In this document: in pieces, positions 1-64,000 of the stretch | Layout: each line of letters begins with the position of its first letter | Position numbering within the stretch: position 1 is the stretch's first letter | Origin: Oopsacas minuta | Lineage: Eukaryota > Animalia > Porifera | Length of the DNA stretch: 64,000 nt | Assembly: GCA_024704765.1 (NCBI GenBank) | Contig: JAKMXF010000357.1 | Span: forward strand, 62,001-126,000 | Direction: 5' to 3' | Translations under genes and position numbers: made by a program | The notes under the pieces: model-generated | Told to the model about the DNA's origin: nothing | What the model saw: only the letters and a program-made list of their open reading frames with translations | The model's database searches: none

Positions 1-165
1 GAATAAATAGTAAACAAATTTCAAAATTGAGGTAGAATCATACTTTCAACGACTATCATGGGGTATTCGAGTATGCTGAGTCCGAATATGGTATTGTAAA
101 CAACATATTGTGAATATTTGTTTACTTTTAGGTACATAAAGTAAACAAAATTCAAAATTGAGGTT
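1..165. repeat. Dispersed/tandem repeat unit (CTGAGTCCGAATATGG...AAAATTGAGGTAGAATC), related copy at ~5610-5740
   Basis: GTAAACAAA(A)TTCAAAATTGAGGT occurs twice within 1-165, and the block aligns by eye with 5615-5735. Confidence 0.6.
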
Positions 166-379
166 ACATTGTTCTAAATATAGCTATATTATAATACTCA
201 AAGGGGTCGTTAATTTTGGAGATTAATCGATACATCGAGGCGCAATGGGCGAGTTCATCGCGAAGCGACGAGCCAAAGGCTCGTATACAAAATATTCGAA
301 TACGTAATCTAGGATTATAATCAGTGTAGAAAAGAAATTGGAATAGCCCGATGGCTGATCTTTGGCATGCGGGGGCTTT

Positions 380-870
380 TACGGCCTGGCGCGGAATGGT
401 CCAATTCTTGGACAAAAATTCACACCTATGACGAAAATATGACGTAATTGTCACCTCTTTGGACCTTCAAAACATCACATTATTAGCCACCATGATTTTG
501 ACCAAATACAACTCATCATGTGATTATTGAGTAATCATGATATCACAAAATATAATTTTATTGAAATTTAGAAATTTGGAGAAGTACTAAATTTAATTAA
601 CACTCATGGCAAGAAGTGCCGAGATCGATAATCAGAAGTCACGTAGAAGCTCTAGTGGTAATTACCACAAAATGCCATTAAAAGGAATTTTGATTTACCA
701 TAGATAATAACTTTCCGCTATTTGTGATTCCAAGGCATGTAGTGTCGAGTGTTCATCTGGTCGTAGCTACCAAAAGTACAAAGAAATTTGGCTCTTTAAA
801 AATCAAGCTTAATCTGAGACATTAAACTGACTCACCAGCGAACAAGCAAGCGAAGCACCCTACTATCCTA
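380..870 (-). repeat. Dispersed non-coding repeat family, possibly Helitron-like; other copies at ~24240-24740 (-), ~25600-26050 (+), ~31640-32010 (+)
   Basis: Shared blocks TTCGTCATAGGTGTGAA(A)TTT, GGTGACA(A/G)TTACG and GC(G)TACCTGTGATT. One end is GC-rich GCGAAGC..., ending CTAGT at 24735-24739. Confidence 0.45.
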
Positions 871-1282
871 TTACGCAGTTTTAGCCATTAATTTCATTTC
901 AAAAGCAGCTAAATTCAATCTGATTTTAAACAAATCTCAAGGATAAACCAAAATTAGGCAACTATGATTATGATTTATACAAAAACCGTTGAAAAGTCCG
1001 ATAGCACAGTAATATAAAGTTTGAACTTAACTAAGAGTTAAGAATTAACAAACCAAGTCACAATCAAAGCTTATCAATTATGCTATATATGGAAGTAATT
1101 CCTCGTAGATTGAGATGATCCATGGTAACAATAATTGGGGTAGTAAAATACTCATGTGAGGAATTCGTAGTACATCAGTTCAAACTGTAGGAACTTGATA
1201 TTTGTACTATTCTCAGTTATGTCTTCAAATTATATCACTCCCAATAAATCCCATTTGAACACAACAAGAGACAAAATAGATT

Positions 1283-1770
1283 CTACATTTCTGACGTACC
1301 ATGGATCATAATGTGGTACCAGCCTTTCAAGACAGAACCACGAGTGAGCGTACTCTGGTACGAAAAGTGTATAATACATACTTTTCGACACGCGATGAGC
1401 GACCACTTACCTTCATGACTGCAAATTTCGGAAACGGTAGATGTAATGTTCGTGAAATATAGGTTTAATGTAATGGGAATATTGTGCCTCGAATTAAAAG
1501 TGCCACTATTAAGCCACTGATAATAATAAACTAGTTTCAGCTCTACATAAGAACCACTTGAGCCGCATGCAGGCGGGAGGTTCATTATCATTATTTCACT
1601 ATTTTGAGGAGTATCAGTGGAAAATTGGTCGATTCATAAATAATTTCAAAATGGCAATAGTCAAATTTGATATCAGAATTTATATAGTTTACACAATCTG
1701 TAGCTGAATTACATGGAGTACAAGGTGAAATAACGGAAAAATGACAATATCCGTGCGGTAGCAAAATCAT
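1283..1770 (-). pseudogene. Possible frameshifted fragment of an unidentified Cys-containing protein
   Basis: The 1283-1591 ORF can be extended upstream (MILLPHGYCHFSVISPCTPCNSATDC...) across one frameshift near 1620. No family recognised. Confidence 0.2.
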
Positions 1771-2766
1771 ATTCTGGCGATGGATCTAAAACATATATAA
1801 AACTAACAGTAGCAATAAGGTGTTTTATGTTACTGAGATTCAGAAAGTGATAAACTCAAATAATTTGAATACGACAATATACATTCTTTGAGTCAACTCC
1901 GCTTAATTGGGAGTTAGGGCAACAGTTAATAGGGACGAATCTCCAGGTAGGGAATCATCTAGATCAAAATAAATCTAAAATTACTGTTAATCGGGACGAA
2001 CTCCGGTCGTAAGGTCATTAGGATGAAAATAGAAACTCAATCAAGAAGACATTCCTCAAATTCAATTATGATAGGTAGATGTACAATATTTCGTTATATA
2101 GTGAAAAATTTCGGGAGAATGTTTTGTCTTTTTACTAGTGAGTATTCTCCAGGACAGGGTAACCCTCGAAATAATTGATCCATAGCCGGGTGGTGGGTCG
2201 AATTTTCGGATATTTAGGTTTAAAGTACCTGGTACTTCCGTGCTGTCATGATCGGTTGTTCACTTAAAATACATGATATATATTTCCAAACAAGGAAGTG
2301 CAGTCTCTTTTAAACTATTCAAAAAGAGCCCAAAGCTGTGGTAGAAAATTTAGACCTAAAAATTTAGGGCAACTAGTTGCGTATAAACTTGTATACGTAT
2401 CTATTTCCTTTTTCCAACTTGACCACGCGAAATAGATAATACACTGGTTGCCTAATTACAAATATGAAACGACCCCGTTTGGATAAGGGTTTACAGCCCA
2501 AAGTGGCATGAAAGGGGAATTCTATATTAAAATTTAGGGCTGGAATTCTATAGTACGAGAAATTGGGACTTTATATTAAAATAAAATTCTAGGTGAGACT
2601 ACCACCCAAAATCAAGATGCTCGGCAGAAAAACCCACGAGAATCTACCCAAAAATATCAGAAAATTGGGTTGAAACATTACAGATTAATCATATATAAGC
2701 AAGCTTCGCTTTCTTCGCTGCGTGGATCACGAACAAATCGGGTGCTCTTGTATTCTTATTGAAATA

Positions 2767-2932
2767 TAGTGCCGTTCAAACATTACGTAACGAAAATTCC
2801 ATAATTATTGACACCCCCTCCCTGTGTCAAGCTTTGTTGGACCGTGTTATAATACAAAAGGAATGGAGCTGTCACATTTCACATACCACCCCCTCCCCCT
2901 TGTAGCGTGACGCAACATTTGAACAGCCCCTA
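2767..2932. mobile_element. Small MITE with imperfect TIRs
   Basis: Left TAGTGCCGTTCAAACATTACGTAACG versus reverse complement of right end TAGGGGCTGTTCAAATGTTGCGTCACG. Confidence 0.55.
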
Positions 2933-3540
2933 TTATTGATAGTATAGATATAGAGTATATGCAGTAGACATAAAGCATTATACGACTCAAAGTAGAGGTG
3001 CTATAGGCCACATTAATGAATCATTCATTCTACCTTATAAAGTTACGTTTCTGTAAAGTGGTCAATATTTAATTGTTTTTCAAGTTTGCCTTTGGCTAGT
3101 TTTTGCCATTTTGTCCGCCTTACTCGTTGAAATATATTTTGCATGTTTACAAGTGTATTCCTGTAAAATTTTCGTTTAATGTCCGCGGAATAATTATGTA
3201 AAAGATTAGATAAATTTAATTGGTCAATTAATAAAGAATAATAAACATAGTACATATATATACCATTGGCATTTTAATTAAATTATAACAAATATATTTA
3301 TTGTCCACAATATAGTGGTGGTTACATAGTGCAAAATTTCAATTAAGAAACCATAGCTACATGTTTGACAAATTGGAATTGAAAAATTCTCCGTATTATG
3401 AATTATTGAGTAATTTTTAGCATCCTAATTGGACTGGGTTAAAAGCGTGCCAAATGATAGGGTAATAAAACACAATAGGTAAACCCTCGAATCTGATAGG
3501 ATTTGACACCTATCTTAGAGAGTTTTCAAGATATCCCTTA

Positions 3541-4170
3541 GATCTGTTGTATGACAGATTTACTACCATGAATACTCTTTATCCATGACAGAGTTACTAC
3601 CTTACATGACAGAATTATTTCCCTTTGATCATGACATGAAATCGTATAACTCAACTCTTAGTTCTTATCACACTGATAATAATGCATTTCAATGATTACT
3701 TTGTTTCTGCTCTAGAGTTATATTACATACTAGGCATAAGGAAGATAATTTTAGATTTTCGTAAGAATCATTTTCTTCCACGTATTTTATATAGAAATTG
3801 GACTGAGTTCGCTGTGTCCGGATGGTCAATTAATTGTCTAACGTATCTGTTGTAATTCATCAAATTCATATTATATTTTATAATATATATTGCTATCATA
3901 TTTAGTAAAGTGACAATTTCGAAATAAATGAAGTAAGTAGACGTATTACTATTAATATTACTCTAGAGCAGAAAGAAATGAACCACTGAAAATGCATTAT
4001 TATCAGTGTGATAAGATCTAAGAGTTGAGTTATACGATTTCATGTCATAATCGAAGGGTAATAACTCTGTCATGTAAGGTAATAACTCTGTCATGGATAA
4101 AGAGTATCCATGGTACCAATAATAGATGTAGTAAAACTGTCATGGTAGTAAATCTGTCACACAACAGATC
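3541..4170. mobile_element. Foldback MITE, ~190-bp TIRs with internal tandem subrepeats, TTA flanks
   Basis: GATCTGTTGT...CTCTAGAGT (3541-~3720) is inverted at ~3960-4170 (ACTCTAGAG...ACAACAGATC). Subrepeat CTCTGTCATG(G)TA. TTA on both sides. Confidence 0.85.
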
Positions 4171-7100
4171 TTAAAAATTCCACACACATGCCAAATTCAA
4201 GTCTCTAGCTCTTACCAGTTCCTCAATCTATTCCGGACAAAAAAAACATTGACAAATTATAGGACAGATTGATGTTGAAAGGGCACGATTTGGAGGGGTC
4301 GAAGTGTAAAAATTCGGTAAGTATTGGGTAATTGTTCACGGGGTGGATATATCAAAAACTCTATTTTTCAATGAAGTCACATATGGTCAGTACCTTTTAC
4401 AAGTGACCCCCCCTTGTATTCTCAGCATCGTTTCACGGATGGCATCAAACGATACACATATTACAAAGTTTGTACTTTAGGAAATAACTAGACCATATAC
4501 TGATTATTTTGCTATAGGGAGCTGGGACTGCAAAATAGAGAAGGGCTGGTATATAGTCTCGTATGCATGATAGTGCCACTATAATATAAGAATACTATTC
4601 TGCAGTGGCGTAGCGAGGCTTGGCAGGCTACTGACACCCGGTTGCCACATGTGTGGGGCAGGTGGCTTGAGATTTGGGCATGTGGTGCGACATTACATGG
4701 CTCAATGTAAATACTGGAGTACATTCAACATCGTTTAGTATGATCAAAAATATAAATTTACATAGGCAGGTTAGATGAGTCGAATAGACGTAAATCTAAG
4801 GAAACGTGGCAGGACTGGTCCAGCCTCAATTCAGGGCTTGCCAGATCGTGGGAAACAAATATTGAAGGGGACTACCTGAGGGTACTAGTAAGCACAATAT
4901 TCGATGTAATTAATAGTTTAACATAATACAGACACCACCTGATTATCTGTACACCTTCGTCTTTGAATTTCAAGTATGGTGTTCGGATTACTGAAAGTGT
5001 ATTTTGATGCATGAAATTCTACGGAATGATACATGAATATTTGGATTTTGCAATTTAGTATATTTTATTGCATATTCATGCTACTAAGGCCTAATACTAC
5101 GATAGCTTTCAAAAACTAATACTAGAGTAGTCAGAAGCTCCAAAATTGTACAATTTTCACAAACTAAACAACCTTCCTGCTGTTCGGATAACCAAGGTGT
5201 CGTGGATAATCGAGGGTCTACTGCATATAAAATCAATTTATGATAGATTTCACCTTTTGTGAGAACTCGGCTGCTCCTCCTGGCTGTAATTCTGCTACGG
5301 CGGGGGGCACTTTGAGGTCACTCCCTCCAACTAACTTCAGCCCGAAATTCTTGTTAATTCTATTCAGCTGTATTACTTTAGTTCGATGTCTACCTCTTGG
5401 CATAGCTAATTACAAGAAATATATCACATCATATAAGATATTATAATATATATGAACCAGACTACTAGAGGGTAGACACTAGCCAGCCTCGTAATCGATG
5501 GTGGGTAAGGTGATAAAAATCTACTCAATTTGTTTTCAGGCTAAATACTTAGTTTATCAATTCTATGTTACTTTGCCATATCTATAATATATATTGATAA
5601 TTTGATTAAGCGAGTATACTGAGTCCTAATATGGAATTGTAAACAGCATGTTGTGAATGTTTATTTACTTTTGGATAGATAAAATACGCAAAAATCAAAA
5701 GTGAGGTAGAATCATACTTTCAGCGAATATACTGATGTATTCGAGTCTTAAAATTTTGGAACACGAAGAGATCTAGTATCGGGGCGTCCCTAATCCACGG
5801 AACGGACAAGTATTTCTGGAAGAAATTCAAATTTGTTGTTCATTACACATTTTGCATTGAAAACCCAGAATTTTGTTTCATGATGGATGTCAAGCATTTT
5901 TTTGACATTTAACGTTGGTGGTAATCAATTTTCTCAATCTTGTAGCAAATCAATAATATATCTAATAACACCAATAATTAAATTTTATTTTATTCTAATC
6001 GTGAATATTATAAGACCACTTATCGGCTGGATTACTACCTCCCTCTAGCCAAGAGAAGGAGGTCGAAACTTAGAGAGGGAATGTTTCTAGGCGGAATTTC
6101 TTAAATATTGGATAAATGGATACAAATTTAACATATTGATTACCATTGACGTGGAATACAAATACTTGACAACTATTGTTCTACATTGTTTTGTGGTTTT
6201 CAAGGTCAAAGATGTGTCAAGCGAAATTTGAAATTTCTTCAAGTAAAACTTGTATGTTACGTTTCGTGATTTATGGGAGCTCTAATAATGAGGTAATTTA
6301 GGATCATGATGTGTACTTTTAGTTATATGCTAATATTAATATTAAAAAGTACTCTACGCGTAGATTAGGTAAGCGCGCTGGAAATTTTTGTTATTTACAA
6401 TGTGAATTTGATTTTTGTTTCTTTACCAACAATTATTATTTACGTGATTAGTGTATTTTGTATTATTGTTAAGGTTTCAGGGAAAACAACTGATAAAATG
6501 AATAATTTATTAGTCTAATAAATAATTCTAATATGTTCAACTAACACACTAAAGCAATGCTTGACAATTGAGGTATGTATAGGTTACAAAAGACATTTCT
6601 TCGGTCTCCACTCAACTCAGTCTCTCAAAATTACAAAACTTCGTCAAGTGCTGGTTGAACAGGGAGAATATTCTGGAAATTTTATGAATTCATGACCAAA
6701 ATGGTCACATAATTTTCATTTTTTCTCAATATGAACACAACATCAATTTGCCATAATGGCTTATATTGCAAACTTTCCTCATCGGGTCAGAGCTCACAGT
6801 AGGACACAGTCAAGATTTCATTGTCACGCGAAAACATCACTAAAATGTGCTCAGTGAAGGCATAAGTGTGTGATGGTAGGAATTATAGTTTTTTCGAACG
6901 AAAAGAGCGATTAAAACATAACATTCTGGTGTCAGGAAATATTGTGCTCCTTCCAAGGAGATATGTGGCGAAGGTTAGAAGGAATATCCTTCACAAAGAT
7001 CTTATCCTTAAAATCCGGACAAATTCTTCCCTAATCTGACCGAGTTAAACCTGCACGTCTGGCAACCCTAACATATAGGCATTTAACTCCCTACATTAGT

Positions 7101-7790
7101 TAATTCTGTTCAACTGTAACTATTTGTTACCGTTGACTTGGGTTCAACCTGACCACTTTCATCCAGGGGGCTTCGACCCTGATATAACCATATTACACAA
7201 TATACAACTAAATCAAGATTTTGTGATATATTTAATAACAAGTACTATCACTTGGATCGGCATAATTGACTTAAGCCCATTTCAGGAGCTTACTGCGTTT
7301 GATGCTGGGAGTGTGATGGCTAACTATATAGCTTAGCGCAGCGGTGGGCAACGCGGGGCCCGTGAGACCAAATTTTGACTTCTAGGGCACGCTGACCTCT
7401 TTTCAAACTCTCTATATAGGGCCGCCTGGGTATAGTTTAGCTCTTGGTAAATCTACTGATATCTGTGATGTTGCTCAGTTATGTGCATGGCTACGATACG
7501 TTGATAGTGATTTGTCATGAAGAATTGTTAAGTTTGGAAGGAATGCAGTATAGGACTCTAGGCGAAGAATAAATTCATGGACGGATTCAATTCAGAATTA
7601 ATTCCTTTAATTCCCATTCCGAAGTCAAATTTTCGGACTTAATTCTCATTCTCAGCTCTTTAAATTCAGGAATCAAGGACTTAATTCCCATTCCCATTGT
7701 GAATGGGAATGGAGCTTGAAACATAAATCCCAATTCCATTAATGAATTGAACCCATTACTGGCACTGAGGATGTTACAGCAATGTTAAGC

Positions 7791-8665
7791 CATAGCCTAC
7801 TAAATATATGGCCTACTAATAAAATACGAGGGATGCAGTATTAGTTGAGGGGTCGCGCCGTTAGTCCAAATTCGTATGTATGCATTAGTCCAAATTTTTG
7901 GTGATGTTTGCGTGAGTTGGATCTGGAGCAGGCTATGAGTTGCTGAGAGTATTTAGAACTCGCGTTAGAAGGTGGTAGAATTTGCATTTTCATGGATTAT
8001 CTAGCTAGATTGGCGTGAGCTGAGAAGATGAGCATTTCAGTAGACTATTTGGATAACTGGTGTGGTGTTAGATTGGATTCTAGTTGGATTTGGAGCAGGC
8101 TGTGAGTTGCTGAGAGTATTTAGATTTAACACAACAAAAGTAAATGATTATATTTCCTCACGACGAAAATTCCCCGTGAATGCATGCATTCGACGACCAA
8201 AATATTGACTAGTACCGATTTTTATCTTTAGACTAACGCAAACATCACCAAAAATTGGACTAATACCGATTTTGATATTTGGACTAACGCATGCTCCCCT
8301 AAAAAAATTCGTCATCCATGGTCTCTACCGTAACTCAGCAACGAGCCAACTTTTGAGTGACAAATTTCTGACATATTTATCGTCTATGGATCATTTCATT
8401 TATTCACCTTTGAGTTGTTTAATGCAATATTTAACGTTCTACAAGGCAACAAAGAATTATATATATTACTAAATTAATGCTTAGTAGACACATATACCGA
8501 CACATTCCTGAAATATTTTAAATTTTATTTGTATAAAAATTGATGTCCTACATTATGCATTTTTCTGCAACAAAGAAATCATGTCTATAAATGCTTTCAT
8601 CTTATACTGCATCCCCGGTGCCAAAATATCGAGTCACTGTTAGGCCTTATGTTTAGTAGGCTATG
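7791..8665. mobile_element. Non-autonomous P-like element (CATAGCCTACTAAA TIR)
   Basis: CATAGCCTACTAAATAT at 7791 and ATGTTTAGTAGGCTATG ending 8665. 7-bp flanks GTTAAGC/GTTAAAC. Internal secondary inverted repeat at ~7860-7915/8225-8290. Confidence 0.8.
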
Positions 8666-9149
8666 GTTAAACCAAAATTTGACTCAAAATAACCTTGTAA
8701 TTAACAGTGGCGGCGCTAGCGCGCAGCCACTGATGAGACTAAATCGGGCTGAGATTTTCTTGTATGGGGCTGGCACAGCTTGCTCTTCTTTTGAGAAAAT
8801 AATAATGTGTACTTAAATATCAAACTAATAATTGATTAAGAAAGTTTCGTTTCTAGAAATATATGTAATAGAAGCAGGAACATTATTCACTATTGACTGT
8901 TCAATACTTATTAAAAGTATTTTCAAAATACTTTACAAGTGAAATGGATAAATAAATACATCAGCTCAATGGAATCCTCTGATCTACAGTCTTATCGAAA
9001 TTGTCCACCATCTCATCCATATCTATTTTGGATGCACGAGTCCTATTGATTGACAAAGTCGAGGTCTCCCAGTCTATCATCATCCATAGTGCTACGAAGA
9101 TACGTCTTGACACGTTTCATACAAGAGAATGATCTTTCATTCTCAGCTG

Positions 9150-11130
9150 TTGTAACAGGGATGGTACATGCTATCTGGTAGGCCTTGTAGGGCCTGTGTA
9201 GACCATTATGTGTGGCTCGATGAAGTTAATGACCTCTAACATCGTTTTCAACTGTGGATTAGCCTTTCTATATTGATTGGAGAACATAGTAAATTCGCTA
9301 CTTAGCAATTCCTCATTCAGATGATAGTGCTCAATAAAGGACTTTATTGCAATGCATCTTAAGGAAATCATCAGATGTGGGAATCAAAGATGACATCGAC
9401 AAAGAACGGAACACGTGTCCTTGCTGAAACGTCTATCAAGTTCAGCTATGAAGAGTAAACAACTGGATCGAATTATCTCACTTTGTAGTCCGATTTACCC
9501 ACACTCTAGAATTGACAGCATCATCTCTACATACTCGACGGCGTTTTTTGATCGGCTGCGGTATCGCGTGTTCATTTAAGAATCCCTTTGCGGTATCCCA
9601 GGTTTCATAAAATAAATCCTTGCCAGAGAGAGAATCTTGAGTGCATCAATGTGATTAACTGCAATGCCAATATCCATGTGTTTATCATGCATATAGTTCG
9701 CCGAATATGAAGTTAGTGTCAGAACTTTTCTGAATAATTGAAGACAGACCACAAAGTCGGTATCGATAAAATTGGCGATACCTTGCGCTGCAGCTCTTCT
9801 ATCGGCGTTGGTATCTTCAGCAAAATGCTCAGCAGCAATGATTGCTCCTAAAGTATGCGCCACAACAGAGTAAGCCTCGGGTGACAGCACCAACGAGTTT
9901 TGGATAACGATTTCAATTCACGATGTTGCGCCTCATGTCTACCCAGGACTTTCTGCGGTATCTCGAAAAAATCATGTGGAACTGAATTTGAGAAGAATGT
10001 GTAGAGCAGTTGAATGCTCGCAAAAAATGACACAGTTTTGTCGATATTTGGGAGCAAGCAACTACTACTAAGTTGAGCCTGTGTGCCCAGCAATGCACAT
10101 ATAAGGCCATCGGGCATACTTTAGTCCTCATAAGTGCTTGTAGACCATGTAGTCGTCCATTCATTGTTGAAGCACCATCATAACACTAGCAACCATATGA
10201 TCACGAGAGCAGACACCCATAACTGCCAGCACATGACTCAGCTTTTCCATGATCGAATTCGCGTCTAACCCCTCTGCTCTGATAAAGTTGAAGAAATCTT
10301 CGTGCAACACCCTCCAAACATATCTTACACAAACGGATATTTGTTCAATTTTCCCACAATCTCTAGATTCGTCCGCCAATAAAAAAAAAACACTTGAATA
10401 GACAATATCGAATCCTGGATGGAGTGATGAACGTACTGAGCATTTCTAGGTCCATTGAGTTTTTCTTTGATAACCTTGTCGTGGACACCAAACGCAGTAA
10501 GAATTTCGAGAAAATTCCCTGTTTCGAGATCTGCAGTTGAACTCAGGGTCAATGAATTCACCCATATCATCCACCAATCTTCCCTCACCGTGACCTCTGA
10601 GAGGAAGGTCTTATACAGGACAGAGAGTGATTACCTGACCTACTGTTTTTATATAGTGCCGATTATCTCGAACATTTTGCACGCTCAGTGCTCCACTATG
10701 ACCTCAATGCTTCCGGTACGAAGATTACCTTTGTATCCTGACCATTTGAGCATTGAATCATGATGAGATAACGACTCCTCATGAAGTTTGATGCCTTTTT
10801 TTCTCCATCGCAATTTTACAATTGTCAAAACCGAGAGAAGTCCACTTTGACTCATGACCAGCACCAGCTACCTGAAATAACCTAAAGGATAGCAAATCAT
10901 GGCATCGATTATTTGAGAATTCTCAAGCCCAGGTCTTCCAATGTACCACCTTTTATGAAAGCAACGCATCTGACCGCCTAACATGGTTTGCTTATAAGTG
11001 CTAACTTCGGCTGTCTCGGATCCTCAGACAGATTCTGTGCAATATCTGGGACGCCCTCCACAGAGACATCCAACGCCGTTTTTGTACGTTTAGTTAGAGT
11101 TGTGAGAGTAAATATCTTCTGGATGTTCAA
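9150..11130 (-). pseudogene. Decayed hAT transposase, ZMYM1-like/TTF-zinc-finger type
   Basis: Fragments LADESRDCGKIEQISVCVRYV, YVHCWAHRLNLVV, KSLSKTRWCC, YVHHSIQDSILSI; many stops and frameshifts. Confidence 0.85.
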
Positions 11131-11844
11131 TTATTAAATCTTCCACTTCAAATTCCTGAGTTGCTTCTGCCTGGTCCGCTTCAATCTCATCATGCTTTCT
11201 CTTTACAAAGGAATCCATTGAATATGAAATGTAGCAATAAGTATTTGTAGTAAAGCTAAAAATATATATTAATAATGTATAATGTTAATTCCCTTTTATA
11301 CAATCGATTATGAATCAGCGTCTTAATTACACATTGTATTTTATTACGGTAGCAATAATTGCCTCATTATTGGTTAACTTTCATCAACCTAGATCTTAGA
11401 AGAATTCACAATTTACATGATTAGAAATTCACAATTTGTGACATAAATTCGTGACACAACAATTGGTGACATTACAATGATTTGGTACCTTCTCCAACTT
11501 AGATCTTATCAATAATCAATAATTTTCCATAATAATCAATTCACAATTGAGGAATCAATATTTTGCTAATTTAATATTCGTAATGCTACTTAATATGTTT
11601 TTGGAGCAGTTATGTAGGATGGAATTGCGTCAATTTAATCAACCAAGATTGTCAATAGAAGAAGAACCAGAACCTATTACAACATGGGTCGATATCTCTA
11701 ACGGACAATCAGCTAAGGTGTAAAGATTTTGAACATATTTCTGATGCATTAAACTTTCTCCAAAATCCAATTCAAATTCCTTTATCGAAGGTGGAAAATT
11801 TGGCTCGAATATTCAGCCTGGATTGTACGAGATTAGAGATTGAT

Positions 11845-12829
11845 CATAGCCTACTATACATAAGGAAATATGGACCTCCCCGATCTACTGTGAAAATGGT
11901 TATTTCTTCTTTTTATTGCCAAATATGGTCAAATCTAGTCTACCAAACATAAGACTACATATTATTAAAAGAATTTGGGACTATGGTGCGATTACAGGAT
12001 GGATTTATTAATGAACCACAATGTTAAATATTTAATTTATTATCTAACCAAAACAAACGAAAATTCAGTTTAATATATAAATAAATTAAAAAATATATAC
12101 TCAGTTGTGTTCGAATTCTGTCACTCCTGATCTTTTTCTTTGTGTTTATGCTTGTATTATCCGTATTAAATTAATTTATTAACTTTTTTCTGCTTAGTTT
12201 AGCATTTTACCACTGTTGAGTGTTGATAGCTGCTATCAATTATGCCTAATTGCTGCTCCGCTCCTGGGTGCAAAAGCAACTACAAATCTACCCATGAACT
12301 GTACCCTTATTCAAATTACCTAATCAACCACCTGAACTCAGACATTCTTAGATTAGGGGTCTTCGGAGGGATAATGTAGATGAATTGAAGTCTGTTTGTG
12401 TTTGTGTTAAACATTGTCACGGGGAGGATGTAGAATACAGTCACAAAGTTCCAACTGGAGATGGAACCTTTCGTGAAATCCCTCGAATCATCCCCAAGCT
12501 GAAAGATGGCGCTATACCAGTGTTTGTACTAGGTTGTCCATCGTACTACCAATCTAATACTAAGCGCAGGCGTCCTCTAGAATTAAGAGAAGATGAACTA
12601 TTCTACCAAACTTTGACACTAAGCTTGAAATCAGAAGCTGAAGAGATAGATAAGTTCAAAATTCGCAGTTGTCCCGATATTTCAGACAAATTACCTTTGC
12701 TTTCCTTGTCTAAAACATGGTCATTATGGCATCCTGAGCCAAATACTATTGTTTTTATCCCCCGTCTTGTAAATACTGATATACTTGTAAATATGTACTT
12801 GATAGTACATTCCGATCTATCTGTTATAG
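11845..12829 (+). mobile_element. P/THAP element, left half (TIR plus THAP-domain remnant)
   Basis: TIR CATAGCCTACTATACATAAGG at 11845. THAP motifs MPNCCSAPGCKSNY (ATG 12242) and VCVKH...PKLKDGAIPVF (12385 ORF). Interrupted at 12830 by a hAT TIR. Confidence 0.85.
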
Positions 12830-12972
12830 CAGGGGTGGCCAACTTTTTACAATCTGGGGGCCAGATTTAGTTATTTGGAGAACTCGGCGGGCCTCGCTAA
12901 TCCAAGTGCCCTCAATATGTTTAACGTTTATTATATAAAATTTTGGCAAGGGGAATAAACGTTTATTGTACT

Positions 12973-14632
12973 TTAAATTATATAAGTAAGATTAATGTGT
13001 TGTTTTTGATGGGCAAGTTTTATAAGGTCTGGCTTTAGCTCTGTCGTGCTCAACCGAAGTGATACTGCCACATGTTCATCTGTTAGTCTTGATCGTACTT
13101 TCGATTTTGTAAGCTTCATCAATGAAAAGGTTTGCTCACATATGTAGGTGCTACCAAAGAGAGAAAACATTCTCTGAGCACGTCTCCTTAAGTTTGGTTC
13201 GCGTGGACGTGCTTTGTAGAACGCAAACAAATCCCTTTTATTGATTTGGGTTTGGTAGTCCGCTTTGATGATGGGGTCGCTTTTCCCAGAATTTTAGTAA
13301 AGGGAAATGGGTGACGTCATCTCGTGCCAGTTGGCGTTTTAGAAGTGTCAATTTGTTGGTGAAGGCATCGACACTGGCAATCACATCCAATATGTTCTTT
13401 GACTTCCCCTGCAGTTGAGTGTTGAGACAGTTGAGGTGGCTTGTAATGTCAGCAAAGTACCCAACATCTGACACGAACTCCGGATTGGTCAAAAGGAATT
13501 CACGGCCTTTGCTCAACAAGAACTCCGCGCTGACATTTCTTAACTCAAAGACACGTTCCAAAACCTTTCCACGGCTAAGCCATCGAACTTCTGTATAATA
13601 ACATATGTCGGAATACTCGGCGTTACACTCATCTAGGACAATTTGAATTGTCTGTGGTTGAGAGCATGTGATAGGGTGAAGTTCACGTATTTGATCACAA
13701 CTGACATGACATCTTCAAACCCAATTGCTTTGGGGCACAGGGCTTCTTGGTGAATAATGCAGTGATACTGCATCATTTCATAAGATTCAGAAGTCGAACT
13801 CCACCCATATCAACCTGTTCTTTAGCATGCTCAGTCAGTTTTGTCACTGCTCCTACCCTTGTGCCAATCATGGCAGGGGCACCATCAGTAGTTACTCCAC
13901 TCAGTTTTCCCCATGCACCACCTAATCCTATGTTTTCAAGCCCTTTGATCGTTTCTGTTGCAATGTCCGCTCCGGTTGTGGTACTCATCATCAAGCGCAT
14001 TTCTACTAATTCTTCTGTTGTTGCAAAGTCATCATTTACTCCACGAACAAGATTAAAAGCTGCGATGTATCGGAAATATCCGTGCTCTCATCAAGAGCAA
14101 GAGAAAAAACTCGAAATTCCTCCTAACTATTTTCAGTTGTTCTCTACTATCACTTGCCATGTCTACAATTCTCCGAGTGACTGTTTGGCGGGACAAACTG
14201 ACATCTTCGAACTTCTGCTTTTCCTTCGGGCAAAGTTCCATTGCACATGCTACCATACATTCTTTGACAAATTCGTCATCTGAAAATGGTTTGCATTTTT
14301 CGACGATCTTCTGTGATACAATGTAGCTAGAAAGCATAGCTTTTTCTTTGTCAATTGTATTAAAAAGTGAATCCTGTTGACGTTCAGTCCCTTCATTAGT
14401 TTATCGAGTCTTTGTTTCCTGGCCTCACCATGAAGTTCTTCAAATTCATCTTTATGCATTGTGTTATAGTGTCTGGATACATTACTAACTTTCATTACAT
14501 TTACACTTTGATTACAGATAAGACAGATCGGTTTTCCTTTCTCTTATATGAAAAAGTACTGTAATGTCCACTCTTGTTTAAAAGTTATGCCTTCATCAGT
14601 AACTTTCCTTTCTTTACGGGCCTTGATGCCAT
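12973..14632 (-). pseudogene. Decayed GTF2IRD2-like hAT transposase
   Basis: SLSRQTVTRRI, VTTDGAPAMIG, HCIIHQEALC, VRWLSRGKVLERVFEL, FSLFGSTYICEQTFSLMK, RSRLTDEH; multiple frameshifts. Confidence 0.9.
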
Positions 14633-15264
14633 TCAATAAGAAATAAGTAAGAAAATCCACTATTACTAATAATTAAGAATTAAGTTCATTGTCCTGGAAC
14701 GAATCCCTGTTTTATACCCAGAATCACGGACATACCCAGGATTTCATGCAACATTTATGAACTATACGCCTTAAATTTCCCCCTCAGTTTTCCGCGCGCC
14801 TAGAATATACATATATTATTACGGTATGGGGGTCTTGCTCGAATTTTGACGCTCCGGATCATCAAGCATATTTATCCTCCTTCTAATAGTTCTGTCCCTT
14901 ACTTCTCCTGATCGTTCGATAGAAGTTTGATCAGGAGGGTCAATCAAATACAATTGGTTGACCTAACGATTCAAAGTTATATTATTTATATTAGTTGATT
15001 ATGTATGCTCCAAAATACTAAGCTTGCAACATTTTATCGAAATGTACAGGTAGGTGACTCTCCATATTTTGTGGCGAACACAGAATTTTAGCATCTTCTC
15101 CACAAAAGAAATAATTACACGTATACATTCCTGATATATATGACGAAACCTTATTATCTCTACTAAAAGTAAAATAATCTTGTGTCATTTAGCTACTGCA
15201 GAATTTCTATGTTTTACGATATCTTAATACTGAATCATTTAGATTTTTGTTCATAAAACATTCA

Positions 15265-17930
15265 CACAGTGTGGAAAAATGGCCATAATGGGGAAATAGG
15301 TAAATGAATCTGTAATATCACCACAATTATACTTACATATACTAAATCGACACTGTAGATTTCAAAAATACCAATGATTTTAGTAGCACGACTATAAACC
15401 TAGTTATGACGTAATTACTGACATTTTCTAATTTTTAACACTGGTTCATTAGTGAGGATATTATGAAAGTTGGTAATACATGCATGTCATGGTCTCTATT
15501 CTGCTATTTGACAACGTACAATTTAAAGACCCTTAATTATGTATGACTATTGGATATACTTATTATCATAAATCATCTGATAGTATACTATTATATAATA
15601 TTTCTTGGAGGCTATTTGCAACGTCTCTTTTCTTCTTTGCGTGCTTCAAATGATTCTGTACTAAGATGGGGTCACTACAACATAACAACCTGACTAAAAT
15701 ATCTCTAACATTATCTGTGAAAGAAGTTTTTCTTGCAAGATTCTCCCGATACCGCCTTACAAATTTATTGCAGGATTCTAAACATTCCTCAGAGAGATTC
15801 TGTAATCCCTTACCATTATTGTAAGCACCTATTAACTGAAACGAATTGGTAAGTAACTTGTGCAAGGATGGAGTGATGCTTGCCTATGGGTACTCAACTA
15901 GAATAAATTCGTACGTTTCTTTGCACAATTCTTGCATTTTGTCACAGTTAATCAAGTCACCACTGTTGAGGAGTCTTAACAAAACAGATAGATTTGTCTG
16001 AATCTTCTCTAATGATACTTTGTCTGAAGGATTAATGGAAGAAGTGGCCCCCGTCAAAAAGTCTCTCTTATTTAAAAAGCAGTCTCGCGCAATGTTACCA
16101 GTGGTTGAAGTGCCGCCCTGGCTTGAAGGGATATCGACACTGAAATTACATCTTTCCTGGAGTATAGTTCGAACCCGTTTCATGGAAGAATTTACTTTCG
16201 AGTTTGATGGCGCCCATACCTTCTGTCCTGCATCAAAATGGTATATCAATAGCATGAACCACCTGAATACACAAAGGTAAGCATGCAAAGGAGACGCAGC
16301 TATAATATCGATGTTAGGAGTTGGTTGATGCGTAATACCAACACGTTGATTTGATGGGAGTTTCAAGTAATCTTCTTCATCAACCACTTCAAAAAGTTGC
16401 CGAGCGTCGCTAATTAATCTGTTAATAGGGAAACCAGAACGGGGCCATTCTAGACTTTTAATTTGGCTATCCGTTGCAGTACACAGATGACAAGAAGCCC
16501 CAACAGCTCCATCCAGCAATCCTGCCATCTTGGTATCAAAAAGGGAACGGACTATCTCGACCTGTGCATGGCCTCCAATAAGAGATAACCCATCCTGTAT
16601 GATATGGTCTGTTTGAGGATTGACTATTGTATTCATGATAAGCTTTACATTGGAATATTCTTCTTTCAAAGCTATGAGTGCTACTGGCCTAAAGCAGAAC
16701 GGAGAGTTGGGTGAGCTGTTATAGAACACGTCATTTTCAAGTGTGTCTGTAATTGGCATTACTTTGAATCCGAACAAAATGAAAGTCTTTGTGCTTAATA
16801 CAGAATTGTTGCTTTGTTGGTTATAGGTTTGATGACAACCAGAGCCATCCAATCCATCAGATATCTTAATTTTGAGTGGGTAGTGTGAATCAGGAACTGG
16901 GTCTAATGTTGAAAACAAGCGTTGAATGGTCAGACTAAGGATGGAATGATAAGAGACACAAGTCTCAATTGACAATGCTTCGGGGTCTCTAACTATTTCC
17001 ATTTCATTTATTAGGCTTATTTCCCTACGATATTGCGAGACAAGCTTATAGGAAGGAAGCTTAACATCACCTTTTGAGAATTCTTTTCAGATTCGTGTAT
17101 TTACTCGCCCCAATATATAAGCACATTTAGAGATTTGTACTTTGTTCAATACACCGCTAAAAGATCCCTTATCAATTATTTCTCTGCACATGTCTGAAGT
17201 ATCACGGTCATAGGATTTATTTGAGACTAATTCTAAAGCTAGAGCGAGTAGTTGTTTAGGCTCAATCTTTTTACTCTCTGCTAAAAAGTCCACATGCTCT
17301 AAAAGAACACCAAGTCTCGATCTGGAAGTCTTCATGTGACATTCGAGAATATGCTTCCGGGATTCAGTTACAACAATCTGTTCTGAAAAGTTTCGATTTT
17401 CAGAATCAGCGACTAAACAAGAAAATTCAGGATCAAGCGATATTCTCTTTCTTGGATTGGATATTGTTAGATGAGTAGAGTGAAAATCATGTTATCCCAT
17501 GCTTCAAGATCCTTCCTGCGGTAAGCCTCTCTGGATGTTAGAAGTGATTTACATTTGAAATGGAGAGTAGCAGTTTCTTCATCGGATAAATGGTTGTTCT
17601 CAATAAGTTTTCTAACAGAGACTGTAACACTTCTTCCATTCGAAATATACAAACTATATGTCTCATTGTTCGTGATTAGTACAGACATGATTCACAAAAG
17701 GGCTACTTTAACATAGAAACATTATGGTATATGGTTGTAGAGTATTGGAATAACTAATAACCAGCAAAATATAGAATTTTACTGAAAAAATTTATAACGT
17801 ATGAGAAATATATTTTTCGGATTTTTGTCCGGGTCCGGACAATGAATGACGTTATAAATTTTTGGGAAGCTTTTGCAAGCCTGGAAAGTGATTAAATAGT
17901 TGACTAAATATAGTAACATTACGTATATAT
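15265..17930 (-). mobile_element. RAG1-core-like (Transib-type) element 1; 3' terminus CACAGTG, 5' end lost under a mariner insertion
   Basis: GLDGSG, SLFDTKM, CHLC, SPLHAYL, GTSTTGNIARDC, SEECLESCNKFVRRYR parallel the RAG1 D600, D708, Zn-site and E962 regions. The core ORF 17002-15566 has one in-frame TAG at 15884. CACAGTG at 15265-15271. Confidence 0.85.
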
Positions 17931-17932
17931 TA

Positions 17933-18960
17933 CCGGGTGATTAAAAAAAATGCAACCCAAAAGTAAATGTTTGGAGTGAAGACAATTCTTAATCAAACTG
18001 AATCAAACTCAGACCATACGTAGAATATCTATATTTTTAGTACATATTAAAAATTCAGCGTACTACAGTCAATATTTTATGATTTAGAGCAAATGTTCCA
18101 AATGACCTCCTTTGAGTTCTGTACATTTCTTGAGTCGTACCACCAAGTTGTTCATGACATTTTTGCATACAGTGGTCGGAATCTTTCTAATTTCTTCTCT
18201 GATGTTTTTCTTCAACTCGCTGATGGTTCTAGGCTTAGTAGAATAAACTCGGTCTTTAAGATAGCCCCACAAGTAGAAGTCAGGAGGGTTTAAGTCGGGG
18301 CTATAGGGGTCACTCAAAATTCGTCTTGAGACTGATGACTCTTGCTCCAAAGTGTTCTTTAAGCCAGTCCCTGGAGAAATTTGAGGTGTGTGAGCTCGCT
18401 CCATCTTGTTGGAACCAAAAATGATTCAGAAGTGATGGGTAGAGGACTCTGAGCTGCTCCCAGAAGAGCTCAAGGACCTGGACATCACGTTCTTTCGTAA
18501 CTGTAACAGCCCTGTCATTTTCTTCAAAAAAGAATGGTCCTATGATCCCTTTCGCCGAAATGGCTGCCCATACTGTGCATTTTTCTGAGTGTAGTGGTTT
18601 CATTGCAACTTCCATTGGTCTCTGGGTTCCCCAGAACACGTTTGTCTTGGAGTTGATTTTTCCATTTAGATGAAAGTGGGCATCATCGGACATCCAAAGT
18701 AGTGAAAGAAATCGGCCCTGACAGTCAACTATTTGACCATGTATACTTCATCCACTAATTTGGCCCACTTCCACTTATCAGGTTTAACAAAATTAGTATT
18801 ATTCGATAGAGGAGAGTTTATCGTTTTACATAATGTGATTATTGTGCAATTTATTAATTTATTTTTTGATCAATTCCCTTGCATCGAATTCATTAAATTC
18901 AACACCTACAAGATAGAATTCGATTCTGAAAATTCATATTCACTTTGTCCAGTATGAACG
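17933..18960 (-). mobile_element. Truncated mariner/Tc1 (DD37D-like) element
   Basis: TA+CCGGGTGATTAAAAAAAATGCAACC terminus at 17931. Motifs WMSDDAHFHLNG, WFQQDGASSHT, SPDLNPPDFYLWGYLKDRVY. Confidence 0.85.
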
Positions 18961-18989
18961 TGATGTCCTATATTTAGCTGTATTCTTAT

Positions 18990-19857
18990 CAATTAGCCAA
19001 TTTTTCCTGATTTAAAAGCTTCTTTCGTGATTTGTGATTTAAAAGAGCTCCCAATAATACTCTAGGACGAACATATCCATATATTACAACAATCGGTTGC
19101 TGGTTCTATTTTGCAAAAGCAGTCTTTGAAAAGGTTGAGAAAACCAACTTTGAAAATTATATCGACATAATCAAGCTTTCAAATTATTGATCTGAAAGCT
19201 AATGGCATTACCACTACTACCAGAAGAGGTAAATCCGGTTTACATATCATTAGAGGCACAACGTGTTCGATTGGGACAAAGAATTAATCAGAACATCTCA
19301 AAAGTATTAACTTATCAGTTATTTTATCATGAAAATGCACCCAATAATGAAGCGGAAACATACCACAAATCCCTAAAATCATGTTCAAAGAGTTATCATC
19401 CAAATATTTGGAAGTTTATGGAATGTTCAAACAATGTTATTTCTGATAACGATTTGGAATTGCAAAGATTGGTGAAGCGACACGCAACTACAAGAGATTC
19501 TAATGTGACAACCAGGTTATCAGATACGTAGAAAGAGTGCAAAGAAAAATATTTGAATGATACTTATACTGCAGTTGACTATTTCAATGCAGGAGAATAT
19601 ATACCCTATATTAACATCAGCACCCTTTCAATGTTCTGACGATTTGGACCGTGTACCAGATGATTCTACGGGAGATGAAGAAAATATTAGTAGCCAATGG
19701 AACCTTTGTCTACTATGTGACTAATTTCGCACTCTTACATGTTAATTCCGTGCATGGAGGCTTATGTGAGACGTGTGCCATTCGATTATTGAATCTTAAG
19801 GTTAGATGTCGAATCTGCAAAGAAGACAACAAAGGAGTTTTGCAGATCTTTCAGTGA
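18990..19857 (+). pseudogene. MULE/Mutator transposase C-terminal remnant followed by a degenerate RING finger
   Basis: GCWFYFAKAVFEKV, LMALPLLP, NNEAETYH..., HPNIWKF; then HGGLCETCAIRL...CRIC...LQIF. Confidence 0.7.
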
Positions 19858-21850
19858 TGTATCAGTCGAATATCACAGTTTTTCTCATTATCCACTTTTA
19901 TTTCATTCCATTTACTATCTTTCCATTCAGTCATTACATTAATCATGCTTCTAAATATATGAAGATAATTGCCAGGGGAAAGCCAGACATCTTTCAGGAG
20001 GCAGATTGTTAATATGAAACTTTGCGAAACTTTGATGGGACACAAGGCGAGCGACGGTAAGGGGGTCTGGGGGCTTGGCGCCTCCCAACAATTCTCTTTC
20101 ACAGTCAAATGCTCAAATATGAAATTGAGCTATTATTCCTCTCATTAGATACAAAATAGTTAAATTTGCTTTTGCTTGGGCGTAAGATTACTGCGTGGAA
20201 GGTAACTGTATTTGAACTGTGAAAAACAAATACAGTACCTACTATAAATTGTGGCCTATTGAGGCCTCTTATTTTTTCCTCTGCACCTCCGCCTTGCGGA
20301 GATGGTGTATTTATCCTTCCTCATACGCCACTGATAAACGTGCATTCGGTGAAGCAAGCTGCTGAAATGGCGGCATAGACCCCAACCTATGAGAAACCGA
20401 ATGGTGGTCACCTTCTTACCTCTTCCATTTGGACACTTGCATTAAGTCAATTATAGAGTTCCAACTCTATAATTGACTTGCAGCATTACAGTGTTCAAGC
20501 ATCAATCTCGATAATGAAAATATTTACTTACCAGCTGTAAAAATTATCATTTTGTATGGCTATTAAAACAGAGGAATAGATGTATATAATAGTGAGCAGT
20601 GATATCATATCATGATGCCTCGAATAGTAGCTAGGGCGATAATTATTTCGAGGCCCTTGAGGAGTAGTTATTGTATTTGTAAACAAGTAGGTTAATTCGT
20701 GAATATACTAATTTATAGCTTATGTTTTGTATCCTAAGTCAAGAACATCAAACATATTTCGATTAGTCAGGCTGACCGATACGAAATATACATATAGAGT
20801 CACCAAAATTAGCCCGATCGACAAATACTATTCCTATTAGCACTCCGAATATTTTCCAGGTTGAAACCTAACCGACTTGAGTGTTTCCTACAGCCATGCA
20901 AGTCTAAACAGTAGTTATTTCTATTTACAGAGGAAGGGAGATTTTCAATAGCTAATTAGACAGGTCAACAGTGTATATTCATCAAAATATTTTCTAATGT
21001 TTTGTATCAAGTTTGATATGCTGATTCCGAATATGTAGTCCAATATAGTACAGCACGTCACAATTTTATTATATTCATCATGAAAAATGGGGAAATTGCT
21101 AAAATTTCGAAATTATTCGAATTGTCGACCTTAAGTGTAATTATGTCTCACTTAATCTAAACGAGCTCTGTACAACTGGAACAGGTAAAAACACTCCATA
21201 AATCATATTTTGTATTTTATTTATTTCACTATTGTGCCTATTATTTGATTTCCTTCCCAAAATTAACAGTTTTGGCTATACAGAGATCTCTCCGATTATT
21301 TAGGTGTTACAAAGACCCTATTGTTCTCAAATATCTGTAATTTCTTGGTCATCACTGTTGGCCTGTGTTATCAGTTTTTTTAACCCCTCATGAGTATAGG
21401 CGCAGCGCCGGGGAGGGATGGGGGGCTGGCCCCCAAAAATTATTGAATATATTAATCATACCAAGGAATAGTGGAAAAACTGGATATACTTTGACAGGCT
21501 GTGCCCCTAAAAATCCTGTTGCTGCTACGCCAATGCTAAGGATGTCAAGGAGGTTACTATTCAAGGAATATGGTAATTCACATACCATAGTACCTCGAAT
21601 AATAGCCGGGCGATGATTAATTTCAAGCTCCTTGAGAGGGATTTTTCGATTTTGTAAACACGATAATTACGATATAATCATATCAATGTGCTTGCATAAT
21701 GCGTATTTATCCTTACAAACAGTAGGATAATCATTTTTAGAAGAAGTAAGATTCACTTTAAGCATTATTATACCATCGGAGCCTCGGGCGATTATTCTAG
21801 GGTGCCTCTCATTCAAGGTAATACGCTACCAAAATCCCGTTCTTCTAGAT

Positions 21851-23095
21851 CAGGGGTTTCCAACCTTTTCGAACAAGGGGCCACATTCCAACTTTATTGC
21901 ACATAAAGTTCCGATTAATACTTGTGAACTGATAATTTTTGCAATTCATTAAATCAAATTTAAATTATAGCTATATTTTACTTTACTGTGGAAATTTAAT
22001 TAGATGTTTGGAATTGTTTTTGCTTGTCAATGTCTGCCGGTACGCTTGATGTAGCGATACGGAGTATTCGGTGAGATGTTCGTCTGTCAATTTAGATCTC
22101 GTATTTGTTTTAACGTTTTTCATTCTCGAAAAAACTGTTCGCAGCAATATGTACTGCCTAACAGTACAATGAAACGAAGTGCAAATTGTGAAATATTTGG
22201 ATAGGACGCTGAGGTAACACATTTACGATAAAATGCTCGGAGATCATGTTCAGCGAAGCCCTCTTAAAATCACTGTCATATTGAATGTCAATTAGTTCCA
22301 ATTGGAACATGGCATGAACAGCATTGACATGAATCCTAAATGGATCTGAAAACAGTTTGAGTTCATCACAGTGTTCACTGAAATCCGCAAACCCTAGTTC
22401 AAATTCGTTTCTTAAAATTTCAATGAGAGCAGAATATTTTTCATACTCCACTATCGTTCCATCCCTAGTAGATAGAGTTGTGAAATGTACAATTTTCTTG
22501 TTAATCAACTGTGTATGAATCAATTCTAATTTTGAATGAACACTTTTACATGTTCATACAGTTTGTTGACACATTGCTCCTTTCCTTGTAGCTTCATATT
22601 AAGTTCCGCGAGATACTCGGTAATATCAACTAGAAATGCCAAGTCTTTCAACAATTAATCATCTTCCATAAAGCTTACATACTTTTCCTTGCTCTACATA
22701 AAGAATTTAATTCTTTAAGTAGGGAATAGAATCTGGCAAGAGTGGCCGCTCTGCTGAGCCTGCGAACATAGTTGAAATAAATGACATCGTCGTGGTCAGA
22801 TCTACTTCTGCAAGAAAGGCCTGAAATTTTCTGTGATTGATTCCCTTAGATGTAATGAAATTGACTTTTTCCATCACATGTTTTATCTTTAGGGCTTTTG
22901 CACACGGTTGCTGTTGGTGAATGATGCAGTGATGTGTAATGACTTCATGAGATACATATTTAAGCATTAGACTAGAGAATTATGCTTTTCTATCAGCGCA
23001 GGGCTCCATCAGTTGTTATGTCACAAACTTCGTCCGAACTTAGATTGAATTTCATCATTACATTTTTACTTCTTTGAAAATGTCTTGTCCTGTTG
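21851..23095 (-). mobile_element. 5'-truncated decayed hAT (GTF2IRD2-like) element
   Basis: TIR CAGGGGTTTCCAACC at 21851. HHCIIHQQQPC, FSDPF...FQLELIDIQ, FSRMKNVKTNTRSKLTDEHL. Confidence 0.85.
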
Positions 23096-23803
23096 TTTAA
23101 GTGCTAGTGCCCTCCTGTTTATTAAGGAAATTGAATTTTAAGTTACGAAAGAAGGTATCTATAAATTTTGAAGGGGTTATGATTGAGAAATAACTTCAAG
23201 AATCGAACTCAAAGATAGAATTCTTAATACCCAAAAACCGGAGAAATAATCGATTTTTGCAGTCAGTTGCTGGTGATAATTTTACTGTTTCACGGAAATA
23301 TCGATATTGTTATAAAAGGATATATCTTAACTTTTGATAGCATAACAATAATTGAAAATCAGGCAGATTTAGGGCAAGAAATTTGAATTTGAACTGTCTC
23401 TACTTTATGATTCATCCATCCCCTACCACTGTCACTCCCGACTTAAAAATTGAATTCCTCTAGCTCCGCGAGTTGTTAATATGTCTTAATGAAATTTAAT
23501 TTTCATAAACGTCCATATCACCAAAGTATGCATATAGAATTTCAGAATCTAATTCTGACTTTTAGGTATGTAAGTTCAAGGGGGTCGTGACTCTAAAAAT
23601 TTTAACCAAAAAAGTAACTAAAAATAAAAACATATTGCGTAAAACGTTCAACTCTCCTTTTTCCAATGATACTAATTTCGTTTAGATCTGATGATGATAA
23701 GCGAATCAAATTAATGACTGTATTCACCCTTGTTGAATAGTCTGCTAACTTGTTCGTATAATTTTTCAAAATAAAATATTCCCAAAAGTAAGAAATTTTA
23801 AAC

Positions 23804-24088
23804 TCATAATGCATCAAAGAAAATTGAACACAGGACATTCTGATCTCCGAAGTCCACCTTAGGAATGAGAGGAGGCGCCTCACCTTTTACGATCCATACA
23901 TTATTTGTTTCTTTGCATAGTGGCTCCTCGTATCTTATCCAAGTCTCGTCACCAGTAATGATTTCTGCTCGCCTTCTTGGTTCCGAGTCTTTATACTCGG
24001 AGAGCATTTTCTTGCACAAGTTACTCGACGGTCCTTTTTGGTTCTTTGTAAGGGAAAATGCGGGATCACATGGGAACGAGACAAACAC
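23804..24088 (-). pseudogene. Mariner (Mos1/SETMAR-type) transposase fragment
   Basis: IITGDETWIRYEEP motif. Confidence 0.75.
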
Positions 24089-27000
24089 AAAAATTGGAAA
24101 TCCAAAAAAAATTTTACTTGATAATAAAATGTTAACTATAATATTGAACTCTAATTTTTAAACTGAAAAATATAGTTAGAAAATCGAAAAATTTCTTGAA
24201 TGAAGCGCCTTCGCCCTGTACACCCCTGATACAAGGGTATTTTAGGCCTGGCTTGGACAAGTTTGAGTCTTGGACGAAAATTCACACCTTTAACGAAATT
24301 ATGACATCATTGTCACCTTTTTGGAATTTCGAAAAATCACAATATTAACCAATCCTCAGTTAAAATACATGATTCAATCACAGCTATCCCTCAATGTGAC
24401 AAATGTCCTGATGTCCTGATTCTGATCTAAAGCTTACTCATAATGGGATTATGACGTCATCATGACTGTACAAAAAATCCAAATTTCTAAAAATTTCAGA
24501 ATTTCAAAGTACCCGACGCAAGAAGTGCCGCGATTACTAACAAAAAGCGACATAGCATCACCAGTGTCACAATAGAAGACCGTTGAATGTAATTTGGATT
24601 TAACTATTCTGTGAATTCCAGGCACGTAGTGTCGAGTATACTAATAACACTATAAAATTAGCCGTTTAAATTAGAATACTTAAGCCACGTAACCTGGAGC
24701 ACTAAGCTGTCATACAGCGACCTAGCGAAGCGCGCTAGTACAGATTAATTCGTTTTAATAGTATAGATTTCCATTTATGGGAAAATTTGATTAACAACTT
24801 TCTTTACAATGTTTGAATGTGGACTTACTACATAATCATATATTTACCTTATCAAACTCGTTTATACTCAAAATTGACTATGTTCTAGCACTCAAACAGC
24901 CCTGTCAGTAATTGGACCTGGGTTACGCAACAGGATGGAACAAATTCCATGTGATTTCGGTATTACAGAAACGGTACATTTAGGCCGGACTAAATTTACA
25001 GCATATTTTTGGTACAAGTTAACAAACGTTATACGCTAAAATATTCAGAAATGTGTCTAAAAATGTATCAAGTAAGCATATATTTGTTAAACTATGTCAT
25101 CCTTTGATGCCTTGTAGAAAGTTAATTGTCTTACTTTTACTTTGTCCAGTCTAACTCAAATATGATACTTCCCCGCGATGTCAAGGCAATTAGTTCCTTC
25201 AGTCTAGAGTTTTCTTCACTAAGGTTGGCAAGTACAGTGCAACCTCTGTAAGTGGGGCCCCTATAAATTGAGAACCTCTATAAGTGGGGAATGGGAATAC
25301 TAAAATGGAAATTAAGCCTCACACCATTGAATTTACCCCTAAAAGTGAGGACTTTTACGAAACATTTCTTGAATAATGAATTTTTGAGCTAAATTTAGAA
25401 AAAATATGATGAATTGAAATTTTGGTGAGAAGCAAATTTCTTAACAATTTTGCATATTCAACGAACAATCTTAGGTCTCATTATATTAATTCTTTTGATA
25501 ATTTGATAGTAAATGTATTAATCATAAATGTTGAATGAAAGTCATGATATCTCTGACGAATAATGCAAGCCATCAATAAGAATATATAGTAGAACCTCGT
25601 TAATTCGAGCACACGCGCTTCGCCTGCTAGGTCGCGAGAGCTTATTTCCGTAGGTTAGCTAAGTATTAAAGGTAAAATTATTAGCGCATTTAGTGGCTAC
25701 GCGAAGGGGAATACTCGACATTTCGTGCCTCGAGTGTATAAAATAGCAGAAAGTGTAATAACCATGGTTCATCCAAATTACATCTAAATGGTAATTCCAT
25801 GATGAGTTAGCATTTGGCCAGTGATAACTTTAGGACATTTAGCATATTGAGGCGTACCTGTGATTAAAATTTAAACCTCCTAACATTATTTTGGCCGAGG
25901 ATGGCTAATAATGTGATTTTTCGAAAGTACAAAATGGTGACAGTTACGTTAAATTTCTTCATAGGTGTGAATTTTATCCAGGACTCGTACCAATCTGTGC
26001 CAAGCCCAAATACCCTCGTATGCCAAAAATCATCGCTGGTGGGTCATTCCATAATAATTAAATCAAAGCTACCTGGGTGGAGATATCAAATTTACCCTTT
26101 ATTCTACCAAAGTTCTGGCTTATCTAGTTTCAACGAATTTGTATGATTGGACGCTTATTATTTTGAGTCTCCCTTGTTACTTTGATTATACTTCCTGATA
26201 TCTGTGCCTAAATTAGTATTATATTTATATATATATATATTAAGTAGGATACTTTGTTTAAAATGTATCAAACGCGGTCCGCCGATCACAGTCCTCGCCC
26301 TGAATTTTAAATTTAAAAATCTTAATCCATAGACCATACCAATCGTATCATATTGAATCAAATATACGTATTTACTATAATCATACAGTAGAACCCCATT
26401 GTGGGGGAATCTCCTGATATCCGCCCACTACCCTTACATAATTTCAAAGGTAACTGTTCTTTAACCAGAGATTTTTGAGTGAATATGTTAGGCCTTCCTT
26501 CAACGACATATTCAACGTTATTTGATCAATGGCTTTCTAGATACTGTCAGGGTCGTTTAAAGTGAACCCCCACAAGACGAAAAATCTTTTTAAGTGTAGA
26601 CGGGTTGATAGTAAGCGAATCTGACAGTATAAATTATAACTGACTGGTGTAACTTGGTATAGGGAAATATGAGCGGCCAGGTAGTTAGGGAAGTATTTAG
26701 ATATGTCATCCAGACAGACAATTGTAACTGGAAATGTGCGAAAGGAAAGAATGTCTAAGCGTGCGAAAATTGAACAAATACCATATCGCAAGTAAAATTA
26801 TGGTAAAAGATTCTAGTCTATAAGGTAGTATATTTTATACGGGCCATTTGGGTCACCTAGTCACAAGATATTATGGCTGTGAATTGATATGGAAAAACTG
26901 ACCTCAGGGTTATTTGTAGTTACATTTTTATAGGGAAGTGGTTCTCAACGGTGTATCGGAGCACATATATATGCCTCAGAATATTGTTAATCGGATACCC

Positions 27001-27855
27001 AAAATACCACTGTCAAAAAATTTGTTTAATATGCTTTCAGGAGCTTAGATTCTGGCCTTAGGATATGACAGTACAAGAAGTCAAGAAAAAGATCTCCTAA
27101 ACACCATCAATTACATGTACATGGTATAATTCTAGGAAATGCTAACATCATGTTTATATGATATTAGGACTGTTGCATGAGATAGTTTTCGTCCAAACAC
27201 TATATCTATTATCTACTTACTGAATGATATTGACACTGGTAATAGAATCAAATCAAATACTCGTCAATCATCAAATCAACAACGAAATATACGCTGAACA
27301 TTCGGTGCTTGTTGTGGTTTAATGACAATATATTTTGTAGATGTCATATGATGATGTCATCCAGTGATGACAATAACTTAATGTGATAAGGGGGGTCAAT
27401 ATCTCACTGAGATTAGAGTAGATTAATGACCCCTTAGGCATCCATGGTTCCTTTAATAGATGCGGTCATTATTATAGCGGGTCAATAATATCTCATACAA
27501 CAGAACTCACCCTTAAAGGTGTCCTTTGAAACTTATAGATGAAATAAGTGTGACTTTGTTCGAATAAGGTTGAAAAACACAGGCATAGAGTATATAAGTA
27601 TATGGCTTAAATTGGAAAACTTAATCAGCCTTCTTGATGATATATATGCCCTTCTATCATGTAGCTAATGGATTACTGTATACAATAATATTTGAACATG
27701 TCGATAAAGTTTCACTCACTCACAAAGTTGCCTACAGCAATTTCACAGAATGAAATCCAAACTAGTATAGTACAAGGATGCTTTACGATATATACATAAA
27801 TATATAGAAGAACCTAAGTCAATGTTAGTAAAGTTACACTATTAGAAGAGTATTC

Positions 27856-28953
27856 CTAATTATAAAAATTTCCAAACTCAGGATTAATACAGTCTTCTAC
27901 CTTAGGACGGACACCTTGGCTATGCTTGCTTCTGTGAGGAGGTTTAGGTTTTGAGAAATTGTTAGCAGGTGCCATTTTGGGAGGATGGATTTCATTGAGT
28001 AAAGATTTTTCAGAAAATTCATCATCAGTACTCAACTCAATTCTCTTAAGAACATCTAAACCTTTATCCTGAATTTGTGAAAGAAAACCAGATATTGAGG
28101 AAGAATATAACATGCGTTCCTTTATACTACAGGTATATCCAGGAGAGTAGTATACAAATATTATCGGATCATCAGAAGCGCCTTCATAAGAGTGATTAAA
28201 CCTGTAGATATAATATCGAGGAGATTTAGGAGGGAAAGTGTCTTTCAATTCTGTTGGTGACCTATTTCCGCTTAGTGTGCATAATATTTTCTCCCTAGAT
28301 ATATCAATAGAAACTTCGATAAAGTTGATATTCCCAGACTTGAATGCTTTAAATTCACTCCAAAATTCCTCTTGTATAGGGAAACTAAGTCCTCCTATAT
28401 GAGAGCTCCGATCTTGAGTACCGGCACCTCGTGTTTCGTTCACCTCCATGTCAACTAAGATTTGTTCTTCCACCGTTAGCGGGTTAGGAGCTTCCTTTGA
28501 TTCGAGGAAAGAGCGATAGCCATCTAGAGTAAGATCTTTCTTCTCGGTACCAAAAATTTCTACCTTAATATTGTCGCTTCCAAATTCTTTCTTCACAATC
28601 GAGCGAGAAGCTGAATACAACATTTTTTGTCTAGAAGTGGCAGTATCTGGTGAAAAGACTAAAAACAACCACTGATATTGACCAAAAGAGTTTTTTACAT
28701 CAAGCCTATAGAAAATATAACGAGGTTCTTCATCACTCACATATGGGATCACAAGTTCGTCATACTCTATGTCCCATTCTAATTGAGGAAGTTGCGAAAA
28801 GGATAAGACCAACTTCTCTCCTTCTATTCTTACAACAACGATGCGCAAGAGACCCTTGCGAGCATCTGCGAAGGAATTCTGAAGCCCATCATCCAATGTT
28901 AGTCCTGAATGTAGACTACTCATTATTTCTAATAGTAAAAAGCAATTAGTCAA
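27856..28953 (-). CDS. TWF: Twinfilin (two ADF-H domains plus C-terminal tail), single exon; true start may be the second Met at 28923
   Basis: Open 365-aa ORF with EPRYIFYRLD, RQKMLYSASRSIVKKEFG, CSIKERMLYSS and FSKPKPP, matching recalled twinfilin motifs. Confidence 0.95.
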   Translation of the reverse strand: MTNCFLLLEIMSSLHSGLTLDDGLQNSFADARKGLLRIVVVRIEGEKLVLSFSQLPQLEWDIEYDELVIPYVSDEEPRYIFYRLDVKNSFGQYQWLFLVFSPDTATSRQKMLYSASRSIVKKEFGSDNIKVEIFGTEKKDLTLDGYRSFLESKEAPNPLTVEEQILVDMEVNETRGAGTQDRSSHIGGLSFPIQEEFWSEFKAFKSGNINFIEVSIDISREKILCTLSGNRSPTELKDTFPPKSPRYYIYRFNHSYEGASDDPIIFVYYSPGYTCSIKERMLYSSSISGFLSQIQDKGLDVLKRIELSTDDEFSEKSLLNEIHPPKMAPANNFSKPKPPHRSKHSQGVRPKVEDCINPEFGNFYN

Positions 28954-29328
28954 ATGAGGAATTTAAGGGTCGTAACAGGGTTGATTTAACCCAAAACAGG
29001 CCAAACTGCCCGGTATATTTCGGTTCTGACCAAAACCGGAAACGATTTAATTAACGGTATTCATAATAGGAATCGGTTACTCTATGGCAGCGTTTCTTAA
29101 CCTTTTCATACCTCAGCACCCCCTGTAGTCAGTCTTAGCACTTCAGCAGCCCTTACATGGAACTACAAGTATTACAGTGCCCCTCTGTAACAAGGATGAA
29201 ATCAGACAAGAAATGCACTGTTTCATAATTGATTGTATTTACTTAGATTACTCCATTAAAAATCCAACTCAATCAGAAAGAAAATGTAACTTTAGATATC
29301 ACGAACACCTAACTCACAAAAATACTTA

Positions 29329-29457
29329 TATGGAATCCAGTTCCTTAGAACTGAACTGGTTTTACTTTACGCACAGTTTTATATTTCAGCTTATGGGTTC
29401 GTTTTAAATACCGATTTCCTTATATTGAAGTTCAGTTCCATGGAACTGGATTCCATA
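29329..29457. repeat. Short inverted repeat/MITE upstream of twinfilin
   Basis: TATGGAATCCAGTTCC...GAACTGAACT is inverted as AGTTCAGTTC...GGAACTGGATTCCATA. Confidence 0.6.
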
Positions 29458-30270
29458 CCAGTATAATTATTCCCTATCACAAATCTGTGACAGAAAAGAA
29501 CTCAAGTAAGTAACATAGAAAGAAAAATATAAGTTAAATACAACTAATTTATAGCCAGACAATACTATATGTAGTAAAGACAGCTGAATGTTTCGATATT
29601 TATCCTGAAGCATCTGCCAGCCTGAAATGTTATCTAGAACCTAAACAAAAACATCGTACAGCACATAGTAGAATCCTTATCCAGCACCCCAGGTTAAGAA
29701 ACGCTACTCTATGGTATACCCTATGACCAGTTATTTGAACGTTCAAAAAGACTGCATATATAGAGTCAAAGCTCATTTTATCGCATAAATTCCATTCAAA
29801 GTACATACAATCCTACTTAAAACTAGTTATAAATTCAAGAATATGAAAATGGCCAGGATGGTTCGTTAAAGAATTAGTTGAGAGAAGCTGATAGAGTGAT
29901 AGAAAAAAATTCCTACATAATAGGTCGGGTAGTATATGTATTCCAGCTTCTAGCATTCCATCACTCCACTTGTTGAAGGGAGGAAGGGTGGGACTGCATA
30001 AATCATTGTCTAATTAGTCCACTTCGTAGAAATCCAAATCGACATCGCCTTTCGAGACTTCGAATTATAAAATATACTGCGTGGGTCCACCAGACAATGA
30101 TATATAATTGGATAGCTCATTTAACCGTTAGTTAGGGCAGTTCTATGAAAAGCTGCTGAATCTCGAGAGGTATTGAGGTTCAAAAAGAGAGAACACATAT
30201 TATAGATGAGTTTAATGAATTATGTAACTTATACTATAAAACGCAATTAATCTATATGTGTATATATTTA

Positions 30271-31635
30271 CAGTGCGTTCAGAAAATATTGGCATTGAAT
30301 TTGATTTTGTTCCATTCAATATCTATGATAAGAATGATCAAAATTATATGTTTTCTAATAATTCGGTACTCCCTCAAATAGAATATACATGAGTAACTAA
30401 CATATAGCTAATAATTTATCTTTTTACCTCGACCTTTGAGGCATAACCGAATTCTATTGTCCATTGATAGACAAAATGGCTTTAAAAATACAGGGTCAAT
30501 TATGTTCCATATCTCCAAAATACCTTTCTTCAACTCATTTGAGTTTGTATATCTCTTTTTTAGGAGTCTCTTCTTTAGTACAGCCCAAAGATTCTCGATT
30601 GGGTAAGATCGGGGCTATTGGAGGGGCAGTCGATCTGATGTGCGACAAATTCCTGTTTCCAAGCCTTTGCTGCGTTTCCTGTATGTATAGGACTGTTACC
30701 CTCCTGTAATACCCATTGATTTCCGGAAAGCATTAGCTTATTGTATAAGTCACTCACTTAGAACTATTTTGTATCCTTCCTGGTTGAAGTTTTCGGTGAA
30801 AATTTTAAGATTTGTTTCGTCCATTACCGAAATACCATCCCAAATATGGAGCTTCGATGGATGTTTGAAAGTTGGCAGGTTAATGGGCTGTCCTTTCTTT
30901 GTCCATACATATATCTTGCCTGAATTCATCGATATTGAGCATTCATCAGAAAAGATCACGTTAGACCAGTTCTGACCCCTCATTAATTTACACCATTCTA
31001 GTCGTTTAGTAAATATGGAGTTGTGACAAGGTGAAATACTTACTGCCTGGCGATATTATAAGCCTCTCCCCTTCATTTCTTCCGATAGTGTGCTTTGGGA
31101 ACCGGAGTACTCAATTTTGCTAGACATTAATTCAGAGTGATCCTTGAATTGTGTTCAACGAGTGCCATAATCCTATTCCTATCAGACTTGTGCAATATTT
31201 GAGGTCGGACCTGTTCCTTTCTTATGAGTCAAGCTCTTTTTGTTAGAAATAGACTTCAAAACACGATATACTGTCCGCTCGGGTATAGCTAGTCGTCTCG
31301 ATATTCCAGTCGCTTTTGTTATCCCAGCATCAAAGAGTTCCTTTATTCTGATTCTATTATTTTCCTGAGCCTTCATACCAAAATTGTGGAAAAATATTGT
31401 CAGTGAAAGTCGGAAAATATGGGTCTAAAATGTGTGAACAAAAATAATAAGCACATATTTAATGTCAAAGATCATTTGGGATAGATAATGCAGAAATTTA
31501 GAATGTCAGTCGATCCATACATTTTAGGTGGGGTATATTATATGTTGTTATAACTTAGAAGACTAAAAAGGTTGTTTTAGAATATTTGTAAGGATATGAA
31601 ATAGTATTTATTGCCAATAACTTCCGAACGCACTG
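30271..31635 (-). mobile_element. Full-length but decayed Tc1 element
   Basis: 24-bp TIRs CAGTGCGTTCAGAAAATATTGGCA / TGCCAATAACTTCCGAACGCACTG (21/24) with TA flanks. WSNVIFSDECS, LQEGNSPIHT, PSNSPDL. Confidence 0.92.
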
Positions 31636-34349
31636 TATACTCGCTGCGCGACAGCTTAGGGCCTCAGGTTAGCAAAGTATTGAACAGCTACATTTCTTGA
31701 TGCTTTTTGTCACTACGCGACGGGATTAAATTTTGTAGAAATTTAAATTGTTTATTTCAAAAATATCGAAATTTGGAGAATAGATATTTTTATACAGTCA
31801 TGATGACGTCAGAACGTGTGGCATATTAAGGGGTACCTGTGATTCAATTCCAAACTTCTATCATGCATATTGGCTGAGCAGTGGTAAAGAATGTGATTTT
31901 TCTAGAATCAAAAAAGCTGATTTCGTCATAGGTGTGAAATTTCGACCAATACTCGAACTTGTCCGATCAAGGCCCAAAATACCCCTGTATGCCAAAAATT
32001 AGCCCTGGGGTCTTCCAGTTTCTTCAATCAATCAGGGACATACAAACATATAAATATATATGCAAATATACATAAATACACCTATACAGTTGAAGCCGCT
32101 TAATCGGGACACCTCGGGAGTCAATATTTTGTCCGATTAACCGATTACGATTATTTAAGTATTCAAAACTAGTTTTTCATGGTCACATGACCAGATATAT
32201 CTTATTTCTATACTACTAATCCTGATTTATCTAGGGTCTAGTAGAGAATGGTTGTAGTAAGGGTATAGTTCCGCTTCAAGAGGTCATAAAATGCGTTACG
32301 ATATATACTTAGAAATTAACTAAATATAGTTTAAATAATATGCACGTGCTTATTACTGCAACCCATGCAAAACGTTTGGATATCCAACAGTCTGGTCATT
32401 ATTGAGGGAATTAGACACGGTGGAATAGCCAATAGAACCTGAGGCGAGTGAGCAACTTTAATAATCTTGGTTAGTAAATGGTAATCGCATTGGTGTTGTA
32501 TTGTTATGGTTCTAGATAATATTCAAATTCTTAGTTTTAAAATAAACCATTTTACAATGATTCTGATTAAATATACAATCGTTTAAATGGGATAGAAATC
32601 CCAATTAAGCGAATATAATTCATACTCGGTTAATCGGGATAAGAAATCCTGAATAACCGATTATGAACTTTCAAATATTCAGTTAATCGGATATACAATC
32701 CCGATTAACCGATTCAATGTCCTAATTATCCGACGATTTATCTATGTAAAAATCTTTTCCCAAACCATTGTCCGGTTTAAGCGGATATCCCGATTATCCG
32801 AGTCCTGAGCACTTTTACATGGGCTTGTACTTAACTATAGGGTACATTCCAATCTGCCTGACAACTTTTAATTTGCTTCCATCAGTCCTGATGCAACATA
32901 TTCATGTAAACAACGACTCAATTTACGTACATACTAGTAATCAATCGAAATTTTCCAAGCCAATAAGCATTACTCATTTATGAGGAATACTTTTGCCGAG
33001 TATATATATGAGCCCGTCTTATAGTATTACTAAATTAACTTCGCAATAAATTTATATGTTACACAATATTGTCCAGAATTTTTACCTCCGATAGCACTGA
33101 CTTAGGAGTAAGAGGGAATAAAGATGTACAATCAAATTCGCTTTATCCTCTCCATATTGTTTCCTCCTTACATGTCTATGTTTCTACATACTATTTACAG
33201 GCCATACTTTATTGTCTCTCATTTATTTGCCACATTTAACATTTAAATATTGTAATTTAATGAGTCTTCCTTTTGACCAACATATTAGTGTCTTATTCAC
33301 CCGTACCCTCTCATTAACCAAGCAAGCGAATATATTATTTACCATTAATTAGCGTGTATATAACTAAAGTGCACCATGCACAAGTCAGCATTTAGCATCA
33401 TATGGTTGCTATATATGGAAGGTTAACAATCTAGATATTTATGCCAATAGGGGCAAACCGACACAGGGTTGGTTAGGGATCATCCTAGCGTGAATACACT
33501 GATGGTTAAGTGGAAATGTTGTCAACACAATAATTCATTCGTTTTGTCGATATGTTCCCTAATTTTCTCTTGATTAACATTCATATTTACTAGTACTTGG
33601 AGCGATAAATATTGTCCTAATATCAATTAATTAACAAATAGATAGAAAAATACACAAACCAATTACAAAAATATTTCAAGACCCTAGTCCTAATAGTCTA
33701 GGCAGTAAAGGTGACACGGCTGGACATCAACAATCATTTTAGTATCGGCCACTTATATAATACTAGTTGTGTTGTAATAGGAAGAACACTAAAATTCTTA
33801 GATCACCGTCTGTGCAGACTTAAATTTATCAAATGAATTTTGTGGATTATACTTATATTTACTAAATAACAATTCTAGCAAAGAAAGATAAAATTGAATT
33901 TTACACATCTTGTTAGACATTAATTATGTTAAATTCGAATTCTAAGTCCCTGTTTACCCCAATTTAACAAGTGGAAGCAAATCTCTAGGATAATTTTGAA
34001 AAGGTTCACCAAAAGGTGTGAAAATTGATTATTCATATGATAAATCAGTCTATACATATATTTAATAGAATGTATTGACAATTAGAATTGCAGTCTACTT
34101 CAATACGAATACATTAAAGTGCTAACATATTACATACACTCCATCAAAACGAATTTTATGCATCAATGCCTAGTTGTATATCTCTATAATATGATTGAGC
34201 TAAAATACAGAGATGTCAAAAGGTGTAAAAATATATACACATTGGAAATTTTCAAATGTGAGGTGCGCAACTAGATGTCACTACGAGTACACATGCCAAA
34301 TTTGGCTTCAAAATCTCTAAAGGTGTGAGCAGCAGAGCGAAAACATGAT

Positions 34350-34373
34350 TAGATAGATAGATAGATAGATAGA
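34350..34373 (+). repeat. (TAGA)6 microsatellite
   Basis: Directly visible. Confidence 0.95.
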
Positions 34374-36037
34374 CTTATATACTAAGTCCCCATTTAGAAC
34401 TGAGTCACTATACTATGGAATAGAATTCATCAACACAGTGAAACCACAAGACTACTAAGCGATGCGAATTGGAAATGAAGAACTGCATGGGTTCAGCTGC
34501 CACATCTTGACCATCGCCCACTCCAATTGGTAGCTGCACCCTCAGGATTGAAGAGGAGATTTGACACATTAGCAGGGAGAGAGAGAGGAAAGAGAAAGTG
34601 AAGATTCATACCAAAGGAATGGAGATAGTGAAGCGTATGCATGAGCACCATCATACGCACAGTGGGCTATTATTGCGAATTACTAGTATTAGGGTTTTAC
34701 GCGTTCAATTTTAGAGATAGGCTTATAAAATACATTATTACTGTATAGTAAGTCGACTATTGCAGTTCTTTTGTTGATTTCAATTTTGTTGTATCACATC
34801 AGGTTTTCAATATATGACGTAATCTTAATTACCATATACAGTAATACAGAAATCTAGATATACACTAAACTGAGATGTATTAAAAGAAATAGAATATGAA
34901 TATATTATGGCTATGGTAACTGAAGAATAACTAAAATAAGAATATCTTACTGACGAATTAATGTTAAATGCAAGAAGAGTTCATCTATGGAATTTTGAAG
35001 GAAAGAATCTTAATTATCAATATTATTTGTAACGTTTTCACCTTGCCTGTTTTTTACACAATTCTTTTGATGGCCTACTTGACCACAGGTGGAACAAATG
35101 ATGATCCTTCTGAATTTTTCATTCAGAATTGGACAACCATAGATGTAGAGTCTCATTGCAACTTCACTTAACCCACTTAGAAAATCTGATCTCCTGCTTA
35201 AATGTGTTGAGAACTCTCGGATCAACTTATGTCCTTGTTCTAACCCTTCTTCAGAAAGACTACACAATCCTACCCTGTCATTTCTCTCAATTAACTCATG
35301 AGCATGAGCCAAGAATTTGTGGAGTGTATTGCTATTAGATACCCAGGGAAAGGTTTGTAAGATTAGTATGTAGGTTTCTTGACTTACACACGAAATCTGT
35401 CTACATCGACAACTTCATTACTATCAGCAACTCTGAGCAATGCAGATAGATTTCTGTGAATCTCTGTCAGAGCATCTCCATAAACATTGGTACAAACGAT
35501 AAAGAGATCCTAAAACACTGTTTTTTATATGAAAAAAATGTTCTTGCCATGTTACCAGTGCTTGTGTTCCCACTTCCTCCTGGTTGGTGGAATAATAAGT
35601 TCGTAAGCACATGGATACGCTTGCATACTAAACCTCGATAATCTCACACCATTTGATCTTCAGTCCACTTGGACTTTCCTGCTGCAATTCGGTAGATGAG
35701 GTTCAAAAACCAATCTAAAATCCTTAGGTAAGAATGTAAAGGTGCTGCAGGAAATACATCAATTCTACTTGCAGGTTCGTGTGTAATTCCACACCGTTGC
35801 TTTGTATTGTAGCTCATCAGCTCTTTTCTATCAGAGGTTAACTGACCGATTGTCTCTTTGATATCCTCTATCGAACCATCTAAAGGAAACCCGCAAACAA
35901 CTTCGTAATGCTCTTGATATCACTTCGGGTTGCTTTGCAGGCAATACATGGCGCTCCTCCTTTACCTGTTATTGTTGCTAAGGTTTTTCCGTCAAACATT
36001 GAAGCTTTAACTTCCACTGGAACCTGACCATTTAGGT

Positions 36038-38362
36038 CAGGCTTGTCCAACCTTTTTTGTTCGCGGGCCAAATGAGGGCTTCTTTATCTACTTGTTGGCC
36101 GCACGACATTGGATATATCAAGGTAGCATGATGTTATTTATTTGGGGATGGCGTTAATACGGATTATTTCAGAATTGAAAAATCACTATATGTATTATTT
36201 AATTATAGTAAACTTTAATGATAAAGAACATATCTAATGGGATATCTGACTTTGTTTTTGTTTACACAAAGAGTCAATATCTGCTCGTACACTTGATATC
36301 GCAATCCGTAATATTCCTGATAGATGAGTGTCTGTCAGGAGTGATCTAGACTTGCTTTTAACATTTTTCATCATTGAGAAAAGCTGTTCACAGCAATACG
36401 TGCTGCCAAATAAGGAAAGGAACCTAAGGGCGTGTTGCGATAAATTAGGAAATAGATCCGATGTAACATATTGACCATAAAATGTCAGAAGGTCATGCTC
36501 TGCAAAAGCTCTCTTTCTCTCCGAGTTATTTTGTATTTCAATTAGTTCCAGTTGGAACATTTCAGGAGCATTAGTGGCATCAGTTCCAAACGGATCTGCA
36601 AACAACTCCATTTCATCGAATTTGTCACTAAAATCAGAAAATCTTAGTTTAAATTCATCGATTAAGCTGTTGATCAGTGCAGAATACTTATCATGATTCA
36701 CTGTCTCACTTTTTCTTGAAGATAATGTTGAGAAATGTACCACCTTTTTCAAAATAAATTGTTGGTGGAATAATTGTAATTTGTTGATGAACGCTTTGAC
36801 ATGCTCATACAGGTTGTTAACGAATTGTTTTCTTCCTTGTAGTTTCAGATTTAAATCTGCGAGATACTTAGTTATGTCAACTAGAAATGCGAGATCATTC
36901 AACCACTGATCATCATCCAGAAAGCTCACATCCTTTCCCTTAATGGTCATGAATGTTTTTATTTCTTCAAGTAGTGACCAGTATCTGGCTAGAGTGGACG
37001 CTCTGCTGAGCCAGCGAACTTGGCTAAAGTAAATAACATCGTTATAGTCTGATCCTATCTCTGCAAGAAACACTTGGAATTGTCTGTGATTGAGTCCCTT
37101 CGACCTTATGAAATTGACTGTATTGACGACATTTTCCATCACATGTTTCATATCTAAGGTTTTTGTACAAAGTTGTTCTTGATGAATAATGCAGTGGTAT
37201 GCCATAACAGGAGAGGTCATTGATTTGAGCATAAGGCTAACAAAGCTTTATGCTTTCCTGTCATCGCAGGGGCTCCATCGGTTGTTAAACCACTTAGTTT
37301 TTCATCTGCAAGTTTGAATTTCATAAACACATGTTTTACTACATTGAAAATATCTTGCCCAGTAGTTGTGCCTTTCATTGGACATAAGTCGAGCAGTTCT
37401 TCGATTATTTCGAAATTTTCTGTGACACCACGTACAAAGATTGCCAGTTGAGCTGTGTCGCTAACATCGGTACTTTCATCAAGGGCCAAGCTGTAAAATT
37501 TGCAAGCATTGAGTCGTTTAATTAGTGAAATTTCAATGTTGGATGATAAATCATCTACTCTTCTAGCAACAGTTTGATGTGACAGACTGATGCTCTCTAC
37601 TATCGACTTCTTATTTGGGCATGCCACAGATGTAAATATGTCTAAGCAGTCTTTTACAAATTCCCCTTCAGACAATGGTTTTCCACTCTTGGCTATCGCT
37701 TCTGTTATCAGAAAGCTGATCTTTGTTGCTGTCTCAGAACTTAATTTAACGGCTTTGAAGAAAGATTGTTGACTGTTGATGCTATCCTTCAACAGGTTCA
37801 CCCGATCGATTCTCACCTGACCTGTAAGCGTGTCAAATGTATCTGCATGTTTAGTAGAGTAATGTCGTTTGATATTATACTCTTTGAATACAGCTATCTT
37901 CTCCTGACATATCAAGCACAATAAGTATTCGTTGTGTTCTACGACGAAAAAATCTAATGTCCATGAGGATTTGAAAACTCGACATTCACTATCAATTTTC
38001 CTTTTCTTTGCTTTAATCACGGGAGTTGACATATTTGTTTTGTAGTTATTTTAATATTGTTTAAGATGGTTTATTATTTGGAATTTATATGAGCTGTTCG
38101 AGTTGAGAGAAACCCAGTTATGTGACAGATGATTACTCAATCAAAACTAAATTACAAAGTTATTTAAGGATTTTTAAGTTATTGAAATCACACTTTTCTG
38201 AAATTGGTTTCATTCAATTTGGTTTTGCAATATTGGGTTTCTCTTAATTGAGTTCGCTCAAATAGGTTTCACTCAATTAAATATCGCCACCAACTGATAA
38301 CAGTTCCCGAGCATGTTGGCGGGCCGGATTGTGGCCCGCTGGCCGTAGGTTGGACAAGCCTG
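36038..38362 (-). mobile_element. Near-intact autonomous-type hAT element (GTF2IRD2/SPIN-Charlie-like)
   Basis: Perfect 15-bp TIR CAGGCTTGTCCAACC; perfect 8-bp TSD ATTTAGGT (36030-36037, 38363-38370). Transposase in two overlapping ORFs. Confidence 0.97.
36234..38032 (-). pseudogene. hAT transposase (~600 aa) broken by one -1 frameshift near 37245
   Basis: ORFs 37217-38032 and 36234-37232. Adding one G (AAAG[G]CTTTGTTAGC) gives GKHKGFVSLMLKSMTSPVMAYHCIIHQ. Motifs LALDESTD, TTDGAPAM, VRWLS, GSTYCCEQLFS. Confidence 0.9.
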
Positions 38363-40145
38363 ATTTAGGTGATCAAAACGATTCTCATTTAGTGAAACAA
38401 TTTCAGGGTTTAGTAACTTGCTCAATTCTATCACAGTGTCAATAGTCTCCTTTTGGCAAATTGGTGCTACTGGTTGGTTTGAAAAACAGGAGTTAGGATG
38501 CCGATTTTCCCACAGAACAATCCCGAATCGATCTATTACCTAACCATGAAGACAATATAATTTCGTCGGTCTATATTCAAGTCTGGCAATAACCCAGGAG
38601 ATGAATGAGATCCAGAACCATCCAGTCCATGCTTGATTTTGAGTGTTAATAGATAGAAGTGTGGTGCAGGAAAATTTAGCACACACTCTTTTAACAACCG
38701 GTCAAAGAGAGAAATTACATGTGATGAGTAAGATTTATAGACCCCTATAGCATTGGAAACATTTGGATACCAGTCGAATGTTGAACAATTGATTTTCTAA
38801 TTTCACTAATTTTTTCCCAAGTTGCCAAAACGAGGCCTTCTGATTGGAGATAATATTTAAGATATCTCCATTTTCCTTTCCTAAGCATAAGTTGATATGC
38901 TAAGAATGTTGATTTTTCTGGTGAAACTATGTTACTGAGGGCTGGTATCAATTCTTCGTTATAGATTTCCAAGCGATATTTGCGATGCCTTTAAAACCAA
39001 TTTGTTCTACAGCTACAATATACAAGAGGAGAGCAACGTAGCGAATAACAGAAATATTTTCAAGTTGTGCTAACTGACGGATGGAAGTAAGTATCCCAGT
39101 CTGATCAAGCCTTATATTCTTTGAACGAACTTGAATGTCATCAATTGATTTTCTCCTCTCTACATTTGGAACCAATATAACACCGCTTTCTACATTACAG
39201 CCTGAAACAGAAAGGGATGATTGGGTGATCTTAGGTTTAACAGTCCATGGAATACTTGCATTCCACACTCACCATCTAAGCTCTCAATAGATTTCTTACT
39301 CTTTCTGAAATTAAATGATACTTTAGACATTAGAGAGTATACAGAATGTCTCTTGTCTTCCTCGAGATTTAGTATACGCACCACTTCATCTGCTGTTTGA
39401 TTGATATCATAGTCGTGAACCTTCAATATGATAGCCAAGTCAAGACGTGTTTTGGGCTTTCAGATACTATTGTTGATTAGAGGTTTAATAGGTTATCAAA
39501 TTAATGAACTTGTATGCTATCTCGTGATGTGCAGTATATATAAATAATTATTACGTTATATTGGTGTAAAATTACCATGTAATTACATTACATTATACCA
39601 TAGCAACGTAGATGTGAGAATGGAATTTGACAATATTTAATATATTGCGCAATGAAGCGGTATTTGTACTTTTAATATAATGGTTATATTACTTGACAAG
39701 AATACATACAAAAATTCAGGGTGGAAACTAGTGGAAACAAATTTTGCTGCCAACAGGATGGCTTATGGCTGAGAGAAATTTCTACAAAATCTTCACAGTA
39801 TTGTATACGTAATATCTGATTACTCTTTCGCTCCTGAAGAAATTCAACGATAGATTCAAATTCAACGCACTCACTTTGCTTGGAAAGCATGTAAATGAAC
39901 AATAGTATGTATCATAAATTCAACAGATTACTGAAATAGCTTCAGTCATTTATATAATGTATGCATAAACATAGAAGACAGCAATGAAGTCCTACATTTG
40001 ATTGACCACAAAAATAGAAATACTTACTGTTTCATCTGATACTTTACATATCGCTTGTTGAATATCTAGAATCTAATTCATAATTCAAAATGGTATAAAT
40101 TGAAGGTAAGAATTTGGGCCTAATGTACCTTAGTAGCCCACTGTG

Positions 40146-41068
40146 CATACGCCTGACTTCAAGGCTCCGGCATGCTGACTTGGGACACAGGATAGCTCTC
40201 GCCATGTTATCAATGAAGGTATGCTGACATCATCAGAGGATACTGCTGCTAAACTACCTAAGTTGGACAGCCTATAGCGGAAATACAGGATCAGCGTGTA
40301 TGTATACTATCAGCCTCAGTTGAGACAACACTCTGGGAGAGTTGGTTCTACCTGCAAAATACCAGCGGACAGCCAAGGAAGAGCAGTGACTCTGATGCAG
40401 ATGATGTACACGAATGCCTCATCTTTGAGACTAACGCAACCTCGGAATGCTGCAGCGAAGCAAGATGTGGCTAGCTGATGACACCTTCAAGACGGTACCT
40501 CCCCTCTTGGCCCAGGTTTATGTCGTACATGGACTTGGTGGCGGTGATAATCCTATGAAGACTGTCATTCGCTGCCAGGACTATTCATCAACTGTCCAAC
40601 AAGGCGAAGTATGCCTACTTGAGGATGTGAATGCAGGTCCGCATACTCTGTCCCCCTTGCTCAGCCTCAGAAGATACACAGAGACTTTGAGAAGGGCGCG
40701 ATTTCCAGCTTTAGGGATGTCTGGCCTAATACAGTGATGAAATGCTGCTACTTCCACCTCACACAGAATATCTGGAGCCATATGCAGGCCTGCACCCTGC
40801 CTACACACATGATGAAGAGCTAGCCATGCGCATCCGGAAGATACCAGCCATAGCATTGGCCAGACAAATCTAGTATCCGATCTATTTGACCAAGTGGTAA
40901 TGGACATTCCCTTACGATCGAGATAGGCGATCTAGTCCGCTACTTTGAGAGGACGTATATAGGGCACACAGTAGCGAGTAGATAGCAAATAGCGGCGATG
41001 TACCTCATTCACCTGTGGAAATACCATACCGGCATGCCCTTAGGTCTCGCTCATACAACCAACGCCGT
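40146..41068 (+). pseudogene. MULE transposase remnant, copy 1 (5' part at ~34555-34657, 3' part at ~42766-43100)
   Basis: WLADDTFKTVPPLLAQVYVVHG resembles the MULE motif WxxDGTFKxxP..FxQLYxIH. Interrupted by RAG1-like element 2 and by 41069-42757. Confidence 0.8.
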
Positions 41069-42757
41069 CATAGGCTATTCTAAGGAAATTTATGTGACCC
41101 TGTGCAGATCTATCTTTTGTGTACTGCAATTATTTTACAATAGATTGCCAAGAAATAGGATCCTACTGAACAAACTATAGGAAAATTCGTCCCATCGAAC
41201 TTCAAAATTTATAATGCGTTTTAGTCTTAAGAGGTTAATATACCACGAATTTCCAAGTTTCCCCCCTTTACCCCACCCCCAAATGTATTTTATTGCATTT
41301 TTGATAGTTCTCTATGTTACGAAGATGTGGTAAATTTTTAGAGCTCTATCTTAAATATTCTCTGAAATATTTAGATTTTGGCTGACACCCCCTAACTTGG
41401 GCCTCAAACCACCCGAACATAAGGGTGAAGTATACCCAAAAAGACACACCAGTGGTAAAAATTGATGAAATATGAAGTATTGCAGGAATAGTATCTACTA
41501 TATGTGTATAACATGATGTGAAGATTTCATAGCACCTGCTTCCATAGTTTTTATGATATTTGCTCCCAAAGGTCATCTTTTCCCGTACCGTTGTATACCA
41601 GATTTTGGGTTCCTGAGGGGGGTACCATGAGATTACCTCATGAATTGCTACTGTATGAATGGGTATCAAACATACTATATTGTACTATGAGTATAAGGGC
41701 TATTTATGCTTATTTGTAATGTAATTTGCAAACTATTTACAACAAATGGGCATTATTTTCCATAGGAAGGTGGTGTTTTTCCTTCCTCAATTTCCTAGTA
41801 ACTTTTCAACTGCCATTTTCACGTCTCAAAATTCATAACTTGGCATGTATACAAGCTAGATTCAAAACTAATGGTGTGGGAGAGATCTCGTACCCTTGAT
41901 AAAGGTAAGTTGAAAGGATATACAATATAAGTTGAATTTTCAAAATGTTTAGCCGGAGATAAACTGATAGACCAAGTAGAGTGAGGTATGTTTGCTCGTT
42001 GCTACATATCGAAATTCTAATCAACTTACTATTCGTTCTAGGCGATTACGATTACATATCTATGTAGATTACAGAGATATCCTTGCTCAACGTTTCACAA
42101 TATACTTTGAAAGTGTACCAGTTAAAACTATTAGATCATTCTTATATATAGTTGTTAAAATATTGTTGCATTTTTGGATACTAGTCAATGTTCCAAAATC
42201 CTCCTAAAATCTCAAAGAGATCGAACAACTAGAACTTATCGCAGGTGTGTACATTGTTTTTCTAGCTCTTTAGTTCCAATAGCAAATGTATAGAAGAATG
42301 TTGACAACCCGCAGGCATCATCAATTAGTAAATTTACTTCATTTTGCCACTTTTCCAAATGCAATGTCTGACCTATGGACAACGTACTAAATTTTCATAA
42401 ATGGAAGAATTGGATTTGAGAAATGAATGTTCGTCTTGTAATGTTTACCACAAGCAGTTGTGTTCTACAAAATTAATACTTTCACCAACAGTTACAATAC
42501 ATGTAATGCTGTCAAACAGCTCTTTCCAAGTTATGGTAAAAGATACTGCTTCCTTGATATACATTCCGGTTTTTGTAATTGTCCTCTTTCAACATTAGAC
42601 ACTGTCGAAATATTTTCAGCATTGCATGATTTTGTATAAATTCTTGTAAGTTAAAAAGAATATCTACTACTTAAATAATACACACGAAAATTAAATAATT
42701 CACACTTGAAGTTTAAACGCACTTAAATGTCTATTAATCACGCAAAAATAGTCTATG
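41069..42757. mobile_element. Non-autonomous TIR element (P- or hAT-like) inserted in MULE copy 1
   Basis: CATAGGCTATT / AATAGTCTATG ends; 8-bp flanks AACGCCGT / AACTCCGT. MULE homology resumes after it. Confidence 0.75.
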
Positions 42758-43229
42758 AACTCCGTAGAGACATGATACTACAGCTTCAATGCCACAGTCG
42801 GCAACCATCACCCCACATGAAGTTCATCCTCGCCCTCAACTGTGAGGAGGGTCTAGTGGAAGTTTGGCATGCTAACTACCTTGCTGAGGAGCCACCAACC
42901 AAGCAAAGGAGGCCTCAGCAGAGCGAGGAACGCTGAATACTAAATTCGGAGAATTTATCCATCAGACCATCTAATGCGAAGTTCCATTTAAATGCACGAA
43001 ATCATTTCAGCCTAAGAACGGATGTTACTCTTCCATAGTATCTAGCCCTCAAATAAATTTGATTCGATATAATACTTTAGAGATTAATATGTTAATCCGC
43101 TCCCAGACTGAAATATGTGCTACACCCTGCAACAACTCCATTTTAGTAGGACCTGGAAATAGGATTCACGAACTAGAGCATCCAACGCTCATCACTCGGC
43201 TGAGACCTACTCCGCTTGGTTGATGGCTT

Positions 43230-44272
43230 CCCTGCAAGGTAGTTAATATGCCAGACCTCCACTAGGCCCTCCTCACCCTTGAGGGCGAGGATGAACTTCC
43301 ATATGGCGGGGTGATGGCATCCGACTGTGGTATTGAAGCTGTGGTGCTATGCCACTACTGCAATGGTTATACCAGGGAGACCAAAGGGCGTGCCGATGTA
43401 GTAGTTCCACAGGTGAATGAGGTACGTCGCCGATATATGGTATCTACTCGCTAATGTGTACCCTATATACGTCATCTCAAAGTAGTCGACTAGAATTCAC
43501 TACAGTGTTAGGGCAGACATTCTCAAAGCTGGAAATCGCGCCCTTCTCAAAGTCTCTGTGTATCTTCTGAGGCTGAGCAAGGGGGACAGAGTATGCGGAC
43601 CTGCATTCACATCCTCAAGTAGGCATACTTCGCCTTGTTGGACAGTTGATGAATAGTCCTGGCAGCGAATGACAGTCTTCATAGGATTATCACTTCCACC
43701 AAGTCCATGTACCACATAAACCTGGGCCAAGAGGGGAGGTACCGTCTTGAAGGTGTCATCAGCTAGCCACATCTTGCTTCGCTGCAGCATTCCGAGGTTG
43801 CGTTAGTCTCAAAGATGAGGCATTCGTGTACATCATCTGCATCAGAGTCACTGCTCTTCCTTGGCTGTCCGCTGGTATTTTGCAGGTAGAACCAACTCTC
43901 CCAGAGTGTTGTCTCAACTGAGGCTGATAGTATACATACACGCTGATCCTGTATTTTCCGCTATAGGCTGTCCAACTTAGGTAGTTTAGCAGCAGTATCC
44001 TCTGATGATGTCAGCATACCTTCACTGATTACATGGTGAGAGCTATCCTGTGTCCCAAGTCAGCATCCCGGAGCCTTGACGTCAGGCATATGATGGTGCT
44101 CATTCGTACACTTCACTATCTCCATACCCTTGGTACTAATCCTTGCTTTTCACTCCACTCTCTGCTCATACTGCCAATGTTTCATCTCTAAAACTCCCCT
44201 AGATCTATATTCGCTGAAATTCATGCGCCTGTAGGCGCGTTGCATACGCCTGGATGAAATCCTGGACATACC
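43230..44272 (-). pseudogene. MULE remnant, copy 2, inverted relative to copy 1
   Basis: ORFs 43759-43941 and 43500-43790 are (near) identical to 40296-40478 and 40447-40737. Confidence 0.85.
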
Positions 44273-44315
44273 TCATTTACGGAACTTTCCGTTCCGTTCC
44301 GTAAATTCGGTATGT

Positions 44316-44596
44316 CCAGAATTATGATCATATTGCTAATAATGAATCCCTGCTAATAACATCCTATTCCTGTAGGATTTCAAATTTTTAAAGAATGACA
44401 AATAGTATGATATTACTAAAATGACAAATAATATCAATCTAGATCCAATAGCATAAATGTAGATTTTTGGATCTAGATTGTTATTATTTGTCACTAGTAT
44501 TATTTATCATATACACATTAATCGAATGTAATAGGATGTTTCTTCAAAATTTGAAATCAAAATAGGATGATATTAGCAATATGATCATAATTCTGG
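44316..44596. repeat. ~280-bp imperfect palindrome (foldback)
   Basis: CCAGAATTATGATCATATTGCTAATA ... TATTAGCAATATGATCATAATTCTGG, with inner arms pairing around ~44455. Confidence 0.85.
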
Positions 44597-44690
44597 GGTT
44601 CCATTGTACATATTACTCATTCTCATCTCGAGGCTCTGCGGGCCACACTAAGGTATTGCGGGCAGCAAGTTGGCCACCCCTGTGTTAGAG

Positions 44691-45879
44691 CTTATTGTGA
44701 GGGAGAACCTTGTTTCCTTTCGCTAACCTCAATAAGCGATATTCGACAAATAGAACTATATTTGGTGAAACATCTAAATCAACACATCCCAGTGAATCTG
44801 ATATTTCTGAGACTAATGCTACCCATATATCTTCAAATATTTGAAGTTGTACGTTGTCTGAAGGTTTCAAATATTCTAAATCTATTTTCCTATCAGTCCG
44901 AATCATGTAATAATTCATTACAAGAATTTATACAGTCATTTCACCTGAAGAGAAGCTATTTTCAGATACTGATATTCATCTTGACCCTTTCCTTAGTGCA
45001 ATTTCTGATCTATCCAGCATTGAGTGTGTTCCCAAACAATTCAATCATTAGCTTTCATTGCCGGATGTGCTGCACACCAATACCTGAAACGAAGTCTACC
45101 ATGTACTTATGTCAAGATGTATTAATAATTGATAAGGATTTCCTAATTCATGAATCAACCAGATTTCAGGATAGACGGCTTGAGATTACTGATCGTGGAG
45201 GTCTAAAATATCCTTCTCAACTTGTCTCGGATTCTATAATCACTGTTTGGAATATTTTCACTGTTATCGAAGGAAATGCAGAATTGATGAGGATATTTGT
45301 TGAAGGATCATCTAGGCAGATTCTATTGGATCTTGTGTGCTGTTGATGATGGATGTTGGAAAGAACAATGCCCCTCTTGCAAGTTAAATAGGTCATCTAT
45401 TCTTCGCAAACTTGTATTCACTGAAGCGAATTGTTTAATAGGTAAGAAAGTGAAAAATTATAATTCTAAGGTAGTTTCGAAAGGATTAGAGAAACGAAAG
45501 TTGAAAAATTTAATTCTTAGTACTTTCATTGGCAGAACAGCTAACAGATCCTATATTTAGTAATTTTCTTTTTCATCTATTTGTACTTGTAATTTGACTC
45601 AATTGCAATTTTCTTATAGTTCTATTGTTATATTGACAATTAAAATACTAATTGTTGCATTTCTGACGAAATATATTTGGACAAATATAATGATGGAAAA
45701 TCCATCCCTATTTCATCCACAATTGCATCCATGGTCCCAAATTCTCTTATTTTTGGTAGACTAGGTTTGACCATATTGGCAATAAAAGAAGATATAACCA
45801 TTTTCACAGTAGATCGGGGACCCCATCCCTGGTACATATTTCAATTGTTACTGTGATGCCTTATATATAGTAGGCTATG
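44691..45879 (+). mobile_element. P/THAP element, right half (transposase C-terminal remnant plus TIR)
   Basis: DRGGLKYPS and ANCLIGKKVKNYN motifs. TIR CCTTATATATAGTAGGCTATG ends at 45879 (20/21 to the 11845 TIR); inner ~75-bp inverted block 45745-45819 pairs with 11877-11950. Confidence 0.85.
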
Positions 45880-45939
45880 ACCTAACCAACCTGACTGAGT
45901 GATCAGGTTAACTTGGCCAACCTGACCGAGTGGTGCCAT

Positions 45940-46095
45940 ATTGGGGAAATTCAATGACCAAAAGTGGTCAAGTTGAAACCTGACCAGTGGCTACGGCCCT
46001 GATTAACTATTCCAAATGTCATCCGACCTGGTCTAATAGGGCCGTAGCCACTGGGGTCGGGTTTCAACCTGACCACTTTTGGTTACTGAATTTTT
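45940..46095. repeat. Short hairpin MITE
   Basis: CCAAAAGTGGTCAAGTTGAAACC...GTGGCTACGGCCCT is inverted as AGGGCCGTAGCCAC...GGTTTCAACCTGACCACTTTTGG. Confidence 0.7.
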
Positions 46096-46315
46096 TAATA
46101 AGTGGTGTTATCATTGAGAAATAATTACAGCAGAAACCTACTGAATTAATAGTACAGTGGAAGCCGCTTAATCAGGTATTTGGTAACTGGTTCCACCGGC
46201 GTTGTGTATACATTTGCACAGGGTAATGAAATAAGCTACAGTATACGACTGTACTTGCAACCTATAAGATTCGAACCCGCTGAGACTGTCTTTCGGATAA
46301 TTGAGGTCATTTATA

Positions 46316-47217
46316 CAGTTAAGGGACAAAAGTATTCGACCACACAAATATATTGTCATAAATTGTATACTCTTTCCCGTTCCTATACACTGTATAGTCT
46401 ATATTCGTAGCTGCAATCTAGTAATTTGTATAGAATAACATGTTTTTCAAGAATTTCAAAAAAATATTTTCGATTTACACTTTTTGAAGGTGTTAATTAT
46501 TAATAATTATTAGATAATTATTGATAATCAAAATATGTGGTAATTCAAAGCCTATTAAGAATCTATAATTTCTGACTTGATATTTGAATTCTACTTAGGC
46601 GAGTTACCCCAGATTAAAATTTCAATGGGATTGAACAATTTTTGCCAGAGTTATAGATGAATTTCAATTTGTGCCATTTGTGCCACCTTTTGCCCAAGGG
46701 GCACAAGTGGCCGTTACCAAGAGGTTATTTTGTAATTCAAGGGTTAGCATAGTAATATAATTCGAAAATATTACTATGACTTATTCCTCCTAACCCTAGT
46801 TGATTTCCTTGTAGTGGCGCTTTTTCCAGCCACCAGTGTCACTTTTTGCAACAAGTGGCACAAATTGAAATTCTTCTATAACTTTGGTAAAAATTGTTCA
46901 ATCCCATTGGAAATTTTAATCTGGGGTAACTCGCCTAAGTAGAATTCAAATATCAAGTCAGAAATTATAGATTCTTAATAGGCTTTGAATTACCACATAT
47001 TTTGATTATCAATAATTATCTAATAATTATTAATAATTAACACCTTCAAAAAGTGTAAATCGAAAATATTTTTTTGAAATTCTTGAAAAACATGTTATTC
47101 TATACAAATTACTAGATTGCAGCTACGAATATAGACTATACAGTATATAGGAGCGGGAAAGAGTATACAATTTATGACAATATATTTGTGTGGTCGAATA
47201 CTTTTGTCCCTTAACTG
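46316..47217. mobile_element. Tc1/mariner-type foldback MITE with ~365-bp near-perfect arms
   Basis: CAGTTAAGGGACAAAAGTATTCGACC at both ends with TA flanks; arms ~46316-46680 and ~46855-47217. Confidence 0.92.
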
Positions 47218-48328
47218 TACATAGTGGAATAGGAACTGGGATCAGAGGGCATGCTCGGATAATGGAGGTTTCACTGTAAGTAATATCATAACTAATAAGG
47301 TTACTTATAATACCAACCATAACAGGTCACGTAAATTCTGTTCGTAGGTCAATACAAGGTATATTCCTGAGATTAGGGTAGTATAGCATGATATAGAGGT
47401 CAAGAGGTGAGCAGAAGGACCCAAAACTGTTTGCAAAATGAGCTAATATTTAAGTGATAAATAGTAGATTCCCCCAGGGTGTAAATAGTATTCAAAGAAA
47501 TTGGCGCCAAATGGATGAATACAATATATGTGTCAGAGCTGGCTCTCCTATAAGGGTTCTTGGCAATGATAGTGGCCTCCGTGATGTAACAAAATGAAAA
47601 TATTGGGGAGCAATTGGATCTTACAAATTATCATTTTTTATTTGATGTTCAAGTTTATTACAAAAAGTATGAGAGTGTAGCGAGAGAGCCGAAATGTAGA
47701 GGTTTAAGAGGTCGAGAAATGTAGGAAATAAAATGGAAGCATTACCAAGCCCCCCTCCCCTCCCCACAGTTACGCCACTGAGTGGGATACGGTTGTACCC
47801 CAGCACTTTTGGCAGGCCAATGAAGTAAATAGTCGAGACCACTCGCGCTGGGTGCCAATCTACAACCTACAATGTAACCAGGGTGGTCGGGGTAGTGCGA
47901 GTACATTGATAAATAGGATAAATATATATAGCCAACAAAGAAATTTTATGCGGTTTGGTACAGAACCAATATGTTTACTGTAGTGCCTGATAATTACAAC
48001 ACAGAGTAGCAATCGAAAATGTCGCACCATATGCGCACCACCATGACTCAACAACATGTCGCTACTCCACTGAATGCAAAAATAAAAGCGATTTATGTAA
48101 CATGTCGACAAGATTTCTCAGCACCAGGAGAATGAATGTATTCATGTAGGAAAGTCGGAATCAACAATGCAATAGGCTGTGGATGGGGCACCCTACCTAT
48201 AGCAAAATAAAGTAAAATAATACAGAATAATATATCAATATATAACTACAACTTAGCAGAATAATAAAAGCAAGAATAGGAAATCAGACGATTAATAAAT
48301 GACTAAATAAATCAAATACATATATTTA

Positions 48329-49417
48329 TCATGTTGCATTAATTTTGTTAACATTCAAATTGGCTTGAAGTAGAGGTTCCTTCTCGATATTTTTATTTGT
48401 AAATGAACATGTCTTCCCAGGAATTCTATACAAAACATAATGCTGAACTACAAAAAGTATATCGAACAAAACTGAGAATAGACCCAGACCAAATTTGGTC
48501 GGGTCTCCAAAAATAGACCCCCAGTCATTATTGTTATAAGAAACAATAAACATTTGAAGAATGCTCAAAGAGCCTCCAGTGAAGTCCAACAACACATTTC
48601 CAATGCTCCAACCTATTGTAGATTTTCGTTTAAAATTCATATAAGCTTGGGGCACGTACTTAATAAGCGTGATGAAGAGCTTGATGTAGGAAAGTACATA
48701 AAGAAATACCAACCAAGTGGTCTTGCCAGCAATAGCAATTATACCAGCTATTGTTACAATCAGAAAAAATGCGGATAGGAATGTAACAGCAATATATGAA
48801 ATCCTCTGTCCATTTCTCTCAAAACAAAAACACTGAAGAATCGTGAACAGAGTTATCAAGACTGCGTGTACTGCAAATATAACGTCATTTAACTTTACTG
48901 GGTTAACACCACCTCGGTGCTGAGAGAAATAAATATCTTGAATTTCAGAAGACCAATATAAACAAGAATTGAATAAAGCGTAAAATGTAAATCCAAGGAT
49001 ATTGTAGGCTAAGAAGTCAAAATTAAGTCCAACAACGCTCCTGCGATAGAAATTGAGGATAACCTGAGGGTAGAATGAAATTGACCATGCTAAGAAATAA
49101 CACCATCCAATTACCATAGAGAGTATTTCTAAAGCTGGAATGTGAACAACAGAAAAATGTATAAATTGTGTAGCCAATGTGGATGAATTAATAGAATAAG
49201 TAGTAGATCCCACGTTTTCAGCAATATATCCTACTGTACTAGAGTTTAAGGATGGGAAGAGGGTTAAGTGAGATTGATAGAGGAAGGTAACATTATTGAA
49301 TGGAGGAACTTCGGTGATATCAACCTCGGTTGGAATTGAAACGTTGTAATACAAAGTAAAATTACCATGATCCCCTATTGAAAGTAGTGGAACTTGAGAA
49401 GTATATAAATGCGACAT
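48329..49417 (-). CDS. CTNS: Cystinosin (PQ-loop lysosomal cystine transporter); signal-peptide exon probably upstream
   Basis: GWCYFLAWSISFYPQ, SVVGLNFDF, LIKYVPQAYMNF, GWSIGNVLLDFTGG, FGDPTKFGLG. The ORF start follows a splice-acceptor-like TTATTTTATTGTAG. Confidence 0.95.
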   Translation of the reverse strand: MSHLYTSQVPLLSIGDHGNFTLYYNVSIPTEVDITEVPPFNNVTFLYQSHLTLFPSLNSSTVGYIAENVGSTTYSINSSTLATQFIHFSVVHIPALEILSMVIGWCYFLAWSISFYPQVILNFYRRSVVGLNFDFLAYNILGFTFYALFNSCLYWSSEIQDIYFSQHRGGVNPVKLNDVIFAVHAVLITLFTILQCFCFERNGQRISYIAVTFLSAFFLIVTIAGIIAIAGKTTWLVFLYVLSYIKLFITLIKYVPQAYMNFKRKSTIGWSIGNVLLDFTGGSLSILQMFIVSYNNNDWGSIFGDPTKFGLGLFSVLFDILFVVQHYVLYRIPGKTCSFTNKNIEKEPLLQANLNVNKINAT

Positions 49418-50761
49418 CTACAATAAAATAATTGAGAAAATAAAATTTTACAGCTAAGCATTAAAGATAAGGCCTGATCACTACTTTGACCAGGGATAAA
49501 AGGAAGTGGATATATTATGATGGGAAAATTCTATAATCGCCAATAGTATGAAATAGCTTTTCACCCAAATAAATGTATTATTATTATTATGTAAGAATTC
49601 ACAAAAGCCATAATTGTGAAAAATTTTAAGCGAAAAGACGTCATCTGTTAGCGTAAGTGGAAAGTACGTTTAAAAAATGTGTAAATGAATAATTAACGTA
49701 TCACAGGTCAAAATAGCTTTGTTGAGTGTAGTCCACTGTTAGTTTTGTGGTTAGTTGTGACACAACATGGTCATAATTTGTTTACCAAATGTTTGGTGAA
49801 GAATACCTCTGTTTAAATGGAGAGATTTTGAGCTTTTTCATAGTGGGTATTGAAACAAAAAAATGAGTTTGATACTAATGGTATTACCAGCTTACATAAT
49901 GCATATTCTGAAGAACTTTTAATGTTGAATGTTTAGTTAATGAACCAATTCCCCTCTTCTATGTAAGAATTTCCCTGCCCAATTCTTACATAAAAGATGT
50001 AGCAGCTACTACTTTGCAGTACTTCCATCATCTACTACCTGAGTCCACCATTCCAGGTAATGATCAGTACTTTGTGCAAGATCGATTTGTTATACATATG
50101 TATACTTCTAATCAAATAGAACTCTTAAAATTATTTAAGGGAAATGATGTAGTTTATAAAATTAGATGCTATTGATCCCTGATCAGTAAACATCCTTCAT
50201 GCTCTAACGAAATATTGTATTATGCTCCAACTAATCAGCATCCTGACTATTCCACCAGTCTAATAACTTGAGCATAAACGATCAGTAGTGAATTAGCTTG
50301 TAGTCCTTATGCAAACAAATATTTAAAGAGTAAAGAAAATGCAAGTAGAAAATGAAGAAAATTGAAGTAGGAATCGTCTAAAAGGAAAAAAAACAAATTT
50401 AGCTATATCAAACCTTCCTATTTGTATACTTCAAAATAATTTGAAAGTTATAAATCGAATAATATACCATTAGATAGTCAACAAATCCGTTAGCAAATAG
50501 AGAAATACAAGTATCATTTAAGACTGTGTATGAGCAGGTTAAATACCCAAAGGAAGTTCAAAACATTAGTTTACCAGGCAAGGAAGTAGAAATAATACCG
50601 ATTTAGACCTTATAGAAGTTGGTTGAACTAGATTATACATTTCCTAGGTTCCAACCCGTTACTTCTAAGGAACAAAAGGTTATTTGTGAAAGGTTAAACT
50701 TAAAATTGTATAATTCACTAGTTTTTCCAGAAATGAAATCTCAGAAATTAAAAAAATGACT

Positions 50762-52445
50762 CATAGCCTACTAAATATATGGTCTAACAGTAAAAGTACC
50801 AGGGATGCGTTATTAACTGATATTGGAGAATTTTGTTATTGTCTTAAATATCTAATGAAAATGTTATCTCAAGTATTATTAATAATCCCTCGCAGGAATT
50901 AAACTAAGATATTGAAATTATATTTGAAGTTAACTGAAACTAATGTATATTGGACAATAACCCAATCAACATACATAATAAATGTAAATACATACAATTA
51001 CAATAATAATACATACACTTCACAAAATCATGAGGACTTTTTCAGTTTACGTTTTCTATACCCCTAGAAGTGACAAGTGAATTACAGTTCTTAATCTTGT
51101 TGGCCAGAAAGCAATTAGCAGTAGTAAAAATAAGTTTGGGAAAGATATCTCATCTGGTAACATAAGAGATAGAACAATTTGATTTCCAGATATCAATACT
51201 TGCATCATCTTCCATGTATATCAATGTGAGCTCAACTAATATTTTTCTAGCTGGATCGTGTACAAGTAGATTCGCCAACTGATCATTATCTTCAATAGCA
51301 AACAGAATCTTCCAAAGAGTTATGACAGAGCTAAGAACAGGCTCAGATGGATATTTGAGCCCCCTCGATCTGTTAATTGCAAGAGCTTGAATTGAGAAAT
51401 TGAATCACTGTCAGGATTAAATTCTTTATCATAAGTTAGCGTATCAGTGCACAATCTACACTCTTGAAACCCTTTCAAGAATTTATAGACCGAATATCCT
51501 CCGATAAAAGCTAACGACTGGAGTATCTGCTGAGTGCATTCATTGATAATACATCGCTAATTCCATCAAGATATGGCTCAAGATCTATTTGGTCATCACT
51601 AGAAATAGTAGAGGGTGAATTCAAAGATTTGACAAAAGTATGTATGGATTGAGAAGAGTCCTGTTGGTCAGAAACATTTTTAAAATGTTAGAGAGCTTAA
51701 GATTACGCTAGGATTCAAGAATTTGAATGTAGGAAATATGATAATTCGAACCACCTATCATACGATAGATTCCAAGTGATGTTCCAATGGGTCTGTTTGC
51801 AGAAATGCAGACAAAACATAAGAGAATGCACATGACTCAGTTAGTTAGTTTGTTATCTGTCCTAAAGCAACACAAGGGTATCTCAAACTAGTATACGTTT
51901 GCTTACTCAATCTACCCGATTTGCCAAATCTAGTAGGATCAAATGAGTGAGGCACCCTAGTCCCCAATTTGCCACTCAGAGAAAATAGTTTGATAAGATT
52001 TACATTCAAAGGATAATTGTCAGTAAAATTACCTGTACACGTAAACCACAATTCTCAATATCAATGATACACTCATTGATGATGGGTAATAGCTTTTCAG
52101 CGGAAATAGATCCACATGGTAATAAACGTGAAACACAAGACCATTTCTTATGTAAGCTAGACACCATTACCGCAAACACAGTTCTGTTTAGGTCCTCTGG
52201 GTCCAAATTAGGAGCAAAGATTTTCCCTCCTTTATAAGTAATATCAGATTTAACATGTATTTCATCCATTTGAACTAAAATATTTCTCTCCAATGAACTG
52301 AGGAAGAAGTAGCTTGGGAGAGATAGGTAGAGAAATCGTTTTCAATGCCAAACGAAGAATACAATGTATTTAATGTCTGAACATGCAATAGAGAAAGATA
52401 CTCTAAACCCTGGAGATATGCATAACATGTTGACATTTAAGGACT
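50762..52445 (-). mobile_element. Decayed P/THAP9-like element, 3' part with terminus
   Basis: TIR CATAGCCTACTAAATATAT at 50762. QMDEIHVK, VFAVMVSSL, SRGLKYPS, TANCFLANKIKN. Confidence 0.85.
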
Positions 52446-52449
52446 TTTT

Positions 52450-53319
52450 TTTAAACTTTATATTTGCTCGCTCCAATCTCTAAACAGTCCAACAGAAAGG
52501 CAGATTTATCGATTGGCGCTTTGTGCAAGATTCCACTAAAAGAACCCTTGTTGATGATCGCCTTACACACTTGTGAAGTAACTCGATCGTAAGAATTGTT
52601 AGATATTAATTCTAAAGCCAGAGCAACTAGTTATTTAGGCTAGACATTTTCTCTTTCAGCTAAGAAATGAATATGGTCTAAAAGAATGATCAGTCTAGAT
52701 CTGGAAGTTTGAAGATTGCAATCAAGTAAATGCTTTCTGGAATCATGGACAATTTCTTCAGAGAAATTTCGACTTTCAGAAATAGAAACTTTACGAAAAG
52801 GTTCTAATCCAGGATCGAGTGAAATTCTCTTCTTTCTCGGAATGAAAGTTGATAGAGGTGTAGTATATGAATGGAAGGTCAAATTCTCCCAGGTCTCAAG
52901 ATCACTCTTCTTCCGTAATACTCTCTGGATGATATAAGCGACTTGAACTTATATAGAATAGTATCATGTTCTTCCTGTGAAATATTCTTATCATCAATAA
53001 GATACTGCGTAGTGGCTTTAGGGCTTTTGCCCATTGAAATATAGCTAACATATGCTTCTTTGTTGGTCACAACAGAGGCCATTACTTCACTAAGAGCTAT
53101 TATTAGACAGAAAAAGATTAAAATTATTTTCGTGCATCATCTACATTTGCATGAGGGCAAGAATATATAGAATTTACTTGAATTTCAAAATAATCCTAAA
53201 AATACATTTTTCCGATTATTTGTCCGGTCCAAGCATTGATGTACTCAAAAATATATTTGGTACAATTGCAGAATCTTACACCCCCCAACTTTTTTAATGT
53301 GGTCAAAAATCCCTATATG
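52450..53319 (-). mobile_element. RAG1-like element 3, 5' fragment only
   Basis: Translations align with 17087-17688 (TSRSRL..LL.H..FLAE, LALALELISN.SYDR.TS..C..II.KGSFSG). Subterminal TTTGTCCGG motif is shared with ~17825. Confidence 0.75.
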
Positions 53320-53637
53320 CACCGTTCAAGAACTCGTTGAGAGAAGTTGATAGAGCTAAAGAAACCCAAAATTGGATTAAAATTGACAAAGTTACGAAAA
53401 ATTTACTCTCTAAGCCAAATCCTATGGGGAAAATTGTATTACTCACTATAGTCATAGGAATGCTCATACTGTTGATATTGCGGTTATACACGCTTGTTAC
53501 TCTACTCTTTCATGCTCATCTGTTTGCTATTCAGTGTATTTCACTGCAGGTAATTCTTGTTACTTTAAAGGAAAGTTGGTTATTACATAATTCTGTCTGC
53601 AACACTAAATATACAATGCAACATTTCATTTCATATT
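53258..53637 (+). repeat. Left arm of a ~380-bp near-identical inverted duplication (partner 57089-57467)
   Basis: ORF track gives the same translations on opposite strands; ends checked by eye. Confidence 0.92.
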
Positions 53638-55027
53638 ATGCATGCAACTAAATTGCATCCTGTATGTGAAGTCGTTCAAACGTACCATACTTGCCAACTG
53701 TTCCGTTGGTTGGCGGGACACCACGATTACTCGCCCCGAATATGTGTTGACTGCCAATGAGGCTAATGTCCAGCCAAAACTTGACAAAACCCTTAATTGT
53801 CCCTCTATTTTGTAGTCCAGTCTAATACAAATATACTGCATTCGACGATGTCCCGCTCAATTAGCCCCTTCTGTCCCGCATTTTATCTTCACTCATGTTG
53901 GCAAGTATGGGGGTTGACACTTGTCCTGTAATACTCCGATAATGTTTAGCCAGTGCAGAGCAAAAGTATCAAGTTTTGGATAGCTAATATAATACGGGTG
54001 GTATTTCTTGCCTGAACCAAATGTACGGGGTCAAATGTCTATTATAGATAAACTTGAGCAAGTGTAATCAGTTTGTAACTGCAACACATTCTCATTATAA
54101 CGAAGTGTTCTGGACTGGTACGGAACCCGGTTACATTTCGTGATCTGCAGCATTAAGATATATGCGGAGTAAGATCAATACTTTCAAGCTGGAGGAGGTT
54201 TGTAAATCACTTTGTTATAGCGTGAGTTTAGTCATATAATTGATGTTAGCTTATAACGGAAGTTTACAGTACTGGGCCTTATGAGGTCGTGTAACAGGTT
54301 CGGCGGTCGCTCCGAACCAATAATTAGCAATGTATATTAATGGTGAGATGTGATGAATGCTGCAACAGTAAGTTTGTGATTCCTGCGTCCCTACAATGCC
54401 AGTATTATTAGACAGTCAACTCCGCTTAATTAGGACAAATTTAGGTAATCGAGTGAAATTAGTAACTCACTCAAGACGATTTTCTCTTGATTTAGGAAGT
54501 TGTAATAAGCTACGTACTAGGTACATCGCCTAATTTGGGATTAATGTGGCCAAATCAAATTCTATTTACTAGTTATTGTTATCGGAAGACAATATAACGA
54601 TCCGAATGAGAAAGTTATTTGATTATGGGATTATTTACATAAATTTTCTTTACAACCAACAATCACCTAAAATATGGTAAATATGCTTGAGATTAAACAT
54701 GAGAAGTGTGGTAAAAATATGTGGTTTCAGATGTAATTTCTATTGTATAGATTTGTTGATGTGTTCATAGTTATACCAGTATCTATTACATACAAAATTT
54801 AGTATAATTGGAATGCTGTTTGCTGGTTACTGAATTGAACAACAAATGGTTTAGGAAAGTGGCATGCAAACCACATGTAATTATTACCTATACTTAAAGA
54901 ATACATTCTAAACGATCATACAATGTATTTCAATCAATCTTAAGTCAAGTATAAAAGGAATATCAGGGAAATATAACTAATAAATCCTAATTATTCGAGT
55001 TGTGATATTTCTATTATAAAACCCTTA

Positions 55028-55954
55028 ATGGCAGTTGCTCCATCGTTTCAAACTCTGCTGGTTCCTATAATATTTCCAGTTATTGAAGAAATGACCTTAA
55101 AACAACTTTTTCGTAATATCACTATTGATGAAGATACTTGTATAGCATGGCTCAAAAGTAACGGACTTTTAGCTACCGGGATGATGTGCAAATGCGGTAG
55201 AATTATGAGACCCGGAACATTTTCAGATATTGCAGATGGATAGGGGTGGAGGTGCCCGGAAAAGTCATGCAAGAAATTCGCTTCGATGAGGATTGGCTCA
55301 TTCTTTGAAGGTGCTCATATACCGTTAACTGAGTTGGTAGAATTTCTCTATTTCTGGGCCGATAATCTTCAAACTACTGCCTTTTTACACAAGAATCTGG
55401 GGTGGGGAGAGCATACTATAACAGACTGGAAGAACTTCCTCAGAGACCTATGTGTTGAAGAATTTTTAGCCAATCCTCAACCAATTGGGGAAATAGATGA
55501 ATCAAAGTTTAGATATCGAAAGTATTCAAGAGGTCGTATGCTATCAGGTCAATGGGTATTTGGAGGAATAGATAGAGAGACAAAAGATATCTTTATGATA
55601 CCTGTTCAAGACAGGTCGGCTGCAACATTAGTCCCTCTCATCCAGAGATATATTCTTCCGGGCACTACCATACTTTCTGACGAATGGGCATCGTATAATT
55701 CTATCCCCGCTGCAAGTTTTCAGCATCTCACCGTCAACCATAGTCTCAATTTTGTTGACCCTACTACAGGTGTATATACGCAAACAGTTGAGAGTACATG
55801 GGGTGGTGCGAAGAAACGGCTGAGGAATTGCATGACTACTAACCCCATACTTTTAGATACCCACTTATCTGAAGTTTGTTGGCAGAAGAAATATGGAGAA
55901 GCTAGTTTCTCCAACCTTATCATGGAAATAAGGAAACAATATCCAGTTGTCTAA
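55028..55954 (+). pseudogene. Merlin/ISXO2 (IS1016-like) transposase with one in-frame stop
   Basis: N-terminal CxC...WRC zinc ribbon, EIDESKF, GQWVFGG, ILSDEWASY, HLTVNHSLNFVDP, TQTVESTW. The two ORFs are in frame across a TAG near 55241. Confidence 0.9.
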
Positions 55955-56322
55955 CTGTACCATACTTCTGCTTTGGTGTTTCTTTTGTAGCAGTACTTGT
56001 TATATTGTAGATTTGTAGTTAAAGTAGTGTATAGAAAGCTCAATACTAATTAGTTACTTCAAATATAACGACCACCCATAGTATTATATCCAGCTATGGG
56101 GGTGTCATATATTTAATATTCTGTCCACTATCATAAGTAGAAACCCATGAAAACTTTGTTCCAACATTACTAACGCACCTGGAGAGAAGCTGGATCATAA
56201 CTATGCGATTAAATAGTACATGAATTGTTTCTAACATTGATATGAACACAAACGAACGATCAAAATTGGTTTGCCTTGGCCGGAGTAATACAAATTAAAC
56301 TACCATTTTAGGAAACAGAATA

Positions 56323-57017
56323 CAGTAGAACCTCCGAGATCCGGACAGTCCCGTCCGAATAGTGTCCGGATCTCGGATTTTCATTTAGTATCAAATACAA
56401 AACGGTCAAGCCTACAAAATTTCTACTCTCTGAGATCCGGACATTATCCATTTATTTTTCACCCATAATCAGATTGAAATAAATTACTTCCAATTTCCAA
56501 TTGCTCTTTAGAGGTAGTAGATAGCACATCCTCATCAAATAATGAATAGGGAGAGTTTACAGATTTATTTTTGGAAATGGCTCTTTAGAGATTAATGAAA
56601 ATTGGCAGCAACCACATAAGTGGCTTGATGAAGATGACGATGCAGGATACTAACTTTTAGACGATGAAGAAATTATCTCAGAAGTTTTAGCTACGAATCC
56701 TGACTTTAAAGAAGACACTACTGATCCTAGACCTTGTGTAACCGCAGCACAAGCATGTGAATACCTGGAAACCGTGTTAGAATGACTAGAGTCCCAAGGG
56801 GATACCCGGATAGAACATTTGCTTCTAGTAAAGAATGGAGAAACAGGGCTGCTGAAAAACGAGTAAAAACTACTAAACAGACATCATTATTGCCTTTTTA
56901 TAGTTATTTCTTTTGTTTTATTTGTACGATTCGTGCTGAATATTTTCACTGATAATATTATTTCGTAGAAAATCATGTCCGGTCTAGGGAGGTGTCCGGA
57001 TCTCGGAGGTTTTACTG
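56323..57017 (+). mobile_element. pogo/Tigger-derived non-autonomous element
   Basis: TIR CAGTAGAACCTCCGAGATCCGGACA / TGTCCGGATCTCGGAGGTTTTACTG with TA flanks; remnant acidic C-terminus ending KQTSLLPFY. Confidence 0.85.
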
Positions 57018-57088
57018 TATATGCAAATATATGTGTCATATCGGGAATTCCATTAACTAGGTCGAATTATCGAGGTGCCATAGTATAA

Positions 57089-57467
57089 AATATGAAATGA
57101 AATGTTGCATTGTATATTTAGTGTTGCAGACAGAATTATGTAATAACCAACTTTCCTTTAAAGTAACAAGAATTACCTGCAGTGAAATACACTGAATAGC
57201 AAACAGATGAGCATGAAAGAGTAGAGTAACAAGCGTGTATAACCGCAATATCAACAGTATGAGCATTCCTATGACTATAGTGAGTAATACAATTTTCCCC
57301 ATAGGATTTGGCTTAGAGAGTAAATTTTTCGTAACTTTGTCAATTTTAATCCAATTTTGGGTTTCTTTAGCTCTATCAACTTCTCTCAACGAGTTCTTGA
57401 ACGGTGCACATAGGGATTTTTGACCACATTAAAAAAGTTGGGGGTGTAAGATTCTGCAATTGTACCA
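57089..57467 (-). repeat. Right arm of the inverted duplication
   Basis: Reverse complement of 53258-53637 with very few differences. Confidence 0.92.
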
Positions 57468-59171
57468 TATATTTGTGCACCCCGGTGCATGTCTCAAAAT
57501 TGGTGTATAATTTCAAAAAAGTAAGCACTATAAGTGATTAACAATAAATTATCGTCCTCTTTTGTCACCTGATAGATGCAGCACTCCAAACACTATATTA
57601 AAACTAAAATATTTCACTCCAGGCCTTTAAAACTAGACAGCCAACAAAATATTTTGGAAACAATGATACTTGTAATAATTGCATAAACTGATCTAATATA
57701 AGAAATACGTCAAATTGATGATTAATTACAAACGTTATACAGTATATATTTGGAAGAAAATCGTTGCTAAGGTAGTTAGGTATTTACTCTTGCGATTAGC
57801 TATTCAAAATAATCTAAAATATGCTTACTTTAGCTCGCTGTAATCGAAATTCCTATGGGTCATACATACAATCGTCAATATTTTCCTACTAATTCGACGA
57901 TGGAGATTCATAAAAACGTAGTTAAATTCGTAATTGAAATTTTGCCTAATACGCCATATCGGCACACTGTGAAACAGTTTGCTTGTGATCATAGGGTAAA
58001 TAGATAAGAAATATGAAATAACTATCGAATACGAGAAAAGCCCCACACCTGACTGAGGTACTCAACAACTTTCAGGTGAATCGATGAGAAATTGACTGAT
58101 AAATTAGGTGTTAAGTTGTGTACAAATTCCCTATAGAGATTTTGTATTACAAAATTTGCAACCTCATTGTGAGGAGAGTAGGTGTGATCAAGATTAATTA
58201 TTGAATATGAGCAAAGCTCTACACGATACTATGGTTACATCCGAGATTTCATCTCGATTAACTGAGAGGTGACTGAGATATAATGCGTTTAGTCGTCCTC
58301 AAACTTGCTGCTACAGCGCGCTGCTAACTTCACTCTCGTACCAAACAGTACACTTATATTCAGAAAGGCAATTCAAATTGGGAAAACAAAAATATACAAT
58401 AAAAGTAGAAAACTACTAGTGACCCTGGTTTTTAATCTTAGGGACGCCCTGAATATAATTATGATATATTCACAACTTGATTGTATCAAGTAATGATATA
58501 ATGTATTTGGATACTCGAGTCATGTTAATTGGTTCACCGGATCAAGAATTTATTGATCTGGATCCGGGATCCGGTGTATGCCTACTTATAAATTCCAGAA
58601 CTTTGCCTGCTAACCAGGTAGATTCAAAAACTCATTTGGATAGATCTCACTTGGTTCCAGCTAAACAATTGAGGGGAGGTTCAAGTTTACTATGTTTCTG
58701 AAATATATTTTATGCAACAACGCCAGTGAGATGTATTATGCTTACCCAACATGGATTGGGTGGAATAACATTTCAGAAATATAGCCCCACAAATCTACAA
58801 AATCATCAGCTTCCGAAAATTTTGCTTTCTTATTTTATTGTTTATAATACTATTGCATTTTAAAATCTACACGATGTTCCAGAAACCCAAGGAAAATTCA
58901 AAAGATCCCACCACTTTAACATTTTTCAGCTGTTTACAGTATATGTATCCCTTGGGGTTTGAGAAATACTCTCGGTTGTTTATTCAGATTCATTTTCAGG
59001 TAGGGCTAACCCCCCTCTGAGGGTGGATAGATGGAACACTGTGTTCCACACGACGAGATCGTGAGAGTTGAGAGCTGCTATGGAAATCCAAAAATACATT
59101 CAAACTAATTTTCAAGACATTTTATTTTTTCTTTCTCTACTTTAGCAAATTACATGCTATTGAAAGAACTC

Positions 59172-61688
59172 CACAGTGGCTTAGTAGTGAAGAATTAAGA
59201 AAATTTTATCTTAATGCTTTCATTCCCTTATGGTTTCATTTTGTTTCTAAACATTCAAGTAGCATCCATTCCAATTTTCGAATCATTTGGGAGCCTATTA
59301 GTTATGTAAATTTGAATCGAAACTTTGTGGTTTTTGATGCTGAAATGATCTTTTCGGAGAATTCAAAATATAAAAGATTTTCCCAGAGATTCTGATTCTT
59401 TATAGAATACATTAGCGATCTATTGTTTCATCTATTCTAGACAATTTTGCTTGCTGATATCAAATTTTGTATCAGATATATCTAAACTGTGTACTTTTCA
59501 TGTGAAGGGTTGTTGTACTCAGGGTAAAAAATGAATCTCATTTTTCCAAGCACAAAATTTTAAGAGTCTGAAAAGACAAAGTCAAGGAACGTCAAAGCGA
59601 AAATAATACCAGTTGTTGTTTACAATTTTTACTATGTTATATGAAGATGACAGGCACCGAAACGGTGCGCAACTTTGATTTTTTTGTCGCATTCCATTGT
59701 CTGTAATCGTTGCTATGGAAATTCCTGAAGTGATATCTGTAACTAAGTAATTGAATACCCATCTAATCTTAATTATTCTTGGGAATTACTGTACAAAATT
59801 AAACATATAAATGTGTGTATATACGTGTACTTATGTTTTCAATCATACACCTTTATTTCTCATAGATAATTTATCCGTGATCAATGGCTGAACCAATTGC
59901 TCCGATGACTTCCCTCGAATCCCGTCTCGATTTAGCGAGAATCCTGAAAGCAAATAGCGATTGCGTCCAAACAACTCTCTGTTATCTTAGCAATCTCCAT
60001 TGATTAGACCATGCCAGACAGGCTAAACTTGAATTGATTCTACCTAGAATACGAGATATGATTAGAACTTCAAAAAAATCACTTGAATCTTTGTATGGAG
60101 ATTGGTGGCATTCTGAAATTTGCTCAGAATTAATTATAGCTTCACAAGCCCCCCAAAAGCTAAGTCGGTGCGCCAAAAGAAAGAACTTATCAATCTTTCA
60201 CTGCCACATTAGCGTTCCCGGATCTCTAGTGTCCTTGAGTCTATCAGGTCCATCTCGGTAATCAAAAAAACTTTTGAAATTACAATTGCAGCTCCTGCTT
60301 TGCAATTGTTGTGCAATGAGGAAGACAATCGAGAAGTTGCAAGGGTATCTAAATCAATTGTTCAAGGAAAATTCTCTGGTCAACTCGGGCGTGCATCCAA
60401 AAGTAAAGAATTGGATGTGGACAAGGCATTATTTCTTTTGGATCTATTAGACATTGGGAAGAGTAAGTATACTCTACTACGACAACTTTTGTTATCTAAT
60501 GAAATTCACTTCCCTACATATCAGAGGGTGGCCGATCATAGAAATAATTATGTACTACGAAGTATGATTCAACTATACCCGAATCCTACAGCCCCAGTTG
60601 GGGTATGTGTGCCACACGCTCAATTTGTCTACCATACATTTTGGTGAATTATGTCCACTCTACCGTCCCCTTCAAATGAGAATTTTCCTCTCCGATTTCA
60701 GATTGCTGATGGTTTAGACGGATCTGGAAAGCATACCGTATATAATCAACCGAATACGAATAGGTCTACCAAATCACAACTGCCCGAATTCTCCATTCCC
60801 CCAACTTCCGATTTTCCTTCTTGCTGCCATAGAAATCATGACAATATTCGCCAATTTATGAAAGATATCATCAATCCTGAAACAGATCAAATGAAGGACC
60901 AAGGTTTCTATTTTGCCGATGATAAACATATATTTGTCGATGCTGTCCGATCAATGCTTGATGGTAAAATGGCAAGTATTCTCTCAGGAACAGGAGGTGT
61001 AAGGTGCCAACTATGTACTGCACGCAGAGAGAACTAAAAGATCGTGATTAAATTTTGCAAGGTTATCCCATCAATAGAAACATTTTGCCCGAAGAGCTAA
61101 GTGCTGTAGACATACTGCAGCAGATTTATTGGATTCATCTATTGATAATATGGTTAAGGGCCTTATTGTTGATATGATATTGCAACAAAGTAGTTTGTAG
61201 AATGTTAGTGAATGAATAATACAAATAAAACATCCCTTAATACTATTGCTTATTGTTTTTATCCAGAAATTGTTGGAATTGATACATATATATATTAGCA
61301 AAAGAGATATTAATAAATTCTATAAACGCTTTTAGAAGTATGAAGTACTAAAGCAAAAATTATGAAAAACATGTGTATGACGTCATTTTATAAAAATTAT
61401 GAGTAATTTTGTATTTCTAACAGTTGTAATTGCTTCCATGGATATGATATACTATACCCAAATAATACAATTTATAGGCTAAAATTGTTATACAATCAGA
61501 TATTAAAGAAAACAAAATTCAGCATAAAGCTATGACGTCAGAACATGAGATATAGAAACCTTATAAAAATTTTGAATGCATCAAATGATTCCTAGCATAT
61601 GATAACCTATATGCTGATAATACATTATATATGTCTATTTCAAATGAAAATACCCATTCTTTACTAACTCCTATTTTAAGCCATTGTG
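59172..61688 (+). mobile_element. RAG1-core-like (Transib-type) element 4, internally deleted, both termini present
   Basis: CACAGTGGCTTA (59172) / TAAGCCATTGTG (61677-61688), 11/12; 5-bp flanks AACTC / AATTC. ADGLDGSG, SMLDGKM, CQLC; no E962-type region found. Confidence 0.85.
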
Positions 61689-61732
61689 AATTCTGCTTTA
61701 GGAATTTCCTAGATGACAACAAGGGACCCTAC

Positions 61733-62169
61733 TAAGGCATTAGTCAATTGTGTTAAACAAGATCACTATTCCGATCCAGATCTTAGCTGAAATTATGATC
61801 AGCAATCCCGATAAAGATCCTTATTTCTAAAACGATCGCGATTCCGATCGTTTGAGTACATTCATGATTTATATTTTTGATAGTTACGTCATTTCTTATG
61901 CCACAAGAATATAGGTGGAGAATCAACGCATTCTACGAACGTATATTACTGATTGTTGAACACAAATTTGGGACAATTACTTAAGTATGCTAACGTAATG
62001 ATAGTAGCATTCAAAGTATACAAAAATGACCGAAAATTTTCGTGCAAAAAGGATCGCAATCTTACATCTGATCCTTAATGAAACAATGATCGCCGATCGT
62101 CGCTAGATCGTCAAAATAGTATCGCGATCGTGATCGAGCGATCAATGATGGTACGATCCTAATGCCCTA
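61733..62169. mobile_element. hAT MITE with GATC-rich subterminal regions
   Basis: TIR TA(A/G)GGCATTAG; perfect 8-bp TSD GACCCTAC (61725-61732, 62170-62177). Confidence 0.9.
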
Positions 62170-62311
62170 GACCCTACCTAGGCATGACGGGATCCTAGTC
62201 AGGATCTGATGCACCAATTATGAACTTGAGTATCCAAACGTTTTTCAAATCACCGAAATTCTGAATGTATCATAAATATATTATCTTAATACCATATATT
62301 TAAAAATGAGT

Positions 62312-62323
62312 AGCGCATGCGCT
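62312..62323. promoter_or_regulatory. Perfect palindrome AGCGCATGCGCT (NRF1-type core GCGCATGCGC)
   Basis: Directly visible ~225 bp upstream of the ATG at 62546; function is inferred. Confidence 0.5.
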
Positions 62324-62545
62324 GCATTAATATATAATTGGAATTTTGGAAAAAAGTAGCCTCTCAAATTACATCCTATTATAGTGTAATTAAATCCGCA
62401 GGTACTGATATTTAGTTTTGAGTTTTGTTACTTATTTCTACTTCCTTTATTAGCAAAATCCCTAAATATGTTTCCCAATTAACTTTATACTTTACTCAAT
62501 TAGTGTTTCCTCTTGATTTCCATTCTGTACCCTTGATTAGCCAAA

Positions 62546-64000
62546 ATGCCAACGATACCCAAATTGACAAAGTCTAATGCTATAATGGTACTGACAGACA
62601 TATTGTCTGAGTTTCGTTCAGTAACAGGTGAATATGCCGGAGCTGTATTTTCATGGCATGGAAAGCTTGGCTCTTTGGGTCCAGAGAAATTTCAAACCTA
62701 TATCACTGGGAATAGCGATGAAATATCAAGAACTCTATTGACTAACCAAATATCTACAAGTACGTCAGCGTCATCAAAGCCTGTGCGTGATCACGAAATC
62801 CTCAAGCTATTAGATGGAGATATATCTGGCTATAATGTACAGGGACTGCGAAGACTTGTTTCTGCGATTATAGAAGTGTCAACTGGTAAGTCAACGGTGT
62901 GAATTTATATAATTATATGGGTCACTGATTTTATATCTCTGTATTTTAGGGAAAGGTATGTTTTTTTTGGAATGATCCTTCCCTCAAACCACCTTTTTGG
63001 CCCGAAAGAGTCCCTTTCGAAAACATAAAAAGCGCATGTAAGATTCATCTGCGTATGATAATAGAATCATATAAGAATTAATCTATGAAAGCGCGAGTTT
63101 CAGCTCGCCCTCAATCTCAGAAGTCTCCAAGCTCTTCTCAAGCATCGCGACATGATATCTACCGTGACCGATCTAGATCTCCTCTTGATTTCGCTAGAGA
63201 TGTACTATACCAAGAGTCTGATGTAGATACTAGTGATGATTCCTTCGATGAGGTTTTTCAGCAACCCGTTATCACTTCGAACAAACCTATTTCAGATCCT
63301 CAAACACCCACCCCAACATCCAGTCTGGTGACATTACTCGGAGTTAAGCCATTGGATCCTATTCAAATAATCACTCCTCCCATTAGTTTAAATGAGAAAA
63401 ACTTGTCAATTTCCGAATTGTCAAGTCGTAATACTTTTCTAACAGGCATCACCATTAATGCATTCTGTGTAAGTTTATCATACATTGAAATTCAATCCGT
63501 TTTCTTAGCAAATATTCTCATACCATATATGTATTTGTAGACATTACTGAAGAAGAATTTCCCCCATTTACACGGACTTCAGGACACTATTCTTTCCGAA
63601 GTGAGTTTCTCGGTTTAAATTTTTGAATTATAAATCAATATTTGATATTCAATTAATTATTAGAATAGTCAATTCGTGAAAGCTCCTCGTCCTAGTATAC
63701 AGCTGCATCACGATGGCGCACTTCACTGGGTTTGCTCCAGTATTGATGTTAAAGGGCATGTAACTTTATATGATTCACTATCTACTGGGAGAATATCTGG
63801 TGAATTAGCTGTGCAATTGGCATTTCTACATGGGAATGATGCTGATCATGAGCTGAAAGTCGCCCTTGCTCCTATTCAGCAGCAAAGAGGTGGGGCGGAT
63901 TGTGGTTTATTTGCAGCTGCAGTCTGTTTGACAATAGCAACGGGAGGCAACCCAACCCAAGTATACTGGAAACAGTCAAGAATGAGATCTCACCTAACTG
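62546..64000 (+). pseudogene. Spliced gene: NRF1/Ewg-like DNA-binding domain, S/P-rich linker, Ulp1/C48-like cysteine protease; runs off the window; three apparent lesions
   Basis: GT-AG introns at 62886-62949, 63469-63540 and 63601-63663. STGKGMFFWNDPSLKPPFWPERVPFENIK versus recalled NRF1 STGRGKPGWGKESCKPIWWPEDIPWANVR. Last exon has HW...YDS...QQRGGADCG. Confidence 0.75.

Follow-up and report, generated by a model that had tools for sequence, protein, structure and literature searches.

A three-layer nest of DNA transposons in the glass sponge Oopsacas minuta surrounds an apparently circularly permuted genomic block with an intact twinfilin gene

How could some 32 kb of DNA come to lie between the two ends of a transposon only about 2 kb long? 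The question is raised by a 64,000-nucleotide stretch of the Oopsacas minuta genome (assembly GCA_024704765.1, contig JAKMXF010000357.1, positions 62,001 to 126,000), here called the window. A preliminary description of this DNA proposed that a hAT element of that size, itself lying within a P derivative of about 2.2 kb, encloses roughly half of the sequence. The best explanation for the locus as a whole, to which we assign a probability of about 0.6, is a nest of three transposons into which a circular 29-kb piece of genome would have been inserted.

The P-like element and its coding remnant

The left arm of the P-like element (11845-12829, plus strand) begins with the terminal inverted repeat (TIR) CATAGCCTACTATA at 11845-11858 and includes a frameshifted, probable THAP remnant at 12242-12530. 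The right arm (44683-45879, plus strand) starts with eight bases, TGTTAGAG, that are the duplicated target of the inserted element. As had been proposed, the TIRs at 11845 and 45879 belong together: they form a perfect 14-bp terminal repeat, with the complement of CATAGCCTACTATA ending at 45879, and are accompanied by a 78-bp subterminal inverted repeat with 94% identity.

Uninterrupted natural genomic copies, rather than a spliced sequence, served as references. On one such copy, L002, the left arm aligns from 2482 to 1500 (87% identity) and the right arm from 1508 to 304 (88%). This is an end-to-end alignment (E = 0) with an 8-9 bp overlap exactly at the hAT site, and the match is far beyond chance. 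The halves (11845-12829 and 44691-45879) adjoin in six uninterrupted copies; each of these has one TGTTAGAG at the point at which the window reads TGTTATAG, hAT, TGTTAGAG. These six copies argue against halves that overlap or come from different subfamilies. Together the halves measure 985 + 1189 = 2174 bp, close to the size first proposed. No target site duplication (TSD) flanks the P element (gattgat versus acctaac), as the preliminary description had cautioned, though the family makes one of about 7 bp (gtagggc/gtaggac, 6/7, in L002). The two window flanks belong to different repeat families, and a TSD sought past a MITE that abuts the P element on its right side was not found.

The reading frame of the remnant continues across the joint. 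Positions 12352-12828 give 159 codons plus one base, the g at 12829, which combines with ct at 44691-44692 to encode Ala, followed by YCEGEPCF. In L002 the open reading frame (ORF) reads HSDLSVRAYCNREPCL through the insertion site. The homologous ORF of a THAP-bearing relative, L055, is collinear with both pieces: the left one matches to residue 223 and the right one from residue 229, with five residues between them in both. The earlier claim that the halves rejoin in frame is thus borne out.

The 159-residue left piece is 48% identical to residues 62-223 of the L055 ORF (E = 4e-42). Its residues 1-58 align, also at 48% identity, to the C-terminal half of the L055 THAP domain (Pfam E = 8e-12), and a start reading MPNCCSAPGC aligns to the N-terminus of the same ORF (E = 1e-5). 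C-X2-H and AIPVF motifs are visible in the left-arm translation. The ORF at 12385, originally described as a THAP ORF, is probably a THAP remnant, as judged by homology to L055, and it holds only the C-terminal half of the finger; the N-terminal half is in another frame at 12242. Pfam searches found no THAP domain in the window pieces even at E <= 10, and no THAP or transposase match in any stop-to-stop piece of the P halves or of L002, so the identity of the element was established through its relatives. Residues 46-194 of the 217-residue right piece match residues 712-861 of an 877-residue P transposase, L058 (E = 8e-14), and residues 1-35 match its residues 201-235. The right piece thus skips from about residue 235 to about residue 712, and the catalytic RNase H/GTP-binding core is absent from the window copy. 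Homologues carry THAP, TNP-like_RNaseH_N and TNP-like_GBD domains. TNP-like_RNaseH_N occurs in L058 and L059 (E = 1e-14); TNP-like_GBD is above the Pfam cut-off in L058 (E = 9e-6) and just under it in L059 (E = 1.1e-4; 23.0 bits against 24.8). Intact P-superfamily transposase ORFs of 877-950 residues are present elsewhere in the assembly.

Because its core domains were lost by internal deletion, the window copy is a non-autonomous derivative and not a transposase gene. In this it resembles the internally deleted KP-type P elements of Drosophila, which likewise keep both TIRs, the THAP N-terminus (a probable remnant in the window copy) and the C-terminus and lack the RNase H/GTP-binding core (here about residues 236-711 of the 877-residue relative). 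Unlike the KP-type elements, the window family is about 30% identical to the full-length sponge P transposases, and its own ORF is frameshifted and broken.

The hAT element and the MITE within it

The element that splits the P remnant begins with CAGGGGTGGCCAAC at 12830 and ends with the exact reverse complement at 44682. Its TIR, CAGGGGTGGCCAACTT, matches at 16 of 16 positions and begins with the hAT-type CAG. The 8-bp TSD proposed for these ends, TGTTATAG/TGTTAGAG, agrees at 7/8 positions, and the empty site in the six P copies is a single TGTTAGAG. A left part (12830-14736, minus strand), which contains a decayed minus-strand transposase, and a right part (44265-44682, minus strand) add up to 1907 + 410 = 2317 bp, in keeping with the anticipated 2 kb, within a span of 31,853 bp between the hAT ends. 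The two parts adjoin in three copies that are about 89% identical (L012, L013 and L014), each with a single octamer resembling GACATACC; L012 is 2,500 bp long and has its own 8-bp TSD (ttctacat/gtctacat, 7/8). The transposase gene is broken by frameshifts. Its zf-C2H2_12 domain scores above the cut-off (31 bits, E = 2e-7) and its Dimer_Tnp_hAT domain just under it (20.5 bits against 21.4, E = 4e-4). It is 34% identical (E = 7e-24) to the ORF of a second hAT element in the window, Z, which itself passes for Dimer_Tnp_hAT.

The hAT element is in turn split by a 184-bp miniature element (MITE) that the preliminary description missed. Its left 119 bp (14737-14855), starting with the TIR CAGGATTTCAT, and its right 65 bp (44200-44264) have a perfect 8-bp duplication, GACATACC, on both sides; the second copy of this duplicated target forms the first 8 bp of the hAT right part. 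The two pieces are contiguous in L031, L033, L036 and L037, which read gacgcgcc^tagatc through the break point (the caret marks the break here and below). Copies of the family are many and measure 181-184 bp (L035 alone is 129 bp). The left piece matches such copies at 87-97% identity, and the family at large is 87-100% identical to the window ends. Their TIR reads CAGG[A/G]TTTCAT, and TSDs are 8/8 in the window, L035, L036 and L037. The element is thus short, non-coding and multi-copy with TIRs and an 8-bp TSD, as hAT-type MITEs are.

That the MITE lies in the hAT element and the hAT element in the P element is practically certain. Uninterrupted copies, protein collinearity and family TSD behavior agree with the P and hAT assignments and the nesting order of the preliminary description, and the alignments that it called for show the halves adjoining exactly at both levels. 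Taking out each inner layer rebuilds the next outer one to the base, including the reading frame of the P remnant. An internally deleted 2.17-kb P element, its probable THAP N-terminus joined to the transposase C-terminus without a catalytic core, came first; a 2.3-kb hAT element, now decayed, entered its coding remnant with an 8-bp duplication; and the 184-bp MITE then entered the hAT element with a perfect 8-bp duplication. The nested insertions between maize genes similarly consist of elements within elements, with TIRs and a TSD for every layer, and their order of events is likewise read by removing inner elements to rebuild outer ones. The maize nests are made of LTR retrotransposons, whereas this one is made of DNA transposons and its innermost layer is no transposon.

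The innermost 29.3 kb

The MITE encloses a block of 29,344 bp (14856-44199), and where the two meet the target is neither duplicated nor shortened by a single base. A search of the block for a TIR, direct repeats or a TSD found none, which removes the LTR, TIR and Helitron readings. A Helitron also fails on its ends: the block starts with GGATCA, ends with CTCCCC and sits at the target cc^ta, without the 5'-TC and 3'-CTRR ends or the A^T target. The content of the block is at least ten unrelated repeat families, non-repeated stretches and one single-copy host gene, and the block is not a transposon. The claim that half of the window lies inside the hAT element therefore stands topologically but not as a matter of nested transposons, as the innermost 29.3 kb is ordinary, TE-rich genome.

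The two ends of the block are neighbors in a TIR transposon family, X, whose parts have the order arm-B-C. At least 15 X copies read caactctcc^tatgcatcaa at the point where the block ends and starts, with equal spacing on both sides, so the ends are adjacent base for base; in copy C155, B runs to 704338 and C begins at 704342. Ends that lie side by side in intact X copies make the block a circular permutation. The exchange points can be written gacgctcc^tagatc for the MITE and aaactcccc^ggatcatcaa for the old X copy, and the partners share only 2-4 bp (CC/CTCC) there. The four bases after the junction, GGAT, all differ from the TATG of the X family, which may mean that they are filler and not the product of divergence. 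No closer X relative with the ancestral junction turned up, and the best copy is only 71% identical. The X break is no more than 2 bp from the outer edge of the X internal palindrome, and the MITE break is just 5' of TA; together these positions hint that an enzyme made the cut and that the breakage was not random.

At the left end of the block lies the C part of X (14856-15264, plus strand); the stretch immediately after B in other X copies matches it with 67-71% identity (E down to 2e-20). Next to it is R1 (15265-17932, minus strand), a high-copy 2.67-kb element that starts with the heptamer CACAGTG at 15265; the 39 copies scored are 92-97% identical. Its 372-residue ORF (15884-17002) has no Pfam match, and its likeness to RAG1 comes from language-model features only (score 0.97). 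R1 adjoins an 802-bp repeat, R2 (17933-18734), with copies at 95-98%; the R1-R2 junction is seen in the window only, and no TSD could be identified.

The host gene is an intact, single-exon twinfilin gene (27856-28953, minus strand, ATG at 28923) and is the only copy in the assembly, the sole match by protein and by DNA. Its product has two Cofilin_ADF domains (E = 1.5e-37) and is collinear with the twinfilin-1 chain 7ccc_B (residues 5-332 against 4-332, E = 2e-77); orthologues elsewhere are 63-71% identical. Separately, the twinfilin and cystinosin orthologues in one related ENA assembly are on contigs of equal size (1,435,335 bp), and the other five of each differ, which is too weak to decide whether they are neighbors.

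Further parts of X lie in the right third of the block. A left fragment with the outer left palindrome arm (34478-34657, plus strand) matches a short X form, L048, at 1272-1464 and is an inverted copy of 44086-44188. It is followed by a Transib-like element, Y (34658-40145, CACAGTG...CACTGTG, flanks CATACG/CATACG), which is split by the hAT element Z (36038-38362, TIR CAGGCTTGTCCAACCT, TSD ATTTAGGT at 8/8). Z copies are 99% identical, and Z ORFs carry zf-C2H2_12, DUF4371 and Dimer_Tnp_hAT domains. The halves of Y overlap by 8 bp in five uninterrupted copies. The rest of the X foldback (40146-44199) reaches the right edge of the block and has 597-bp arms with 97% identity by self-BLAST. If Y is removed, the left foldback arm becomes continuous and is a mirror image of the right one.

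Possible origins of the block

The last event at this locus would not be the transposition of any one element. Instead, a precise reciprocal exchange of MITE and X would have brought into the MITE a 29.3-kb TE-rich piece of genome that carries the only twinfilin gene of the assembly. That a real block of 29 kb was joined by reciprocal exchange is likely. A circular intermediate specifically is the most economical reading, for which we see about even odds: a DNA circle made of X and about 19 kb of neighboring DNA would have been opened in X and would have recombined with the MITE in Campbell fashion. It is topology that points to a circle, since a donor site, a closing junction and a second copy of the block were sought and none was found. 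Gap repair with template switching was set aside, as it would not predict exactly complementary MITE parts. The complete scenario, in which a 29-kb circle with the animal's only twinfilin gene was excised and re-inserted by base-perfect exchange at 2-4 bp of shared sequence with a break at the palindrome edge, is put forward tentatively.

Translocation through circular intermediates is described for the KIT alleles behind color-sidedness in cattle (Durkin et al. 2012, doi 10.1038/nature10757, cited in PMC12235870 and PMC3784456). The inserted segment there likewise has ends that are adjacent in the intact reference and so is a circular permutation that carries a host gene. Cattle still have the source locus, against which the permutation shows, whereas here it is seen through a transposon family and the source is gone or unlocated. 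The cattle segment is about 500 kb, compared with 29 kb here, where the junctions are base-perfect. Gene-capturing elements such as Helitrons, Pack-MULEs and giant cargo elements also place host genes in mobile-looking DNA. In contrast to them, the block has no TIRs or TSD, and its twinfilin gene is whole and the only copy rather than a fragment or duplicate.

A swollen element is usually read as a plain nest in which everything between the hAT ends consists of later transposon insertions. The interior is indeed mostly repeats, several with clean TSDs, yet the block ends are no element's ends and have no TSD, the only twinfilin gene in the genome and non-repeated stretches lie inside, and the X fragments are in permuted order. 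This reading is refuted for the core and hardly credible for the whole. MITEs can arise by internal deletion of a parent element, and all short MITE copies share one junction, as they would if the 29.5-kb span 14737-44264 were a giant parent hAT, the 184-bp MITEs its deletion derivatives and the CC microhomology a scar. However, this leaves unexplained why the interior starts and ends at neighboring X bases. The interior contains no transposase matching the MITE ends, and it is unique, with no second long copy seen, while the MITE is multi-copy and 87-100% identical, which makes such a parent very improbable.

A rearrangement combined with an assembly chimera deserves more weight, although we consider it unlikely. 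One MITE-X exchange (a translocation or inversion) would have made two junctions far apart or on different chromosomes, and the arms would have been misjoined through a shared repeat within 15265-34477. A two-break exchange is commoner than circle integration, and the published sequence comes from a hybrid SPAdes assembly, in which Illumina reads were combined with corrected PacBio reads, followed by scaffolding in SSPACE (PMC10280926). The X remainder expected past 15264 is missing, and the multi-copy R1 and R2 (95-98%) abut oddly without TSDs or flank continuity, so the assembly is not cross-checked at 15265-18734. Against a chimera, the window contains no N. Repeats of the interior show 2% or more divergence from the copies nearest to them, except Z at 99%, and Z is validated by its own TSD and the halves of Y; this nesting of Z in Y in a foldback arm, each with a TSD, provides a cross-check for the right third of the block. 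R1 and R2 are 2-4% off their nearest copies and therefore share few 99-mers with them, and a simple inversion would give the second junction in the opposite orientation. An aberrant transposase-made event could also be envisioned, in which the right end of the X foldback was cut and joined to the MITE TA, with ligation of donor flank to the target end that remained. The X break after CTCCCC corresponds to the palindrome's outer end (TAGGAGAG...CTCTCCTA in the family), where a random break would have p of about 1e-3 or less, and the junction 44199/44200 reads as an end followed by TA, in Tc1/mariner-like fashion, at the MITE site cc^TAgatc. The left junction, however, has neither a TA nor an element end, and no transposase for the palindrome was identified. 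An X copy without the palindrome, sought at up to 3 mismatches, gave no match, so the palindrome as a separate mobile unit with a TA TSD is not supported. Such an event would be a one-ended or "two right ends" alternative transposition that moves all DNA between two X copies or around a circle, and it still requires one or the other as donor. Alternative transposition of Ac/Ds (reversed-ends or sister-chromatid) likewise uses non-standard end pairs to relocate flanking host DNA and genes, but element termini and TSDs occur at its new junctions, whereas here one junction is end-like and there is no TSD. A transposase reaction of this kind seems improbable.

Significance

The nest itself is ordinary, and the core is a moderately interesting curiosity. 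The repeats of the Oopsacas minuta genome are 18% "unclassified" and 15% DNA transposons (PMC10280926), and in this largely unclassified landscape the relative ages of three DNA-transposon families can be read cleanly from the nest. The intact transposase ORFs elsewhere in the assembly indicate that P-superfamily elements belong to the glass-sponge mobilome. For annotation the locus is a caution, as TIR and TSD logic alone would call a host gene "inside a transposon". If the assembly holds, a reciprocal junction without duplication has relocated or enclosed an intact single-copy gene and left a circular permutation behind. Examples at base resolution are rare, since a source locus is usually needed, and here transposon family X supplies the missing reference in its place. 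If the reading given above is true, an early-branching animal would offer a natural, fixed case in which a single-copy gene changed its place by way of extrachromosomal circular DNA or of a one-ended reaction of a foldback transposon.

Outer layers of the nest

The outermost layer is a P-like element whose TIR CATAGCCTACTATA starts at 11845 and whose perfectly matching complement ends at 45879, where the preliminary description placed these ends. A 78-bp subterminal inverted repeat (94% identity) lies next to the TIRs. At least 35 stretches across the genome are related to this element. In the uninterrupted copy L002, window positions 11877-12830 align to 2482-1500 and positions 44683-45882 to 1508-304, so the two halves abut, each alignment including the 8-bp target, and they abut in the same way in five more uninterrupted copies. 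These copies carry a single atctatcTGTTAGAGcttattg, and the window has TGTTATAG, a hAT element and TGTTAGAG.

Frame continuity was judged on natural copies (L002 and L055), not on an artificially joined sequence. The left frame closes with HSDLSVI and one further base, after which (A)YCEGEPCFLSLTSISDIRQIE follows in the right arm; the L002 ORF spans the hAT insertion site, reading HSDLSVRAYCNREPCL. In L055, a homologous ORF of 345 aa is matched by the left piece as far as residue 223. The match to the right piece begins at residue 229, and five residues separate the two matches both in this ORF and in the window element. The six uninterrupted copies, the L002 ORF and the collinearity with L055 bear out the earlier proposal that the halves rejoin in frame.

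A Pfam search of the window P-like pieces gave no significant match. The L055 ORF has a THAP domain (Pfam, E 8e-12), and the next ORF has TNP-like_RNaseH_N. Two more distant relatives combine THAP, TNP-like_RNaseH_N and TNP-like_GBD in intact ORFs of 877 aa (L058:1435-4068, plus strand; contig C332, about 97.4-100.1 kb) and 950 aa (L059:1052-3904, minus strand; contig C310, about 923-926 kb), with TNP-like_GBD above the Pfam cut-off in L058 and slightly under it in L059. Each ORF looks like a complete P-superfamily transposase gene of this glass sponge. Against the L058 protein, the right arm of the window element aligns to residues 201-235 and next to residues 712-861. This jump identifies the window element, 2,174 bp long, as a non-autonomous derivative that arose by internal deletion.

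The second layer is a hAT element with TIRs CAGGGGTGGCCAACTT that are perfect at both ends (12830 and 44682), with 31,853 bp between them, although genomic copies give a true length of 2.3-2.5 kb. Positions 12830-14736 and 44264-44682 adjoin in four such copies (L012, L013, L014 and L023). Its minus-strand pieces match zf-C2H2_12 (E 2e-7) and score near the Pfam threshold for Dimer_Tnp_hAT, and their identity to the transposase of Z, a young hAT element deeper in the nest, is 34%. The reading of a hAT element within a P-like element was right as far as it went, but it overlooked a third layer. This is a MITE whose TIR CAGGATTTCAT starts at 14737 and whose partner ends at 44264, with a perfect GACATACC on both sides that is single in the hAT copies. 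The MITE family is 181-184 bp long and makes 8-bp TSDs.

Flanks of the nest

As stated earlier, the flanks of the window P-like element have no TSD; L002 has one of 7 bp. The flanks are two unlike repeat families: a repeat at 11590-11843 that reaches the left boundary (copies of 74-80% in contigs C4 and C326) and a palindromic MITE family at 45880-46100 that begins exactly at the right boundary. The P-like element consequently has no recognisable insertion site. The palindromic MITE is adjoined by an inverted-repeat element of roughly 900 bp (46314-47219; arms 98% identical), which also adjoins a copy of the TIR transposon family X in L045. A single-exon cystinosin-like gene with two PQ-loop repeats (48329-49417, minus strand) lies barely outside the nest, 19 kb from the twinfilin gene. 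Its ORF shows full-length identity with an Oopsacas minuta protein that NCBI annotates as 441 aa.

Content of the inner block

The 29,344-bp core within the MITE (14856-44199) is not a single element but several unrelated components. Among its repeats are the Transib-like R1 (15265-17932, 2.67 kb; 39 copies scored, 92-97%), R2 (17933-18734), a hAT remnant, several MITE-like repeats and a large foldback. R1 begins with the RAG/Transib heptamer CACAGTG, and a matching right heptamer is absent. Its 372-aa ORF has no Pfam match, but language-model features liken it to the RAG1 core (score 0.97). Another R1 copy is inserted at the extreme end of the L058 transposase ORF.

A Tc1/mariner-like element (30269-31639) has ends TACAGTGCGTTC and GAACGCACTGTA with TA on both sides, and 13 full-length copies (83-93%) are among the matches listed. 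The Transib-like element Y (34658-40145) has perfect CACAGTG/CACTGTG ends and CATACG on each flank. It is split by hAT Z (36038-38362; TIR CAGGCTTGTCCAACCT, perfect 8-bp TSD ATTTAGGT), which retains two long ORFs and, with copies 99% identical, is very young. The foldback (34555-44199) measures about 9.6 kb with its inserts. Between its two inner arms (597 bp) identity reaches 97%, against 79% for the outer parts. Compared with other copies of the family, the inner arms agree at only about 80%, a pattern that points to homogenisation of the arms or to a private subfamily.

The core also holds non-repeated DNA, where the twinfilin gene sits (27856-28953, minus strand). This single-exon gene encodes 355 aa with two ADF-H domains, is collinear with 7ccc_B (E 2e-77) and has orthologues elsewhere at 63-71% identity. 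Protein and DNA searches found no other copy in the assembly.

Junctions and origin of the block

Window positions 14737-14855 and 44200-44264 are contiguous in MITE copies (...gacgcgcc/tagatc...), and in the window no base of the MITE is duplicated or missing at this point. An apparent 2-bp overlap was rejected, the CC being part of the incoming DNA. The right end of the block (44097-44199) and its left end (14856-15264) are neighbouring parts of X, which in its short form measures about 2.1 kb and has TIRs of roughly 80 bp. At least 15 X copies run unbroken through ...caactctcc/tatgcatcaa..., and the window sequences ...aaactcccc/ and /ggatcatcaa... are in register with them. The window copy is a diverged fragment covering short-form positions 1272-2009. 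Because the two ends adjoin in X, the left part of the MITE is joined to the right part of X, and the left part of X to the right part of the MITE, with neither gaining nor losing bases. Only CC/CTCC is common to MITE and X at the junctions. The two junctions share a contig and an orientation and are separated by 29 kb, which makes the insert a circular permutation.

A circle of X and neighbouring DNA that recombined once with the MITE would give the permuted block in one step, and we put the probability of integration through such an intermediate at about one half. For the cattle KIT translocations, a circle was inferred by the same end-adjacency logic, which established them according to the citation of Durkin et al. 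2012 in PMC12235870. Circle-free routes, such as inversion, sister-chromatid exchange or template switching, fit less well: they would give the wrong orientation, leave the two junctions on separate molecules, or yield MITE parts that do not complement each other. There are hints that a transposase cut made the break, as the X break falls within 2 bp of the outer edge of its internal palindrome and the MITE break directly 5' of TA; however, the left junction does not suit such a cut, and no palindrome-free X site was found.

The assembly (61.46 Mb, 365 contigs, GC about 36%) corresponds to the published O. minuta genome of 365 scaffolds, about 61 Mb and 36% GC. That genome combines Illumina reads with corrected PacBio reads in a SPAdes hybrid assembly and was scaffolded with SSPACE (PMC10280926). 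Nested insertions cross-check the right third of the block. No continuation of X was found beyond R1 and R2 in the window, and neither repeat has TSDs, which leaves the assembly at 15.3-18.7 kb without a cross-check.

The split element first described is real and was read correctly as far as that account went, with the enclosure of twinfilin in transposons being topological. Nests of this kind are ordinary. The notable feature is the duplication-free, reciprocal and permuted junction, by which the sponge's only twinfilin gene comes to lie topologically inside three transposons.
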